Assembly (NCBI GenBank): GCA_045603745.1
Contig: JAZUMQ010000052.1
Location: 19,280-83,279 of the forward strand
Source of the DNA: Eubacteriales bacterium
GTDB taxonomy: Bacteria; Bacillota; Clostridia; Oscillospirales; UBA644
Reading direction: 5' to 3'
Length of the DNA: 64,000 nucleotides
The translations under genes were made by a program, and so were the position numbers. The notes beneath the pieces were generated by a model, which was given only the letters and a program-made list of their open reading frames with translations, made no database searches and was not told the DNA's origin. Below are positions 1 to 64,000 of this stretch, in pieces; position 1 is the first letter of the stretch, and each line of letters opens with the position of its first letter.

Positions 1-840
1 CTTTATAATCCGAGAAAAGATCGTATCACAAAGTAGTTTTGCAGAAAGGACAATAGGAATTACAGACAACAGAAATAATATAAAATTTTGCAAATAGAAA
101 AATGATACAAAACCCACTAAAATGCTGAAAAAAATCAAAAACGGAAAATAGAATTTATTCTTTTTTTCCGTCAACAAGTAGTTTCCAATCTGCTTGTTTA
201 TATCTTTTGTGGATTTCCGGGCTTCTTTCAGAAGATCAACGGCAATTTCTCGCTCCGGTTTCCCTTTCTTTTTTGCAAGTTTACTTAATTTGATACGATA
301 TAAGTTTTTGGAAGATTCGTCTAAACAAGGATAAATTTCGTCACGATTCAGAACCTCTTCCGTCTTGGATAGGGTATCTGCCATCTGAGAACAATCATAA
401 GAATTCAGGACATGGAGAGAATGGATTATATCTTTAACATGGGAATCGGGGCGCATCATTTCCCGTTCCAAAAAACAAAGACAACAATATTCCATTATTG
501 GGATAAGACAAGAAATTTCAGCATAGGACAAATTCCTACGATGAGAAAGTTTTCTCAAAAAAACGGTAACCGTCTCTTCTGTTAACATATAATTTGTAAT
601 TTCGCAAAAATCCTGTAGCTCCTCTAAAATCAAAGGAATCCCGGATTCCGAAAAGGGACATTCCGAAAATTCCTTTTTTACGTTCAAAATATTTAAACAA
701 CAACTGCGAATTAGGTGACGGTTGTCAGAGATTTCCTTTTTAGTAAGAGAATTTTCTATAGATTCACGTTTTTTTATTACGATTGAGTAATATAATTTAC
801 GTACTTCTTGTTCCAATTTCTTTCCACCGTAATTTCTCAT
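1..840 (-). CDS. N-terminal part of a probable cyclic beta-1,2-glucan synthase / GH94-like large protein (runs off the window edge)
   Basis: Open frame read manually from ATG at 840 with a GGAGGAG SD. It is absent from the ORF track because there is no stop in the window. Segment LSKTEEVLNRDEIYPCLDESSKNLYRIKLSKLAKK resembles the NdvB/Cgs N-terminal region, followed by a hydrophobic stretch. Confidence 0.55.
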   Translation of the reverse strand, partial: MRNYGGKKLEQEVRKLYYSIVIKKRESIENSLTKKEISDNRHLIRSCCLNILNVKKEFSECPFSESGIPLILEELQDFCEITNYMLTEETVTVFLRKLSHRRNLSYAEISCLIPIMEYCCLCFLEREMMRPDSHVKDIIHSLHVLNSYDCSQMADTLSKTEEVLNRDEIYPCLDESSKNLYRIKLSKLAKKKGKPEREIAVDLLKEARKSTKDINKQIGNYLLTEKKNKFYFPFLIFFSILVGFVSFFYLQNFILFLLSVIPIVLSAKLLCDTIFSRIIK

Positions 841-934
841 ATTCTCCTCCTGTATACACAAAAATTCGTTTTAACAGTTTTTCCGAAAAAAAGGCAAATA
901 TGCGAATTTCGTAGGAACTTGTAAGATTAAACAC

Positions 935-963
935 TTGACACGTATGCAAATTTATAGTATAAT
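935..963 (+). promoter_or_regulatory. sigma70/A consensus promoter
   Basis: TTGACA-17 bp-TATAAT upstream of the 1007 CDS. Confidence 0.75.
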
Positions 964-1006
964 ATTATAGTATATATGCAAAGAAAAACAAAGGAGCAAC
1001 CGCTAT

Positions 1007-3445
1007 ATGCCGAAAAGCATTTTCGTTGACCCGAAAGAGGTGCGGAAAAAGGGAATGATTCAAATTGATGATATTCCCATGAATCAATATTCCGAAACAC
1101 TCCAGATGTCCCGCGCTCGGTTTTCTGACGAAGAACTCCTCGGGATTTTTCGCGATATGTATTTAATTCGAGTATTTGAGTCGTTGTTGTTCGACGTCAA
1201 AAAATTCGGAAAATATAAAGATATTTCCTTCACCTACGACGGTCCGTTGCACCTTTCTTTAGGACAAGAAGCGGCTGCCGTGGGACAGGCATTTTTACTT
1301 TCCGCAGAAGATTTGGTCTTCGGATCCCATCGAAGCCACGGAGAAGTTCTCGCAAAAGGGCTGTCCGCAATCCGAAAACTTTCCAGCGATGAATTAACTC
1401 AAGTTATGGAAGAGTACGATAACGGAACAATCCGTGACATTGTTTTTTTAGAATCTTCCGACGTTAAATCATTGGCAGAAGATTTTTTAATTTACGGCAC
1501 GCTTGCTGAAATTCTTGCCTGTCCTACAGGATTTCAACAAGGACTTTCAGGCTCTATGCACGCCTTTTTCCCACCCTTTGGAATGTACCCGAACAATGCG
1601 ATTGTCGGTGCATCTGCTTCTATTGCAGTAGGGGCCGCTTTGTATAAAAAAACAAATAAAAAACCCGGCATCGTTCTTTCCAACGTAGGAGATGGTGCAT
1701 TGGGACGCGGTCCGGTCTGGGAAGCAATGAACTTCGCAGCAATGGATCAATTCGATACCCTTTGGGAGGAATCTTATCGGGGCGGTCTTCCGATTATCTT
1801 TAATTTCTTTAATAATTTTTACGGTATGGGTGGTCAAACGGTGGGCGAAACCATGGCGTATCGGCACTTGGCGCGCATAGGTGCCGGGATCTCCCCTTCG
1901 TCCCTTCATGCCGAGCGCGTCGACGGAAGCAACCCTCTGGCGGTCATTGATGCGATGGAACGCAAAATTGCACTGTTAAACGAAGGAAAGGGACCGGCAC
2001 TGCTGGACGTGGTTACCTACAGAATTTCTCCCCATTCCGCATCGGATCATGAATCTTATCGAACAAAGGAAGAAGTTCTTACGTGGATTGAACAAGATCC
2101 CATTACGGCGTTCCATCGTGAGCTTGTCAACGTAGGAGTCGCAACGGAAGAACGGATTGGGCAAATGATTGAATCCATCGATCAAAAAATTTATCGAATT
2201 TTCAAACTTTGTGCCGATCCGAAAATCACGCCACGTCAAACAGTTGACGCCGACAGAAAAATTGAAGAATACATTTATTCCAACAAAAAAATACCTTCTT
2301 TCGGAAAAGAGGATTGTGAAGTCTTATTACCGATGGAAGAAAATCCTCGCGTACAAGCAATTGCAAAAAAATCCCGAAAACAAACGGATTCTGAAAAGGG
2401 AATTGAATTACGAGATGCGATTTTTGAAGCAATTTTCTCTAAATTTTACGAAGATTCTACTCTCATCGCCTATGGAGAGGAAGTCCGAGATTGGGGCGGT
2501 CCTTACGGAGTTTATGAAGGTCTGACCGAAGCTCTCCCCTACCATCGATTCTTTAATTCTCCTATATCCGAATCGGCAATCGTTGCAACTGCCACTGGGT
2601 ACGCCATGGCAGGCGGCAGGGCGGTTGTGGAACTTCCTTTTTGTGATTTTCTCGGTTGCGCCGGTGACGAAATTTTCAATCAACTTTCCAAATGGCAGTT
2701 CATGAGTGCCGGTCATCTGAAAATGCCGGTGGTTCTTCGGATTGCAATAGGATCGTTATACGGCACACAACACGCCCAGGACTTCACTGCAATGACCGCC
2801 CACGTTCCCGGACTTAAGGTCGTTTTCCCTGCAACACCTTATGACGCAAAGGGACTTTTAACTGCAGCACTAAATGGCACAGACCCTGTAATCATGTTTG
2901 AATCTCAAAATCTTTATGGCATAGGAGAACAATTCCGCCCCGAAGGTGTTCCGAGGGAATCGTATGAATTACCTATCGGCGTTCCGGATATAAAGCGAGA
3001 AGGAAGCGATCTAACCATATTGACCATAGGTTCAGCCCTCTATACAGCCATTGAAGCCGCAAATCAATTAGAACAGTATGGCATTTCAGCAGAAATTATT
3101 GATGCACGATCCCTGGTTCCGTTCGACTATGAGGTTGTCCTGGAATCAATACAAAAAACCGGGAGATTACTTCTCGTTGGAAATGAAGTAGAACGAGGTG
3201 CATTTTTAAAAGATCTTGCGCAAAACATAACGGAACTTGGATTTGATTACCTGCATTGCGCACCGGTGGTCTACGGTTGCCGTAACTGGATTGCTCCTAC
3301 GACAGACATTAGTAAAAATTTCTTCCCGGACGCAAATGGAATTATCGACATAATTCATCAGAAACTATTGCCGATTCCTTGCTATATTCCAAAAACAACA
3401 CTTCCCCCGGAAGAAAAAATGCGACGACTCAAAAAAGGACTATAA
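1007..3445 (+). CDS. TPP-dependent 2-oxoacid/acetoin dehydrogenase E1, fused alpha+beta subunits
   Basis: HLSLGQEA, GSHRSHG, GDGA...NN TPP motif; beta-part GEEV, PISE, HAQD and transketolase C-terminal motifs. Confidence 0.9.
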   Translation: MPKSIFVDPKEVRKKGMIQIDDIPMNQYSETLQMSRARFSDEELLGIFRDMYLIRVFESLLFDVKKFGKYKDISFTYDGPLHLSLGQEAAAVGQAFLLSAEDLVFGSHRSHGEVLAKGLSAIRKLSSDELTQVMEEYDNGTIRDIVFLESSDVKSLAEDFLIYGTLAEILACPTGFQQGLSGSMHAFFPPFGMYPNNAIVGASASIAVGAALYKKTNKKPGIVLSNVGDGALGRGPVWEAMNFAAMDQFDTLWEESYRGGLPIIFNFFNNFYGMGGQTVGETMAYRHLARIGAGISPSSLHAERVDGSNPLAVIDAMERKIALLNEGKGPALLDVVTYRISPHSASDHESYRTKEEVLTWIEQDPITAFHRELVNVGVATEERIGQMIESIDQKIYRIFKLCADPKITPRQTVDADRKIEEYIYSNKKIPSFGKEDCEVLLPMEENPRVQAIAKKSRKQTDSEKGIELRDAIFEAIFSKFYEDSTLIAYGEEVRDWGGPYGVYEGLTEALPYHRFFNSPISESAIVATATGYAMAGGRAVVELPFCDFLGCAGDEIFNQLSKWQFMSAGHLKMPVVLRIAIGSLYGTQHAQDFTAMTAHVPGLKVVFPATPYDAKGLLTAALNGTDPVIMFESQNLYGIGEQFRPEGVPRESYELPIGVPDIKREGSDLTILTIGSALYTAIEAANQLEQYGISAEIIDARSLVPFDYEVVLESIQKTGRLLLVGNEVERGAFLKDLAQNITELGFDYLHCAPVVYGCRNWIAPTTDISKNFFPDANGIIDIIHQKLLPIPCYIPKTTLPPEEKMRRLKKGL

Positions 3446-3450
3446 AGAAA

Positions 3451-3495
3451 GGTTCTATAATAAACGTTGAAAGCATCAATGTTTATTATAGAACC
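3451..3495 (+). terminator. long inverted repeat, terminator of the E1 gene
   Basis: GGTTCTATAATAAAC...GTTTATTATAGAACC followed by a T-run. Confidence 0.7.
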
Positions 3496-3537
3496 GATTT
3501 TTTATAAAAACCCCTCTTAATAGAGGGGTAAGGTTAT

Positions 3538-3582
3538 TGGTCGAAGTGCGGAGACTTGAACTCCGTGCCTCCTGGTCCCAAA
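3538..3582 (-). pseudogene. 3' half of split host tRNA-Pro(UGG); left attachment junction
   Basis: Reverse complement TTTGGGA-CCAGG-AGGCA-CGGAG-TTCAAGT-CTCCG-CACTTCG-ACCA: anticodon loop, T-arm and CCA. A terminator hairpin follows at ~3506-3530. Confidence 0.9.
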
Positions 3583-3696
3583 GGCTTTAGAACTCCTTGT
3601 TTCTACTGCTTTCGCATCATTTCTAATGCGTTCTGATTATTTTTAGACCCTCTCCTGACCTCTCGTGCCCACTGTTTCCGTGTACTCCGTGCGTCA

Positions 3697-3718
3697 AAGT
3701 GGGATTAACTGTGGTCAA
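3697..3718 (+). repeat. integrase arm-type site (left), direct repeat of 33380-33401
   Basis: AAGTGGGATTAACTGTGGTCAA vs AAGTGGGACAAACTGTGGTCAA (20/22 identical). Confidence 0.7.
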
Positions 3719-3719
3719 C

Positions 3720-3804
3720 AAAAAATGCCCCACGAAACAAAAGTTTCGCGGGGACCCCGTGTTCTCCCCCGAAACGATGATTTTCATCTCGGGGGAGTTT
3801 TGTC
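3720..3804 (-). ncRNA. candidate ~85 nt small RNA
   Basis: Minus-strand TTGACA-17-TAACAT promoter (3839-3811), two GC-rich hairpins and a U-tail; no ORF. Confidence 0.45.
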
Positions 3805-3916
3805 GTCTGTATGTTAACTCTGAATCAGGAATTTGTCAAGGCCTTTCGAGATTGTTCCGATTTTTGCTACAATCCGATCATTTCCATGTGCGCTAACAGG
3901 TTAGCCCATATGGATA

Positions 3917-3945
3917 TCAACAGTTGCACCGCAGTAGACAAAGAA
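3917..3945 (+). repeat. 29-bp module-boundary site, copy 1
   Basis: TCAACAGTTGCACCGCAGTAGACAAAGAA. Confidence 0.85.
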
Positions 3946-3977
3946 TAGACTTCACAGAAATGATCGAGTTTACTTTA

Positions 3978-4200
3978 TTGACAAAATACGGAAAATCTGT
4001 TATAATGAATATAAGTAAATAGTGACTTTAAGCTTTGGGATACTTACTTCGAAACTGACAGGCTCGTGGTAACTTCCGGCGGAAACGTTCTTATGGTCAC
4101 AGACTCGTCAAACGAGATTATGTCGTTATTTTTGCGTCTGTGATCATTTTATCGCAGACGCTCTTTTTGTCCTATTTGCTAATTTGAAATAGGAGGAAAC
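3978..4200 (+). promoter_or_regulatory. promoter plus attenuator-like 5' leader of the MATE gene
   Basis: TTGACA-17-TATAAT (3978-4006); terminator hairpin 4134-4168; alternative pairing strand 4095-4104; RBS-sequestering stem 4170-4194. Confidence 0.65.
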
Positions 4201-4204
4201 TGAT

Positions 4205-5530
4205 ATGTTTTCCAAACTCAAACTGTCGCTTGGCAGAATCAACTACAAGCTATTTCTCGCGCTTCTCGTTCTTGGGCTCGCGCCAACCGTTTACACCACC
4301 GTGCGCGTCTTCTTCCTCGGGCAGCTTCCCGGCGAATGGTCCTTTTCCATCGCAGGTCAGCTCTCTTGGGTGAACCTCATTTACGAGATCATAAACGAAG
4401 CCATCATCCTGCCGTTGTTCTACTTTATCGGCAAGGTCAAGGATGACAAGAGCGCTTTCTCAAACCGCGTGCGAACCGGTATGCTCCTCTCCCTCGGCAT
4501 CTATGCCATCCTTTCTGCCGTCATTATGATCTTCGCAGAACCGCTTCTCAACCTGATGGCAACCGATACGAGCATCATTGACGCTTCCGCATCCTACATA
4601 CGCATCGAGAGCATTGCAAACGTCTTCTCCATCCTCACGCAGTTTGCCCTCGTTGCTCTGGTAACGGTCAATAAGAGCAAATATCTTTACGCTCTCACGG
4701 TCGCAAAACTCGTGCTGTGCCTTGTGTCCGACACCTTCCTTGTTTCCACCTTGCCCATCTCCGCAAACCTCGGCGTAAACGGAATCGGTTATTCCAACAT
4801 CATCGTCAACGCTCTGCTTCTCGCCGTATCGCTGATGCTTCTTTCAAAAGAGAGCATCAAGGTGTTTGCAAAAGCCAAGCTCGATTTCGCTTGGACGAAG
4901 GAATTTGTCAAGATCGGCGGGATCTCAGGCGTGGAATCCCTCGTTCGCAACGTGGCATATATGGTAATGATCTCCCGTATGGTCAACGTCGTGGGCGAGC
5001 AAGGAACCTATTGGGTGGCAAACAACTTCATCTGGGGCTGGCTTCTTTTGCCCGTCCTGCAGCTCGGTGAGCTCATCAAGCAGGAAACCGCCACCGACAA
5101 GGAAAACGTTCGCAAAAACACGCTTGGCTACTTCGGCATCACAGCTATCGTTTCGGTTCTGTGGTGCGCGAGCATCCCTCTCTGGAAGCCCTTTATGACA
5201 AGCGTCCTGCAGTTTACCGACGTGGATAAGCTCTTTGAGCTGGTGCTCGTTCTCCTCGGCTTCTACGTTTTGTACGCCATCCAGAACGTCTTCGATTCGG
5301 TCTTCTACGGGCTCGGAAAGACGAACTATATGCTGTTCGAATCCGTGGTAACGAACACGATCTATTACGGCATTGCCTTCGTCCTTTACGTTACGGGCGT
5401 GTGGACGCCGACGCTCATCGGCATCGCTCTCCTCTTCGGCATCGGCAACGCCTTCGATAGCATCGTCTCCCTCGGCGCATTCGCATTCCTTCTCAAAAAA
5501 GAAAAGATCAACATTCTGAACGTCGAATAA
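4205..5530 (+). CDS. MATE-family efflux transporter
   Basis: 441 aa, about 12 hydrophobic segments, MATE-like FAEPLL..M....A.SYIRI pattern; strong AGGAGG SD. Confidence 0.75.
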   Translation: MFSKLKLSLGRINYKLFLALLVLGLAPTVYTTVRVFFLGQLPGEWSFSIAGQLSWVNLIYEIINEAIILPLFYFIGKVKDDKSAFSNRVRTGMLLSLGIYAILSAVIMIFAEPLLNLMATDTSIIDASASYIRIESIANVFSILTQFALVALVTVNKSKYLYALTVAKLVLCLVSDTFLVSTLPISANLGVNGIGYSNIIVNALLLAVSLMLLSKESIKVFAKAKLDFAWTKEFVKIGGISGVESLVRNVAYMVMISRMVNVVGEQGTYWVANNFIWGWLLLPVLQLGELIKQETATDKENVRKNTLGYFGITAIVSVLWCASIPLWKPFMTSVLQFTDVDKLFELVLVLLGFYVLYAIQNVFDSVFYGLGKTNYMLFESVVTNTIYYGIAFVLYVTGVWTPTLIGIALLFGIGNAFDSIVSLGAFAFLLKKEKINILNVE

Positions 5531-5583
5531 CCTTTATCCGCTGAGGAACACCTAATCCTCAGCGTATTATTTTATGTGCGCCG

Positions 5584-5612
5584 TCAACCGTTGCCCCGCA
5601 GTATACAAAGAA
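5584..5612 (+). repeat. 29-bp module-boundary site, copy 2
   Basis: TCAACCGTTGCCCCGCAGTATACAAAGAA. Confidence 0.85.
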
Positions 5613-5822
5613 AATCCGCAATCATTTCCATCATCAAGGCGCAGATGCATTAGCACACACATAATGGAAATAATCGTACCGAAATACTGTGACGAAAAAA
5701 CGAAAAATGCTGAAATCGTAGGATTTCTCCGTCGAAATCTATTGTAATTTGCCACAATTTGTGCTATAATGAATCTATGCTATAATGCTATGATTATATT
5801 TTAATTTATGAGGTATCATACA

Positions 5823-6041
5823 ATGGCTGCAAGCTATAAGAAATTGTTTAAACTTCTGATCGACCGCGATATGAAAAAGAAGGATCTTGCAAAGAAAGCA
5901 GACATTAGCATCGCCACTATTACTAAAATGGGAAAAGACGGCGCCGTTGTCAGCAGTGATGTTCTTGTAAAGATATGTACAGCTCTCGGTTGCACGATGG
6001 ATGATATTGTAGAAATCATACCCGAGAAGGAGGAAAACTGA
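5823..6041 (+). CDS. Xre/Cro-C1 HTH regulator (possible R-M controller)
   Basis: SYKKLFKLLIDRDMKKKDL...LVKICTALGC HTH pattern; directly precedes an MTase. Confidence 0.85.
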   Translation: MAASYKKLFKLLIDRDMKKKDLAKKADISIATITKMGKDGAVVSSDVLVKICTALGCTMDDIVEIIPEKEEN

Positions 6042-6042
6042 A

Positions 6043-7110
6043 ATGGAAACATTTAAGTTAGGCGAACTGTTCTGCGGCCCCGGTGGAATTGCGTGCGGAG
6101 CTCTAAGGGCAAAAAGCGATGACGGCTCCTTCACCATTGAGCATGCTTGGGCAAATGATTATGATGCGGATACATGCGAAACATATCGTAAGAACATCTG
6201 CCCCGAATCCCCCGAAACTGTACATTGCGGTGATGTGCGAGAATTAGATATTCAAAAGCTTGGAGAGATCACGGCCTTCTGCTATGGGTTCCCGTGCAAC
6301 AGCTTCTCTAATGTTGGTAAGCACCAAGGCTTCGAAAACGAGAAGTTTGGGCAACTCTACTGGTATGGTATCGAAGTGCTTAAAACATATCAACCCAAGT
6401 GGTTTGTTGCAGAAAATGTGTCAGGAATACGTTCTGCTGGCTCAGGTGATTTTGAAATAATCCTAAACGATATGCGTGCAGCAGGTTATAAATTGAATGT
6501 GCACCTGTACAAAGCGGAAGAATATGGCGTTCCGCAAACAAGACATAGAGTAATCATTGTTGGAATTCATGAGGATGAGTCTGTGAAATACAGAGTTCCC
6601 GATCCAGCGGTATATGCTAAGTGCGATGTAACCGCGAGAACTGCGTTGGCTAACATTCCCGAGAATGCTCCCAACAATGAAGTAAGAAAACTCGCTGATA
6701 AGGTTGTCAGAAGACTGTCATATATTAAGCCCGGTGAAAATGTATGGCAAGCAGAGGAAAGACTCGGTGAAGATTTCCCGCGCGAATTAAAGATCCATAC
6801 AAAAACCAAGATCAGTCAAATCTATCGCAAGCTTGACCCCGATAAACCAGCCTACACTGTAACAGCCGCAGGTGGTGGCGGTACGTTTATGTATCACTGG
6901 ACAGATCGAGAATTGACAAATAGAGAGAGAGCAAGAATACAAACCTTTCCCGATGATTATGAATTCGTCGGTAACTACAGCAGTGTGAGAAAACAAATTG
7001 GCATGGCTGTACCGTGCAAATTGTCTGAAGTGGTTATAACCGCTGTATTAAACAGCTTCGCAGGGATTGATTATCCTTGGATCAAAGCCAATTTGGAGGA
7101 AGATGAATGA
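6043..7110 (+). CDS. DNA (cytosine-5)-methyltransferase
   Basis: Motif I LFCGPGG, IV GFPC, VI ENV, VIII PQTRHR, IX-X RERARIQTFP / QIGMAV. Confidence 0.95.
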   Translation: METFKLGELFCGPGGIACGALRAKSDDGSFTIEHAWANDYDADTCETYRKNICPESPETVHCGDVRELDIQKLGEITAFCYGFPCNSFSNVGKHQGFENEKFGQLYWYGIEVLKTYQPKWFVAENVSGIRSAGSGDFEIILNDMRAAGYKLNVHLYKAEEYGVPQTRHRVIIVGIHEDESVKYRVPDPAVYAKCDVTARTALANIPENAPNNEVRKLADKVVRRLSYIKPGENVWQAEERLGEDFPRELKIHTKTKISQIYRKLDPDKPAYTVTAAGGGGTFMYHWTDRELTNRERARIQTFPDDYEFVGNYSSVRKQIGMAVPCKLSEVVITAVLNSFAGIDYPWIKANLEEDE

Positions 7111-8186
7111 TTCCAAAAATTGATGATATTACCGGAATCCCAACATTTATTACATCGGATTTTGATGAACCAGTTTTATATACGCCTGCGAGAACAGAGT
7201 TTTCGCGGCCTTGTTCGTCTTTGAAGATTGTTACTGCTTTTACGGATTGTGACCGTATATCTACTCATATGATCAAACTTGCGGAAGGCATGAAAAACAG
7301 CCGTCTGATTAAAGGCCTTTCGGTTGAAATCATACTTGGTATGACCAAGTCCAGCCTTTCTCAAAAGAAGCACGAAGATATCTGTCGTATGATTCGATTT
7401 CTTAATTCGTCCAAAGGAATGCCCAAAATTTCGTGCAGATATATTTGCCAAGGTCCGGAAGTGCATTCGAAAGTGTATATTTGGATATATCCGGATGAGC
7501 ATGTAGGCGACATGCCTTATATCGCTTTCTGTGGTTCTTTGAATTATACCATGAATGCTTTTTACAAGCGCAGAGAGTCTGTTAGCATGTGTAACTCTCT
7601 TGAGGCGTATTGGTACTATAAGAATCTTCTGCCCGATACAATTGATTGTTTTGATCCTTCAGTTTCTGAAAAATTGAAGAATGTTATCAACAACACCGCA
7701 GAAAATTTTGTTGAGCCGGATAACTCTGAAAAAGACTATCTTGTTTACGATAAGGAAACGCCCATCGATACGCTCAATGTTTCTCTTTTGAGAGCAGATG
7801 GCAGTGATACGGGATATGGCTCTGGTATCAACTGGGGCATCCGTAAAAACGGAACAAAGCGTGATCAGAATCAAGCCTATATTCCGTATAATCACAAAGA
7901 TAAAAAGGTAGGCTTTTTTCCGGATAGAGAAAATCCCGATGATGAAAACTGCCCGATGTTTAAGGTCATCACCAAAGATTTTGGATCTTTCCATATGCGA
8001 ATGGCACAGCAAGGAAACAAAGCCTTACACAGTGTAGAAAGTAACGCAATTTTGGGTGAATGGATTCGCAAAAGAATCGGGGCTCCTGCAGGTGGCTATG
8101 TTACCAAACAAATGTTGGAGCTCTATGGAAAGACTTATGTTACTTTCAGAAAGTATGAGGACGGTACGTATCTTTTGGATTTTTAA
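7107..8186 (+). CDS. NgoFVII-like PLD-family restriction endonuclease
   Basis: HSKVY and GSLNYT PLD motifs; C-terminal SGINWG...RDQNQAYIP; ATGA overlap with the MTase. Confidence 0.8.
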   Translation: MIPKIDDITGIPTFITSDFDEPVLYTPARTEFSRPCSSLKIVTAFTDCDRISTHMIKLAEGMKNSRLIKGLSVEIILGMTKSSLSQKKHEDICRMIRFLNSSKGMPKISCRYICQGPEVHSKVYIWIYPDEHVGDMPYIAFCGSLNYTMNAFYKRRESVSMCNSLEAYWYYKNLLPDTIDCFDPSVSEKLKNVINNTAENFVEPDNSEKDYLVYDKETPIDTLNVSLLRADGSDTGYGSGINWGIRKNGTKRDQNQAYIPYNHKDKKVGFFPDRENPDDENCPMFKVITKDFGSFHMRMAQQGNKALHSVESNAILGEWIRKRIGAPAGGYVTKQMLELYGKTYVTFRKYEDGTYLLDF

Positions 8187-8207
8187 TCGTTGAGTTGGAG
8201 AAAAATT

Positions 8208-9158
8208 ATGCCGAGTGTATGTAGTCTGTTTAGCGGAATAGGTGGAATTGACCTTGGCTTTATGCAAGCCGGGTTTGACATCGTATGGGCTAATGAAAAA
8301 GATGCCGCCGCTTGCAGAACCTATCGGCATAATTTAAAAGACTCTCCACTGGTAGAGGGTGATATTCATCAAATTCCGATTGAAAGTATCCCCAATGGGT
8401 TTGATGTTTTAACAGCGGGTTTTCCTTGCCAGCCGTTTTCCATCGCCGGCTTACAAAAAGGTTTCAAAGATAGAGATGGGAACCACTTTTTTCGAATAGC
8501 ACAGATTGTTGATATTAAACGTCCACCGATTGTATTTCTTGAAAATGTTCCTAATTTAATGGAACACGACAACGGAAAGACATTCCTCGTAATTTTTAAC
8601 GAACTAGCACAACTGGGATATTCGATATATTACCGAGTTCTTGCATCCAACGAATATGGAAACCTTCCGCAAATTAGAAAACGCATTTATATTGTTGCGA
8701 TTCGTGAAGATATGGACAATCGTCTATACCAATATCCAGAGCCGATAGAACTCACTTTGAAATCCAGCGACATTATCAATCGCTCCGTAAAGCAACATGA
8801 CATTTACTACTATACAGAAGGAAAAATGTATGATCGATTAGTTGCACACATGAAGGATCGCAAAGCAATTTACAGAATAACTGACACAGAAGTGCGCTGG
8901 ACGAAGAATCAAATGTGTCCAACCCTTACTGCAAATATGGGAACACACAAAGATAGAGTTCATGTCGTATGGGACGACTACGGAATACGAAAGATGACGT
9001 TGAGAGAAGGTCTGGACTTTCAAGGCTTTCCGAAAGAATTTTATTTTCCAAATACAATAACCATTGATGATGCGTATAAGCAAATCGGAAATACAGTTTC
9101 GGTGCCCGTAATCTCAAGACTCGCTACCAAAATCAAAGAAGTGCTTATGGGGGAATAG
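8208..9158 (+). CDS. second DNA (cytosine-5)-methyltransferase
   Basis: LFSGIGG, GFPCQPFS, ENV, PQIRKR, TLTANMG TRD, QIGNTV. Confidence 0.95.
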   Translation: MPSVCSLFSGIGGIDLGFMQAGFDIVWANEKDAAACRTYRHNLKDSPLVEGDIHQIPIESIPNGFDVLTAGFPCQPFSIAGLQKGFKDRDGNHFFRIAQIVDIKRPPIVFLENVPNLMEHDNGKTFLVIFNELAQLGYSIYYRVLASNEYGNLPQIRKRIYIVAIREDMDNRLYQYPEPIELTLKSSDIINRSVKQHDIYYYTEGKMYDRLVAHMKDRKAIYRITDTEVRWTKNQMCPTLTANMGTHKDRVHVVWDDYGIRKMTLREGLDFQGFPKEFYFPNTITIDDAYKQIGNTVSVPVISRLATKIKEVLMGE

Positions 9159-9161
9159 AGT

Positions 9162-9797
9162 ATGTGGAATAGAAACATTACTGGTTTAGATGCGGAGGGT
9201 ACTTTTAGAAGCCTTAACGGCGCCGCAGATGAAAATGTTTTTATAGGAAAAGCAAGCAAGGCAGGCTTCTTTTGCTTCTTCAAGGTGTGGCGCGATATGC
9301 CATATGATGCTGTGCTTGATTACAAACATATTCTTTACCGTGTTGAGGTTAAAGGTTCTTCATCTGGTACATATAACCTCACTCGTGGAGGCAGATCCGG
9401 CGCACAGATTGACCGTCATGCAGAAAACAGAACCCGAAGAATTGAACGAGGAGATTGTGATTTTGTTGTTTGCGTTGATAGTAAGAACGGGGATTGTTTC
9501 ATATTGCCGGTTGATATTTTGGATATAACAAATCGTCAAAATTTTGGAGCAAGGGCGCTCGAACCTTTTAAGGAAAAATGGCAGTTGTTTATTCATAACG
9601 ATGCTACTCGCCTTACCGGAGCACAAACTCGTGATGGGCTTTTAGCATTATCGTTGACGGAGCTTCAATCTATTGCAACTCGCATTGGGGCAATTGTGCC
9701 TGCAGGAGATTTTCGACCCAAGGGCACAACAGGGCTCAGAATAAGCGATGAAAAAGAAAAAACAATACTTGCGATTTGGTACAAACTTTGTGAATAA
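9162..9797 (+). CDS. PD-(D/E)XK-type endonuclease, possible partner of the second MTase
   Basis: PYDAV...RVEVKG catalytic pattern; 3 bp downstream of the MTase. Confidence 0.6.
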   Translation: MWNRNITGLDAEGTFRSLNGAADENVFIGKASKAGFFCFFKVWRDMPYDAVLDYKHILYRVEVKGSSSGTYNLTRGGRSGAQIDRHAENRTRRIERGDCDFVVCVDSKNGDCFILPVDILDITNRQNFGARALEPFKEKWQLFIHNDATRLTGAQTRDGLLALSLTELQSIATRIGAIVPAGDFRPKGTTGLRISDEKEKTILAIWYKLCE

Positions 9798-9812
9798 GAA
9801 AGGAATATAAAA

Positions 9813-10049
9813 ATGGCACAGATAGACATCAAAACTATTGAAAGATTATCCAAAGAAAGAAATACAATACACGAAAAAGTGTATGCTACATATTCAACAT
9901 TTGACAGCTATGGTGAACATTATGTTCAGATCGACACCTATGGCCGTAGCGATAGAGAACAGCCAGGAAAAATTAGTCAGTCGATACAGTTGGATAAAGA
10001 AACGGCTTCCTACTTGGTTGATCTACTTAAGAGAGAGTTTGATCTCTGA
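9813..10049 (+). CDS. small conserved restriction-associated protein
   Basis: YVQIDTYGRSDR..GKISQSIQLD pattern, recalled as a family near restriction loci (not searched); SD AAGGA. Confidence 0.5.
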   Translation: MAQIDIKTIERLSKERNTIHEKVYATYSTFDSYGEHYVQIDTYGRSDREQPGKISQSIQLDKETASYLVDLLKREFDL

Positions 10050-10144
10050 TATGACTGAGGTAGTCGCTGTTATGGTATCACTGAAAGAAATCAAATAAAA
10101 GACGCATTAAATAACTCTCTATGATGAGAATTAAGGGGAATAAA

Positions 10145-11245
10145 ATGAAAAGTTTAAGTAATGAAATAGCAAAACTTTTTAATATTGCAACAATTGATAA
10201 AACTCAGAAAATTTGGTTCTTTAGAACCAATGGTGGTGCATATTATCATGATTATTGTATTAATAATTTCATTGGCTTAGGATGGGATAAAATTGATAAA
10301 CAATTGATACTGTCAGACAGGTCTCCTGAGACAAAAAAAGAAATTATAGAGGATATCTATCCAGATGAGAAGCGTCCTGGATTGATATTGGGTCAAATGA
10401 ATACTTTCTATAATAAAATGCATTTAGGGGATTTGGTTTTGATTCCTTCTGAAGGAGGGAAAGAAGTATCCATTGGTGTATTAGGGGATTTTGTAGATGA
10501 AATCTATCACTTGGAGAATGAAACTGAATATCCTCAATGCGAATATATTCACAAAAGAAGAGTTGATTGGATTAAAAAGGTGGATTTATATCAAGATGTA
10601 TATCTGTTTAGAGCATTACGCGGACAACAGACTATCTCTGATATAACGGATTGCGCAGGCTTGGTACTTAGGAACTTATATCCAGTGTATATTTCTAATA
10701 ATTCTTTGCACTTGACATTGAAAAAAACGTCGGATGTAGATTATTCATTACATACGAATGTTTCACTGTGTTCATCTATTATTGCTATTTCTGAGGAGAT
10801 TTCCCGGATATATAATGGAGAAAATTTTGAAGATTCGTTGAAAATCAAAACTGCTGTGGGTTCCCCTGGATTTATAGAGATAATTGCTGATTTAATACCC
10901 GAAGCCACAATTGCCATTGGTGTTATCTTCAATTATATTGTTGGTAAAATTAAATCTGATGGCTCTGCTAGCGGGCTCCTTGGGGTGTTTGGATCAGTCA
11001 ATTCTCTTATAAATGACCGCACAAATAGAAAAAAGATAGATGCTGAGACAGAAAGAATTAAAGCAGAAACAGAAAAAATCAAAGCAGAGACACAATTGCT
11101 GAAGCAACAATTGTCCGCACCGGATCTCAAAAAAAATGAAAGTTCGATTATGAACATACAAACAGAATGCAACAATATTGTCAAAGAATCTTTAGCGGCT
11201 GGAATTGTTTGTGAGCTTCAGTCGCCTGAAGATAAAGTTAGTTGA
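10145..11245 (+). CDS. hypothetical protein with Mrr/McrB-type N-terminal reader-like domain and C-terminal coiled coil
   Basis: IGLGW...FYNKMHLGDLVLIP...RRVDW pattern; C-terminal KIKAETE repeats. Confidence 0.55.
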   Translation: MKSLSNEIAKLFNIATIDKTQKIWFFRTNGGAYYHDYCINNFIGLGWDKIDKQLILSDRSPETKKEIIEDIYPDEKRPGLILGQMNTFYNKMHLGDLVLIPSEGGKEVSIGVLGDFVDEIYHLENETEYPQCEYIHKRRVDWIKKVDLYQDVYLFRALRGQQTISDITDCAGLVLRNLYPVYISNNSLHLTLKKTSDVDYSLHTNVSLCSSIIAISEEISRIYNGENFEDSLKIKTAVGSPGFIEIIADLIPEATIAIGVIFNYIVGKIKSDGSASGLLGVFGSVNSLINDRTNRKKIDAETERIKAETEKIKAETQLLKQQLSAPDLKKNESSIMNIQTECNNIVKESLAAGIVCELQSPEDKVS

Positions 11246-11287
11246 CTTTTTGTTATTACATCATAAAATTTATGAGGAAGTCTAATT

Positions 11288-11896
11288 GTGTATAAGAACA
11301 AAGATACAGGAAAACTGATTGCTTTTGACGGTCCTAATGGTGCAGGAAAATCCACACTAATAAGGGCGGTACAAGCTAGGTTGTCAGAAATGAACATTAA
11401 TGTGCACGTAACAAAAGAACCGAGTGATTCGAAAATTGGAACGTTTACACGTAATGTTGCAGAATTGTTTTCTGGCAATGCTTTGGCCTGTTTAGTGGCG
11501 GCAGATAGATATGCTCATGTCGAAAGAGAGATTTTGCCGCAATTAAAACAAGGAACAATTGTTATTACGGACCGATATGTTTTATCCTCACTAATATTAC
11601 AACCTATGGATGGCGTTGATATTGATTTTATAGAAAAAATAAATAACGAGATTGTTCTACCTGATCTGCAGATTGCAGTTTGGGCAAATGATGAAATTTT
11701 GCAAAAACGTCTATTAGAAAGAGACAATCTTACGCGATTTGAGAAAAATAATAGATCGTTTGAGGAATTGGAGAATATGGAAAAAGGAGTTCGTATTATC
11801 CAAGAATGGGCGGTGCCTGTTGTCAATGTTTTTAATGATAGTGATTTAGAAAAAAATGTTGCTCTTGTAGTAGAAAACATATTGTCTATAATATAG
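11288..11896 (+). CDS. tmk: thymidylate (dTMP) kinase family protein
   Basis: IAFDGPNGAGKST P-loop, KEP, DRY motifs; island-borne paralogue. Confidence 0.85.
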   Translation: MYKNKDTGKLIAFDGPNGAGKSTLIRAVQARLSEMNINVHVTKEPSDSKIGTFTRNVAELFSGNALACLVAADRYAHVEREILPQLKQGTIVITDRYVLSSLILQPMDGVDIDFIEKINNEIVLPDLQIAVWANDEILQKRLLERDNLTRFEKNNRSFEELENMEKGVRIIQEWAVPVVNVFNDSDLEKNVALVVENILSII

Positions 11897-11925
11897 GTTA
11901 AACATTACATTGGAAGGGAGACGCT

Positions 11926-13254
11926 ATGAAAGAAGTTTTTTATTTAATTAATTCTCCGTTGTTTTTAGATAAAACAATTAATGAAGACTCTTTGCCGCCA
12001 TTAGGGCAAGGCTATATTGCGACCAGTTTGAAGAATAGTGGCATTGATGTTTCCTTAATTGATTGTGTTAAAGAAAAGATAACAGCCTTGGAAATAATAA
12101 ATAAGATTAATAGTGATCGTCCCAAGTATGTCGGTATTAATATTTTCACACAAAACTACGAAATAGTGAAAAGCATTATCGAAAGCATAACAGTGCAATG
12201 TATACTATTTATAGGCGGACAAGCAACTAAGTTTCTTTATCAGGATATCATAAATTGGCGTACAAATAATGAATGTTTTGTTATTATTGGAGAGGGTGAA
12301 TATATAATACCTACTATATGCATGAAAACATGCAAACAGAAACCGATATTGTGCGAAAACAATATTACAGTTTATGTGGTTGATAAAGATTCGGGGTACT
12401 ATCCTCGAGATATATCAGCCATTAAGCTTGATAGGACATTTTTTAAAAACGAACTCATGGAGAATCATTATGGGGAACAGGAGGTTGCCATAATAACATC
12501 TAGGGGATGTATTTTTAATTGTGCTTTTTGCGGTGGCGCAAGGAGTCTAAACGCTGAAATAGAACCTAGGATAAGAGGACAGCAAAGTATAGAAAATGAA
12601 ATATCTGACTTGTTAGCATTATATCCCAAGTTACAGAGCGTGCGAGTTCTTGACGATTTGTTTTTGCGTTCCAAAAATAGTATTCAAATTGCCATTAACG
12701 TTTTCTCTAAATATCCAAGAATAACATGGCGTGGAATGGCACATGTTCTATCCATAAAAAACGCTATTGATTATTTAAATGATCTTAAAAAAAGCGGATG
12801 CAAAGAATTATTTATTGGCATAGAATCTGGATCCCCAAGAATCAGAAATAAAATAAACAAACAGGGTTCGTGTGAAGATGTACTGTTTGTAGCCAAAAAA
12901 ATATTGGAAGCAGGTATAGATTTAAAAGGATATTTTATATTGGGTTTTCCTGACGAGGATGAGAGCGATTTTCGTCTTACATTGAATCTAGCACTAGCCA
13001 TAAAGGGTCTCGCAGACCAAGCCAATGCTACATTCAGAACTAGTGTATTTCAATTTAGACCTTATCATGGAACAAAACTATATAATGAATTGATAGAAAA
13101 TGGCGTTGAGGTTAACGAGTGTAAACCCAATGACGATATTACTTCAATGATAGGTCGAGGTTCATTTAATTTTTCTTCAGGGAACTATAGCTTAGAAAAT
13201 AACGAAGTGTTAAATCGTTATATTGATGCCACGCAAAGGTTGAAAGAAATATGA
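11926..13254 (+). CDS. B12-binding radical SAM protein
   Basis: PPLGQGYIA cobalamin-domain start, GEGE, TSRGCIFNCAFC (CxxxCxxC), GIESGS, FILGFP. Confidence 0.9.
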   Translation: MKEVFYLINSPLFLDKTINEDSLPPLGQGYIATSLKNSGIDVSLIDCVKEKITALEIINKINSDRPKYVGINIFTQNYEIVKSIIESITVQCILFIGGQATKFLYQDIINWRTNNECFVIIGEGEYIIPTICMKTCKQKPILCENNITVYVVDKDSGYYPRDISAIKLDRTFFKNELMENHYGEQEVAIITSRGCIFNCAFCGGARSLNAEIEPRIRGQQSIENEISDLLALYPKLQSVRVLDDLFLRSKNSIQIAINVFSKYPRITWRGMAHVLSIKNAIDYLNDLKKSGCKELFIGIESGSPRIRNKINKQGSCEDVLFVAKKILEAGIDLKGYFILGFPDEDESDFRLTLNLALAIKGLADQANATFRTSVFQFRPYHGTKLYNELIENGVEVNECKPNDDITSMIGRGSFNFSSGNYSLENNEVLNRYIDATQRLKEI

Positions 13255-13811
13255 AAACTTTAGAGAAAATAAGATATTGTGAAAAATGCAAACTCTGTTG
13301 CAATCAAAGACCTCTTATGGATCGGTGTTCAGAGTGTCAAGTTTTGTGGGTAGGATTATCGGCAAAAAAAGCAATGTATGATGATGAGATACCCCTGTCA
13401 ATTAAAACGAATAGTGGGGCAGTAATACACGAAGTGGAAATGTTGTTAGAAGATGTTAAGTGTTACAAAACTAACTTAGTGAAATGCCTTCCGTTGGATG
13501 AAAAAAGTAAACTCAGATATCCAAACCAGAAAGAGATAGATGCGTGTTTTGTTAACTTAGAGGAAGAAATAGCAGAATTATCTCCTAAGATAGTTTTCCT
13601 TTTGGGGGAAAAAGTTTATTCATCGGTTGGACGACATTTAAATATTGTTTTTGATAAGCTAGATGGCTTCAATTATAACTATGTGCAGCACGGAAATGTT
13701 TGTTATGTTCCCATTCAGCATCCATCATACATCTATGTGTATAAGAGAAAGCACATGAGTGAGTATATCGATGGAATAAAAAAAATAGCCGATCTTCTGC
13801 TTAGCGATTAA
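13251..13811 (+). CDS. uracil-DNA glycosylase superfamily protein (family 4-like, atypical motif A)
   Basis: CEKC, TNLVKCLP, EIDAC, LLGE, HPSY; GLSA in place of GEAPG. Confidence 0.8.
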   Translation: MKTLEKIRYCEKCKLCCNQRPLMDRCSECQVLWVGLSAKKAMYDDEIPLSIKTNSGAVIHEVEMLLEDVKCYKTNLVKCLPLDEKSKLRYPNQKEIDACFVNLEEEIAELSPKIVFLLGEKVYSSVGRHLNIVFDKLDGFNYNYVQHGNVCYVPIQHPSYIYVYKRKHMSEYIDGIKKIADLLLSD

Positions 13812-13836
13812 TAAATAATATTTTGGGAGAGTACAT

Positions 13837-16638
13837 ATGAAAGAAAAGTGGACTGACAATCAGCAAAAGGCAATAGATACAATAGAAAAGAACATGCAAA
13901 TTGTGGCATGTGCTGGATCTGGAAAAACAACCACAATGGTTGCGCATATTTTAAAATTGCTTGACCAGGAAGATGTGTCTCCTGAAAATATAGTAGCTAT
14001 TACATACACAGAGAAAGCAGCGGCATCCCTTAAACATAAAGTCTATGAGGAATACGAAAAGAAAAATGGAAATCTCGAAGGGTTAGCCAACATGTTCATT
14101 GGGACTATCCATGGATTTTGTTTAAACATGTTACAGAGTGCTACTGAGGAGTATAAATCCTTTGAGACCCTTAATGAAGTGCAAACAAGACTTTTTATAA
14201 AGAAGACACGCCGTACTAATGGTATAATGGATGTATATTATCATCCAGCTAACAAGAAAGCACCGTATAAAATGATTACTGAGTTAAGCAGTGCCGAAAG
14301 GTGGTCTGAAGTTATAGGAGCTTATAAAACGTTTCTTGATATTGGTAGGGAATACGGTATTGAAAAGCTTCCTATAAACCAACAATCTCACATATCGCAA
14401 TATGAGCAAACATTAGCAGATAATAGCTTTTTTGATTTTACATCTATTATTACAACCACTCTTCGAAAATTACAAGAAGGATGCTTTGATGATAATGTAG
14501 TTTCAAATGTAAAATATTTAATCGTTGATGAATATCAAGATGTAAATATTGCTCAGGAAAAAATTATTAGGTATTTTGCAGATAGGAATACATACATTTG
14601 TGTTGTTGGAGATGATGATCAAACTATCTATCAATGGCGTGGTAGCAATTTAACATTTATAAAAGACTTTGCTTCCCGATACAACGATGTGGAAAAGATA
14701 GATCTTGATACTAATTTTAGAAGTAGCGAGGGAATTACAGAAATATCCAAGCAAGTTATTAATCACAATAAAAACCGCATTGATAAAAATATGAAAAGTA
14801 ATAATTCTCAGGTATATGAGTCTGGTGATATTATTACATATGAATTTGATGATAAAGACTCAGAAATTCAATTTATTGTCAATAAGATTCAGCAACTTGT
14901 AGGTACAACATATTCAAGAAAGGGTCATGCGTTTGGGCTCGACTATGATGATATGGTGATACTTGTAAGTTCAGTAAAAAAAGTGCCTGAATTAATAGAT
15001 GCGTTAGAAAAAAATAATATCGATTTTATTGTGGAAGGAACAAAAAATCTATTCGATTCAAATGAGGTAAAGGTTCTATGTGATACTTTTGCACTTCTAT
15101 TTGATGTGGTTGATGAGAATCGGAATTCTGTTGCCATATCTAAGGTAAATGTTACCGAGATACCTATGGATTTGATTTCTCGTTGGAGAAACTATTCTCC
15201 ATTGTCCGATGAAGAAGTTAAACGATGTGTTGCGAATTTCTTGATGTATCCCTTTACTACGGATGAGTATGAGTTTACAATTCAGGGAACAATAAAAAAA
15301 CTTTTTCGTGAACTTAGGCTGTTTACTGTTGATGATGAGAAGGTTCTGTACAACTGGGGAAAGTTTACGGAAATGGTAAATGATTTTGAAAAAATCAACT
15401 TAAAAATGGCGACAATGTATCGATTGATGGCGTTCAAATCTTTCTTGATTTACGATGCTCCTAATTTGTATCCGGAGGGTTGGCTGTCTCCTGGTTTTAA
15501 AGCCATTAAATGCTTGCGAATAATGACGTACCATCAATCAAAGGGATTGGAGTATCCCGTTGTGTTTATGCCATTTTTGACGAAATATTCGATTTTTCCA
15601 CAGAAAAATCCGGGAGGAACTAATGCATGGGGCATATTTAATGACGATACAATCAGGCAACAATATGCAGATGATGACGAAAGCGTTAGACGAGTATTTT
15701 ATGTTGGTATGACAAGAAGTGAAAAGTATTTGTTTTTAACTCGTTCAGATAATGTTTCTGATACAGGAAAAACCCAATATAAGATTCCCGCATTTCCATT
15801 CGTTGAGGCAAAGCACTCTCCATATAAAGAAACAAGGCTGTTTTGGGATAAGGAATATGAAAAGACTGACGAAAAGAAGTTTTCCGTTGATGAAATAATC
15901 ACATTGAATTTTTCATTACTCAAAGATCTTTTTGATTGTCCTTATAAATTTAAGATGACTAATGTGTTCGGGTTTTGTTCGCCGTTAAATATTCGAATGG
16001 GATATGGACGTTCAATCCATAACATGTTGGATTATATTCATCGCAATTACGAAAAAATTGACTACAATGATCCGAAGATAATAGAGCGCATTGTAAAAAA
16101 ATATTTGCACTTACCATATGGCTCTCCCAAACTTTATGAAGCGATGACTGAGAAAGCAACAAGAAATTTGAAGGCATACATTGATAATAATAGTACCAAA
16201 TTCAAATATATTAAGTTTTCAGAAAAAAGCATCGACTTTAACATAGATGAATACATGTTCATTAATGGTAGAATTGACCTGGTTAGAGACGAATTGAATC
16301 ACACTATAACATTGGTTGATTTTAAGTCAAGTAGCGAGGTGCTTTCGAGGGATCAGATAAAAAATCAGCTTATGGTCTATGTTTTGGGATATGAAAGTCT
16401 CACGGGAGAGAAAGTAGACTATATTGAATCCTATGATTTTAATAACAGTAATCCTATTACCATAGAGTTGGTAGATGGAGATAGGAAAAAATTTATTGAG
16501 AAGTTGGAAGAATGCGAAAAAAACATAAAGAAGAGTAATTACCCCAAAGCTACAGAATTAGATGTTACTAAAACCGAAGCTTTTTGCAAAGAGTTGAAGT
16601 GTGATTACTATTATGATTGTCATCCAATAGAAAGGTGA
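13837..16638 (+). CDS. UvrD/Rep SF1 helicase fused to a C-terminal PD-(D/E)XK nuclease
   Basis: ACAGSGKT, VDEYQD, VGDDDQ, NFRS, HQSKGLE, YVGMTR; GRIDL...VDFKS. Confidence 0.9.
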   Translation: MKEKWTDNQQKAIDTIEKNMQIVACAGSGKTTTMVAHILKLLDQEDVSPENIVAITYTEKAAASLKHKVYEEYEKKNGNLEGLANMFIGTIHGFCLNMLQSATEEYKSFETLNEVQTRLFIKKTRRTNGIMDVYYHPANKKAPYKMITELSSAERWSEVIGAYKTFLDIGREYGIEKLPINQQSHISQYEQTLADNSFFDFTSIITTTLRKLQEGCFDDNVVSNVKYLIVDEYQDVNIAQEKIIRYFADRNTYICVVGDDDQTIYQWRGSNLTFIKDFASRYNDVEKIDLDTNFRSSEGITEISKQVINHNKNRIDKNMKSNNSQVYESGDIITYEFDDKDSEIQFIVNKIQQLVGTTYSRKGHAFGLDYDDMVILVSSVKKVPELIDALEKNNIDFIVEGTKNLFDSNEVKVLCDTFALLFDVVDENRNSVAISKVNVTEIPMDLISRWRNYSPLSDEEVKRCVANFLMYPFTTDEYEFTIQGTIKKLFRELRLFTVDDEKVLYNWGKFTEMVNDFEKINLKMATMYRLMAFKSFLIYDAPNLYPEGWLSPGFKAIKCLRIMTYHQSKGLEYPVVFMPFLTKYSIFPQKNPGGTNAWGIFNDDTIRQQYADDDESVRRVFYVGMTRSEKYLFLTRSDNVSDTGKTQYKIPAFPFVEAKHSPYKETRLFWDKEYEKTDEKKFSVDEIITLNFSLLKDLFDCPYKFKMTNVFGFCSPLNIRMGYGRSIHNMLDYIHRNYEKIDYNDPKIIERIVKKYLHLPYGSPKLYEAMTEKATRNLKAYIDNNSTKFKYIKFSEKSIDFNIDEYMFINGRIDLVRDELNHTITLVDFKSSSEVLSRDQIKNQLMVYVLGYESLTGEKVDYIESYDFNNSNPITIELVDGDRKKFIEKLEECEKNIKKSNYPKATELDVTKTEAFCKELKCDYYYDCHPIER

Positions 16639-16642
16639 TCGG

Positions 16643-17968
16643 ATGAGCGTGAAAGAAATAGTTGAAGAAATTAAATCAAAAGATTCGTTACCAGAATACT
16701 GGGATTTCAAAGGAAACGACCAGCGTGAGCATGTACATTCCATGATTAAATACCCTGCCGTTATGGTTCCGAATATGCAGGGTGAGATATTTGATATTAT
16801 TTTGAGACATGATAATACCATTTCTAATGTTCTGGATCCGTTTATGGGATCAGGTACTATTTTGGTAGAGGGGTATTTGAGGGGATTGGATGTTATAGGT
16901 ATTGACATAAATCCCTTGTCATTTCTCGCGGTAAAGGTTAAACTTCAAAGATATGCTATAAAAACTTTACAGGACAAGTCTAAAGATTTGATAACGCGAA
17001 TTCAAGATGATTGTAATACAGATTGCTTTGAATTTGATAATATCAAAAAATGGTACAAAAACGATGTAATAAAGTCATTAAGTAAAATAAGAAGATGCAT
17101 ACTCTTAGAACCTGATAAAAAATACAGGCAGTTGTTTTGGGTAACTTTTGCCGAAATAGCCAAACAAGCAGATAATTCAAGGACTAGTACTTTCAAATTG
17201 CACATAAAAGAGCAGAGCCAGATAGATGATTGGAATTATGATTGTATAGAAAAATTCAAATTTAAGTTGTTGGAGAACATTACGGCTTTGAAAGATTTTA
17301 GGGAGATGCAAGCAAACCGCACTTGTGATAAAAAAGTTGCTGTTAAATACGGAGATTCTCTAAAGCTTTTGGCGGATAAACGGTATTTTAAAGATGGTAG
17401 TGTTGATTTAGTCATAACATCTCCTCCGTATGGAGATAATGCTACTACTATAACATATGGTCAATTTTCAGTGTTGCCGTTGAAATGGATTCCTTTGGAG
17501 GACATTGATAGCAAAATAAACAATAGTGTCATTGAAACATTGTCTAAGATCGATAGCGATAGTTTGGGTGGTAAAAATTACACTGTTCAATCCATCATTG
17601 AGTCCCAACTTTATTCTTACTCTCAGCCTTTTTCACAATTGTACAATCAATTGACAGATGCAATGCAAATAGATAAGGCTCGTAAAGTTGCTAGCTTTCT
17701 TTTGGATTTTGAAAAGATCGTAGCTTCATTACATAAAATTGTAAAAGAAAATAAATTTATGGTGTTTACAGTTGGGAATCGCCATGTGAATAAATTAGAG
17801 GTTCCATTTGACGAAATATTAGAAACGATTGCTGAACACTATGGATTTAAAATTGTTTATGACTTTAGAAGAAATATACTAAAAAACAAAAACTATTCAG
17901 ATACGAAGGCTCAAAATTTTAAAACTATAAAAAAAGAAACTATACTTGTATTGCAGAAGAGAAGCTGA
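16643..17968 (+). CDS. amino-type DNA methyltransferase (probably N4-cytosine)
   Basis: KYPA, DPFMGSGT (motif I) preceding TSPPY (motif IV). Confidence 0.85.
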   Translation: MSVKEIVEEIKSKDSLPEYWDFKGNDQREHVHSMIKYPAVMVPNMQGEIFDIILRHDNTISNVLDPFMGSGTILVEGYLRGLDVIGIDINPLSFLAVKVKLQRYAIKTLQDKSKDLITRIQDDCNTDCFEFDNIKKWYKNDVIKSLSKIRRCILLEPDKKYRQLFWVTFAEIAKQADNSRTSTFKLHIKEQSQIDDWNYDCIEKFKFKLLENITALKDFREMQANRTCDKKVAVKYGDSLKLLADKRYFKDGSVDLVITSPPYGDNATTITYGQFSVLPLKWIPLEDIDSKINNSVIETLSKIDSDSLGGKNYTVQSIIESQLYSYSQPFSQLYNQLTDAMQIDKARKVASFLLDFEKIVASLHKIVKENKFMVFTVGNRHVNKLEVPFDEILETIAEHYGFKIVYDFRRNILKNKNYSDTKAQNFKTIKKETILVLQKRS

Positions 17969-17970
17969 AA

Positions 17971-18396
17971 ATGATTAAGGAACTGATGCACGATCCGATC
18001 TTCCTTGCAGGAAAATCGGAGGCTACAACAAAAGAAGATTTGCAGGTCGCACAGGATTTACTTGATACGTTAATAGCGCACAAGGAGACTTGTGTCGGTA
18101 TGGCGGCGAATATGATCGGTGTACGCAAACGCATCATCACTTTTGTCGACGAGAGCGGACGAGCTCCTACATACACCGTGATGCTCAATCCCGAGATCAT
18201 CAAAAAAGATGGCGCATACGATACCGAGGAAGGCTGTCTGTCGCTTCTTGGCGGCCCGAGACCTTGCAAACGCTATAAAACTATTAAAGTCAAGTATCAG
18301 ACCTTGGAGTTGCAAACCCGCATCAAAACCTACACCGGCTGGACGGCACAGATTATCCAGCACGAGGTCGATCATTGCGATGGGATTTTGATATAG
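17971..18396 (+). CDS. def: peptide deformylase
   Basis: GMAANMIG, EGCLS, QHEVDHCDG motifs. Confidence 0.9.
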   Translation: MIKELMHDPIFLAGKSEATTKEDLQVAQDLLDTLIAHKETCVGMAANMIGVRKRIITFVDESGRAPTYTVMLNPEIIKKDGAYDTEEGCLSLLGGPRPCKRYKTIKVKYQTLELQTRIKTYTGWTAQIIQHEVDHCDGILI

Positions 18397-18426
18397 TATT
18401 TCGCCATCATAGAAAGAAACGGTGTT

Positions 18427-19224
18427 ATGAATTTTTATGATAATGAAGAAAAAATAATCAATACATTTCGAGATATTCCAAAATCAGAAATATATTTTGC
18501 TACACAAACTGCAATGTGCTTCAAAATTTTTAATTCTATTTACAAAAGCAAGCATAAGGATAAATGGATTAACAATTCTGGAAAATCAGATCCACCTCCT
18601 GATTTCTATTCAGAAGAATTCGGATTAATGATGGAAGTAATGCGCGTTGATGATCACGCCCATTACAATGACAAAGGTGTTTTGATCAATCCCATCAATA
18701 TTCGCGAAAGTATAATACAAAAGGAAATCCGCGATAAAATCAAATCAGGAAACCCTGATATTGACCTCTCAACCATAGATATTGTAATTAATGCCGCATC
18801 AGGACTCTCGTCTAATGAAGACCATAACTATCGGTATTATTATGATAGCTTCAAAAGAGTATTGGAAAAGCATATAGGCGGCATTTCGCTTTACAGAAAA
18901 AATCATCCTAACAAGAAATTAGTGTTTTTTGTCTTTGATGAATCTACTGGTTATGTTGTTGTGGATAATAAAGATTTGGTGGAGCGAGGACCAGTTGCGT
19001 TAGAATGGTTTAAGGCGAATCCATTATGGCATTTTTGGGACGAACGATTTATAAGCGTTTTTAAAGATGCTGATATAGACTATTTGATTTGGTTCACACC
19101 TTATAAAATGTTTCATGGTGCGCCGATTCAACCACCTAAGGTTTGTGTTTTTGATGTAAAAAAACTAAAAAAACACAAAACAAAGCAGTATCCGATAAAT
19201 TATATTATTAGTTCGGAAGCGTAA
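18427..19224 (+). CDS. hypothetical protein, possible PD-(D/E)XK-like nuclease
   Basis: AT-rich 265-aa ORF; PPDF...MEVMRVDD. Confidence 0.5.
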   Translation: MNFYDNEEKIINTFRDIPKSEIYFATQTAMCFKIFNSIYKSKHKDKWINNSGKSDPPPDFYSEEFGLMMEVMRVDDHAHYNDKGVLINPINIRESIIQKEIRDKIKSGNPDIDLSTIDIVINAASGLSSNEDHNYRYYYDSFKRVLEKHIGGISLYRKNHPNKKLVFFVFDESTGYVVVDNKDLVERGPVALEWFKANPLWHFWDERFISVFKDADIDYLIWFTPYKMFHGAPIQPPKVCVFDVKKLKKHKTKQYPINYIISSEA

Positions 19225-19233
19225 GGAGAAAGT

Positions 19234-19626
19234 ATGAAAAGAGTTTATGATTTTCTGAAAAAAGCAGAAGTTTATTGTTTGGCAACAGTAGAGGGGGATC
19301 AGCCAAGAGTGCGTCCCTTTGGAACAATAAACGAGTTTGAAGGTAAGCTCTACATACAGACGGGAAAGATCAAACCTACCTCAAAACAGCTTCTCGCCAA
19401 TCCCAAGGCAGAGATCTGTGCGTTTACTGACGGCGCGTGGATTCGCATCGCTTGTAAGCTTGTTGAAGACGACCGCTTTGAAGCAAAGAAATCAATGCTG
19501 GATGCTTATCCCAATCTCCGCAGTATGTACGACGAAAACGACGGTAATACTCAAGTGTTCTATATGAAGAATGTTGTCGCTACTTTCAGTGCATTTGGTA
19601 AGGAATCCGAAACGGTTGAGTTTTGA
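19234..19626 (+). CDS. pyridoxamine 5'-phosphate oxidase-like (NimA/NimC-type) FMN-binding protein
   Basis: LATVEGDQPRVRPF...KQLLANPKAEI. Confidence 0.8.
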   Translation: MKRVYDFLKKAEVYCLATVEGDQPRVRPFGTINEFEGKLYIQTGKIKPTSKQLLANPKAEICAFTDGAWIRIACKLVEDDRFEAKKSMLDAYPNLRSMYDENDGNTQVFYMKNVVATFSAFGKESETVEF

Positions 19627-19676
19627 TTTGAAATGTATCATTAATGTACTAAACTGAAGGCAGTAGAGGTTAAAGT

Positions 19677-20918
19677 ATGAAAAATGTATTTTTACTTGGG
19701 AATGGCTTCGATTTGCACCATATGCTACCGACCAAATATTTTGATTTTATGTGTGTTGCAGATTACTTGAAAAACAATCTTTTAGTCTCGCCACTTATTG
19801 CAGGGCATGTTTTTGCCAAATGCGAAAACAATGAAAATATAAAAAGGTGTTATAATTCTCACAAAGAAGTTTTCGATAGTCTTGAAATAGATTTAAAAAA
19901 AGCTAATGAAATCACAGCATCGCTAAACAATAATATGTGGTTTGACTATTTTTGGAATACTCTTGATATGGATTCCGGATGGATAGATTTTGAGAAAGAG
20001 ATTTCCACTGTTATCACCATTCTTGACGAACTTATAGATCAAGAGGAAAAAACTGTTTATTTGTCAGCACATGAATTATTGCCTGCGTTTATCTTATCGC
20101 ATTTTAGGTTTTTCATAGACATTTATGAAGATGCAGATATATGTCCTGGCGATAGTTTTGATATTAAGATCGAATATCTTAAGGAATATCCTCATAATTC
20201 TGATATTTTTGTAGTAGATAAGAATAAAGTTTTTGAGGTGCTATATAGACAACTTATTGATTTCAGTAAAGCGTTGAGCCTATACTTAAGGTGTTTTATT
20301 GAGAACGCTTTCACTTTATTACATAAGGACAATTATACAAATTGTCACAGAATTGATTTGTTGAACATGGCGGATAATGCTGTATCTTTTAATTATACCA
20401 ATACGTTGGAAAGGTTTTACTTTAATAAAAAGGCGTATCATATTCATGGGCTGGTTGAGAATGGAAATATTGTGTTGGGCGTAAATCCCAATGAATCCGA
20501 TGATATTGGAACCGACAATACAGCTTTGATAAAATTCAAAAAGTATTATCAGCGTGAAGTGTTTGGTACGGCAAAAGAGTATATAAAATGGTATAGAGAT
20601 ACAATAGTGGCAGGAACCGACTACAGAGTTATCACAATCGGTCATTCTCTTGATGAAACGGATAAAGATATATTATCAGATATGTTTCTTAATGCAAAGG
20701 AAATTTATATCACGCATTATGATGAAGAGAGTAAAGACGATTATATAAAGAACATTATAAAAGTATTTGGCAATGCCGGTTATAATAAATTCAAGAAAGA
20801 AAAAGGATTGGAATTCGTGCTTTTATCAAATATTGAGCAGCTGAGAGAAATAATTCAATCTGATGAAATTGATTGGAGTTTTGAAGGTTGTGCGAATGAG
20901 CAAATCGTGATTGTTTAA
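19677..20918 (+). CDS. AbiH-family (SIR2-like) abortive infection protein
   Basis: LLGNGFDL, SFNYT, HIHG, IGHSL motifs. Confidence 0.8.
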   Translation: MKNVFLLGNGFDLHHMLPTKYFDFMCVADYLKNNLLVSPLIAGHVFAKCENNENIKRCYNSHKEVFDSLEIDLKKANEITASLNNNMWFDYFWNTLDMDSGWIDFEKEISTVITILDELIDQEEKTVYLSAHELLPAFILSHFRFFIDIYEDADICPGDSFDIKIEYLKEYPHNSDIFVVDKNKVFEVLYRQLIDFSKALSLYLRCFIENAFTLLHKDNYTNCHRIDLLNMADNAVSFNYTNTLERFYFNKKAYHIHGLVENGNIVLGVNPNESDDIGTDNTALIKFKKYYQREVFGTAKEYIKWYRDTIVAGTDYRVITIGHSLDETDKDILSDMFLNAKEIYITHYDEESKDDYIKNIIKVFGNAGYNKFKKEKGLEFVLLSNIEQLREIIQSDEIDWSFEGCANEQIVIV

Positions 20919-20989
20919 TCCCTATTCTCTCTGGACTTGGCGTGCTTTCTGTGATATTGTGTGTGCTACCACGAAAAGGAGGCATACAT

Positions 20990-21262
20990 ATGACACAGAA
21001 GAAGCAAGTAAATACTGAAAACGGAGCGGTTCTGAAGCGGGATTTCCCGAGGCGGAGTCGCTCTCTCATTATCGGGGCGGAGGAGCTGAGGCGGCTATTT
21101 CCGAATGTCAATCCCGAGTATATCGACTTGGCAATCAAGCGGTTCGGTGACTATCGGTTCGGTGATGAGGAGAACGAGATCGAGGTGTTCGGAAAGATAC
21201 TGATATCGGTGATGATTCAGGACGCGCTCGACACAAAGGAGGACGGCGATGGGAATCCTTGA
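20990..21262 (+). CDS. hypothetical protein
   Basis: AGGAGG SD, upstream promoter motif. Confidence 0.6.
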   Translation: MTQKKQVNTENGAVLKRDFPRRSRSLIIGAEELRRLFPNVNPEYIDLAIKRFGDYRFGDEENEIEVFGKILISVMIQDALDTKEDGDGNP

Positions 21263-21521
21263 CGAATTATGGTACGGCAACGTCTCCCCCTGCGGGAGGG
21301 ACTTTAAGAAAGGCAGTAAGTATTCAGAACTGCTCGGGTACATTGTACGGCACGAGGAGGACTTGCAGAAAAGGCTGAACGACGAGGAAAAGGAGATCCT
21401 CGAAAAGTTCACCGAATGCACCAACGAGATGTACGGCATCGCGGAACGTGAGGCGTTCGTGCGAGGGTTTACGCTTGGCGCCAGGATCATCATCGAGGTG
21501 ATGAATACGGAAATCGAATAA
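21249..21521 (+). CDS. DUF6809-like small protein of Clostridial mobile elements
   Basis: ILDELWYGN...EAFVRGFTLGARIIIEV; GGAGG SD. Confidence 0.7.
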   Translation: MGILDELWYGNVSPCGRDFKKGSKYSELLGYIVRHEEDLQKRLNDEEKEILEKFTECTNEMYGIAEREAFVRGFTLGARIIIEVMNTEIE

Positions 21522-21647
21522 CGCAAAGAGGAATCGTACCAAAATGTGTGCAGTTCCTCTTTCCTTTCGATTCTCTCTGGACTTTGCATATTTTTCGAGT
21601 ATTCTTGTGTTGAGCCGCGAAAGGCGCGCTCGGAAAGGAAAATACAT

Positions 21648-22196
21648 ATGAAAAGATTAATCACCATCATCCTCGCACTTATTATGACGTTCTTTACAGC
21701 ACCGCGCAAGGGCGCAGATCAACCGCTCGTGACCGCCGTAAATCCGCCACAAACGGCGATAACAACGCAGGTGGAGCAAGTGCCCGATGAAAGCGAAAAG
21801 TCCGCAGAAACGGCACTTGTGAGCGGAACGGAGGAAGCCGAAACCGAGACTGAAACCACAGAAACAACGGCGGCAGAAAGTGAAATGCTCCCACCCGAAA
21901 CCAAGGTCACAACGGAAGAACCCGAACCGGTGATGGAAGAAACGGTGGCCGATGAAAGCGTCACAATCCCACAAGAACCGCTCGTTACCGAAACCGAAGA
22001 ACATGAGGCGAAGGAACAAGAAGAAAACACCGCATGCATCGACGAGGGCGACCAAAGCCTTGCGGAATACAAACCGCAGATCGGCGGGCAGCCGAATCCC
22101 TTCGAGAATGATACACCGACCGAGATCGATGACCGACCGGTAGAAGACTACATTGGCGAAGGCGAAGACCGTCCCGGCGAAGGAAAACACTTCTAA
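21648..22196 (+). CDS. secreted acidic low-complexity protein
   Basis: MKRLITIILALIM signal-like N-terminus; Glu/Thr-rich body. Confidence 0.65.
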   Translation: MKRLITIILALIMTFFTAPRKGADQPLVTAVNPPQTAITTQVEQVPDESEKSAETALVSGTEEAETETETTETTAAESEMLPPETKVTTEEPEPVMEETVADESVTIPQEPLVTETEEHEAKEQEENTACIDEGDQSLAEYKPQIGGQPNPFENDTPTEIDDRPVEDYIGEGEDRPGEGKHF

Positions 22197-22240
22197 AGAG
22201 CGACAGAGGAACCGTACGAAAGTGCGGTTCCTTTCACTGT

Positions 22241-22269
22241 TCAAATACTGCGCCGCAGTAAACAAAGAA
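22241..22269 (+). repeat. 29-bp module-boundary site, copy 3
   Basis: TCAAATACTGCGCCGCAGTAAACAAAGAA. Confidence 0.85.
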
Positions 22270-22288
22270 AAGGCATTTTAAATTTTGT

Positions 22289-22356
22289 GAAACAATCTGT
22301 TTCTATCCATTGACAAATCGGTTGCTGTATGTTACAATATAGAAACAAGACGTTTC
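22289..22356 (+). promoter_or_regulatory. promoter flanked by two GAAAC-N5-GTTTC operators
   Basis: Palindromes at 22289-22303 and 22342-22356 around TTGACA-17-TACAAT. Confidence 0.7.
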
Positions 22357-22374
22357 TATTTCTCGGAGGTGCTT

Positions 22375-22995
22375 ATGAAAAGCATACGAAACGAATCAAA
22401 ACCTGCTATTGTTCAGTTTATTGACGAGTATTATCATAAATATTATGAGATACCTTCCGTGCGCGAGATTGCAGCGGGGACGGGTATTTCGGTTTCCACT
22501 GTTCACCGTTGCCTCAGCGCGATGAAGGAGAACGGTGAACTTGAATACAGCGGTCGTCGTTCTGTCAGCACGCGCAGAATGGAAATGGAGCACAATCACT
22601 ATGCTATGCAAGTACTCGGTTACGTCGCTTGCGGTGAAGGTCAGGAGGAAACCGAAGAGATCATTGAGTACATTCGAATGCCCGAATCTCTTATCGGTAA
22701 GGGTGAGTTCTTTGCTTTGATCGCAAAGGGCGAGTCGATGGTGGATGCAGGTATTCTTCCCGGCGATTATGTTGTGATCCGCAAGCAGAATACTGCGGAC
22801 ATCGGTGATATCGTCGTTGCGCTTGATCAGGGCGTAAACAATTTGAAGGTGCTTGGCTACGACAAGAAAAAGAAAGCGTACTTCCTTCGCTCCTGCAACG
22901 AGGATAAGGAACGCTATGCGGATATCTATCCCGAAGCGCTTCAGATACAAGGCGTTGCGGTCAGCGTAACGCATAAGCTCGGGAAAATACTGTAA
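22375..22995 (+). CDS. LexA-like repressor (wHTH + S24 peptidase)
   Basis: PSVREIA HTH, VACG cleavage site, GESM catalytic Ser, catalytic Lys in NLKVL. Confidence 0.9.
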   Translation: MKSIRNESKPAIVQFIDEYYHKYYEIPSVREIAAGTGISVSTVHRCLSAMKENGELEYSGRRSVSTRRMEMEHNHYAMQVLGYVACGEGQEETEEIIEYIRMPESLIGKGEFFALIAKGESMVDAGILPGDYVVIRKQNTADIGDIVVALDQGVNNLKVLGYDKKKKAYFLRSCNEDKERYADIYPEALQIQGVAVSVTHKLGKIL

Positions 22996-23011
22996 ACGAA
23001 AGGAGCAATCT

Positions 23012-23917
23012 ATGCCCAAAGATATGTCATTGCTTGAAAAAGACGGTGAGCCCACCGAAGAAGAACTGAAGGAGTTTTTCCGCAAACACGATTTCAGCTC
23101 GCAGGTATCGTCCTTCGATGTTAACACAGCAAGCGAAAGTGAGAACCGACTGTATATCCGTGCAACAAAAATCTTCCGAGGCTCTTGGAATGATCAGGTG
23201 TATGCTCTCGGCGGTAAAAAGACTCTTCGCAATTTTTCTAAAAACGATCCGCTTCGCTGTCTTGAGGATTCTGAGGAAAAACTGGTGTCGGGTACTGTTG
23301 CAGAAATTGCTTCGGATGAATATCTTATTCAAAGTATCATTGATTCTGTTTTCTCAAGCTTCCAAAATGAGCTGTATGCGTCTGCATTAAAGCTTGCCGA
23401 GCAAAACGGAAAAACAATTGACGATCTTACGGATGAAGAGATCGCGCTTGTGATCGATTCGTTCTCGGATGAATTGCTTGCTTCGATGATGGGAAAGCTT
23501 TTGCTTACGCAGAGCGTTCCGGAAATACTTGGTGTTTTGAAAACAGACCGTGCGCACGAGGATTATAATCCGAGCGTACGTGAGAACCACGATCAGATTG
23601 ATTTCATAAGACATTGGGATCACTCGCGTAGCAGGGTGGGTCAAATGTTTTGCTTTGATGATATGGTTCAAGTTGATTTGAAAAACGATGACGGCAAGGT
23701 CAAAACTCCCGTTTATGTTGAGGATGAAGATGAAGAAAAGCTGTATCAGGAATTCCGTGCTCTGCTTACGGAAGAAGAGAAACTGATTGCGGATATGCGT
23801 TGGAATAAACAAATGACGCAGAAAGAAATTGCTGAAGCACTCGGTTATAAATCACACAGCGCTGTTACGAAGAAGCTGAAAAAGATGCGTGAAAAATTTG
23901 ATGCTATGAGAAAATAA
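23012..23917 (+). CDS. protein with C-terminal sigma70 region-4-like HTH
   Basis: LTEEEKLI...MTQKEIAEALGYKSHSAVTKKL. Confidence 0.65.
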   Translation: MPKDMSLLEKDGEPTEEELKEFFRKHDFSSQVSSFDVNTASESENRLYIRATKIFRGSWNDQVYALGGKKTLRNFSKNDPLRCLEDSEEKLVSGTVAEIASDEYLIQSIIDSVFSSFQNELYASALKLAEQNGKTIDDLTDEEIALVIDSFSDELLASMMGKLLLTQSVPEILGVLKTDRAHEDYNPSVRENHDQIDFIRHWDHSRSRVGQMFCFDDMVQVDLKNDDGKVKTPVYVEDEDEEKLYQEFRALLTEEEKLIADMRWNKQMTQKEIAEALGYKSHSAVTKKLKKMREKFDAMRK

Positions 23918-24173
23918 CATTCTGTCCCGTCGGTTCGGTATTCGAATCGGCGGGATTTTTATATTGAAACGCAAGCACGCTTCGGCGTGCTTTTCTTTTG
24001 CTGTAATACCGTTTGATTTTTTTGAAACACGTTTGGAACATTTTGAACTTCTCATGTCGTTTAGTATACGGAGAGACATTTTTAGTCCGAAAAACAAAGG
24101 AGGGGGTTAAAATGATTCGTTAAAGTATTCTTCCGAAATCAAATCACAACAAAAAGGAAAGGAATTATTTATT

Positions 24174-24386
24174 ATGAAAAAATCAAACATCAAAACATTC
24201 GAGGAGCTTCCGTACTTCATCAATGCGCAGGAGCTCGCAGATATTCTCGGCATTGCAATTTCGTCCTGTTACGAGTTGATGCATGAAAAAGATTTTCCGA
24301 CGATCCGTATCGGGAAACGTCTTGTCGTTCCCAAAGACAAATTTTTAATCTGGGTTAACGAGAACACCAAAGGAGGTATTAGATGA
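24174..24386 (+). CDS. excisionase-family HTH protein
   Basis: ELADILGI...FPTIRIGKRLVVP. Confidence 0.85.
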   Translation: MKKSNIKTFEELPYFINAQELADILGIAISSCYELMHEKDFPTIRIGKRLVVPKDKFLIWVNENTKGGIR

Positions 24387-24766
24387 AAAACATTTCTGAG
24401 ATCAGATTTGTAAAAGAACTCAAGGACTGCTATTTTCACAGGGACAGAAAATACGAAAATGCCGAGATCAAACAAAAGGCGCTCGAAGCAATGCTGATGC
24501 TGTGGAACGCAGACAATGTTGAATGCTGCGGATATATCTACTCGCAAGATATGATCCGTAACATGATGCTCAACAAAATGATGCCCGAAGAACTTGACGA
24601 TGCGATCAAGTGTTGGAAAGAGCACGGAGAAACAAGCGTCGAGCAATTATATCATCACTTGTTTTTAACCGTAGTGCTTGCGAACGCGCTGGAGTTGTTT
24701 CATAAAGTGATGAGGTGCGAATGCATTCCGATTGAATGCGAAATAAAAGTTAGAGTGGTTGCGTGA
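24383..24766 (+). CDS. hypothetical protein
   Basis: ATGA-coupled to xis; GGAGGT SD. Confidence 0.65.
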   Translation: MKNISEIRFVKELKDCYFHRDRKYENAEIKQKALEAMLMLWNADNVECCGYIYSQDMIRNMMLNKMMPEELDDAIKCWKEHGETSVEQLYHHLFLTVVLANALELFHKVMRCECIPIECEIKVRVVA

Positions 24767-24775
24767 GGTGAAGAG

Positions 24776-25204
24776 ATGTATTTGCAACAACAAAAAATGC
24801 AGAACTTCTTTCCCGTGCCGAATGAGATCTTCAGTCTCGGGCTCACCGACGGCGAGATCTTGGTGTATACGTTTCTGATGCGTTGCGAGGACAGAAAAAC
24901 GTTCAAGTGTCATCCGAGCTACGCAACGATCTGCGAAGCCATCGGTCGAAGCAAAAACAGCGTGAAGAAATACGTTCAAGGTCTTGAAAAGAAGGGGCTG
25001 ATCTTCACCGAGCCGACGAAAGTCAACACCAAGGACGGACGCGTTCACAACGGAAGTCTGTGCTACACGATCCTGCCGATCCGCGACGTTATAGAACGGC
25101 ATTACGAAAAGCAGCTTGAAATGGCACGGCTTGAATTGGCGAGAGCGAAGGCACAGGAAAAGCTGGAGCGTTACGACAAAAAGCATCGAAAAACAGCGGT
25201 TTGA
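24776..25204 (+). CDS. wHTH protein of replication-initiator type
   Basis: FFPVPN...EILVY...HPSYATI....RSKNSVKKYVQGLEKKGLI. Confidence 0.7.
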   Translation: MYLQQQKMQNFFPVPNEIFSLGLTDGEILVYTFLMRCEDRKTFKCHPSYATICEAIGRSKNSVKKYVQGLEKKGLIFTEPTKVNTKDGRVHNGSLCYTILPIRDVIERHYEKQLEMARLELARAKAQEKLERYDKKHRKTAV

Positions 25205-25403
25205 GGCAGAACTTATATTATAGCAGCCGGCTATAAATTTGTCAAGTGGTTATGGAGAAATTTTTCCTTAAGCCCTCGAATAAATATACAAATTTTGAAG
25301 TGCCGGTCAAGGGTAAAACGAGCGTGCTTCGCCCGCCCTTGACAGTCCCTTCAAAATTTGTTGAAGGCAGACAAGGGCTTAAGGAAAAATATGACGCGGC
25401 AGT

Positions 25404-26585
25404 TCATTCAAGTGACTGAACGTAATACGGTTTGTTGTCTCTCAGAACAGCATAAATAATGTTGGTCATTTTTCGTGTCGCGTGACCGATAACATTCATA
25501 TACGGTTTACCTTCGGCAAGTTTCTTTTGCAGAAATGCTTTCATATACGGATCATGCATAACTGCAGATACAGAGGCCATCCAAATTGCACGGCGAAGAT
25601 ATGGTGATCCACGCTTAGACATATGATTACGCGTCCCGGTGAATTCTCCCGACTGCTTGACAGTCGGATCCAGACCGGCAAATGCCGCCAGTTTAGCTGC
25701 CGAATCAAACCGGTGGATATCTCCGATTTCACTGAAGATTGTTGCACCGAGTGCCGGTCCAATCCCGGGAATCGTTGTAATGCAGACATCAAACTTGGAG
25801 AAAAGCTCAGCAATCTTAGCTTCGAGTTCCGCGATCTGCTGCTCTGCAAAACGGATGTGTTCCATATGATGCTTGATCAGAAGTCCCATCGTGTTGTATT
25901 CCAGAACGATTCCAAAAGAGTTCTCGGCAAGGTTGCGGATCTGCTTTGCCTTTTCCTCACCGAAACGATTGCGACTTGCCTGGGCAACCAACTGCGTCAA
26001 TTTTTCTGTGTCCAGCGACAGGATTTCTTCCGGTGTGGAATAATTGCGCAGAATCTCTGAGGAAGTCAGGCCAAAAATGTCGGTAAACAGTCTTTCATAT
26101 TCCGGGAATGACTGATCCAGCAGAGCGATTACTTTGTGCTTCAGGTCGGCAGTCATATCTACGATGAACAGTCTTGCACGGCAAAGCTCTCTCAGCTCGT
26201 ACAAATCGGACGGCGGCATCCCGCCTTCTGTGTATCTGCCAAAGCGTATAACCTCGGCAATGATGAATGAATCGTGTTCATCGTTCTTGATTTGGCGGAT
26301 ATACATTCCGCGCAGTGCATTTGATTGAATCGGGTTTAGTACGTGTACGGTATAACCGTGCTTTTTCAGATTGGAGTATAACGCTAACCAGTAGTGGCTT
26401 GTCGATTCCATTCCGATAGTGAAGTCAGAAGGATTCGGACTGATGGCATTCAGAATAGCTGTAAATTTTCTGAATCCATCCGCATCGTTCTTGAAGTTGA
26501 ATGCTTTGTGTACGAGCGCGCCGGAATCATCGATAACAATGGCTTCATGACTACGCTTAGCGATATCCACACCAACAATAAACAT
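25404..26585 (-). CDS. IS110-family transposase/recombinase
   Basis: GVDIAK, GMEST, KNDEHD (DEDD); TIPGIG, AGLDP..QSG, SKRGSPYLR. Confidence 0.95.
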   Translation of the reverse strand: MFIVGVDIAKRSHEAIVIDDSGALVHKAFNFKNDADGFRKFTAILNAISPNPSDFTIGMESTSHYWLALYSNLKKHGYTVHVLNPIQSNALRGMYIRQIKNDEHDSFIIAEVIRFGRYTEGGMPPSDLYELRELCRARLFIVDMTADLKHKVIALLDQSFPEYERLFTDIFGLTSSEILRNYSTPEEILSLDTEKLTQLVAQASRNRFGEEKAKQIRNLAENSFGIVLEYNTMGLLIKHHMEHIRFAEQQIAELEAKIAELFSKFDVCITTIPGIGPALGATIFSEIGDIHRFDSAAKLAAFAGLDPTVKQSGEFTGTRNHMSKRGSPYLRRAIWMASVSAVMHDPYMKAFLQKKLAEGKPYMNVIGHATRKMTNIIYAVLRDNKPYYVQSLE

Positions 26586-26624
26586 GCTCAAAATTTCCTT
26601 TCATTCAGATTACGGACATCGTCC

Positions 26625-26885
26625 TCACATCCCTATGGCTCACAACCTGCTTCGACATTAGAGGAAAGCACAAGGCTCCGACATCCGGCCGATAAATGCA
26701 TACCCATAGGGCAGAGGTCTCAAACTGCTTCAAGTGAACACAGAGTCACAGGGTTAATAGAAGAGAATCCTCTGTCCGTTGGTTTTATTATATCATATCC
26801 GAATGTAATCCGGAACTGATACCGTGGAATTTACTGTGTATGTTTATTCAAAGAATATTCAACATTTGAGGCAGATCCCGCCTCG
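26625..26885 (-). ncRNA. putative IS110 bridge RNA
   Basis: Two stem-closed loops in the non-coding end upstream of the transposase, containing segments that match the target and donor junctions. Confidence 0.6.
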
Positions 26886-27145
26886 ACTTATATTATAGCA
26901 GGTTAAAGGAAGGCTGGCTCACACTCGTGTTTTGCCGCCTTCCGATCACATCGGGCGGCAACAGCCGACCGAAAAAGCACCGTTTTAGGGCGTTTTTGAA
27001 AGGAAAACGGAGGCAACCGATAAAACCAGCATTGGTGCCCAGTTTTGCGATTCACACTCGAAAAGTGTGAAAATAATCGAAAATTGCCCCATATTACGCC
27101 CTTTTTACGGTGTGAAGAATGAGAAATACAGAAAGGAAGATCAAA

Positions 27146-27571
27146 ATGAAAGAACAAAACGAAAAGCTGAGAACCACCATTTATATTGACGAAGAGCTCG
27201 TCAAGCGCGCGGAAATTCTCTTCGGAGAAGCCAAGGTCAACTCCTTCTCCGCCTTCGCTTCCAAGGCAATCGAAAGCTATATCACAAAGCTTGTCATCGA
27301 TAAGAACGGCGACCTCCTCTCGGACGAGATCAGGAAAGCGATCAAGAATGAGCTCGGTCCGATCAACACGAGAGTGTCAAAGGGACTCTATCGTTACGCA
27401 GTCGAGATCGATACCATCGTTCAAATTATTGCTGAGGTGTATGGATTCAACCCGAAATTCGTTGAAGGATATCGCAAGAAGGCGGAAGGTCACGTTTACA
27501 AGCTCAAGGGCAAGATCGATTACGCGGCACTGATGGATCCGAAGTTCGCTGAGGATGAGGAGGACGAATGA
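27146..27571 (+). CDS. RHH-type protein resembling relaxosome accessory proteins
   Basis: RTTIYIDEELV...SFSAFASKAIESY ribbon-helix-helix pattern. Confidence 0.55.
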   Translation: MKEQNEKLRTTIYIDEELVKRAEILFGEAKVNSFSAFASKAIESYITKLVIDKNGDLLSDEIRKAIKNELGPINTRVSKGLYRYAVEIDTIVQIIAEVYGFNPKFVEGYRKKAEGHVYKLKGKIDYAALMDPKFAEDEEDE

Positions 27572-27656
27572 TGAAAATTAAATTCTTTCTTCCGATTCTC
27601 TCTGGACTTGTGAAAAAGTTGTGGTATAGTGTGTTGTTGATGAGAAAGGAGTTGAT

Positions 27657-28832
27657 GTGATGCCAAAGAAACGTCCTGCGGGCGACGGAATGGTTCGTCA
27701 GAAGAAGCGCGGTCAATGGGAAGCGCGCATCGTCGTCGGTCACAAGGATGACGGCAAGCCGATCTACCGTTACGTCTACGGCAAAACGCAGAAGGAGGTG
27801 CTCGATAAGCTTCATCAGCGCATCGAGGACTACCGCGGTGTGGAGCTGACCGAGGACAGCAAGATGACGCTGGGTGAGTGGCTTGACAAGTGGCTGAACG
27901 AGTATATGCTTTTCACCATCCGCGAGAGCACGTGGAAGGCTTATGAAACCACCGTGCGCCTTCACATCAAGCCTTACCTTGGCGACAAGCAGATCGCCTT
28001 CGTCACCACCGCCGACGTGCAGAGGATGTACAACAAGCTCAAGCGTAGCGGACGGTCGGAAGCGCATCCAATCCACGGACACAAGCTGTCCGACAGCTAC
28101 GTGCGTAAGATCCATATGATGCTTCACGAAGCGATGGACACGGCAGTGAAGGAACGGCTCATCGTGAAGAACCCGACAAACGGCACGACGATCCCGAAAA
28201 CCAACTATCCGCCCAAGCAGATCCTCACCGATGCACAGCTTGAAAAGTTTATTGCCGTGGTAATGGAGGACGAGCTGTGGCGCGACTTCTTCTACACCGA
28301 GCTGACAACGGGACTTCGTCGCGGCGAGATCTGCGGTCTGCGGTGGACTGACTTCAACGAGTCGACAGGACACCTCAAGGTGTCGCGCACGGTGCTTGTA
28401 AAGACGGGCGGAGGACTGACCTGGGGCGACACCAAGACCGAAACCGGTATGCGAACGATCCTCCTGCCACCGAGCACCGCCGAGATGCTTCGGGAGCGGA
28501 AGAAAAATTCATACAGCGAGTGGATCTTCCCGAATCTCTACAAGCCCGAGCAGCCCCTCTATCCCGGCTCAGCCTATAATCGTATGAAGGTGCTCTTAAA
28601 GAAAGCGGAGCTTCCGCTGATCCGCTTCCACGATCTGCGCCACACCTTCGCCACCCACGCGCTGACGGGCGGTGTGGATGCCAAGACGCTGTCAAAGATC
28701 CTCGGTCACACCAACGCAAGCTTCACTCTCGACACCTACACCCACGTTACAACCGATATGCAGAAGCGTGCGTCAAAGATCGTGGGCGGGTTCTTGGATG
28801 ACTTGATAATCAAGGAGGATGACAATGGCTAA
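27657..28832 (+). CDS. tyrosine integrase 1
   Basis: Arm-binding N-terminus, TGLRRGE, FHDLRHT, LGH, YTH. Confidence 0.95.
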   Translation: MMPKKRPAGDGMVRQKKRGQWEARIVVGHKDDGKPIYRYVYGKTQKEVLDKLHQRIEDYRGVELTEDSKMTLGEWLDKWLNEYMLFTIRESTWKAYETTVRLHIKPYLGDKQIAFVTTADVQRMYNKLKRSGRSEAHPIHGHKLSDSYVRKIHMMLHEAMDTAVKERLIVKNPTNGTTIPKTNYPPKQILTDAQLEKFIAVVMEDELWRDFFYTELTTGLRRGEICGLRWTDFNESTGHLKVSRTVLVKTGGGLTWGDTKTETGMRTILLPPSTAEMLRERKKNSYSEWIFPNLYKPEQPLYPGSAYNRMKVLLKKAELPLIRFHDLRHTFATHALTGGVDAKTLSKILGHTNASFTLDTYTHVTTDMQKRASKIVGGFLDDLIIKEDDNG

Positions 28833-30285
28833 ACGCAGGAAGAATGGGAAAGGGTTACTCCGACAGCGCAAGGACGGACGGTGGGAAGGTCGAGTCGTCG
28901 TCGGCTACGATGAGAAAGGTCTGCCGAAAACGAAAAACGTACTTGCCAAGACCAAGACTGAGTGTGCCGAGAAGCTGGAAAAGCTTCGCGAGGAGTACCG
29001 ACCGCCGAGCACACGGTGCAAGCCGGATATGCTCTTCGGCGACTATATCGACTTCTGGTATGAAAACTTCTGCAAGCCCGCCGTCCGCCCGCTGACTCAG
29101 CAAAACTACGAGAACCGCATCTACGATCACATCATTCCCGAGATTGGAAAGATCCCGCTGAACAAGCTGTCGCAGAACGATCTGCAGCAGTTCTACGCTC
29201 GGCTGAAGAAGAACGGACGGAGGATTCGCGTGGAGCAGTATGGTCCCGAGCTGGCCGACCGAATGGTGCGCGCCTGCCACGCAAGCTGCCGCTCTGCGCT
29301 GGAAAAGGCGGTGGAGGACGGACTCATCCGTACCAATCCCGCCATCGGCTGTAAGCTCCCGCCGAAGAAGGCCCACGAGATGCAGGTGCTGTCCCGCGAG
29401 GATCTCGGGCGGTTCCTGAAGCAAGCCAAGGAGGATGGCTTCTATGAATTCTTCCTGATGGAGCTTGGCACGGGGATGCGCCGCGGCGAAATGCTTGGAC
29501 TACAATGGGATGACCTCAACTTCCGCACGGGCGAGCTTCACGTCTGCCGTCAGGTGTGTGCCGTGGACGGAAAGCTGGAAATATCCGTGCCGAAAACGAA
29601 ATCGTCGGTGCGCACCATTGTGCTTCCGCCATCGCTTGTGGCGGTGCTGAAGGAGTATAAGAAAACGGTGGATTCGAGATGGATGTTCCCGTCACCGCAA
29701 AACTCCGACTCGCCGAGATATCCCACGGGAACGAGCGATATTCTCGGAAGGATCCTTCGCCGTGCGGGATGTAAGCGCGTCCGCTTCCACGATCTGCGCC
29801 ACACATTCGCGACCATGGCGCTGGAAAACGGAATGGACGTCAAAACCTTGTCGGCAACCATCGGTCACGTGTCTGCGGCGACCACGCTTGATATATACAG
29901 CCATATGACTGATACGATGCAGATGCAGGCGGCGGTGAACATTGACCGCAAGATCGGCGGAACGGACGCGCAGATGCCCGAGGTAAAGCAAACACACGAG
30001 CAGAGCACGAACACGCCCGTAAACGCAATGTACGAGCCTACAGAGCCCCATCCCGAGCCCGTGCCGAGAAAGATACGCAAGTCGGGCACCGGATGCATCT
30101 ATCAGATCAATGATCACCTCTGGGAAGGCAGCTTCTATCCGAGACTGCCAAACGGCAAGCGGAAGAAGTTCAACGTCTACGCCGAAACGCGAGAGCAGTG
30201 CGAAATAAAACTCGCCGAAATGATCGCCGAAAAGAAAGCGGAGATTGCAGAAGAAAAGGCAAAACGAAAAGAGGGCGCCGAGTAA
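28825..30285 (+). CDS. tyrosine integrase 2 with an extra C-terminal arm-binding-like domain
   Basis: TGMRRGE, FHDLRHT, IGH, YSH; C-terminal RKSGTGCIYQ...WEG...VYAETREQC repeats the N-terminal domain pattern. Confidence 0.95.
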   Translation: MAKRRKNGKGLLRQRKDGRWEGRVVVGYDEKGLPKTKNVLAKTKTECAEKLEKLREEYRPPSTRCKPDMLFGDYIDFWYENFCKPAVRPLTQQNYENRIYDHIIPEIGKIPLNKLSQNDLQQFYARLKKNGRRIRVEQYGPELADRMVRACHASCRSALEKAVEDGLIRTNPAIGCKLPPKKAHEMQVLSREDLGRFLKQAKEDGFYEFFLMELGTGMRRGEMLGLQWDDLNFRTGELHVCRQVCAVDGKLEISVPKTKSSVRTIVLPPSLVAVLKEYKKTVDSRWMFPSPQNSDSPRYPTGTSDILGRILRRAGCKRVRFHDLRHTFATMALENGMDVKTLSATIGHVSAATTLDIYSHMTDTMQMQAAVNIDRKIGGTDAQMPEVKQTHEQSTNTPVNAMYEPTEPHPEPVPRKIRKSGTGCIYQINDHLWEGSFYPRLPNGKRKKFNVYAETREQCEIKLAEMIAEKKAEIAEEKAKRKEGAE

Positions 30286-30293
30286 CGGCGCCC

Positions 30294-30322
30294 TCAACTG
30301 TTGGTATGCAGTAAACAAAGAA
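30294..30322 (+). repeat. 29-bp module-boundary site, copy 4
   Basis: TCAACTGTTGGTATGCAGTAAACAAAGAA. Confidence 0.8.
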
Positions 30323-30466
30323 GAGCCCGAAGTATCTTCAAAATTTAAGTTGAATGATTAGAATTCCCTTATTTTTGAAACAATATTAAGGAGATATTCC
30401 CTCATACCATTGACAATTCCCTTATAATATGATATAATTTGAGGGAAAGAAGGCGAGGTTAAGGCT

Positions 30467-31513
30467 ATGAGAACATTTAACTACTCAATAATTAGCGAAC
30501 AAAAATGGGATTCGGAGCTGCTTGGCTTGATAGCTGCCATTTACAAGGAAGCCGGAAAGCAAGAGATGTATCTCAAGCAACGCCCGGAAGAGCTTGAAAA
30601 GCTCGTTGAGATTGCAAAGGTGCAGAGTACCGAAAGTTCCAATGCGATTGAAGGTATCGTTACGACCAACACGAGAATCAGGCAGATCGTAGTGGATAAG
30701 ACCACGCCCAAAAATAGAGATGAGCAAGAGATTGCCGGATACCGTGATGTATTAAGTATCATCCACGAGAGCTTTGATGCCATCCCGATCACTCCTAATT
30801 ACATTCTGCAACTCCATAAAATTCTGTATAGCCATATGAATAACCCTGCGGCAGGCAGAACAAAGAGCGTACAGAATTACATTAGCGCAACCTATCCCGA
30901 CGGTAGTACGAGAACGTTGTTCACTCCGCTCAATCCGCTTGAAACGCCTACCGCACTCGAAAGCATATGTAACGAATTTAATCGAGTAATCGGTAATAAT
31001 GAGTTAGAGCCGCTCATTGCGATTCCGATATTCATCCACGATTTTCTTTGCATCCATCCGTTCAATGACGGAAACGGCAGAATGAGCCGTTTGCTCACAA
31101 CTCTGCTCCTTTATAGAAGCGGGTTCTATGTTGGAAAATATATATCGCTCGAAGCAAAGATAGCGGTGAATAAGGACTTGTACTACGATGCGCTTGCCAA
31201 AGCGCAGAACGGTTGGCACGAAGGAAATGCCGATGCCGTTCCGTTCATCAAATATCTGCTTGGCACGATACTTGCAGCCTATAAGGATTTTGATGACAGG
31301 TTTGCGCTCGTGGAAACAAAGTTGCCGGCACTTGAAACTGTTCGCCGTGCAACGTTGAATAAAATCGGCAGATTCTCAAAGCAAGATATCCGAGAGCTTT
31401 GTCCTTCACTAAGCATAAGCTCTATCGAAGGTGCGCTTCGCAAGTTGGTTGCTGAAGGGGAAATCAAGCGTGAGGGTAACGGAAAGAATATTAAGTATTT
31501 CAGACTCAAATAA
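30467..31513 (+). CDS. Fic family protein with C-terminal HTH
   Basis: HPFNDGNGRMSR motif; SNAIEG; own TTGACA-17-TATAAT promoter at 30410-30438. Confidence 0.9.
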   Translation: MRTFNYSIISEQKWDSELLGLIAAIYKEAGKQEMYLKQRPEELEKLVEIAKVQSTESSNAIEGIVTTNTRIRQIVVDKTTPKNRDEQEIAGYRDVLSIIHESFDAIPITPNYILQLHKILYSHMNNPAAGRTKSVQNYISATYPDGSTRTLFTPLNPLETPTALESICNEFNRVIGNNELEPLIAIPIFIHDFLCIHPFNDGNGRMSRLLTTLLLYRSGFYVGKYISLEAKIAVNKDLYYDALAKAQNGWHEGNADAVPFIKYLLGTILAAYKDFDDRFALVETKLPALETVRRATLNKIGRFSKQDIRELCPSLSISSIEGALRKLVAEGEIKREGNGKNIKYFRLK

Positions 31514-31560
31514 AAATTCAGTCCGGATGCAATAAAACTGTTTGAGGAAGAATAAAGTAC

Positions 31561-31589
31561 TCAACGATTGCTCCGCAGTAAACAAAGAA
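31561..31589 (+). repeat. 29-bp module-boundary site, copy 5
   Basis: TCAACGATTGCTCCGCAGTAAACAAAGAA. Confidence 0.85.
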
Positions 31590-31715
31590 AGGCAAAACGA
31601 AAAGAGGGCGCCGAATAGGTGCCCTCTTTTGTGGCATTAAATCGAATTAATACTACAAATGTATTGACAATTGAGCGGAAGTATGGTATAATTAGGGTGC
31701 AAAGGCGGTGAAGTT

Positions 31716-32165
31716 TTGAAAACGTACAGTGTAAAAGAAATTGCAGATCTGCTTAACACGAATCCGGAAACAGTTCGAAGATGGATTCGGGATAAGAAAC
31801 TGGAGGCAACAATTGAGTCAAAAAAGGGTGGACATATAGTATATGAGTCAGCTCTCCATACTTTTTTGAAAACATCTCCAAAATACGCATCAATAGCAAG
31901 TACGGCACTTATGTCAACCGTAATGGTTGGAGGTTTGATAGCGCAAAAAATCATTGACATCGAACAGTTGAAAAAAGCACGAATTTCCGATGCGGATATA
32001 ATCAAATTTCTAAAATCCGAAATAGGGTCTCGGGAGGCTTCAATTAAAAGCAAAGAGGATACCATATCACAGCTCAATATGCAGATCAGGTCTGATCAAA
32101 TACAGATCGAGGCTTTTCAGCAAATGATAGATGCACTATGTGCAGGGAAAGGAGAAACTCAATGA
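31716..32165 (+). CDS. excisionase/MerR-like HTH protein with coiled coil
   Basis: YSVKEIADLL..NPETVRRWIR; promoter TTGACA-17-TATAAT at 31664-31692. Confidence 0.75.
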   Translation: MKTYSVKEIADLLNTNPETVRRWIRDKKLEATIESKKGGHIVYESALHTFLKTSPKYASIASTALMSTVMVGGLIAQKIIDIEQLKKARISDADIIKFLKSEIGSREASIKSKEDTISQLNMQIRSDQIQIEAFQQMIDALCAGKGETQ

Positions 32166-32941
32166 AGAACGATGGAAAAAAGGTTGTGAACATTGGCGAC
32201 CGAGTTACATACTTTTACATAAAAAATATCAAGAAATGGATGTTTTGTCCGGCATGCAAAAACGGAAAAATGAGCTTTAATAAGAAAAACTCGCATTGGG
32301 TATGCGAGGATTGTGGCTATAGTTTCTCAGAGGAGTATTTCTTGGATGATTGTGTTTTCTGGTTCTGCGATGAGTGCGAAACATATCTCAACAACCAAGA
32401 AGGATTTGACCGTCATGCTTCGAAGCATATTTGCCGAAACTGTGGTTATGAAAACGATACTACATTTGAAAATATCAAAGGAACTTGCTCCGATTGCGGG
32501 AAAATGCTTCCCGACCCGGACGCGACTCTTTGCGCGGACTGCAGACAAGCTCGCAGAGAGAAAGCAAAGCAATGGCTCATTACCGCAGGTAAAGTTGCGG
32601 CAGGTATTGCCGTTGTAGTGGGAGCTGCTGTTCTTGCCGCCTCGTCAGCCGAGGATGATACTTCTACAGATTATACACCTCTCCCCGATGATGACAGTAG
32701 TGATGACGAAGTATATGGATTGGGAGAAGGTAAATATCCTACTTGTAAAACTTGCGGGGCAAAAATGACTGGCTTCGATGGTTGGGCGTGGTATACTTGT
32801 CCTGAATGTGAGGACAAAGTTAGAATTATCGAAGGAAAAGAAACATGGTACGATGAAATTTTCGGAAAAGGCAAAAAAGAGCATCACTCTGATTTCGAAC
32901 TCGCTGATTTTTGCCGTGGCGGCGATTTAACTGAAGACTAA
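32162..32941 (+). CDS. multi-Zn-ribbon membrane-anchored protein
   Basis: Eight CxxC pairs, one central hydrophobic helix. Confidence 0.7.
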   Translation: MKNDGKKVVNIGDRVTYFYIKNIKKWMFCPACKNGKMSFNKKNSHWVCEDCGYSFSEEYFLDDCVFWFCDECETYLNNQEGFDRHASKHICRNCGYENDTTFENIKGTCSDCGKMLPDPDATLCADCRQARREKAKQWLITAGKVAAGIAVVVGAAVLAASSAEDDTSTDYTPLPDDDSSDDEVYGLGEGKYPTCKTCGAKMTGFDGWAWYTCPECEDKVRIIEGKETWYDEIFGKGKKEHHSDFELADFCRGGDLTED

Positions 32942-32956
32942 TAGGGAGGTCTGATT

Positions 32957-33199
32957 ATGGGAAGAATGTCTGCACGCTTTGTTGGACAAATGGTTGGAAT
33001 GAGTACAGAGTGGGTTTATGGCATGTGGAAAGATATGGGGCTTGTCATCAAAGACAAGTTTGGCGATTGGGCATTGACCGAAGTTGGAAGAAGTATCGGC
33101 GGAAGAATGTCAAAAAGCAATCATTGTCCTGTGCCCACATTTGACTTTGCAGTAATCGAAAAAATGATGATGGATTTTTATAATAAACATCGAAAGTAA
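32957..33199 (+). CDS. small hypothetical protein
   Basis: GGGAGGT SD; operonic with the upstream genes. Confidence 0.65.
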   Translation: MGRMSARFVGQMVGMSTEWVYGMWKDMGLVIKDKFGDWALTEVGRSIGGRMSKSNHCPVPTFDFAVIEKMMMDFYNKHRK

Positions 33200-33210
33200 T
33201 GTGGTGACAT

Positions 33211-33239
33211 TCAAAAATCACACCGCAATAAACAAAGAA
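33211..33239 (+). repeat. 29-bp module-boundary site, copy 6
   Basis: TCAAAAATCACACCGCAATAAACAAAGAA. Confidence 0.75.
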
Positions 33240-33271
33240 AAGGCTCTGAGAAATCAATCTCAGAGCCTTTT

Positions 33272-33347
33272 TGGTCGGAGTGACAGGGTTCGAACCTGCG
33301 GCCTCAACATCCCAAATGTCGCGCGCTCCCAACTGCGCCACACCCCG
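33272..33347 (-). tRNA. tRNA-Pro(UGG), complete, element-encoded
   Basis: 76-nt cloverleaf CGGGGTG/CACTCCG, loop TTTGGGA, TTCGAAC, CCA; terminator hairpin 33238-33271. Confidence 0.95.
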
Positions 33348-33379
33348 ATTTTATATTGAATTTTTAAGATTTTGCGTAG

Positions 33380-33401
33380 AAGTGGGACAAACTGTGGTCA
33401 A
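33380..33401 (+). repeat. integrase arm-type site (right)
   Basis: Direct repeat of 3697-3718. Confidence 0.7.
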
Positions 33402-33552
33402 ACGCAAAATCTACGCTTTTTTGTGAATTTACAAAGTGCCGAAAACCCGCATAAATAAAGGCGATTTCTTCAGTGTTTGCAATGGTTTTGGGGATTTGTT
33501 TTTCGGCGCGGCGCGCCGTTTTTGCCCGCGGGGGCTCCCCGCTTGTTCACGC

Positions 33553-33590
33553 TCCCAAACCAGGCGCTCTACCAGGTGAGCTACACCTCG
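33553..33590 (-). pseudogene. 5' half of split host tRNA-Pro(UGG); right attachment junction
   Basis: Reverse complement CGAGGTG-TA-GCTC-ACCTGGTA-GAGC-G-CCTGG-TTTGGGA; stems pair with the 3538-3582 half. Confidence 0.9.
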
Positions 33591-33639
33591 AAATATTTCT
33601 ATGAATTTGAAAGAGAACAACGATTCAAAAGTTGTTGTT

Positions 33640-33668
33640 ATTATAACAAATTATTTTAAGATTGTCAA
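33640..33668 (-). promoter_or_regulatory. host tRNA-Pro promoter
   Basis: TTGACA-17-TATAAT on the minus strand. Confidence 0.8.
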
Positions 33669-33720
33669 TGAAATAATCTTGACATTTTAAAATACCTTTT
33701 AGACAATAAGCAATATACAA

Positions 33721-34224
33721 TTAAAACAAATTTTTCTTTCGATACATTTCGTCCAAATCCATGCGCAATGCTTTTTGATTGCACGTCCCCTTACGGATAT
33801 AGACGTCACCTTTTTCAATTTGATTGTTTTTTCCGCAATTTTCCTGAATCACATAAGGACGATCGGTGTTGTCTTTGGAAATTTTAATATAGGCAACCAG
33901 TCTCCCTTGATAACGGAAGATTTCCGATTCGATTTGGACAAAAGGCTCCACGGTACGTTCCAAATAATTATCCATAGAATCCAAAGAAATATATGTATCG
34001 GGACGAATCCCCACGATTTTCCGAGATTTGTCATCTACACCAAAAATGATATAGCGATCTTCCTCGGAATTTAAATTTGCAAAAGCGGCAATATCCTTTG
34101 CAAAATCCGTATCCCGAAGATTTTTATAAAAATCCCGCTTAAAGTCCACGTGCATGGATTCATTTTTATTTTGGATGTGGGCGATGACAACCTCTTTATT
34201 CCCCATACAAACCATCCTTCCCAT
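33721..34224 (-). CDS. Schlafen/AlbA_2-domain protein
   Basis: ESMHVDFK, KDIAAFAN, YIIFGVDD, YIRKG. Confidence 0.8.
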   Translation of the reverse strand: MGRMVCMGNKEVVIAHIQNKNESMHVDFKRDFYKNLRDTDFAKDIAAFANLNSEEDRYIIFGVDDKSRKIVGIRPDTYISLDSMDNYLERTVEPFVQIESEIFRYQGRLVAYIKISKDNTDRPYVIQENCGKNNQIEKGDVYIRKGTCNQKALRMDLDEMYRKKNLF

Positions 34225-34377
34225 CTATATAATAGCATATTTCCAAGAAAAAATCAACCCCCAACTAAAGAAAAATTATTTTTGAACTTTCTGTATATAT
34301 TACATATAAAATGTTGACAAGTCAACTTTTTATGGATATAATAAAGGCGAGAAAAAATATCAATAGAGGAGTTTTAT

Positions 34378-34824
34378 ATGGTCGATCGTTTTGAACGGTT
34401 TGTTTCGGTTATCTCAGGCATTTCCCGAAATCTTCACAAAATCATGTCAGAAGAAATGGAAAAATACGGTTTAAAAGGACCTTATGCCGTATATCTTGTA
34501 GCAATGCAACGACACCCTCAAGGGATTACTGCCGCCCGTCTTTCCGAAATTTGCGAAAAAAACAAAGCTGCCGTTTCTCGCGCCGTGGCTGATTTAGAAA
34601 CAATGAACCTAATCCGCAAAGAAGGAGGGAATTACCGTTCACGACTACTTTTAACGGAGGAAGGCAAAAAAGCTGCAACCTATGTTTGTGAACGGGCTTC
34701 GCTTGCCGTTGACATGGCAGGGAAAGGCTTAACAAATGAGCAACGGAAGGTTTTTTATGAGTCTATGGGGATAATCGCAAAAAATCTGCAAATCCTTGGA
34801 GCACAAGGACTCACTTCGCAGTAA
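34378..34824 (+). CDS. MarR-family regulator
   Basis: KAAVSRAVADLE...LTEEGK wHTH. Confidence 0.85.
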   Translation: MVDRFERFVSVISGISRNLHKIMSEEMEKYGLKGPYAVYLVAMQRHPQGITAARLSEICEKNKAAVSRAVADLETMNLIRKEGGNYRSRLLLTEEGKKAATYVCERASLAVDMAGKGLTNEQRKVFYESMGIIAKNLQILGAQGLTSQ

Positions 34825-34885
34825 TTGAAGGAAATCCTATCAGTGTAAAAAAACAGAACCTTGGAGAATTATTGTTTTACTAACA

Positions 34886-35013
34886 AAAATCCACTCTCTC
34901 TTAATGATTAATGAATGATGAAAAATGAATAGTGAATAATACAAAACGAAAATCCGCCCTCTCACGAGAACGGATTTTCGTTTTGGTGCGGGTAACAGGA
35001 CTTGAACCTGCAC
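34886..35013. repeat. 128-bp near-identical repeat (tRNA-Leu 3' end plus trailer), copy 1
   Basis: Matches 58727-58854. Confidence 0.85.
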
Positions 35014-35067
35014 GTCGGGGACACCAGATCCTAAGTCTGGCGCGTCTGCCAATTCCGCCACACCCGC
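34984..35067 (-). tRNA. tRNA-Leu(UAG)
   Basis: GCGGGTG..., anticodon loop CTTAGGA, long variable arm, CCA. Confidence 0.95.
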
Positions 35068-35160
35068 ATATAACTACCTTTGTATTGTACCATAAACAAA
35101 ATGTTTTGTCAAGTCATTTGCGGGTAAAATTTTGATTTTATAATTTAGTTAACATTTCTT

Positions 35161-36582
35161 TTAATTCTCAAAATTATTACGTGTCACAATTTTCTCTAAT
35201 CGACGTTTTTTTGCCAAACGAAGAACGGTAAAAAACACTGCAAAACACATTAATACCAATATGACAATCATAGTAACCGCAAGAGTCCGATAATCCGCTT
35301 GTTCATAATTATCATCGGATTGCATTAAGTCAGTATCAATATTTGTGTTGGTATCCGTAGTTGTGTTTTCAATATCAGTATCCGTAATTTCCGGTTCGGG
35401 TTCCACCCAAGTAGTCAAACATTCTTCCGGGATATTCTCTAAAAAATCATTTTTTAACGTATCCGGGCCAACCGTTGTAGAATACAATCCGAACAAACCG
35501 TTTCCATATCTTGCCCGATTATCCAATGACATTGAGAAAAAGGTTCGTTGCGATACGTGTTGATCGAACCCGGCTTGTGCCATATCATAAGCATTGACTC
35601 CGCCAAAAGCCGATAATTCTTTTTCTTTCCAGTTAATAAAAATCTGATTTTCCTGATACAAATGGAGATAACATTTTTTCGTTTCCCACGTTCCATACAT
35701 ACTCAAACTATCCGGAAACCGTTCCGAATCGTTAGCGGCAGAAAGGGCCTGCTCCGACAAGACTTTTGCATTCAGGATATGGGCACCGTGACCGTATTCT
35801 CCGTCCAAATCGTGACCAACAATCACTTCCGGTTTGAATCGGCGAATGTTTTCTACTAAAAATTCCAAAACTTCTTCTTCGGGATAATATGACTGCGCTT
35901 GTTTCAGATTTGCACAGTATTTATCAATAAATTCGGAGATAACCGGGTAATTACGAACCCCCACCGTCCAAAGACCGTTAATCAGTTCATGATGCCGACC
36001 ATAAACGTGTTTCATCAAATACACAACTTGGATTTTATATCCCAATTCTCCCGCATAATATGGCATCGTTCCTCCAAACCAAAGATGTTCATCGTCTGCG
36101 TGGGTGGGCAATAAAAGAAAATCCGCTTTTTCGCAAGGAGGTTCCCAAACTTGTACAAAATCGGGCAATTCTCCCTCACCCAACAGATATACATCTGCCA
36201 AATACCCTTCCCCTTCCCATGTAAGGGTGTAAGATTTTTCTCCTTGCAAGGCTTTGTATTCATGCCAAAAACCATATTCTCCGCCGGAAACAGAATCGCT
36301 TTCTCCCACCAAATTCCAAAGAGGCGGTGTATGATTCCACATGAGATAAATACCGAAAATCGGTTCATCGGAAGTAATTTGCAGTTCAAAATCTTCTTTA
36401 GAAGAACACGCAGTGGTTACCGTACGATCACATAACCGGGAAACAGATCCACTCCCCGAAATCAATTGAAAAGAATTTTTTTTCGTAATATCTTTCGCTA
36501 CAGTAGATTCTTCTCCATAAAAAGTAAAAACTATTGCAAAAAAACATGCAAAAAACAAAAAAGTACCGGCGATTCTTTTCAT
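35161..36582 (-). CDS. PIG-L family deacetylase, membrane anchored
   Basis: HADDE and GEYGHGAH motifs; N-terminal signal and C-terminal TM. Confidence 0.85.
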   Translation of the reverse strand: MKRIAGTFLFFACFFAIVFTFYGEESTVAKDITKKNSFQLISGSGSVSRLCDRTVTTACSSKEDFELQITSDEPIFGIYLMWNHTPPLWNLVGESDSVSGGEYGFWHEYKALQGEKSYTLTWEGEGYLADVYLLGEGELPDFVQVWEPPCEKADFLLLPTHADDEHLWFGGTMPYYAGELGYKIQVVYLMKHVYGRHHELINGLWTVGVRNYPVISEFIDKYCANLKQAQSYYPEEEVLEFLVENIRRFKPEVIVGHDLDGEYGHGAHILNAKVLSEQALSAANDSERFPDSLSMYGTWETKKCYLHLYQENQIFINWKEKELSAFGGVNAYDMAQAGFDQHVSQRTFFSMSLDNRARYGNGLFGLYSTTVGPDTLKNDFLENIPEECLTTWVEPEPEITDTDIENTTTDTNTNIDTDLMQSDDNYEQADYRTLAVTMIVILVLMCFAVFFTVLRLAKKRRLEKIVTRNNFEN

Positions 36583-36769
36583 ATTTCCTCCATTATTGTA
36601 CTATTTAACTCATTATAACATCTGTTTTAAACTTTGTCAAGAGCAAGCCGATTTTGACTTTTTTGAAACATCAAGTCGATAAAAGCATTTTTTTTAACAA
36701 ATTTCTTGACAATATCCCAAATTTGCGATATAATAGTTTCATAAATCTATAAAAAGAGAGGAATTTACA

Positions 36770-37276
36770 ATGAAAACGACATTTTTCAAGGATTTTAAAG
36801 CTTTTATCACAAGAGGCAGTGTCATCGACATGGCTGTCGGTGTCGTCATCGGCGGTTCATTCGGTAAAATTGTTACAGGACTTGTCAATTACATCATTAA
36901 CCCCTGCGTTGCTCTGTTTGTAAAAAGCGGAAGCTTGGATTCCATTAAAACCGTGATCACTTCCGAAGTGCTTGACGAAGCCGGAGAAGTTCTGACTCCC
37001 GAAGTTGCAATTCTGTGGGGAACTTGGGCACAAACGATAATTGATTTTCTGATTACTGCACTGTGTATTTTCTGTGTTCTTCGTGTTATCATGATTGCTA
37101 AAAACAAAATGGAAGCTAAGAAAATTGCGGCAGAACAAGCAAAAGCCGAAGAAGAAAAAGCAAAGGCCGATGAAGCTGCAGCCGCGCTGGAAGCACGTCA
37201 AAACGCCTTGGAAGAAGCCCAGCTCAGTCAAGCTAAACTTCTGGAAGAAATCAGAGATATTCTCAAAACTAAATAA
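36770..37276 (+). CDS. mscL: large-conductance mechanosensitive channel
   Basis: FKAFITRGSVIDMAVGVVIGG. Confidence 0.95.
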   Translation: MKTTFFKDFKAFITRGSVIDMAVGVVIGGSFGKIVTGLVNYIINPCVALFVKSGSLDSIKTVITSEVLDEAGEVLTPEVAILWGTWAQTIIDFLITALCIFCVLRVIMIAKNKMEAKKIAAEQAKAEEEKAKADEAAAALEARQNALEEAQLSQAKLLEEIRDILKTK

Positions 37277-37409
37277 ATCAAAGAAATACTTAAATGCATC
37301 ACTAAAGATTGGTGGTGCATTTTTCTGTGAAAAAATTGGAGATAAGTTTATCAAAATAACCACTTGATTTTTTTTAAATAATGTGATATAATAATCAAGC
37401 ATCATATTC

Positions 37410-37752
37410 GGGGGCGTACCGGATTTCGACGGGGATTTGAAACCCTGATGTGCGAGCAGTGCGCAAATCACTTAAACTTGCAATTTTAAAATTAAACGCT
37501 AATTCTAACGAATTGGTCGCTGCCTAATTAGGCAGCCGTTCCCTCCCGGAGGACTGCGGCCGGGAACGGAGCGTCGACAAGCAGTGAACGTTACTTGACG
37601 GTGTCGAGAGTCATTTAATGAACAATTTCGGCTATCCCGGTGACGGATTTGTCTCTTGTTCCTATCCGGCGAACACAAACAACCGACTACGCTCGTAGTA
37701 CATCTTGGCAACGGATCTTCGGACACGGGTTCAACTCCCGTCGCCTCCACCA
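37410..37752 (+). ncRNA. ssrA: tmRNA
   Basis: GGGGGCG...GGATTTCGAC 5' end; GGTTCAACTCCCGTCGCCTCCACCA 3' end; tag ORF ANSNELVAA* at 37498-37527. Confidence 0.95.
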
Positions 37753-37856
37753 AAACAAAAAATCCCGAAACTGCAACAGTTTCGGGATTTTTCCTTTATT
37801 ATCAATACTTTAAGCGTTTTTCGTTATTCCGAAATCTTGGTGTGTTTCGTTTGATT

Positions 37857-37897
37857 TTCCGACACAAAACATACAATTCCGACACGAATTCCGACAC
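37857..37897 (+). repeat. TTCCGACAC x3, arm-type-like sites of a decayed element at ssrA
   Basis: Copies at 37857, 37877, 37889. Confidence 0.6.
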
Positions 37898-37976
37898 GAA
37901 ACACCTTTTCTTTGTTCATCTTCAGGTCCTCCTTAAATTTTAAATCCAAATTCCGTAATCATCATCGTAACTGTCT

Positions 37977-40700
37977 TCAGACCTTGACCGTGTCAAGGTT
38001 CAAGGTGTACAAGAACGAAGCCACCGATTTTTGAAGTCCGCTTTTTACGTGGATCTTCTTCGTTGGCTTCGTTAACATCTTATTCAGCGTTTCCGCTTTC
38101 TTCCGAGCCTTTTGTTTCAACTCGGTCACTCGCACCCGTTCCATCTTTCCACGTTCGATCTCGTCCCGATTCTGCCGCCAGGCGGTCAGTTTTTCCCGCT
38201 GAACGAAATCTTTCACCACCGGCGCCGTTGTAATGAGTTGCATGGAGCGTCTCACTTGGCTTGCCAAAATGGTTTCCCGGTTCCGTTCTGTCAGAAGTGC
38301 GTCCATTTCGGAAGAAACGTAGGGTTTTCCCTTTTCTCGGTCGTGCCGCATTTTCAGAATTTTCTCGGAAAGGCTTCGCACTTTTGCCTCGTGCTTCTTC
38401 AATTCCCTTTCCTTTTTCTGATAATCTTTCAAATGCGCTGCCAGTTGGTCTCCCCCACGCTTGGAAAGATCTGCAGTTTTCAGATCTACGTTAACAAGAA
38501 TTTCACGGGTGGAGTTTAGTTTGCGTTGGTATTTTTCTTTGCTTTCGGAAAATTCTTCGCCAATTCCCGACAGAACTCCAAAGCTTCTTCTGGTGTATTG
38601 CTTTGTCTGATAAGAGGAATCATTCGTTTGGCGAGAGCTTCCCTCGACTCTTCTTCGATACTCGCTATAAGAATCAACATCGCTTCTGTTGTAGGATTGT
38701 AGTATTCCTTGTCCAAAAGACTCCTCAATACACCACAACGGTAAAGGTGCTTTCCTTCTTTCATTTTCAATCACGCTTTCCGCAACATCTGTTGCTCCTT
38801 CTTGTGGGTCAGTTGTGATTCGGATGATTTTTGTAATTTCAGGTGACTTAATAGTCCCCTTTACATACATAATAACGTCCGGACACTCAAAAGAATAAAT
38901 AACCGCTTCACCTTGTTCGGTGATTGCATACTTATTCCTGTTGTGCTTGAAGTCCGCGAATCGGGAGAGTAAAACTTCCCGTTCTTTCGCGGTAATAACT
39001 CCGTTGTAACTTGCCCATCCGAAATTATTATACTGCTTTTCGGTATATTTGTCAAGTCCTTTTTTCGCCTGCTCCCGAACCTCGGAATCCCCAAGTTTTC
39101 CATCGGCGTCCTGGTAATTCCGGGCGGCGTCGACAAGAGCGTCTTCAAACAAGGCGTGAAGCTCGGAAAGAACGTCGTCCATCTTCTGCAGATACTGTGC
39201 TTCGGGTCTACCCTTGTAATTGGCGTAGGCATTTCGGATCCGCTTCAGAACGTTGGCAAAGAAATCTTTGATCTTCGCTCCGAGCTTTTTGTCGGTCTTA
39301 TTCAGCTCTGCCAATTTTTGCGCGGCGTTACTGTCCAACAACATACGCTCGCAGGCGTCGGCAACCAACTCGCTCATGGCGTAGTCGTAGTCGGTTGTAT
39401 TCAGTTCCGCCATCTTCTCACGAACCAGTTGATCCGTAGCAACACCGTGTTCGGCATAGTTCTTCAGTAAGAAATTCGCAAACGTCTCGTATTTTGCCGG
39501 AGACCAGTCCTCGATGAAGTGCACGAGCTCGTGAGAAAGAGTGAACAGAACCGATTCTTCTCCGCTTTCGATCTTCGCAATATCCAAGTGAATACTTCCG
39601 TCTTTCGGATCATACCAACCGTTGGTTCTTGCTTCTCTCGAATCCTTGGGAGCGTATTGAGAATTGTAAAAATGCACCGTGTTCCCGATGGCAGCAATCA
39701 CGGTACCCGCAAATGCGATCTCGTCCCTCTGCTTCTCCGTCAGATCGTCCAGGTTGATCCGTTCGTCATAGAAAACTTTACCCTTGACAATTTCCGAATT
39801 TTGTGGTATACTATTGTTAACGAGTGTAGTGGATTTGACGCCGGCCTTGCTTGAATTAAGCTTGGATGTGGCAACTTTGTCAACAGCTACACCCGTTTCT
39901 TTTTCCACGCGCACATCATAGAGAATTCTTCTTCCATCTCTTGAATTTGCTATTTTCAACTCAACAGGGTAAAGAATCCCGTCATCTGCCAACAGATAGC
40001 TTTTTCGAATTTCCCATCCATATAAATCAAGCCACTGATGTTCATTTTTCTTTCTCAATTCAACATGTTCTGAATTTTCAATCAACCTAACAACAGAAAT
40101 AACGGCTTGCTTTTTTAAGGAATCCTTTACATATTTTAATTTTCCAACAACGAGATGATTATTCTTTGCCCCGTCTTTATACACCCTCTCGGTTGGCGTT
40201 GCAAACTCGACCATAATGGAATCTCCATCAAAAACGATGGGGATCTTTTTTGTCAAAATCATTCTTTCAACAAAGTTTTCAAATGATTTTTGATGTCTCT
40301 TTATTTTATTGTAGCTATTCTTATCAATATTAACAACATTCTCATAGATTTTTCCGTCCGACCCAACAATTCTTACGCCCTTTCTACGTGCAGAGCTGCT
40401 CTGCTTTTTTATCTTCGCACGTTCGATAGACTTCCGAACCCGCTCCACCTTTTCGTTGGTATCCAATTCTCGAAGCCCTTGCCCCAGTTTCAAAGCGGTC
40501 TGTTGATCAACCTCGGACAATCCGGCAAAATAACTGTCGGCGCTGATGTCTTTCCCTACCGTCTGAAAACCGTGCTTTCCGTACAGGAGAACCCCTTCCA
40601 TCATACCGTGAACGTAGTCTTCCCCCGGCATACTTCCGTGCCGCAAACCGAAATATCGGCGTTGTTTTTTTACAACAAAACAGTCGTTGCTCATACAATG
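37977..40700 (-). pseudogene. fragment of a phage-type large polyvalent protein
   Basis: SHELVH zincin motif with NGWYD..IHL and ELVAD; nuclease-like AT-rich modules; no credible start/SD; lies next to ssrA. Confidence 0.6.
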
Positions 40701-40714
40701 TATAGGGTGATGAT

Positions 40715-41194
40715 ATGAAAGAAATCTCTTATGATCGAAATGCAGCCGTAAAATATGCTCGGGCGTGGGCAATGGAACGGAACCCAAAGTATTACGATTT
40801 TGAACATATTGGCGGAGACTGCACTAATTTTGTATCGCAATGTATTTTTGCCGGGGCGAAAGTAATGAATTATACACCTACTTTTGGCTGGTATTACCAT
40901 TCCCTTTCCGACCGCGCTCCGGCGTGGAGTGGAGTAGAATATCTATACGATTTTCTCAACAAAAATCAATCTGTAGGACCGTACGCATCGATTGTATCTC
41001 AAGAAAAAGTATTTCCCGGTGACATCGTACAGCTTGGGAAAAAGAATGGACATTTTTATCATACCTTAATAATCACATCAATCTCCCCCATTATTCTTGT
41101 TTGCGCACACTCTTATGATGCGATAGACCGTCCTTTACCTTCTTATGATTACGAATCGGCTCGATTTCTTCATATTATCGGTGTAAGAGAGTAA
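40715..41194 (+). CDS. putative amidase-domain protein (Amidase_6-like)
   Basis: YDRNAAVKYA, GGDCTNFVSQ, YHT, CAHS. Confidence 0.85.
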   Translation: MKEISYDRNAAVKYARAWAMERNPKYYDFEHIGGDCTNFVSQCIFAGAKVMNYTPTFGWYYHSLSDRAPAWSGVEYLYDFLNKNQSVGPYASIVSQEKVFPGDIVQLGKKNGHFYHTLIITSISPIILVCAHSYDAIDRPLPSYDYESARFLHIIGVRE

Positions 41195-41480
41195 TTTACT
41201 TACTATTTACATAACAAATAAATATACCATATTGGTGTATTTCATTTAATTGAAAATATCAAATATGAATGTAAAATTTAGAAAAAATAATAAAATTAAA
41301 AATTCGAGATTTTATTGTGTTTTCAGCAATAATTCGACACTTGAATTAATTTTTTATACCATATTGGTATATTATAAAAATGCAAAAAATCTTTAGCTTA
41401 CCACACATTTCAACTTGAACTTGACAAGGATTTCTTTTTGTGATAAAATAACTTAAAACAGTTCACAAGGAGTATCTAAC

Positions 41481-42188
41481 ATGATCATACGTTGTGTTTG
41501 GGAACATAATGGAAATGACACTTTATTATACGCCATTGATTATCCGGGTGCGTACACCCGGGGGAAGAATAAAGAAGAAGCCGTTCTAAAGATGCAAAAA
41601 GAAATTTGCTCATTTTTAAACTGGTGTGACACCCCAATCTCAGAAAGCATCTCCGTTGTAATTGAACAAGAAAAAGCATCTAAATTAGAGATTTCCGATG
41701 CAGATTCCGATGTAATTTTTGATACCGAAAGAACACCTCTGACAATGGAGGAATATCTGGAATTAAAATCCTTAGCATTAAAATCTGCAATTTGCTTTCA
41801 AAAACTTTTTGATTCAATTCCGGACAAAGACAAGACCGATCTCCAGACACGAAATACATTCTACGGAGAAATCCCCAGAACCGCGAAAGAAATGTATGAA
41901 CATACAAAGAACGTAAACTCTTATTATTTCGGCGAAATCGGACTAAATACAGACAATAATGGGTCGATTTACGAGTGCAGAAAAAGAGGCTTTGATCGCT
42001 TGGAAAGAAATTCGGACTTTTTAAATTTACCGATCTTTGATGGAAATTACGGCGAAGAATGGTCTTTAAATAAGGTTTTGCGCCGCTTTGTTTGGCACGA
42101 TCGTATTCACGCAAAAGCTATGTATCGAATGGCGATCCGAATCTTTGGGAAAGATTCTGTTCCAAACGTATTTCATTTTGAATTATAA
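41481..42188 (+). CDS. hypothetical protein (HicB-like N-terminus, DinB-like C-terminus)
   Basis: YPGAYTRGKNKEEA; WSLNKVLRRFVWHDRIH. Confidence 0.65.
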   Translation: MIIRCVWEHNGNDTLLYAIDYPGAYTRGKNKEEAVLKMQKEICSFLNWCDTPISESISVVIEQEKASKLEISDADSDVIFDTERTPLTMEEYLELKSLALKSAICFQKLFDSIPDKDKTDLQTRNTFYGEIPRTAKEMYEHTKNVNSYYFGEIGLNTDNNGSIYECRKRGFDRLERNSDFLNLPIFDGNYGEEWSLNKVLRRFVWHDRIHAKAMYRMAIRIFGKDSVPNVFHFEL

Positions 42189-42233
42189 GAAAAATACGCC
42201 GATATTTTCCGGGGGATTTTTTTATTTTAAGGA

Positions 42234-44177
42234 TTATTCCAACTCAAAAGCACCAGTGTAAAGCTGATAATACGTCCCTTTCTCAGCAAGGAGTTTTTCG
42301 TGATCACCTCGCTCGATGATGCGTCCGTGATCAAGAACCATAATAACATCGGAGTTCATGATAGTGGAAAGACGGTGCGCAATTACAAACACCGTACGTC
42401 CTTCCATCAATTTATCCATACCGCGTTGAACAATAGCTTCCGTGCGGGTGTCAATGGAAGACGTTGCTTCATCAAGGATCATGACTGGGGGATCTGCAAC
42501 AGCGGCACGGGCAATAGAGATTAACTGCCGTTGTCCTTGAGAAAGGTTCGCTCCGTTACCGGAGAGCATGGTATCGTATCCGTCGGGCAAACGGGTGATA
42601 AAATCGTCAGCGCCCGCCAATTTAGCGGCGGCAATACATTGTTCATCGGTAGCCTCCAAATTTCCGTAACGAATATTTTCCATCACTGTTCCGGTAAACA
42701 AATTCGTTTCCTGAAGCACGATCCCGAGAGAACGACGCAGATCGGATTTCTTAATTTTATTGATATTAATTCCGTCGTAACGAATCTTTCCGTCGGCAAT
42801 ATCATAAAAGCGATTGATCAAGTTTGTAATGGTCGTTTTTCCGGCACCGGTGGCACCGACAAAGGCAACCTTTTGCCCCGGTTCCGCATAAACGGAAACG
42901 TCGTGAAGAACAGTCTTTCCTTCTTCATACCCAAAATCCACCTCAGTCATACGGACGTCCCCTTGCAGTAAGGTATAAGTGAGAGTTCCATCGGTATGTG
43001 GGTGTTTCCATGCCCAATGTCCGGTATGCGTTTTAGATTCAGTAATCGAACCGTCTTCCGCAACATTTGCGTTAACCAAAGTAACGTATCCATCATCAGA
43101 TTCCGGCTGTTGATCCATTAATTTGAAGATTCGTTCTGCACCGGCAAGCGCCATGGCAATTTGGTTAAACTGTTGGGAAACCTGATTCATATTTCCGGTA
43201 AATTGTTTCGTCATATTCAAAAACGGAACAACAATGTCTATGGAAAAAGCAAGTCCGGAAATAGCAAAATTCGGAGTATCCAGCAACAGGAACAAACCAC
43301 CAACGATTGCCACGAGAACATAAAGGATATTTCCGATATTACCAATAATCGGCCCCATCATATTTGCATAGGCATGAGCGCGGAACGCAACATCAAAAAG
43401 ACCTTCGTTGAGTTGATCAAACCCCTCTTTGGTTTTTTCTTCGCGACAAAAGACTTTTATGACTTTTTGCCCGTTCATCATTTCTTGAATATATCCTTCA
43501 GTCTTACCAAAGGCCTTTTGTTGACGAATAAAGTATTTTGCCGAGCCGCCGCCAACGACCTTTGTCACAAAGAACATCGCAACGACTCCAAGCAAAACAA
43601 CCAAGGTCATCCAAACGCTATACCAAAGCATAATGATCAACACCGACGTGACGACGATCAACGCCTGTAAAATGCTCGGCAGCGATTGAGAAACCAACTG
43701 ACGTAACGTGTCAATATCATTCGTGTAATAACTCATAATATCGCCGTGCTTGTTGGTATCAAAAAATTTAATGGGAAGATTTTGCATTCCATCAAACATT
43801 TTGCGACGGAGTTTGCTTAAAAATCCTTGAGTAATATACGCCATCAACTGAGTCTGAACCGTAATCAAAACGATGGAACAAACGTAAAGTCCGGCAAGAA
43901 TCAAGACAAGAGGAATGATTTCTCCCATTGCAGATTGCCAATCGGTTGAACCCGCCTCAAGATGAGATACGATAACCTTCAAAACCCGTTGTTGAAAGAT
44001 TGACGGAATGGACGCTACCGCAGAGGCAAAAACAATACAAACCAAGACGATCGGAAGCAATGCAGGATAAGAAGAAAACAGTAATTTTATAACCCGACCG
44101 AAGATTTTGAAATCGATCTTACGTCCGCCAGGGCCGGGCTGTCTTCCGGGACCTTTTACAGGCATCGGCTTACTCAT
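42234..44177 (-). CDS. ABC exporter, fused permease/ATPase
   Basis: GATGAGKT, LSQGQRQ, ILDEAT. Confidence 0.95.
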   Translation of the reverse strand: MSKPMPVKGPGRQPGPGGRKIDFKIFGRVIKLLFSSYPALLPIVLVCIVFASAVASIPSIFQQRVLKVIVSHLEAGSTDWQSAMGEIIPLVLILAGLYVCSIVLITVQTQLMAYITQGFLSKLRRKMFDGMQNLPIKFFDTNKHGDIMSYYTNDIDTLRQLVSQSLPSILQALIVVTSVLIIMLWYSVWMTLVVLLGVVAMFFVTKVVGGGSAKYFIRQQKAFGKTEGYIQEMMNGQKVIKVFCREEKTKEGFDQLNEGLFDVAFRAHAYANMMGPIIGNIGNILYVLVAIVGGLFLLLDTPNFAISGLAFSIDIVVPFLNMTKQFTGNMNQVSQQFNQIAMALAGAERIFKLMDQQPESDDGYVTLVNANVAEDGSITESKTHTGHWAWKHPHTDGTLTYTLLQGDVRMTEVDFGYEEGKTVLHDVSVYAEPGQKVAFVGATGAGKTTITNLINRFYDIADGKIRYDGININKIKKSDLRRSLGIVLQETNLFTGTVMENIRYGNLEATDEQCIAAAKLAGADDFITRLPDGYDTMLSGNGANLSQGQRQLISIARAAVADPPVMILDEATSSIDTRTEAIVQRGMDKLMEGRTVFVIAHRLSTIMNSDVIMVLDHGRIIERGDHEKLLAEKGTYYQLYTGAFELE

Positions 44178-45918
44178 GATCCGCACCCCCATTCGTTTGT
44201 TGTTCATACACTTCACGGTAGATTTCACTGGTTTTCAGCAATTCTTCATGGGTTCCAACGGATTCCACAGAGCCGTTTTCCAAAACGATAATCATGTCTG
44301 CATCTTGAACGGAAGCAACCCGTTGTGCAATAATAATCTTTGTTGTTTCGGGGATAAACTTCTTGAATCCCGCACGAATCAAAGCGTCGGTCTTGGTATC
44401 CACGGCACTGGTAGAATCGTCTAAAATCAGGATTTTCGGTTTCTTCAACAGGGCTCGGGCAATACAAAGACGCTGCTTCTGACCACCGGACACATTCGTT
44501 CCGCCCTGTTCGATGTATGTGTCATAGCCATCGGGGAAAGATTGAATAAATTCGTCCGCTTGCGCAAGAACACATGCTTGCCGAATTTCTTCGTCGGTAG
44601 CATTTTCGTTCCCCCATCGGAGATTTTCTTTGATCGTTCCGGAGAACAAAAGATTTTTCTGCAATACCATCGCAACGGAAGAACGCAAAACTTCAACATC
44701 ATAATCCCGAACATCAACTCCGGCAACTCGAACGGAACCTTCCGTCACATCGTAAAGGCGCGGAATCAACTGAACAAAGGAAGATTTACCGGAACCAGTG
44801 CCACCGATAATTCCAACAGTCATTCCCGATTTGATGTGAATATCCACGTCGGAAAGTGAATATCGCTTTGCCTTTGCAGAATACTTGAAGTTTACGTTGT
44901 TAAAATCAATCGAACCATTGGCAACTTCCGTAATGGGATTATCCGGGTTAGAAAGAGTAGATTTTTCGTCAAGGACCTCAAGAATGCGTTTCATAGATTC
45001 TCCGGACATGGTCAAAGTAACGTAGATCATGGAGATCATCATCAACTGCATCAGAATTTGCATACCGTAGGTCAACATTGCGGTAATATCGCCGACACCG
45101 ACCACACTTCCGCCACTTCGCACGATGAGATAAGCCCCCACAGTAAGAACGAAAATCATGTTGAAATAGACACAAAACTGCATTAAGGGAGAGTTTAATG
45201 CAACAAGGCGTTCGGCACGGGTAAAGTCTTTGCGAATATCTTCTGCGGCAAAGCCAAATTTTTCCTTTTCATATTCCTCCCTGGAAAAGCCCTTCACCAC
45301 ACGCATGGCACGGACATTTTCTTCGATGGATTCATTGAGTCGATCGTACTTTTTAAACACCCGACGAAATGCCGGCATTGCGTAGCGTGCAACCAGTAAA
45401 AGTCCGGTAACCAAGAAGGGTATGACGACGACAAACGACAGTGCCAACGATCCGCCCATGATAAATGCCATAATCACAGAGAAGATCAGCAGCAAAGGAG
45501 CACGAACCGCGATACGAATCAACATCATGTAAGACATCCGCACGTTCATTACGTCGGTAGTCATGCGGGTAACAAGAGAAGACGACGAAAACTTATCAAT
45601 ATTTTCAAAAGAAAAATCCTGAATACGATGGAACAGATCTCTTCGCAGATTTTTTGCAAAACCGGCGGAAGCCTTGGCACAGGTAAAGCCGGCAGTGGCC
45701 CCGCAGATCAGAGACAAAACAGCCAAGGCAACTAAAATCAACCCAGTCTTTAAAATGGACGGAAGGTCTGCACCTTTTTGAATCGTGTCAATCAAATTGC
45801 TGGTAATAAAAGGAATAAGACATTCGATAATGGATTCTCCAATGATAAACACCAAAGTAAGAATCGTTGCGGTCTTATATTCCCGTACACATTGCAAAAA
45901 TCGTTTGAGCATTTGCAT
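44170..45918 (-). CDS. ABC exporter, fused permease/ATPase (heterodimer partner)
   Basis: GGTGSGKS, VSGGQKQ, degenerate ILDDST. Confidence 0.95.
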   Translation of the reverse strand: MQMLKRFLQCVREYKTATILTLVFIIGESIIECLIPFITSNLIDTIQKGADLPSILKTGLILVALAVLSLICGATAGFTCAKASAGFAKNLRRDLFHRIQDFSFENIDKFSSSSLVTRMTTDVMNVRMSYMMLIRIAVRAPLLLIFSVIMAFIMGGSLALSFVVVIPFLVTGLLLVARYAMPAFRRVFKKYDRLNESIEENVRAMRVVKGFSREEYEKEKFGFAAEDIRKDFTRAERLVALNSPLMQFCVYFNMIFVLTVGAYLIVRSGGSVVGVGDITAMLTYGMQILMQLMMISMIYVTLTMSGESMKRILEVLDEKSTLSNPDNPITEVANGSIDFNNVNFKYSAKAKRYSLSDVDIHIKSGMTVGIIGGTGSGKSSFVQLIPRLYDVTEGSVRVAGVDVRDYDVEVLRSSVAMVLQKNLLFSGTIKENLRWGNENATDEEIRQACVLAQADEFIQSFPDGYDTYIEQGGTNVSGGQKQRLCIARALLKKPKILILDDSTSAVDTKTDALIRAGFKKFIPETTKIIIAQRVASVQDADMIIVLENGSVESVGTHEELLKTSEIYREVYEQQTNGGADHE

Positions 45919-45977
45919 TTTATTAATCCTTTCAAATAAGAAGCACCGCCCGGCGATGCGAGGAAAACGTAAAGAAC

Positions 45978-46937
45978 TTACCGAATGAGATCCGCATCGT
46001 CGTCATTGGTTTCTCTCAAGATATAATGAGGACGGCGTTTCACTTCCAAATAAGTTTTGGACAAGTATTGTCCGATAATGCCGAGACAAGCCAACTGCAG
46101 TCCACTGACGAAGGCAATAATACAAACGAGTGATGCCCAACCGTCGACACTGGAGCCGCCGAAGCAGAGTTTACGAACCACAATAAAAATGATTGCCAAG
46201 GCAGACAAAATCGTAAATAAACCGCCAATAAAAGCAGAAATGGTCAAAGGTGCTTGAGAGAAATTTACAAACCCGTCAATAGAATAGCGGAAAAGTTTCC
46301 AAAAATTCCATTTCGTCTCCCCTGCGACCCGTTCCACATTTTCATAGGGCAACCAATAGGTTTTAAAACCGACCCAACCAAAAATACCTTTGGAAAACCG
46401 GTTACGCTCGCTCATAGCAACAATGGCGTCCACCATTTCCCGACGCATCAACCGATAATCCCGGGCACCGTCAACGATGTCAGCATCGGAGATTCGATTG
46501 ATAATTTTATAAAACGAGCGAGCAAAAAAAGAACGAATTTTAGGCTCGCCGACACGCGTAACCCGACGAGTGGCGATACTATCGTATTCTCCGGATTCTA
46601 ACGTATCAAACATTTTCGGCAACAAAGAAGGGGGGTCTTGAAGATCCGCGTCCATAACTGCAACATAATCTCCCTTGGCATTGCAGAATCCGGCATACAT
46701 TGCTGCTTCTTTTCCAAAATTACGAGAAAACGCAAGATACTTGATGCGCTTATCAATTTTTGCAAATTTACGAAGCAGCGAAAGGGTATTATCTTTTGAA
46801 CCGTCATCTACAAAAATGATTTCAAACTCCGCTTTTTCTTCCATTTGTTTTGCAACGCGGAATACTTCCGGAAGAAAGTGCGGCAACGCCTTTTCTTCGT
46901 TATAGCAAGGTATGATTAATGAGATCAAACGTTTCAA
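45978..46937 (-). CDS. GT2 polyprenyl-phosphate glycosyltransferase
   Basis: IIPCYNE, VDDGS, SRNFGKE, DADLQDPP; two C-terminal TMs; TTG start after GGAGGT. Confidence 0.9.
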   Translation of the reverse strand: MKRLISLIIPCYNEEKALPHFLPEVFRVAKQMEEKAEFEIIFVDDGSKDNTLSLLRKFAKIDKRIKYLAFSRNFGKEAAMYAGFCNAKGDYVAVMDADLQDPPSLLPKMFDTLESGEYDSIATRRVTRVGEPKIRSFFARSFYKIINRISDADIVDGARDYRLMRREMVDAIVAMSERNRFSKGIFGWVGFKTYWLPYENVERVAGETKWNFWKLFRYSIDGFVNFSQAPLTISAFIGGLFTILSALAIIFIVVRKLCFGGSSVDGWASLVCIIAFVSGLQLACLGIIGQYLSKTYLEVKRRPHYILRETNDDDADLIR

Positions 46938-47378
46938 TGAGACACCTCCAAACTGTATTTTTGCATAATCTTTATTATAACACGAGTTTTGGATTCTTGC
47001 AAGTAAAAAAAGCAGATTGATTACAATTTTTCCCAATATTGACACATTTTTTTCAAAATTCTGAAAATTTTACACTTGCAATTACAAAATGTAAGGGGCA
47101 CGACAACTAATTTTTCCGGAGTGCGAGCTTTATCAAATCGAAGCACACAAAACTACGATAGTAAATAATTATGAAAAAAATCGTACAAAAAGCAGAAATG
47201 TATTGCCAAAAGACCGAAGATGTGGTAAAATATCTGTATGAAATTGCACGTTTGCCTTATTATATGGAAGAAAACTTCCTCTGTAAGGTCCTTTGGTTGC
47301 CCATCGTAGCAGTACAGGGGCTACTGCGATAGGCTTTCAAAGAAGTGCTTTCAAAAAATTTTAAAGGAGAAAATCGAA

Positions 47379-49580
47379 ATGACCAAGAAAATCATTAGTC
47401 TCGTTCTGGTTGTTCTGATGGCGGCTGCCCTGTTTGTAGGTTGTGCCCCCACGGAAAATCCTGACGACGTAGTCAAGAACGAAAACAAAGTCATCGTCGG
47501 TAGCACTACCGATCTTTCCGGCGACTTCCGTTTCCCCGGCTGGGGCGGTTCTTCTGCCGGCGCTGCCGATCAGGACGTAAACAAACTCACCGTTGGTTAC
47601 TCCACCATGGAAACCAATCAGGGTGGTGCTTACGTCTGGAACAACACCGCTGTTAAATCTCACACTGAAGTTGAAGATGCTGACGGTAACCTCGTTATCA
47701 CCATCGAACTCAACGAAGGTCTGAAGTTCAGCGACGGTTCCGACATCAAAGCTGTCAACTACCTCGCTTACATCCTCGCATTCTCCTCCCCTGTTGTTCA
47801 GAGTGCGGAACATCCCGGTAAAGCCGGCCAGGCTATGGTTGGCTACGAAAGCTTTAACGCATATGTCGGCGATGTCGACTATGACAAAGTTAAGGCTGAC
47901 GCTAAAGCTGCCGCTCAGGCTGCTGCCACCGACGAAAAGCCCTTTGATGAAGCTGCTTGGGAAGCTGCTTACGTTGCTCCCACCAAGGAATTCTCCGGCG
48001 TTCGTCTGCTCGGCGACTACAAATTCTCTCTGACCATCAGTGCTGCGAAGGGTTACTACCCCTACTACTTCGCTAACACCTACGGTGCCGTTTCTCCCTA
48101 CCACATGGGCTTCATCTTCGGTGAAGGCGTGGAAATCAAGGACGACGGTAACGGTGCTTATCTGACCGGTAACTGGTATGAAAAATCCGGCGATGCTTTC
48201 GCTAAGGGCGAACACGTGAAGGAAGCTCGTTACGACGTTTCCAAGTATCCCTTCTCCGGTGCTTACGTTGTTAAGGAATGGGATAAGGGTACCAAACAGT
48301 GCACCTTGGAAATCAACCCCAATTTCACTGGTAACTTTGAAGGTCAGAAGCCTTCCATTAAGACCATCGTTTACACCAAGATCGTTCAGGAAACTCAGCT
48401 CGACCAGTTCAAGACCGGTCAGGTTGATATTCTCTCCGGTATCACCGGCGGCGCTGACACCAAGGCTGCTCTCGCTGAAGTTGACGCCAGCAACGGCAAG
48501 TTCGCTGAAGTTCACTATCAGAGAGCCGGTTACGGTAAACTCCAGTTTGAATGCGACTTTGGTCCCACCATGTTTGAATCTGTCCGTCAGGCTGTTGCTT
48601 ACGTTCTGAACACTGCTGAATTCGCTTCCGCATTCACCGGCGGTTACGGTACCGTTATTTACGGACCTTACTCCCCCGACTTTGACATGTGGACTGCCGT
48701 TAAGGATGACATCAACCTGGTTGACTACTCCTTCTCCGTTGAAAATGCGAAAAAAGCTCTGGTCGACGGCGGCTGGATCTACAACTCCAAGGGTGAAGCC
48801 TTCGTTGAAGGTCAGACCGGTGTTGACGCTGTCCGTTATAAGAAGCTGACTGCTGAAGAAGCTGCTGCTCTCAACGGCGTTAACAAGACCTACGCTTCCG
48901 TTGAAAACACCGACGGCGTGGAATATAAGACCGTTGAAGTTAACGGCGAATACTACATGCCTCTCGTTATCAACTGGTTCGGTACCACCAACAACGACGT
49001 TACCGATATGTTGGCTGCTCGTCTTGTCGGCACCGACAACGTGAAGTCTCTCGGTATGGTCGTTCGCTCCACTGTCGGCGACTTCGACAAACTGCTCGGT
49101 GAAATCTACCGTGAACCTTCCTACGGTTACGGCGGAACTCCCACCTACGGCATGTTCAACCTCGCTACCGGTTGGAACAGCGCGATCTATGACTATTCTT
49201 GGAACTGGTCCTTGGATCCCGCTTATTTCGATTACTCCGTAAACAAACTTTATGACGCGTATGACGTTGCATTCCCCTACTACGATGCTGAAGGCAACCA
49301 CACCAAGATGAGCTATGCTGACGCTGTCACCGCTTCCGGCGGCAAGATCGGTATGGACTACCTGTCTATGGCAATGGTTTACGATGCTACTACCGTTGAA
49401 GAATACAATCAGTGGTGGAAAGCTTACATCGAAAGATGGAATCAGCTCATGCCCGACATTCCCCTGTACTCCAACTACTACTATGACGTCTACAATGCGA
49501 AGATCGAAAACTTCAAGACCAGCCCCTTCTGGAGCCCCGTAGACGCTCTGCTTTACTGCACCATTAAGAACGCTGCGTAA
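47379..49580 (+). CDS. peptide ABC transporter substrate-binding lipoprotein (OppA-like)
   Basis: Lipobox FVGC, GLKFSDG, VRQAVAY; strong high-expression codon bias. Confidence 0.9.
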   Translation: MTKKIISLVLVVLMAAALFVGCAPTENPDDVVKNENKVIVGSTTDLSGDFRFPGWGGSSAGAADQDVNKLTVGYSTMETNQGGAYVWNNTAVKSHTEVEDADGNLVITIELNEGLKFSDGSDIKAVNYLAYILAFSSPVVQSAEHPGKAGQAMVGYESFNAYVGDVDYDKVKADAKAAAQAAATDEKPFDEAAWEAAYVAPTKEFSGVRLLGDYKFSLTISAAKGYYPYYFANTYGAVSPYHMGFIFGEGVEIKDDGNGAYLTGNWYEKSGDAFAKGEHVKEARYDVSKYPFSGAYVVKEWDKGTKQCTLEINPNFTGNFEGQKPSIKTIVYTKIVQETQLDQFKTGQVDILSGITGGADTKAALAEVDASNGKFAEVHYQRAGYGKLQFECDFGPTMFESVRQAVAYVLNTAEFASAFTGGYGTVIYGPYSPDFDMWTAVKDDINLVDYSFSVENAKKALVDGGWIYNSKGEAFVEGQTGVDAVRYKKLTAEEAAALNGVNKTYASVENTDGVEYKTVEVNGEYYMPLVINWFGTTNNDVTDMLAARLVGTDNVKSLGMVVRSTVGDFDKLLGEIYREPSYGYGGTPTYGMFNLATGWNSAIYDYSWNWSLDPAYFDYSVNKLYDAYDVAFPYYDAEGNHTKMSYADAVTASGGKIGMDYLSMAMVYDATTVEEYNQWWKAYIERWNQLMPDIPLYSNYYYDVYNAKIENFKTSPFWSPVDALLYCTIKNAA

Positions 49581-49774
49581 AGTTCTCTTTGTTGATACCC
49601 CTTTGGGTTGATACTAAATAATGGGGGACATCCTTCCGATGCCCCCCATTATCCCTTATATCACCTGAAAATTATTGAAATATTTTGTCGTTTCCATAAT
49701 TTTCAGATGATACAAGGTATTATCTATCGGTCCCGTATAAACGGGGCACAATGCAAGAAAGCGAGTTTATCCAA

Positions 49775-50830
49775 ATGGGCAAGTATGTTCTGAAAAGATT
49801 AGGGTACGTCCTGGTCGTTTTTCTGATCCTCTCCCTGCTGATGTATCTGGTCTACGCAATGATTCCCTTTGACCGGGCACGTGCCGAAGTAGAACAGTAC
49901 AAAACGATCTACAAAAACGAACCCGAAAAATTTGAGGCAAAGTATCAGGAGCTCCGAAAAGAGCTTGGATTAGACCAAAACGTCATCGTACGGTATCTTG
50001 GTTGGATCGGTGTTGTTCCTATTAACGGACAATATCAAGGTCTGTTACAAGGAGACTTTGGCTACAGCTATACTTATGACCGTCCGGTCATTGAGCTATT
50101 AGCCGAACCGATGCGGAATACGGTCTTCATAAATATAATTGCGACAATTATCGCGCTGGGGATTACAATTCCCTTAGGTATCTTCTGTGCAACTCACCGC
50201 GGCGGCAAGCGAGATACCTTTATCCAAACGGCAACCATCATTGGCTATAGTATACCTACTTTTATTATGGCAATCGTTTTCATCTGGTTGTTGGCAATTC
50301 TTCTTCGAGAAGGGATAGAAACTCTGACCGGGCTTGATTTGAACATCTTCCCTGTCTCCGGAATGAAGACCCCCGGTTCCGATTTTACCGGAATAAAAAA
50401 ATATTTGGACGAACTCCATTACATGGCACTTCCCATTATCGTTATGACCGTGGGTTCTCTGGGTGGTATGACCCGTTACGTCCGTGCTTCCATGACCGAA
50501 GCTCTCAGCATGGACTGTATCCGCACAGCTCGTGCAAAAGGTCTGCGGGAAAAAGTAGTGGTTTATAGCCACGCTTGGAAGAACGCCTTGATTCCGATTA
50601 TTACGCTGGTCATCGGTTGGTTCCTCGGAATTTTCTCCGGCTCCATCATGATCGAAAATATTTTCGGACTGAACGGTATGGGACAACTGTACATCGGATC
50701 TTTGAACGCGAAAGACTTTGAAGTCGTTCTTCTGATTCAGATGTTCTACGTTATTATCGGTCTTTTAGGCAACCTTATTGTCGATATTGCATACGGTATC
50801 GCCGATCCGCGCGTCCGTGTGAACAAATAA
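49775..50830 (+). CDS. oppB: peptide ABC permease OppB
   Basis: GDFGYS, TARAKGL EAA loop, DPRVR. Confidence 0.9.
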   Translation: MGKYVLKRLGYVLVVFLILSLLMYLVYAMIPFDRARAEVEQYKTIYKNEPEKFEAKYQELRKELGLDQNVIVRYLGWIGVVPINGQYQGLLQGDFGYSYTYDRPVIELLAEPMRNTVFINIIATIIALGITIPLGIFCATHRGGKRDTFIQTATIIGYSIPTFIMAIVFIWLLAILLREGIETLTGLDLNIFPVSGMKTPGSDFTGIKKYLDELHYMALPIIVMTVGSLGGMTRYVRASMTEALSMDCIRTARAKGLREKVVVYSHAWKNALIPIITLVIGWFLGIFSGSIMIENIFGLNGMGQLYIGSLNAKDFEVVLLIQMFYVIIGLLGNLIVDIAYGIADPRVRVNK

Positions 50831-50849
50831 TAAAGGGGGATGAATTAAA

Positions 50850-52757
50850 ATGGAAAAGAAACAAAATAAACGTCCCTCCGGATTTTCACGTATGTTTGGG
50901 CGCATGTTCCTCGGGAATGCCGTGGAACATACGGTGGAAAACGAACGTTATGACAGTCCTTCCAAATTGGCGGTCAAACGGTTCTTCCGTAAGCCGATTG
51001 CAGTAACTGCACTGATCATTCTGATTGCAATGATCCTTTTTGTTATCATTGGGCCGATCTTCATGCCCATTGACCTCTCCTATACCGAGACGCTGCACCA
51101 AAACGTTGCACCGAATCTCACAATGATGAACATTCCGTCGGAAATGAAGGATTCCCCGATTAGCATCACCTCACAAGGCTCTTTCACCATGGGGGTTGAT
51201 AAAAACGGCGGCGTTCATACTTGGGGTTATTTTTACACATTCTCCAAAGATCCCGCAAAGAACGTAATGAACATTCCCGAAGCAGTAAAAAATGCAAATA
51301 TCGTTTTGGGAGCTGCCGGAACCGATCACTGTATCGCAATCGGAGACGACGGTACCATCTACGGTTGGGGGGACGACGACGTTGCGCAGTACGGTCGCAA
51401 CGGACGTATGTTGGGTGAATATCCGCAACCCATGGAACTGATTAACGGAAAAATTGACGTTGATAATATTTCTCAGTTGGTCTGTGGCGATCAGATGACC
51501 GGTATTTTGATGAAAGACGGTACTCTTTACGCTTGGGGTAACGCCATGGCAAAGTGTATCAACCTTGATTCCATTTATCGAGCCATCAAAAAAGAAAATA
51601 TTAAACTGGCAAAGATTTGCTTTACCAATACGAATATGTTTGGTATTACCGAAGATGGAAAGTTCATCACCGGTAGCAATAAACAGTATGAAATTTACCG
51701 CGGACAAAACACCCAAGAATACATTGGAAACCGCAAAGTTGTAGATATTGCATCGACCGGAGACAGCATTGTTCTTCTTTTGGAAGACAGTGAATTGATT
51801 TCTCTCGGTGCGATTACCACCGGACCGGAAATTCCCGAAGGTGAAAAAATTGCATCGGTTGCGTCCGGTTCCCGCCACTTCGTTCTGACGACCGAAAGCG
51901 GAAAAGCTTACGCTTGGGGGAACGGTGCACTGAATCAAACCGACGTTCCCAAGAAATTGACCGCAGAAGATTCTGTGGATACGGTTTACGCTTCCGGCTT
52001 CCAGAACTACGCTTTCAAAGATGGCAAACTGGTTGAAAAATGGGGTTTGCGTGGTTATTTGATGGGAACTGACGATCTCGGACGTGACGTTTTAAACCGC
52101 GTTGTTAACGGTGGCCGCATGACCATGACCATCGGAGCTGTAGCCGTTATTGTTTCTTCGATCATCGGAATTATCGTGGGTTGTATTTCCGGATACTTCG
52201 GCGGTTGGGTTGACCTCTTGCTGATGCGTGTTACCGAAATTTTCTCTGCCATTCCTTTCCTGCCCTTTGCCCTGGTTCTCTCTGCAATTCTTCAAGGAAG
52301 TAGCTTACAGGAAGATACCCGAATCTTCATCATCATGATCATTCTCGGGCTCCTGTCTTGGACCGGACTTGCAAAACTGGTTCGTGGACAGATCTTAGCA
52401 GAGCGGGAAAAAGAATTTGTCGTTGCTGCCCAATCTATGGGAATCAAAGAAAGCCGGATTGCATTTAAGCATATCCTGCCTAACGTGGTTTCGGTTATTA
52501 TCGTTTCCCTGACCTTGGACTTCGCAACCTGTATGCTTACCGAATCTTCCCTGTCTTACTTGGGCTTCGGCGTGAAATTGCCTCGTCCCACTTGGGGTAA
52601 TATGCTCGACGGATGCCGTAACTCCATCGTCATTCAACATTTCTGGTGGCGTTGGATCTTCCCTGCTCTGTTCCTTGCGATCACCGTTATTTGTATCAAT
52701 ATCATCGGCGATACGCTCCGTGACATTCTGGATCCCAAATCGGAGGTGGAAAAATAA
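50850..52757 (+). CDS. oppC: peptide ABC permease OppC with an RCC1-like repeat insertion
   Basis: MGTDDLGRD, HILPN, PTWG; ~300-aa extracellular insert with repeated G..YxWG. Confidence 0.85.
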   Translation: MEKKQNKRPSGFSRMFGRMFLGNAVEHTVENERYDSPSKLAVKRFFRKPIAVTALIILIAMILFVIIGPIFMPIDLSYTETLHQNVAPNLTMMNIPSEMKDSPISITSQGSFTMGVDKNGGVHTWGYFYTFSKDPAKNVMNIPEAVKNANIVLGAAGTDHCIAIGDDGTIYGWGDDDVAQYGRNGRMLGEYPQPMELINGKIDVDNISQLVCGDQMTGILMKDGTLYAWGNAMAKCINLDSIYRAIKKENIKLAKICFTNTNMFGITEDGKFITGSNKQYEIYRGQNTQEYIGNRKVVDIASTGDSIVLLLEDSELISLGAITTGPEIPEGEKIASVASGSRHFVLTTESGKAYAWGNGALNQTDVPKKLTAEDSVDTVYASGFQNYAFKDGKLVEKWGLRGYLMGTDDLGRDVLNRVVNGGRMTMTIGAVAVIVSSIIGIIVGCISGYFGGWVDLLLMRVTEIFSAIPFLPFALVLSAILQGSSLQEDTRIFIIMIILGLLSWTGLAKLVRGQILAEREKEFVVAAQSMGIKESRIAFKHILPNVVSVIIVSLTLDFATCMLTESSLSYLGFGVKLPRPTWGNMLDGCRNSIVIQHFWWRWIFPALFLAITVICINIIGDTLRDILDPKSEVEK

Positions 52758-53776
52758 TGCCGTTACTTGAAGTAAAAAATCTGCATACCTATTTTAAAAC
52801 GAGAAACGGTACGGTAAAAGCCGTAAATGACGTTTCCTATTCCATTGAACGGGGACGCACCCTGGGCATCGTGGGAGAATCCGGCTCCGGGAAGAGCGTT
52901 TCCGCAATGAGTATCCTTCGTCTGTTGGACGCAAACGGTTATATCGCAAGCGGAGAAGTCAACTTTGACGGAAAAGATTTGGTTCATCTTCCCACGCAGG
53001 ATTTGTATCATATCCGCGGAAATCGTATTTCTGTCATTTTCCAGGAACCGATGACCAGTTTGAATCCCGTATTTTCTATCAAACAACAGCTTTCTGAACC
53101 CTTTATTATCCACCAAAAGCTTTCCAAGAAGGAAGCAGAAGCTAAGTGTATCGAAATGCTGCGGGAAGTTCAGATTCCGAATCCGGAATCCGTAGCAAAA
53201 CAGTATCCCCATCAGCTTTCGGGCGGTATGAGACAACGCGTCATGATTGCCATGGCATTGGCTTGCAAACCCGACATTCTGATTGCAGACGAACCCACCA
53301 CCGCATTGGACGTAACCATTCAGGCTCAGATTCTGAAGCTGATGAACAATCTGCAGAAAGAAAACGGAACCGCCATTATGTTCATCACCCATGATCTTGG
53401 TGTTATTAACGAAATGGCAGATGACGTCGTCGTTATGTACTGCGGTCAGGTAGTAGAACAAGCACCCGCAAAAATTATCTTTGCAGACTGCAAACAAAGT
53501 CACCCCTACACGGAAGGATTGATGTTCTCGATCCCCCGTTTGAATGATGATCGCTCCAAGTTAGATCCCATTCCCGGCGTAGTTCCTCACCCCCTGGATC
53601 TTCCCAAGGGTTGTAAGTTCGCGCCTCGCTGTAAGTATTGCACGCAAAAATGCATTGACGAAGAACCCGGACTTGTCAAAGTAGATGAAAATCAGTACGT
53701 GAGATGCTTCTATCCGGAAAAAGCGGAAAGGAGAAGTGCAGAACATGAACAAATTACTGTCAATCAACAATCTTAA
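52757..53776 (+). CDS. oppD: peptide ABC ATPase OppD
   Basis: [20 protein letters not shown]-terminal Cys. Confidence 0.95.
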
Positions 53777-55319
53777 AAAATATTTTCCGCTGGCAAAGAC
53801 CAAAGTTTTCCAGAAAGAACAACTCTACACCCGGGCAAACGAGGACATCTCCATTGATATTTTTGAAGGGGAAACCTTTGGTTTGGTAGGAGAATCCGGT
53901 TGTGGGAAATCTACCCTTGGCCGCGTCCTTCTTCAGATTTACGAACAAACCGCAGGAAACTGTATGTATTACGGTCGCACCATTGATGCGGTAGCACCTC
54001 AATACGTACACAACACCCTCAGCCATGCCACCGCCTTCGTGGAAAAATACCACGCGGCAGAACAAAAGGTAAAAGATCTTACCGAGAAATGTGATGCACT
54101 GGGCGATAACGCAACCTTCTTCGATCTTCAGGAAAAGAATCTTGCCGTTGCCGATGCAAAAACCGCATTGGACAACGTGGCTAAAATTCTGGGCGGATTC
54201 GTTGCAAAGGATACAAAAGAAGGCGCAGCACTTCTGTTGGAACGTTTTGGATACTCCGTCCATATGGCGAAGTTGAACGAAAAAATTTCCGATGCGAAAT
54301 TGGAAATTGAAATCTTAGAAAACAGCGATAAAAAGCAACCTGAGAAACTCGAAAAGATTAACGCAAAAATCAGTGCATTGCAGACTGAAAGCGACAAGAT
54401 TGCCGCTTCGATCTCCGACGTGGATCTCAAAATTGCCGATCTGAAAGCAAAATATAAAGAAGATGAAGAATTTTCCAAATACGAAGCGATGTTGGATAAC
54501 GGAATCGATCTTTCTCGCTTGAATAAGGCAGAAATGAGATTGCTTCGCAAGGATTTGCAAATTATCTTCCAAGATCCCTACTCTTCCCTGAATCCCCGTA
54601 TGACCGTGGGACAAATCATTGAAGAAGGTCTGATCACCCATAAATTCTACAAACCCGGCTCTCCCAAAATGAAGGAACACGTATTCCGCGTTATGGAAGA
54701 ATGCGGTTTGCAGAAATATATGTACAATCGCTATCCCCATCAATTCTCCGGCGGTCAACGTCAGAGAATCTGTATTGCAAGAGCCTTGGCGGTTAATCCC
54801 AAATTCGTGGTTTGTGACGAATGCGTTTCTGCCTTGGACGTTTCCATTCAGTCTCAGATCATCAACCTGTTGCAAGATCTGAAAGAACAAGAAAAACTGA
54901 CCTATTTGTTCATTTCTCATAACCTTTCCGTTGTACGTTATATCTCCGATCGCATCGGCGTTATGTATCTTGGGAATATCGTAGAAGTCGCAGATACGGA
55001 CACATTGTTTAAGGATCCCCGCCACCCCTATACGTTGGCATTGCTCAGCTCGATTCCTACCACAGATCCCGACAGCCTTTCTAAGGAGCGGATCATTCTG
55101 GAAGGGAACATTCCGGGAAATATCAAACCGCCCTCCGGTTGTAAGTTCCACACTCGTTGCTATATGGCTTGCGACAAATGTAAGAGAGTTCCTCCCCCGC
55201 TGACGGAAGTCGAACCGGGACACTTCGTAGCTTGCCATTTCTTGGATAAGAAGATGGACGAAAACGGCAATTATTTGTTTGATGTCAATCTGGTAGCCCA
55301 CGGATCGGAACGCGGCTAA
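53745..55319 (+). CDS. oppF: peptide ABC ATPase OppF with a coiled-coil insertion
   Basis: [19 protein letters not shown]; ~175-aa helical insert. Confidence 0.9.
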
Positions 55320-55340
55320 GACAAAAAAAGGACGTAAACT

Positions 55341-55544
55341 ATGCTCTTTTTCCGAAAAAAACTGAAAAAAGCTTCAAAAGAAGATGAGGAACGCTTTGCT
55401 CGTACCATGGAAGAAAACAACGTTGGTTTCAAAGATAAGTTTGCTATGGTGATTTCCGCATTGCTCGTTCTGGTTCTTCCCAGTCTATTGGTTCTTTTGG
55501 TACTCAGCGGTTTTGTGATGTTCCTATTTGGTGCATTCCGATAA
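55341..55544 (+). CDS. small membrane protein
   Basis: C-terminal hydrophobic segment; last gene of the opp operon, before a terminator. Confidence 0.7.
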   Translation: MLFFRKKLKKASKEDEERFARTMEENNVGFKDKFAMVISALLVLVLPSLLVLLVLSGFVMFLFGAFR

Positions 55545-55693
55545 TCCGTCGTGTGAAATAATAAGTATCCCCGGCAGGAATTTCTGTCGGGGAATTCTTA
55601 TAATTTCGGAAAAAGACTTGAAATTTGTCGGATTATATGTTATAATCTATATGTACTCATTTATCTTGATTTGAGAAAGGATATTTGTTTGTT

Positions 55694-57106
55694 ATGACAG
55701 AAAATTGCAACGGTCCCCGCAGCCAAAGAAATCGAAGAAAAAAATGCGGCAAACTTGCACTGATCATTATTGCTGCGGTACTGTTTGTTATTGCAATTGT
55801 TTTTGTAGTAATATTTGCGATTAAAAACGCTCCAACCTCAAACCCTTCAGACACCGATATAACAGATTCCTTGAATTCCACGGAAATTTCGGATACAAAT
55901 ACAGACACACCGGAGGACAACTCGATCGTTCCGGTCTCCTCAGCTACCGTTTCCGTTGTAGGAGACATTTTAACTCATCTTTCCGTATTGACTGCCGCAA
56001 AAGATACGGAAACGGATTCCTATATCTTTGATCCATTCTTTTCCTATGTTTCTCCTTATATTTCCAAGGCAGACTATGCCGTATCAAACTTAGAAGTCAC
56101 CTTAGGTGGAACGGAAAATGGAAAAACCTATACCGGTTATCCTCGATTTAATTCCCCGGACGCCATCGCTACGGCATTGAAAACTGCCGGATTCGACATG
56201 GCAATGACTGCCAATAACCATTGCTACGATACCGGACTTACGGGGCTTCAGAGAACATTAAACGTCCTTTCGGAAAATGGATTGGATACACTTGGTACGG
56301 TTTCCGATAAAAACAATGCAAAATACATTGTAAAAGATATAAATGGAATTCGTATCGGAATGATCTCTTACACCTATGAAACCAGTGATTCTTACCCTGA
56401 CAGACCGTCCATCAACGGAATATTAACCTCCGAAACTTCCGTTGGTCACATCAATTCTTTTGACTATAAACAATTAGATAAGTTTTATGCAGAAGTAAAA
56501 GACCATATCACAAACATGAAAGCTGCAGGGGCAGAGGCTACGGTTCTTTATATTCATTGGGGGAATGAATATCAGCTCGCCCCTGCGACCTCACAAAAAA
56601 ATATTGCACAGAAGATCTGTGATCTTGGCATTGACGTTATTGTAGGTGGCCACCCCCACGTCATTCAACCGATGGACCTGTTGGAAAGCACCGTAGACGA
56701 AAACCACAAGACCGTATGTCTCTATTCCACCGGAAATTTCCTCTCCAATCAACGGCGGAATCTAATGGATTTGAAAACCGGGAATACGGAAGACGGTATC
56801 GTATTTTCGTTTTCCTTTACGAAATACAGTGACGGAACAGTGGCACTGGAAGAGGCAGACGTTCTTCCTACGTGGATTTACCTGCACAAGGAAAACGGTA
56901 AAAACGTTTACAGTATTCTTCCTTTAGATCAATCGATTGAAGATTGGAAAACAACATTCACCCTTAACGATGCAAATCTTACCCATGCAGAAGAATCTTA
57001 CGAGCGCACCATGTCGCTTGTAGGAGAAGGCTTGACCGAAATTAAAACCTATCTACAAGAAGAAAAGATCGCCCGATTGGAAGCCTTTGCACAAGTGAAT
57101 CAATAA
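55694..57106 (+). CDS. CapA/PgsA-family metallophosphoesterase
   Basis: VGDIL, NLE, ANNHCYD, HWGNE, GGHPHV, YSTGNF. Confidence 0.9.
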   Translation: MTENCNGPRSQRNRRKKCGKLALIIIAAVLFVIAIVFVVIFAIKNAPTSNPSDTDITDSLNSTEISDTNTDTPEDNSIVPVSSATVSVVGDILTHLSVLTAAKDTETDSYIFDPFFSYVSPYISKADYAVSNLEVTLGGTENGKTYTGYPRFNSPDAIATALKTAGFDMAMTANNHCYDTGLTGLQRTLNVLSENGLDTLGTVSDKNNAKYIVKDINGIRIGMISYTYETSDSYPDRPSINGILTSETSVGHINSFDYKQLDKFYAEVKDHITNMKAAGAEATVLYIHWGNEYQLAPATSQKNIAQKICDLGIDVIVGGHPHVIQPMDLLESTVDENHKTVCLYSTGNFLSNQRRNLMDLKTGNTEDGIVFSFSFTKYSDGTVALEEADVLPTWIYLHKENGKNVYSILPLDQSIEDWKTTFTLNDANLTHAEESYERTMSLVGEGLTEIKTYLQEEKIARLEAFAQVNQ

Positions 57107-57208
57107 TCTTTTATGACCATCGAAGCCTTTTGATGGTCATTTTTTTGCGTTCTTGACGGAATAATACAAAAGAATACGCTGATACTATTTTTACAAGGAC
57201 GTGATAAA

Positions 57209-58507
57209 ATGAGTTCAATTTGGACAGAAAACATAGACCGAAAAAGTTTCAAACCTTTAAAACAAGATATTCAAACCGACGTGCTTATTATCGGTGGAGG
57301 GATTGCGGGTATTCTATGCGCATATCAGTTAAAAAAAACAGGAATTGATTGTGTATTGGTAGAGGCAAAACGTGTTTGTAGTGGAATTACTGAAAACACT
57401 ACGGCAAAAATCACACTGCAACACGGATTGATCTACGACAAATTGATAAAAAAATACGGACTTGAAAAAGCACGACTTTATGCAGATGCAAATCGAAAAG
57501 CCGTTGCGGAATATTCACGCATTTGCAACGGCGTTGATTGTAAATACGAAATCAAGGATTCATATGTGTATTCTCTTAGTGATCGAGACAAGATTGAAAG
57601 AGAAGCGCGAGCACTTCAAAAACTCGGGATCGACGGAACATTTTGCGAATCGGTCGATCTCCCCTTTTCCATTGCAGGAGCGGTGCAAATCAAAGAACAA
57701 GCACAATTTCACCCTTTAAAATTTCTATTTGAAATTGCGAAAAATCTCCCCATATACGAAAATACAAAAGTATTAGAACTAACTCCATACAACGCCATAA
57801 CACCATATGGAGAAATTAAGTGTAAAAAAATCATCGTTGCAACGCATTTCCCGATAATAAACAAACACGGCGGATATTTTCTAAAAATGTATCAACATCG
57901 CTCCTATGTCATTGCTCTTGAAAACGCACAAGCCATGAATGGAATGTACGTTGATGAAGACGAAAAAGGGTTGTCATTTCGCAATTTCGGAAATCTTCTA
58001 CTTCTGGGAGGCGGTGCGCATCGCACCGGAAAAAAGGGCGGGAACTGGAAGGAATTGGAAGATTTTGCAAAGAAACATTACCCCTCTGCACAAATTCACC
58101 ATCAATGGGCAACCCAAGATTGTATGACCTTAGACGGAATCCCATATATCGGACAATACTCCAAAAGCACACCCGACTTGTACGTTGCCACCGGATTTAA
58201 CAAGTGGGGTATGACTTCGTCGATGGTTTCCGCAATGATCCTTACAGATTTGATTCGAGGCAAAGAAAATAAGTATACTGAGGTGTTTTCACCCCAAAGA
58301 AGCATACTGCACCCTCAGCTTGCTGTAAATACTTTTGAGTCTATAATGGGATTAATTACGCCTTCCGTACCTCGTTGCCCTCATTTAGGTTGTGCATTAA
58401 AATACAATCCGGAAGAACATTCCTGGGACTGCCCCTGTCATGGTTCCCGCTTTACGGAAAACGGAGAGCTAATTGACAATCCGGCAACCGACGATAAAGA
58501 AATATGA
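57209..58507 (+). CDS. FAD-dependent oxidoreductase with C-terminal Rieske domain (YhfW-like)
   Basis: IIGGGIAG; CPHLGC...WDCPCHGSRF. Confidence 0.9.
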   Translation: MSSIWTENIDRKSFKPLKQDIQTDVLIIGGGIAGILCAYQLKKTGIDCVLVEAKRVCSGITENTTAKITLQHGLIYDKLIKKYGLEKARLYADANRKAVAEYSRICNGVDCKYEIKDSYVYSLSDRDKIEREARALQKLGIDGTFCESVDLPFSIAGAVQIKEQAQFHPLKFLFEIAKNLPIYENTKVLELTPYNAITPYGEIKCKKIIVATHFPIINKHGGYFLKMYQHRSYVIALENAQAMNGMYVDEDEKGLSFRNFGNLLLLGGGAHRTGKKGGNWKELEDFAKKHYPSAQIHHQWATQDCMTLDGIPYIGQYSKSTPDLYVATGFNKWGMTSSMVSAMILTDLIRGKENKYTEVFSPQRSILHPQLAVNTFESIMGLITPSVPRCPHLGCALKYNPEEHSWDCPCHGSRFTENGELIDNPATDDKEI

Positions 58508-58726
58508 GCGGATAAACTTTTTACAAAAAAATTGTAGTATTATAGAAAATGTTGAGATACCCGAATGCGGAAGTAATTACAATGCAGGCACCCGAAAAGG
58601 TGTATTACAAAATCTGCATAAAACAAAAGAGCAGGCATAAAAACCTGCTCCATACATAACGAAGAAACTCGAAATTACAAAAAAATTAACTCAAATCCGT
58701 TATGAAGCGACTTCATTATTCACTCG

Positions 58727-58854
58727 AAAATCCGTTCTCTTTTAATGAATAATGAATGATGAAAAATGAATAGTGAATAATACAAAACGAAAATCCGCCC
58801 TCTTACGAGAACGGACTTTCGTTTTGGTGCGGGTAACAGGACTTGAACCTGCAC
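58727..58854. repeat. 128-bp near-identical repeat, copy 2
   Basis: Matches 34886-35013. Confidence 0.85.
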
Positions 58855-58911
58855 AGCCTTGCGACCATTAGAACCTGAATCTAACGCGTCTGCCAATTCC
58901 GCCATACCCGC
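58825..58911 (-). tRNA. tRNA-Leu(CAG)
   Basis: Anticodon loop TTCAGGT, long variable arm, CCA. Confidence 0.95.
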
Positions 58912-59016
58912 ATATAAATTTACCTTGGATATTATAGCATATTTTCAAGCGGTTGTCAAGGCGTTTTTAATGTCATTTTTGTAAACTTTTCCACGAAAAA
59001 CAACCGTTGTAATATT

Positions 59017-60129
59017 CTAAAGTATACGAACAACGTTGGGTTTTAAGTCTTTGTTCCGTTCTTTTGTTTTCGGGGTCTGATGCCGGCAGATCCAAAACAA
59101 AATCAATGGAACCAAGAATTGTAAAGGAAGTGCAAAATATGGAAAAATTTGCAGGTAATTAAAAACAGAATTCGTATTATCAAAAGCGATGGCAGAATAC
59201 CCGCAAAGCAATAGTATCAAAGGAAATGAAATCGGTTTAGGATCCACCGAAATCATACTACGGATCCCTCGGGAAACCAATTTCATGAAATAAGCGGATC
59301 GAACAATCGCCGATAAAAAGAAGAACAATGATGAAAAAACTTCAATTCGCGAAAAAAAGTCGCCGACGTTAACCAAGGAAGCGGCAAAGTTGAGAGGAAA
59401 ATCCAAAGTATTAGATAATTTTCCGCCCAACAACAAAATATTCTGAAAAACAACAAGTAAAGACAACGCAGATGATATAATTGCGACCGAAATCCAGGCT
59501 TTCCGTTCTTTTTTCGGTTCTTTAGGATAAAAAGACAAACCGAGCAATAAGAATGCATTTCCAAAGGGAAAAGCAAGATTTTCCGCGGTGCAATAGAACA
59601 CGTCTGCAGTATTTTTATAAAAGATCGGGAAAAGGTTTTCCACACGAAACATTTGAACCAAAAAGGCAAACACTAAAAAAACGATAAACGCTATCGGAAT
59701 TATCGTTATATATGAAAAGCGGTACAACATTTGATCTTCGCGAAAAAGAAAAAACAATACCGTTAAACTGATGAGCGCCAACAAAATCAAAATATCGGTA
59801 TTCGGCAATGAAACGATGTGAACAAATCCGGCGTAGACCCGCAGGGTAATTGCTGCCTGACTAAAACAATAGAAAGTGATGATTCCGACCATTGGATAAC
59901 TGATCCATTGGGGAAGAATTTTCAATAAATCAAAAATATCTTTTCCCGGATATAAAATCGAAATTTTAGATAAAAAAAGCATCCATAATATCAAGATGAT
60001 CGAAGTAAACAACATCGAAATCCAAGTATCTTGTTCTGCCCGGTAGCTGCTTCCGATCAGAAGATTGGCTCCCATCAAAAACAAGATGGCAAAGGAACCG
60101 TTTTGGCGTGTTTTTGGAGAAACTTTCAT
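59017..60129 (-). CDS. spore germination receptor B subunit (GerAB-like)
   Basis: AEQDTWIS, FFSRIE; ~10 TMs. Confidence 0.8.
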   Translation of the reverse strand: MKVSPKTRQNGSFAILFLMGANLLIGSSYRAEQDTWISMLFTSIILILWMLFLSKISILYPGKDIFDLLKILPQWISYPMVGIITFYCFSQAAITLRVYAGFVHIVSLPNTDILILLALISLTVLFFLFREDQMLYRFSYITIIPIAFIVFLVFAFLVQMFRVENLFPIFYKNTADVFYCTAENLAFPFGNAFLLLGLSFYPKEPKKERKAWISVAIISSALSLLVVFQNILLLGGKLSNTLDFPLNFAASLVNVGDFFSRIEVFSSLFFFLSAIVRSAYFMKLVSRGIRSMISVDPKPISFPLILLLCGYSAIAFDNTNSVFNYLQIFPYFALPLQFLVPLILFWICRHQTPKTKERNKDLKPNVVRIL

Positions 60130-60335
60130 AAGACTAAGCCCGCCTTCCCGAACAGATTCAAAATCCAAGATGACAATCCGATACCTATAATTCCATAGGA
60201 GTAAAAAATAAAGCATATCGTTGCAAGAAGAATCAACACCAATCCGGTTCGGCGTGTCGTTTTTGTTGAAGAGCAACGGAAAATATACCATATTGCTCCG
60301 CCACCGACCAGGAGAGGAAAAAATAATTGCGTCAT
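60126..60335 (-). CDS. small membrane protein of the ger operon (D-subunit-like)
   Basis: ATGA-coupled on both sides; two hydrophobic segments. Confidence 0.65.
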   Translation of the reverse strand: MTQLFFPLLVGGGAIWYIFRCSSTKTTRRTGLVLILLATICFIFYSYGIIGIGLSSWILNLFGKAGLVL

Positions 60336-61432
60336 TCTGTGATCCTTTCATTGGAAAGTCCAAAGTTCGCCAATTCTACGGAACATTGGGGAATGAGTTT
60401 GATGTCGTCATCGTTCTTTTTATTTTTCCATTCATCAAAGAGTCTCGGAGCATGACGATAAACGTATATTTCCAAACCAAATATATCCGAAAATTCCTCT
60501 TTCACTGCATGATTCCAATCTTCTTGAATCTTTTTGGTCAATAGGTGTGCCACTTCCGATTCGGTTTTTTTCATACCTTCCTCCGTGGAAATATCAAATC
60601 CGACAGGAAGCGTGGTGAGAAGAATATCGCAATCTATCGTTACAAAAACCAATAACGAATTTTCCTTTGCTATTTTTTTCTTTGTTTTAACCGCTCGAAT
60701 TTGACAAGGAACTTCCGTTCCGTCATCGGTACGGAGCAACAACTCTCCCCTTTGATATTCACCGGAAACAAGCAAAATACTCTGCGTAAAATCAAGATCC
60801 ATTTCCGTATATTTTTTTCCGTCGCGAAAACCTTGACTTCCGGATACGGAAAATTGTCCGTCGTTTTTTTGGAACATGGGAAGAATGGACAAATTTCCAT
60901 TCATAGGGAATTGGTATAGTTTTGTAGGAGTAACCGAACCGGTTTCGGTATAAGAATTTTCAATCACAGAAGCGTAATCATAGGAGGAAATCCTCGATTC
61001 CTTCTCCCCTGTTGACAACATTTCCGACGCGTCGGCTCCGGAAACAACGGCAAGAAATAAATCCGAACGGTATTCCGAATCTCTCAAAAAATAATCGACA
61101 AGCCCCGAAATCCCTTGAGACGCTATTTCGTCGGAAAACAAAATCAACTTGCAATGACTGAACTGAAGATCCTTGGTAGCGGCATTGACCAATCGTTTCA
61201 GGCAATCTTCCACACTGTTACCGGCTTCTTTCAATACTTTTGCTTTTGGAGTTGAGGTTTCCGAATCCGCAGGTTGTATCACTTCCACCGAAACAGAGTA
61301 AGCCGTATCTTTTCCTTTATCAATGGAAATCCCGGCAACCATCGCGGTATCATTGATTTCTTGATAATCATAACAGCCATTGAGCGAACACAATAGCACC
61401 ACAGAAATAACAATCAAAAAGAAATGCTTCAT
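60332..61432 (-). CDS. spore germination receptor C subunit lipoprotein (GerAC-like)
   Basis: LNGCYDYQEIND..MVAGISID; DIFG. Confidence 0.9.
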   Translation of the reverse strand: MKHFFLIVISVVLLCSLNGCYDYQEINDTAMVAGISIDKGKDTAYSVSVEVIQPADSETSTPKAKVLKEAGNSVEDCLKRLVNAATKDLQFSHCKLILFSDEIASQGISGLVDYFLRDSEYRSDLFLAVVSGADASEMLSTGEKESRISSYDYASVIENSYTETGSVTPTKLYQFPMNGNLSILPMFQKNDGQFSVSGSQGFRDGKKYTEMDLDFTQSILLVSGEYQRGELLLRTDDGTEVPCQIRAVKTKKKIAKENSLLVFVTIDCDILLTTLPVGFDISTEEGMKKTESEVAHLLTKKIQEDWNHAVKEEFSDIFGLEIYVYRHAPRLFDEWKNKKNDDDIKLIPQCSVELANFGLSNERITE

Positions 61433-61433
61433 A

Positions 61434-62975
61434 TTACCCCTTTCTGCGGATTTTGTCCTTGGAGAAAAAAGTAGGACGGGTTCGCATCAGCCACCAGGGG
61501 GCGCGGATCAAAATGTCTTTCTGATCTTGAACGTGGGGAGAAAAACAATAGGACAAATAGGGAACGTGAAAGGATTTCATAGACATCAGATACAACACGA
61601 TTGCTAAAAATCCAAACAATACACCATACAACCCCAAGACTGAACCAAGAAACAAAATCATAAATCGCAACACAATAACAGAGTTTTCCAATCGGGGAGA
61701 AATCAAACCGGTGATTCCCGCAAAGGCAACAATGATCAGCGTAGTTGATCCTATAAACCGAGCAGAAACCGCCGCATCACCGATAACGATAGCACCAACG
61801 ATGCTCAACGCTTGGGCGATACTGTCGGGAAGTCGCTGACTTGCCTCCCGCAAAATTTCAAAAATAACGATCATCAAAAAGCATTCCACGGCAATGGGAA
61901 AGGGAACCCCAACCCGGGCTTGCGCGACGCTTAACGCAAGATCGGTAGGTAATAATTCTTGATGAAAAGAAACCAACGAAACGAAGATTCCGGGAACGGT
62001 AATTGAGAGAAAGTAACAGATAATCCGCAAAAGTCTCCCAATGGACGCAAACCAAAAATTTTGATAATAGTCTTCGGCAACTTGAAAAGTTTCCGCGAAA
62101 ATGTAGGGCATTTCCAGAACGACCGGAGTTCCGTCCAAGACCAACGCAACGCGCCCCTCCAACAATCCTCCGGCAATTACGTCGGGGCGCTCCGTAACAC
62201 CAATGGTTCGGAACAAAGAACCGTGATGATCCGAGATTTGCTCTACGATATAATTTGAGTCGAGAACTCCGTCGATTTCAATTTTTGAAAGACGACGTTT
62301 GACTTCCTCCAGCAACTCCGGACGCACAATGCTGTCTAAATAGCACAAAAAACCCTTACATTGTGTTCTCGTCCCAAAAGACATTGGCTCAGCGCGAAAA
62401 TCAACGGTTTTTAGCCTCCTGTGGATCATGGCGACGTTCATCATCACCGACTCGGTAAATCCCTCTCTCGGTCCAAGAAGCGCTTTCTCCGCATTTGGTT
62501 CTTGAGGAGTACGGACAGGGAATCCTTTGGTACTTGTAACAACAGCTTGGTTACAACCGTCCAAAAAAACGACACTATCTCCCATCTGCATCGCATCAAA
62601 ACATTCTTTTGCGGTGGAGATAATTTGGGTGTCCACGTTAAAGATCACCCGCTGAGAAAGAATCTCTGCGGAAGTTATCGGAATATCTGCCTCGATGACC
62701 GGACGAATTACACTTTCAAAAACGATTTCGTTCTTGACTAACCCATCAAAATAGACTGCAAAACAAGATGCAAATCCGGGTTTTTCCGAAGAAAAATCGC
62801 GACAAATGAAAGTTCCGTCTCCGGAAAAAACTTGTTGAAGCATTGCACGGTTTTCCGAAAGAACCGATGACAATGGAGCGTTTTGGGACAAATCTCCGGT
62901 GGAATTGATTGTAAACTCCGGAAACGGAGAACTCGTTTCCTGTACAAGATCGTTTATCTGGGTCTTCCCTTTCAT
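61434..62975 (-). CDS. spore germination receptor A subunit (GerAA-like)
   Basis: GPREGFTE, TERPD, GVPFP, EILREA. Confidence 0.95.
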   Translation of the reverse strand: MKGKTQINDLVQETSSPFPEFTINSTGDLSQNAPLSSVLSENRAMLQQVFSGDGTFICRDFSSEKPGFASCFAVYFDGLVKNEIVFESVIRPVIEADIPITSAEILSQRVIFNVDTQIISTAKECFDAMQMGDSVVFLDGCNQAVVTSTKGFPVRTPQEPNAEKALLGPREGFTESVMMNVAMIHRRLKTVDFRAEPMSFGTRTQCKGFLCYLDSIVRPELLEEVKRRLSKIEIDGVLDSNYIVEQISDHHGSLFRTIGVTERPDVIAGGLLEGRVALVLDGTPVVLEMPYIFAETFQVAEDYYQNFWFASIGRLLRIICYFLSITVPGIFVSLVSFHQELLPTDLALSVAQARVGVPFPIAVECFLMIVIFEILREASQRLPDSIAQALSIVGAIVIGDAAVSARFIGSTTLIIVAFAGITGLISPRLENSVIVLRFMILFLGSVLGLYGVLFGFLAIVLYLMSMKSFHVPYLSYCFSPHVQDQKDILIRAPWWLMRTRPTFFSKDKIRRKG

Positions 62976-63048
62976 TGCAATGCTCCTTTCGTTTTTTCTT
63001 ATTATAAACAAAAATGCCCTGTCTATTCGACAGGGCAAAAAACGAAAT

Positions 63049-63546
63049 TTACTTTTGCTCTAAAATATCTACAATCTCGCCGCAATAGAGACGATGATAA
63101 TCGTTTATGGGATAATGGTGCTGAATTTCCGAATCGAGAAAACCGGCAGGGTCGAGATCTTGAATATAGATTTTTTTACAGACGATTGCCAACCGTGCCT
63201 CTTGAAACGTCACGGCATTCTCTTCAAAATAGGGAGTTAACCCGGCAAGGCTTACTTTATCGCAGTCCCGCCCGGATTTGGTTCCGCAAATTCGGTAGAT
63301 TTCGTCCTGTCCCGGCTGTAAAACGGAAACCGTAAAATAAGGTTCACGTTCAAAAAAATCATAGGTGTACCGTTGAGGACGAATGAAGACGGATACAACT
63401 TTTTTATTCCACAAGATTCCCATTGTCCCCCAAGACGCAGTCATAGTATTAAAGTTTTCGGGAGAACCGGCAGATAACAACAATTTCTCTTTTCCGATTA
63501 ATTGAAAAGGATCTTTCATTTCGGGAAGATCGGTATGAACGAACAT
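63049..63546 (-). CDS. flavin reductase family protein
   Basis: NTMTASWG, IRPQRYT, CGTKSGRD. Confidence 0.85.
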   Translation of the reverse strand: MFVHTDLPEMKDPFQLIGKEKLLLSAGSPENFNTMTASWGTMGILWNKKVVSVFIRPQRYTYDFFEREPYFTVSVLQPGQDEIYRICGTKSGRDCDKVSLAGLTPYFEENAVTFQEARLAIVCKKIYIQDLDPAGFLDSEIQHHYPINDYHRLYCGEIVDILEQK

Positions 63547-63567
63547 AATATTACCTCCAATATGAAT

Positions 63568-64000
63568 TTATTCGGGTTCGTTTTTCCAAAGAAAAAGACG
63601 TCCGGATTCATTCCATTCTTTGAAAAATAAAAACAGCAGCGGGAAAATAAACACTCCGGAAATTCCCATCAATTTCATTCCAAAATAAATACTGAACAAA
63701 GTGGCAAGGGCGGAAAGACCGATGTTTTTTCCCACAATGCGGGGCTCTAACAGCTCCCGGACAACGGAAACAATTACCGCAAGAACGATCAAGCCAATTC
63801 CTTGAGTCGGAGAGGACAATAAAAGCCATTGAATCAATCCCCAAGGAACGAGAATGGACGCCATACCAACATAAGGCAATAAATCTGCCAAAGCGATAAC
63901 GGCAGCCAAAATCAAAGGATAAGGGGATTTCAAAATCCAAAGTCCGACCAACAGTTCTGTAAAGTTGATCGCAAACATAATTCCGTGGGCTTTCAGAAAA
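63568..64000 (-). CDS. YtvI/AI-2E family membrane protein (C-terminal part)
   Basis: DLLPYVG...VPW, LEPRIVG..IGL; 5' end lies outside the window. Confidence 0.8.
   Translation of the reverse strand, partial: FLKAHGIMFAINFTELLVGLWILKSPYPLILAAVIALADLLPYVGMASILVPWGLIQWLLLSSPTQGIGLIVLAVIVSVVRELLEPRIVGKNIGLSALATLFSIYFGMKLMGISGVFIFPLLFLFFKEWNESGRLFLWKNEPE

Follow-up and report, generated by a model that had tools for sequence, protein, structure and literature searches.

To our knowledge, the fast gain and exchange of genes by defence islands is mostly unexplained beyond integrons and tRNA-end accretion, and for integrons the step that creates cassettes is itself unexplained. As far as the available portions of the sources describe them, the systems that most resemble the locus analysed here are the integron, which has equally oriented sites separating unrelated genes, a variable array next to the gene for its recombinase, and cargo rich in defence functions (PMC8618304); the XerCD/pdif system, with sites of about 29 bp bounding accessory modules (PMC9771954); and the IntTn916 subgroup represented by Tn1549 and Tn916, in which an integrase with an N-terminal arm-binding domain acts across a 5-base non-homologous spacer with conserved boundary bases on degenerate targets (PMC8138268, PMC5871717). 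Tn1549 Int tolerates a non-homologous crossover region of 5-7 nt (PMC5871717). The locus described below is a tRNA-targeting island with a short, directly repeated motif that is likely to be an undescribed site at which an island integrase captures genes, and that marks the joints of unrelated genes, many of them anti-phage, in related islands of gut Clostridia. A literature search of article texts finds no description of this motif; the islands themselves may be included in the supplementary tables of ICEscreen/FirmiData or PMC8138268.

The tRNA-Pro island and its integrases

In the window, that is, the whole stretch of 64,000 nucleotides that was analysed, a 30-kb island splits the host tRNA-Pro at the anticodon loop and carries a replacement tRNA. 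The 3' half of the host tRNA-Pro(TGG), assigned from sequence (3538..3582, minus strand), includes the att core TCCCAAA of the anticodon loop (3576-3582), which is the left end of the island, and the 5' half (33553..33590, minus strand), which lies by a host promoter at 33640-33668, includes the core at 33553-33559, the right end. The complete tRNA-Pro(TGG) at 33272..33347 (minus strand) is not the right end; it is element-borne, and the att core lies further out. The anticodon stem of the 3' half pairs with the 5' half, not with this full tRNA. An arm-type tandem repeat, a putative integrase arm site, is present at 3699..3718 and 33382..33401 (both plus strand; 2 copies in the window, 0 in shuffles), and relatives keep it near both island ends. 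An Rfam search of 3400-35200 identifies tRNAs only. The short core within a tRNA gene, the host tRNA that is not rebuilt and the complete element tRNA of the same isotype are characteristic of tRNA-dependent integration and, in the described part of that system, of tRNA-dependent lysogeny (PMC10865867), although the present island is not a phage and the likeness covers its ends, not the motif. As in an IME, the island combines an integrase with att sites; a relaxase, MobL, is encoded in 5 of 61 family loci (RHH genes in 16), and none was found in the source genome.

The two tandem tyrosine integrases, Int1 (391 aa, 27657..28832, plus strand) and Int2 (488 aa, 28819..30285, plus strand), have intact catalytic residues, and the set R-K-H-R-H-Y is invariant in both (alignments of 40 and 33 sequences). 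They are paralogs with 38% identity and belong to the Tn916 type (IntTn916 subgroup). The structure model of Int2, for which the best fold matches are to Tn1549 Int, contains an N-terminal arm-binding domain of three strands and one helix (residues 12-59), a beta-stranded insertion in the catalytic domain (strands 245-249 and 252-256) and a further, C-terminal domain that resembles an arm-binding domain (about residues 426-485), the three-strand/helix domains at the two ends being 37% identical to each other. For Int1, the N-terminal arm-binding domain was assigned by alignment over residues 1-372, without folding. In the integrase tree, Int1 and Int2 are sister groups with modest support (84/88), a topology that does not distinguish their roles.

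The constant core of the family consists of Int1, Int2, an Xis-like HTH_17 protein (24174..24386, plus strand), encoded in 56 of the 61 loci that have the integrase pair and an upstream stretch of 5 kb or more, and a winged-helix HTH_36 protein (24776..25204, plus strand; 57 of 61 loci). In the window, an IS110-family transposase (25404..26591, minus strand) is inserted in this core. A search of plasmid and phage collections identifies no annotated element with the integrase pair, the best plasmid match being 39%; three unannotated scaffolds of the phage collection match the pair at 55-63%, none of them circular and two with the motif.

The repeated motif and its two joints

The first-pass annotation of this DNA described six plus-strand, intergenic copies of a 29-bp motif and saw none outside the island, and both statements hold. 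The copies lie at 3917..3945, 5584..5612, 22241..22269, 30294..30322, 31561..31589 and 33211..33239 (0 matches in 100 shuffles), all six are intergenic according to the ORF list, and a motif weight matrix applied to the 1.67-Mb, 93%-complete source genome finds only these, with scores of 31-45 compared with about 19 at the next-best place. The pattern first proposed matches four copies exactly and those at 30294 and 33211 with 3 mismatches; a genome-wide pattern allowing 3 mismatches was dropped as too loose, because it matched 45 of 46 genomes and often also the control. Two weaker copies (score 26) occur in a housekeeping-like region of another genome, G058. Copy 1 lies about 335 bp inside the left end, a position similar to that of a copy in four relatives (G016, G018, G035 and G060); copy 3 is left of the core, and the DNA downstream of it recurs in L055 behind other upstream DNA; copy 4 adjoins the 3' end of Int2 and its hairpin (30255..30295, plus strand); and copy 6 is terminal, before the replacement tRNA.

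In a set of about 200 integrase-pair loci, the motif is again found on the strand of the integrases. It is present in 57 of 80 Int1 loci, the same loci on which the matrix was trained; 102 of these copies are oriented like the integrase genes and 2 are opposite. Among held-out loci it is present in 80 of 118 (63 of the 72 that are at least 10 kb long), with 121 copies on the integrase strand compared with 1 and none in the reversed-sequence control; the solo integrase relatives L273 and L274 do not contain it. The earlier claim that the motif is distinct from the tRNA att sites stands, and the motif is confined to the island here and tied to the same island family elsewhere.

The motif is also present in tRNA-Trp islands, in 9 of the 12 genomes examined. 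These islands, with a matching layout in G134, G250 and G346 (short core, unrebuilt host tRNA, element-borne tRNA of the same isotype), encode a single integrase with 23-28% identity to Int1 and Int2; a viral-contig search with this Trp-type integrase yields distant matches only. The two island families occur together in one genome in 5 of 26 cases and have the Xis-like and HTH_36 genes in common (the HTH_36 protein of the window is 52% identical to one in a tRNA-Trp island), and their arm repeats differ. The motif and the island arm repeat have a CAAA-ended 11-mer in common, but the notion that one is a variant of the other was dropped because the same motif accompanies different arm repeats in the tRNA-Trp islands. 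It is extremely improbable that the copies are att sites left by successive tandem insertions (CIME accretion): such accretion at tRNA ends is common in Firmicutes, according to the part of PMC5704250 that deals with it, but no tRNA sequence is found in the motif, which matches neither the att cores nor the arm repeats and is the same in tRNA-Pro and tRNA-Trp islands. Duplication of the att site was likewise ruled out, as the internal repeats are not copies of it.

Comparison of related islands reveals that gene-content breakpoints coincide with the motif to the base, as the first-pass annotation anticipated. Motif offsets 20-39 account for 218 of 1577 alignment ends, where about 4 would be expected, and offsets -10 to 9 for 62 of 1205 alignment starts, where about 3 would be; the pairs counted are not independent. 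Both edges of a 20-bp block, motif positions 9-28 with the consensus TGCNCCGCAGTAAACAAAGA, are junctions with variable DNA. One joint lies in positions 4-8, within TCA-N5-TG, and the other after position 28, following CAAAGA, and not at the single central crossover of a pdif-like arm-spacer-arm site that had been suggested.

The left joint is seen best at 31 terminal sites before the replacement tRNA, which fall into 19 unrelated upstream classes, a count that overstates independent events, as do the other class counts, because many class members are related. The T, C and A at positions 1-3 are each kept in 18 of the 19 classes; 17 distinct 5-mers occupy the spacer at positions 4-8, and 12 of the classes agree throughout positions 9-28. 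The incoming DNA ends in TCA plus five free bases, so that the joint reads TCA-N5-TG, a short inverted pair around a non-homologous spacer. A native target is available for comparison: a gene end with CTA-N5-TT is found in seven loci and, in G051, is joined to the block at that spacer.

Xer-type exchange requires a matching spacer. The non-homology of the left-joint spacer therefore speaks against a host Xer-like enzyme, or the tyrosine recombinase of a helper element, acting on the motif as XerCD acts on pdif. Such an agent could account for a motif that is almost constant across islands with differing integrases and over several families of the class, and an XerC-like protein is encoded in the source genome; however, no site similar to the motif is detected on that chromosome outside the island (93% complete), and all copies are direct, not inverted, which makes this explanation decidedly unlikely.

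At the right joint, two or more downstream partners are seen for 16 of the 19 upstream classes with several members, and pairs with the same upstream DNA are 0.99 identical at position 28 and drop to the background level from 29-30. The incoming DNA starts with one to five A's directly after CAAAGA, and its native sources mostly end in GA or CA. This joint lacks the A-N5-T symmetry of the left one, so a single chemistry may not account for both. A sharp point with hardly any downstream consensus is also what would be expected if the block were a mere protein-binding site, for the Xis-like protein, HTH_36 or a relaxase such as MobL, with the joints arising by nicking or illegitimate recombination at the protein edges. 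The span of the motif over islands with unrelated integrases and different arm repeats, in which the Xis-like and HTH_36 genes are nevertheless shared, and the occurrence of MobL and RHH genes in the family fit as well. Even so, this explanation is unlikely: random repair would not place TCA at a constant distance of 5 bases in DNA of unrelated origin (18 of 19 classes), and MobL is absent from most islands and was not found in the source genome.

Promoters had been noted after the first five copies of the window, and they are present, with 12/12 matches at 3978, 30410 and 31664, 11/12 at 22310 and 10/12 at 5742. Of the terminator hairpins said to precede several copies, those at 5539-5564 and 30271-30295 are flagged by a terminator scan, whereas that at 22207-22232 is visible in the sequence but unflagged. 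Promoters next to five of six window copies, and a strict promoter pattern downstream in 29 of 279 contexts compared with 5 upstream, might indicate a transcription-factor site or promoter-associated element that merely lies between modules. The base-precise breaks at both edges, with a free spacer inside, largely refute this very improbable explanation; moreover, many copies precede terminators or convergent genes, the promoter distance varies from 33 to 130 bp, and the LexA-like S24 repressor of the window (22369..22995, plus strand) is not constant in the family, being found in few loci.

Cargo and the mode of capture

The module contents agree with those initially described. A MATE-family transporter module (4205..5530, plus strand) is followed by a defence-rich block (6043..20918, plus strand) that encodes two C5 methyltransferases, an N6/N4 methyltransferase, AbiH, an NgoFVII-type nuclease, a PD-(D/E)XK protein, PDC-S02 and PDC-M51-like proteins and a UvrD helicase-nuclease; to the right of the integrases are a SoFic-like Fic module (30467..31513, plus strand) and a trio of HTH_17, zinc-ribbon and 80-aa proteins (31716..33199, plus strand). 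The stretch from Int2 to the tRNA contributes 170 ORFs in 100 loci, which form 139 families, including retron, DRT and restriction proteins. Most of these families, located within 1-5 kb beside the motif, go unmatched in NCBIfam at E 1e-20, and the matched ones include several types already known as anti-phage, so that the motif is a search handle for new defence genes in gut Clostridia.

In the first-pass annotation, these modules were taken for cassettes of a strict system, with a site at each module end, one crossover point and whole modules moving site by site. Several arrangements have this appearance. Units of 66-68 bp (Int2 end, hairpin and motif) lie directly behind another motif in G033, G075 and L007; the Fic module has motifs at both ends in the window and in L011, the two sharing both ends and L011 containing 5.4 kb more inside; the four motif copies of G065 are identical across the spacer; and a single downstream piece recurs in five genomes, behind upstream DNA of three classes. 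As a rule, however, two-ended cassettes do not hold: among 15 shared cargo segments, those with a homolog in another genome, the motif is at both ends in 1, at one end in 12 and at neither in 2, a large gut clade has a single motif between Int2 and the tRNA, and two different joints exist. Strict cassettes are therefore rather unlikely, and one-ended capture fits better, given that most shared cargo is bounded by the motif at a single end. The MATE module, for example, recurs in G050 and G053 with no motif on the left and another motif copy on the right.

At the 3' end of Int2, the point after an A-rich run at about 30255 serves as a degenerate joining point; a copy of the Int2 3' end and hairpin (31588..31617, plus strand) begins exactly at the right edge of motif 5, and in L025 Int2 is joined straight to the HTH_17/zinc-ribbon trio module without a motif. 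The Int2-hairpin class, to which copy 4 belongs, comprises 20 sites with 18 different downstream neighbours, and a rare motif variant with G at position 11 occurs in 25 of 26 Int2-hairpin sites but in 9 of 253 others. One prediction of the reading favoured below fails: no back-to-back junction of two blocks, as in a capture platform, is present in 3.1 Mb, overlaps included. Another, that foreign circles integrate whole at the left joint, finds weak support and was set aside: of 65 loci without the block, 10 retain TCA-N5-TG after the Int2 hairpin, compared with 26 of 325 background windows. No empty site, with the upstream flank of one motif meeting the downstream flank of another, was recognised in lists inspected by eye.

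The reading that we favour, with moderate confidence and from sequence comparison, is that foreign DNA is joined at the motif into this family of tRNA-targeting islands, likely by one of their Tn916-type integrases, which would have little or no need for homology in the partner. The integrase, probably positioned by a block-bound protein, would recombine one block edge with a degenerate target in the chromosome or in another element, and the other cargo end would be set by a second motif, a terminator-side A-run or ordinary recombination. Recombination of motif with motif would move finished units and lengthen arrays, such as the 66-68 bp Int2-end units and the Fic unit. The tRNA att sites, which have another core and separate arm repeats, would belong to a distinct reaction, the movement of the entire island. 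Int2, which has the additional DNA-binding domain, would be the first candidate for the motif reaction, acting in trans on islands that lack it, as it would need to, given that full-length Int2 is absent from the five tRNA-Trp-island genomes tested; a close second would be recruitment of each island's own integrase by the common Xis-like or HTH_36 protein. A further-reaching version is conceivable but, on balance, doubtful: a self-contained capture machine of gut Clostridia in which a duplicated Tn916-type integrase, with an additional domain for DNA binding, and a 20-bp block of two outward-facing half-sites take whole transcription units from any DNA at targets of 2-3 bases beside terminators, and serve in trans an island family whose tRNA-targeting module is exchangeable cargo. 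Hundreds of public sequences locate the joint to the single base, with candidate enzymes beside it, so that capture is directly testable. An integrase able to connect a constant 20-bp site to almost unconstrained targets would also be attractive as a tool.

Comparison with known systems

Compared with Tn1549 and Tn916, as far as these are described in the portions of PMC8138268 and PMC5871717 drawn on here, the island contains direct repeats of one 20-bp block, with joints at either block edge; its left joint is A-N5-T and not T-rich/A-rich, and it has two tandem integrases, one with a C-terminal arm-binding-like domain, whereas those descriptions give an N-terminal domain only. Two tandem tyrosine recombinase genes are shared with the MTnPi 'Tyr duo' IMEs (PMC5704250) and with SEs, GInts, RIT and Tn554 (PMC10214605), and the described MTnPi targets, like the left joint, have a short motif around five free bases (PMC5704250). 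However, the sites reported for these elements are their two ends (PMC5704250, PMC10214605), whereas here the motif is internal and repeated and the ends are tRNA att sites, and the set of three or four recombination genes described for SEs, GInts, RIT and Tn554 (PMC10214605) differs from the Xis-like, HTH_36, Int1 and Int2 core. Pipolins resemble the island as tRNA-integrated platforms with a conserved core, often two integrases and variable defence cargo, but piPolB is missing here, and an internal capture site is not mentioned for pipolins in the available part of PMC11551731.

The motif was rejected as an integron or pdif site on the basis of IntI, attC folding, cassette units and arm-spacer-arm structure. 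In pdif systems, XerC and XerD arms surround a central spacer of 6-11 bp and modules are flanked by inversely oriented sites. In contrast to pdif as described in part in PMC9771954, there is here no two-arm site around a central spacer, the motif centre being conserved, no chromosomal twin in the 93%-complete source genome and no homology in the spacer, and the copies lie on one strand (102 vs 2 and 121 vs 1). With respect to integrons, Int2 scores 48 against the cut-off of 265 for the IntI profile TIGR02249, and Int1 has no match at E 1e-8; none of 120 motifs folds below -10 kcal/mol in the manner of attC, and the complement of the motif right end lies upstream in just 3 of 120. Apart from the Fic and 66-68 bp units, whole-unit cassettes with constant ends account for 1 of the 15 shared segments. 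In contrast to the integron as far as PMC8618304 describes it, there is no IntI and no hairpin attC, the cargo has its own promoters, most of it has a site at one end, and the joints are of two kinds. Tandem genes separated by sites in the same orientation are nevertheless common to both, and, if the further-reaching version is true, the island would be a Bacillota counterpart of the integron that is also able to make its own cassettes.

The 29-bp motif and the tRNA-Pro island

The six ungapped copies of the 29-bp motif, all on the + strand (3917, 5584, 22241, 30294, 31561 and 33211), are present as the first-pass annotation described them, with none in 100 shuffles. A matrix derived from these copies scores them at 37-45 bits, against 18.6 for the next-best place in the 1.67-Mb genome (93% complete), confirming that no comparable copy lies outside the island; retraining the matrix on relatives leaves this outcome unchanged. 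The motif is a real feature. The promoters and module annotations reported with it (MATE, defence cluster, core, Fic, and HTH/Zn-ribbon trio) hold as well, and a scan flags two of the three reported hairpins, leaving the third unflagged. At 24131-24165, before the Xis-like gene, the window keeps an unrecognisable remnant where two related loci (L003 and L062) have the motif, and the downstream DNA is shared.

The host gene is not the full-length tRNA-Pro at 33272-33347 but one split in two. Its 3' half (3538-3582) and its 5' half (33553-33590) have anticodon stems that pair together and share the 7-base core TCCCAAA, so that the island spans 3576 to 33559. Its insertion divides the host tRNA-Pro at the anticodon loop, and it carries a complete replacement, a layout that is found again in many relatives and also described for tRNA-dependent lysogeny (PMC10865867). 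Both ends have a tandem arm-type repeat on their inner side. The constant core of the family consists of the Xis-like gene (HTH_17), the HTH_36 gene and the tandem tyrosine integrases Int1 (27657..28832) and Int2 (28819..30285); RHH genes are present in 16 and MobL relaxase genes in 5 of 61 loci. The family appears to be IME-type, with the relaxase probably lost from most members. The tRNA carried by the element forms a variable module with the att region (L019, L022 and L032, to the right of tRNA-Pro; genomes G134, G250 and G346); Pro anticodons TGG, CGG and GGG occur, as do an extra tRNA-Val (L079, L080, L204 and genome G070) and duplicated arm/5'-half segments. In genome G084 (L109:10797), the DNA after an arm-type repeat is found a second time 1 kb farther along, immediately behind a motif. 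In the window, a separate 128-bp direct repeat (95%) at 34886-35067 and 58727-58911 covers the 3' portions of a pair of tRNA-Leu genes that lie 23.8 kb from each other.

A matrix scan of relatives, put forward earlier as a check, finds the motif again in integrase-pair loci, nearly always on the integrase strand. Among GTDB genomes, it occurs in 57 of 80 Int1 loci, on which the matrix had itself been refined; 102 copies share the strand of the integrase, 2 are opposite, and reversed sequences give one match. An independent set of metagenome and viral-collection loci yields 80 of 118 (63 of 72 among those of at least 10 kb), with 121 copies versus 1 and none in the control; the sole opposite-strand copy is behind an inverted Int2 end. 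Across 41 whole genomes the motif appears 0 to 10 times each, mostly clustered. These copy numbers are a floor, the ungapped matrix missing a one-base-shorter form of the block (motif positions 9-28). This form recurs in several clades (L044, L052, L053 and L056, and L157-L225 near the tRNA). In a class-wide sample, 18 of 300 other genomes contain the motif and 7 of 299 contain Int2 (five candidates scored per genome); all six Int2 islands examined carry the motif, five of them directly behind Int2, and two solo relatives of Int1/Int2 are without it. Two cases count against a link to this family: genome G058 has two weaker copies, each between hairpins, among housekeeping-like genes (C4, 26938 and 48592), and a 37-kb carbohydrate block in G234 is flanked by two copies with no integrase pair. 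Judging from the sequence comparisons, the motif appears to belong to the integrase-pair island family.

Two joints and the proposed capture of cargo

Gene-content breaks in relatives fall on the motif, as the first-pass annotation anticipated, but at two joints, the left one inside TCA-N5-TG (positions 4-8) and the right one after CAAAGA (position 28). In all-against-all comparison, in which related pairs inflate the counts, 218 of 1577 alignments end at motif offsets 20-39 (~4 expected) and 62 of 1205 start at offsets -10 to 9 (~3 expected). Among 180 distinct contexts, 16 of the 19 upstream classes with several members switch partner at the motif, as do 16 of 21 downstream classes; the held-out set shows variation in 4 of 18 and 3 of 12, respectively, fewer because many of its loci are near-identical. 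At the right joint, 20 sites behind the Int2 hairpin lead into 18 different neighbours on the downstream side, sequence identity is almost full through position 28 and drops to background from 29-30, and a rare block variant stays with the Int2 hairpin in 25 of 26 cases. At the left joint, 31 terminal sites before the replacement tRNA in the gut clade follow 19 unrelated upstream classes, with TCA at positions 1-3 retained in 18 of the 19, 17 different 5-mers at positions 4-8, and a near-invariant block.

Native targets of both joints can be recognised. In G051 the block is joined to a gene end that reads CTA-N5-TT in seven loci, and DNA located behind the block at one locus is found elsewhere, with no block, after GA or CA, the Int2 3' end being one such place. 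That the Int2 3' end is such a target accounts for the Int2-end copy with which the trio module of the window starts, for a locus (L025) that lacks motifs 4 and 5 together with Fic, and for the units of 66-68 bp that three genomes contain. Hairpins accompany 33-35% of the flanks versus 9-15% after shuffling, which helps explain why the modules are self-contained. The role of the motif as a putative joining site is well supported by these comparisons.

The earlier view that whole cassettes move between sites does not describe the rule. Fifty cargo segments, each of 0.3-9 kb between two motifs, were compared, and the 15 with a homolog in another genome have the motif at both ends in one case, at one end in 12 and at neither in two; the Fic module adds another two-ended case, shared with a second locus that has 5.4 kb extra inside. 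The two segments with neither are the MATE and trio modules of the window, which elsewhere are followed by a motif via a different join. In the gut clade, the right end of the cargo is a left-type joint, and its left end shows no consensus. From the cargo-end counts and the gut-clade ends, one-ended capture describes the data better, and site-by-site movement between motif copies would be a second, rarer event.

The stretch from Int2 to the tRNA contains 170 ORFs of 139 families across 100 loci. Of the 129 representatives scanned, most are without an NCBIfam match at E 1e-20; among the others are a retron Ec67-type protein, Drt2- and Drt3-like reverse transcriptases, SLATT, restriction enzymes and methyltransferases. 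In the window, thymidylate-kinase-like, B12 radical-SAM and UDG-like genes stand in a row (11288-13811), the first two with weak PADLOC matches (PDC-M51B and PDC-M51A, respectively), and an NgoFVII-type nuclease lies between two C5 methyltransferases, followed by a PD-(D/E)XK protein (6043-9797).

Integrases, sister islands and known systems

Int1 and Int2 are sister paralogs (38% identical) with intact catalytic residues in their sequences. In the Int2 model (mean pLDDT 72), a three-strand/helix arm-binding fold is seen at residues 12-59 and again, behind a disordered linker, at 426-485 (window 30094-30273); the two domains are 37% identical over 52 residues. At E 1e-6, 182 database proteins share the C-terminal one, which has no Pfam match; the arm-binding domains described in an integrase classification are N-terminal (PMC8138268). 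The genome also encodes two mutually similar 352-aa phage-type integrases (C12 and C27; L346 and L347), and a XerC-like gene is on the contig of the window.

Tracing motif-positive genomes without Int2 reveals a second island family at tRNA-Trp(CCA) (L284, L292, L319-L330 and L336), present in 7 of 300 genomes, with a single integrase 23-28% identical to Int1/Int2. These islands share the Xis-like and HTH_36 genes and the anticodon-loop split with a replacement tRNA-Trp, and their arm repeats differ from those of the tRNA-Pro islands. The motif has the same positions and orientation in 9 of 12 genomes examined. The hairpin-plus-motif unit behind the Trp-type integrase precedes three kinds of DNA in four sites, and in G157 it occurs again 40 kb apart. 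Five tRNA-Trp island genomes have no full-length Int2, two of them having a solo relative; a Trp-type island is also present in 5 of 26 Int-pair genomes. Given that the motif occurs in islands with a distant single integrase, Int2 may act in trans, a small protein common to both families may recruit the integrase at hand, or the acting enzyme may be encoded outside the islands; the enzyme at the motif and the chemistry of joining are inferred.

A search of mainly open-access articles yielded no description of the motif. Tests of membership did not place it with integrons, pdif modules, CIME accretion, or three- or four-gene tandem-recombinase elements; that it represents a categorically new capture system is rather doubtful. 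The best fold matches of the Int2 model are to Tn1549 Int, which is described as exchanging strands over a 5-7 nt region that lacks homology, with conserved bases at its boundaries and few contacts that are base-specific (PMC5871717). This signature is displayed by the left joint and absent from the right one. The motif system resembles integrons in outcome and Tn916-family transposition in its left joint.

Follow-up and report, generated by a model that had tools for sequence, protein, structure and literature searches.

A mobile radical SAM and glycosylase-fold gene pair with an optional thymidylate kinase-like partner, a possible undescribed variant of nucleotide-analogue defence

Introduction

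Some prokaryotic viperins have adjacent nucleotide kinases, and like the cassette reported here they bring together an optional kinase and a radical SAM enzyme whose proposed product is a nucleotide analogue active against viruses. The ddh-ribonucleotides made by viperins terminate RNA chains, according to the relevant passages of PMC10732462. Viperins are single-domain proteins, whereas our cassette enzyme adds a B12-binding domain, reaches a Z score of only 14.2 against the viperin fold, and has a glycosylase-fold partner. The anti-phage system Ophion also includes a radical SAM protein among its three genes; the partners named in the part of the preprint that we use (10.1101/2025.09.30.679545) are PHP and PRTase, unlike the glycosylase and kinase of the cassette. 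Two B12-type radical SAM enzymes, OxsB (oxetanocin) and AlsB (albucidin), are described as acting on deoxynucleotides in the section of PMC13331322 on which we draw; OxsB, however, is 731 aa long, is only 16% identical to the cassette radical SAM enzyme, and has a phosphohydrolase partner.

On the glycosylase side, Brig1, Brig2, and Dag are likewise UDG- or HhH-fold glycosylases that serve in defence on AT-rich mobile DNA. They act alone on phage-modified bases, with no radical SAM or kinase partner mentioned in the portion of the preprint cited here (10.1101/2025.10.29.685425), whereas the cassette protein resembles family 4 and is linked to a radical SAM partner. Its fold, Fe–S cysteines, and TN and HPS motifs are shared with family 4 and 5 UDGs and with UdgX, yet its NCBIfam scores against these families all fall far below cut-off. 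UdgX with its SplB-like neighbour also places a radical SAM gene beside a UDG gene (PMC3765255, in the excerpt used), but the radical SAM of the cassette is of the B12 type and no DUF4130 partner was seen.

Our literature searches turned up no description of the cassette gene set, and a prior mention (e.g. in a 2013 survey of DNA base modification) is possible. No such system appeared at the first two places per search term in the supplement of PMC13092281. The PDC-M51 preprint (10.1101/2024.01.29.577857) was covered by term search, and PDC-M51 itself was judged by its models.

Results

A foreign cassette in a defence island

The window, i.e. the whole 64,000-nucleotide stretch of DNA that we analysed, contains three real open reading frames, all on the forward strand, encoding 202, 442, and 186 aa; a 29-bp gap separates the first two and an ATGA overlap joins the last two. 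The features of the cassette and its surroundings are listed here.

6043-9797: two C5 methylases flanking an NgoFVII-like PLD nuclease and a 211-aa PD-(D/E)XK-like gene
10121-11245: 374-aa ORF without a Pfam match; its N-terminal 150 aa resemble the PADLOC candidate PDC-S02 (7e-14)
11242..11269, + strand: candidate sigma70-like promoter (10/12 match, weak) in the intergenic gap 5' of the kinase gene
11288..11896, + strand: dTMP-kinase-fold protein of a cassette-specific clade, optional part (Pfam, TIGR00041, Val70)
11926..13254, + strand: B12-binding-domain radical SAM enzyme, core part (Pfam; C195, C199, C202)
13251..13811, + strand: family-4-like UDG-fold protein, core part (motif A GLSAK, TNLVKC, HPSY)
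13837-17968: fusion of a UvrD helicase with a PD-(D/E)XK/Cas4-like nuclease; N4/N6 methylase gene directly after it
18427-19224: 265-aa ORF that Pfam, PADLOC, and NCBIfam leave unmatched
19677-20918: AbiH gene
25404-30285: transposase-like ORF and two tandem integrase-like ORFs, recognized by motif; right end of the island

Sigma70-like sites occur in the region at chance level (15 found as compared to 18 expected from shuffles). The cassette proteins match Pfam Thymidylate_kin (3e-31), B12-binding (3e-12) together with Radical_SAM (7e-16), and UDG (2e-14). Profile matches of the flanking genes give two C5 methylases, an NgoFVII-like nuclease, and a PD-(D/E)XK-like gene upstream, and the UvrD-nuclease, N4/N6 methylase, and AbiH downstream. 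The original prediction, which had described three co-oriented AT-rich genes with this spacing, set between restriction-modification genes and a helicase-nuclease/methyltransferase pair, agrees with these results. It had also noted that GLSA replaces GEAPG in the glycosylase while HPSY and the family-4-type cysteines are kept, as we find (residues 10, 13, 79, and 99).

The GC content of the cassette stretch is 34.5%, as compared to 46.5% for the genome, and is matched by 4 of 634 equal-sized genome windows; we did not find the stretch in 60 relatives of the source genome. Since the genome also encodes a second thymidylate kinase and two more UDG-family genes, the cassette genes are accessory copies. 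In locus L090, the same island is 87-92% identical at the DNA level and window bases about 11315-13364 are deleted, a loss that covers the kinase and radical SAM genes and the 5' end of the UDG gene; the cassette is thus a separable unit. It is a foreign, separately deletable gene set. We rejected the neighbouring genes of the window as system parts: they are still present, at 91-93% identity, in L090, and in the 160 loci from genomes and metagenomes, no intact cassette other than this one has the 374-aa ORF, helicase-nuclease, or methylase beside it. The 374-aa ORF has a hydrophobic stretch and a coiled coil after its PDC-S02-like part, and is intact in L090.

A conserved pair with an optional kinase

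A single-sequence search of genome contigs gave no matches; an alignment search found relatives, and we analysed the best 80 of 321 in GTDB. These best 80 come from Bacillota, Bacteroidota, Patescibacteria (with small genomes), Campylobacterota, and others. The UDG-like gene adjoins the radical SAM gene in 79 of the 80 loci, the remaining locus stopping at a contig edge. Both genes are intact in 73 loci and 2 loci lie at contig edges; a broken radical SAM gene accompanies an intact UDG gene in 4, and the reverse is found once (L018, where the radical SAM and kinase genes are intact and the neighbouring UDG gene has decayed). The metagenome set, built around the UDG-like gene from the best 80 of 371 matches with much redundancy, has both genes intact in 64 loci, with 7 cut by an edge and the radical SAM gene broken in 4 and absent from 5. 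Two proteins are in-frame fusions of radical SAM and UDG (L048, 609 aa; P0263, 645 aa). We also found the UDG-like gene without a radical SAM gene in L099, L100, L139, L169, and two phage contigs. Each core gene is thus found without an intact partner, so neither seems constitutively toxic alone. A toxin–antidote polarity was considered and rejected: across the 80 loci, 5 radical SAM genes are broken versus 1 UDG gene, roughly the ratio expected from their lengths. The phage contigs (L234:4983-5402 and L235:4995-5429) encode a short stand-alone UDG-like member with a GISNK motif and without the Fe–S cysteines, possibly a counter-defence protein.

The kinase gene is present in 33 of the 80 GTDB loci (on the opposite strand in three) and absent from 47, a count that includes a few loci with a contig end close upstream. 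No cassette-type kinase was found elsewhere in the genome in 10 of 10 kinase-less genomes tested (best score 99 bits). The core is therefore the radical SAM and UDG-fold pair, with an optional kinase. Of the trio originally proposed, the conserved linkage stands, with the radical SAM and UDG genes co-occurring as expected, but the fixed set of three genes does not; nor can the kinase be an essential activation step, as had been suggested, given its absence from more than half of the loci.

The cassette family is rare: among 398 other genomes in the class, 1 has it, and a sample of 400 others from the phylum of the Bacteroidota carrier G360 gave 0. In 26-27 Bacteroidota loci, an XRE-IrrE (RmrA-like) gene and a PIN-like gene precede the pair. 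Loci of this Bacteroidota type (L055:4103-6539) often add a membrane-anchored protein of no known family, which recurs downstream in some Bacillota loci. In L006, L007, L012, L021, and L022, the cassette lies just 3' of a recurring RNA-methyltransferase-like gene (cluster 27), which we take to be rlmD, an integration hotspot.

Defence-gene neighbourhood and mobility

For 81 loci, we compared the two genes closest to the cassette on either side with the PADLOC models, taking each protein family once (247 proteins in all) and a threshold of E<=1e-30. Matches were obtained for 35 of the 247 neighbours, five of them probable cross-hits or members of the cassette's own upstream unit, as compared to 4 of 135 ORFs in a control set, taxonomically narrower, that was drawn from 18 arbitrarily chosen regions in related genomes only (Fisher p 3e-4, treating kin loci as independent). 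All four control matches are apparent housekeeping cross-hits. The neighbour matches comprise Gabija, Kiwa, type I and II restriction-modification, DarTG, AbiE, HNH, SoFic, and PDC candidates. By hand count, a clear defence gene lies among the closest scanned neighbours in at least 21 of the 81 loci, a lower bound because repeated families were scanned once, and 60 were without one. Cassettes are found on prophages and in restriction-modification islands, and this mobile gene set occurs in several phyla. The anticipated defence association is borne out, and the cassette is real, conserved, mobile, and defence-enriched. It likely defends against phage.

Active-site features of the three proteins

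The structure model of the radical SAM enzyme (pLDDT 92) has an N-terminal B12-binding Rossmann domain and a radical SAM barrel, both above Pfam cut-off, and the three-Cys motif C195/C199/C202 is kept in 85 of 88 alignment rows. No named NCBIfam family is reached at cut-off (best HpnJ, 81 of 578 bits). The best fold matches are AprD4 (Z 27.5), MgmA (25.8), and OxsB (23.5), which span the full length, and viperin (14.2). AprD4 is not known to depend on B12. Methylation, which the original prediction named as common among cobalamin-dependent enzymes of this kind, is not supported, the closest structural match being the dehydratase AprD4. Any cobalamin used by the enzyme would come by import, since CobS was not found in the source genome (93% complete); the genome encodes four further B12-binding proteins. 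Many invariant Arg and aromatic residues would suit a phosphorylated nucleotide substrate. No DNA-binding domain was detected in the enzyme by Pfam or in the structure model. Prediction of a radical SAM–UDG complex, at a score of 0.00, speaks neither for nor against an interaction.

The UDG-fold protein (model pLDDT 83) finds its best structural match in family 4 (Foldseek; 4zby, E 9e-10; the family 5 structure 2d3y ranks lower). Its C10, C13, C79, and C99 align with the Fe–S cysteines of solved family 4 enzymes; these cysteines are absent in six distant members, mostly Patescibacteria-like. Motif A is GLSAK instead of GE(A/G)PG (Leu36 in 76 of 78 sequences, Ser37 in all 78), so that the family-4 catalytic Glu is missing. 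Ser37 occupies the third position of the motif, where families 1-3 carry Asp or Asn, and is invariant in 78/78 together with N75, H157, P158, S159, and Y164. N75 and H157 align with N91 and H178 of UdgX, which stabilise the leaving base as described in the cited part of PMC10359453. Family 5 UDGs are active with a GLAPA motif (same source and PMC4787834, each in part). Because GLSAK resembles that active motif, the glycosylase need not be dead, and GLSA is not supported as a sign of lost catalysis; the protein may excise a base. The family-4 pocket Phe is replaced by Leu49, which suggests a target base other than uracil. None of the three nearest families accommodates the protein: for family 4, motif A differs and TIGR00758 gives 44 of 125 bits; for family 5 (UdgB), GLSAK and HPSYIY have just GL and HPS in common with GLAPA and HPSPLN; and for UdgX, the protein is without GEQPG and the KRRIH R-loop and scores 29 of 190 bits with TIGR03914. 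A shorter insert with a conserved Lys87 stands at the KRRIH loop position.

The kinase belongs to TIGR00041 (dTMP kinase; 109 bits, cut-off 83) and keeps the P-loop and DRY motifs, with the kinase tree having long branches and poor resolution. Phe66 of the Staphylococcus aureus TMK is the aromatic residue that stacks on the base. This aromatic residue, a test for dTMP kinase, is absent from the cassette kinases, all 37 of which have Val70 in its place, and the change points to a non-standard base. The P-loop Glu is Asn17 in 34 of 37 cassette kinases; replacement of a Tyr by Leu104 is not universal, L056 and L062 retaining Tyr.

Partner swaps in related cassettes

Streptomyces phage SF3 and 12 actinomycete plasmids encode a radical SAM enzyme 28-31% identical to that of the window, and in a quick tree with sparse outgroups the Streptomyces and cassette enzymes form one clade against 13 outgroups (SH-aLRT 99.7). 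More distant plasmid enzymes (H13, H56, H57, and H63; 25-28% identity) lie in unrelated biosynthetic clusters; we rejected them as relatives and used them as outgroups. No UDG gene was found beside the Streptomyces-clade radical SAM gene in the loci examined. The gene 5' of it encodes an AlkA/HhH-GPD-like protein (2jhn, E 6e-5; PRK10308, 2e-5), annotated 'hypothetical', that keeps the helix-hairpin-helix GPWTA and the Asp motif PxxDLAVR of active AlkA enzymes; in AlkA, the latter motif is catalytic. All 12 plasmid records that contain a close, full-length radical SAM gene have this gene next to it, as do 8 of 9 viral loci, several of them redundant, the ninth beginning at the radical SAM gene. 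A kinase of the same type and a NUDIX gene are found in all nine viral loci of the clade. In further viral contigs and a Streptomyces plasmid, a Val70-type kinase lies between a SPASM-like radical SAM enzyme and an exonuclease III-like gene, with MazG in the last of the three cassettes.

L213:3913-6385: SPASM-like radical SAM, kinase, exonuclease III-like
L214:3691-6445: SPASM-like radical SAM, kinase, exonuclease III-like
L238:2871-5795: SPASM-like radical SAM, kinase, exonuclease III-like

The UDG, AlkA-like, and ExoIII-like partners mean that unrelated DNA-repair folds and pool-sanitising enzymes have been recruited repeatedly. The swaps of repair folds and of NUDIX and MazG lead us to infer an abnormal deoxynucleotide as the product, one that ends up in DNA, and they strengthen the theme of nucleotide and DNA chemistry in the original prediction. 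In a Streptomyces phage-plasmid (L200:1287-4268), an AlkA-like gene accompanies a different, non-B12 radical SAM gene and an aminoglycoside-phosphotransferase-like gene.

Comparison with existing models

Viperin identity was rejected, with no viperin match in PADLOC or NCBIfam at E<=0.01 and with the extra B12-binding domain. PADLOC gave weak matches to PDC-M51A/B (radical SAM enzyme 43 bits, residues 15-256; kinase 48 bits). In 137 of 301 genomes, however, a common unrelated radical SAM enzyme reaches 91-165 bits with the PDC-M51A model; since it outscores the cassette enzyme, the match of the latter is at the superfamily level, and on model scores we rejected PDC-M51 membership. No PADLOC model matched the UDG-like gene, and the ESM Atlas returned only generic names for the queried proteins, bar a weak DUF5919 lead. 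As the original prediction anticipated, no existing PADLOC model fits and we found no matching described system, PDC-M51, viperin, UdgX, and Brig all being set apart. The cassette would be an apparently undescribed variant of nucleotide-analogue defence.

Discussion

Our preferred reading, which we hold tentatively and at slightly under even confidence, is one of making and excising. The radical SAM enzyme would turn a deoxynucleotide, probably a pyrimidine, into an abnormal form, as OxsB and AlsB show B12 radical SAM enzymes able to act on such substrates (PMC13331322, in the section cited above). With help from the cassette kinase, or from host enzymes in loci that lack one, the abnormal nucleotide would become a triphosphate, polymerases would build it into DNA, and the glycosylase would remove the abnormal base. 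In the host chromosome, such sites would be scattered, repaired, and tolerated; in fast-replicating phage DNA, abasic sites would pile up to a lethal load. Against this reading stand the dispensability of the kinase (absent from 47/80, with no replacement in 10/10 genomes), the occurrence of each core gene at least once without an intact partner, the closeness of the fold to AprD4, the failure to find CobS, the Patescibacteria carriers, and the loss of the family-4 Glu.

In a reading that we consider unlikely, the radical SAM enzyme would modify a base directly in DNA, the glycosylase fold would flip or excise it, and the kinase and NUDIX would recycle the released nucleotide. A kinase found in only 33/80 loci beside a near-obligate, sometimes fused, DNA-binding glycosylase fold favours it, as does the neighbourhood of SplB-like radical SAM, UDG, and DUF4130 for which thymine modification has been suggested (PMC3765255, in the excerpt used); yet the radical SAM enzyme showed no sign of a DNA-binding domain, and the NUDIX and MazG partners indicate a triphosphate pool. 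It is quite improbable, in our view, that a Brig-like sensor excises a modified phage base and that the radical SAM enzyme and kinase convert the nucleotide thus released into a toxin or a signal on which a membrane effector acts. UDG-fold Brig1 and Brig2 and HhH-fold Dag do attack modified phage bases (10.1101/2025.10.29.685425, in the portion cited), the cassettes swap the same two folds, and membrane-anchored genes recur near the pair (cluster 8 in 18 of 85 clustered loci; an 8xMP-family protein). Most loci, including the cassette of the window, nevertheless have no membrane partner, cluster 8 has only the weak DUF5919 lead in the ESM Atlas (0.87), and the NUDIX, MazG, and ExoIII partners would be unexplained.

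A role apart from phage, either as an antibacterial nucleoside-analogue pathway with self-resistance or as a module for repair of unusual lesions, on mobile elements, strikes us as poorly probable. The nearest solved folds (AprD4, MgmA, and OxsB) are indeed biosynthetic enzymes, in 60/81 loci none of the closest genes is clearly a defence gene, and a repair gene can protect inside a toxin locus (PMC13648612, in the part used); locus clustering, however, revealed no conserved exporter or further biosynthetic gene, and the defence enrichment (p 3e-4) and carriage on prophages and in restriction-modification islands speak against it. A restriction-modification-like scheme, in which the radical SAM enzyme protects and the glycosylase kills, sits poorly with intact UDG genes whose radical SAM neighbour is broken or missing in 4/80 GTDB and 8/80 metagenome loci.

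If the make-and-excise reading is true, nucleotide-analogue immunity would reach DNA, beyond the RNA targeted by viperin, and a B12-type radical SAM enzyme, joined to base excision, would have its first anti-phage role as far as we could find. It is rather unlikely, though worth stating, that this mechanism is categorically new and that the cassette is one branch of a wider undescribed class joining radical SAM, kinase, and repair enzymes. The make-and-excise reading would also imply a natural nucleotide analogue not seen before, together with a glycosylase that recognizes it, both of use as antiviral leads or DNA-labelling tools, and the two-gene core is small enough for direct testing.
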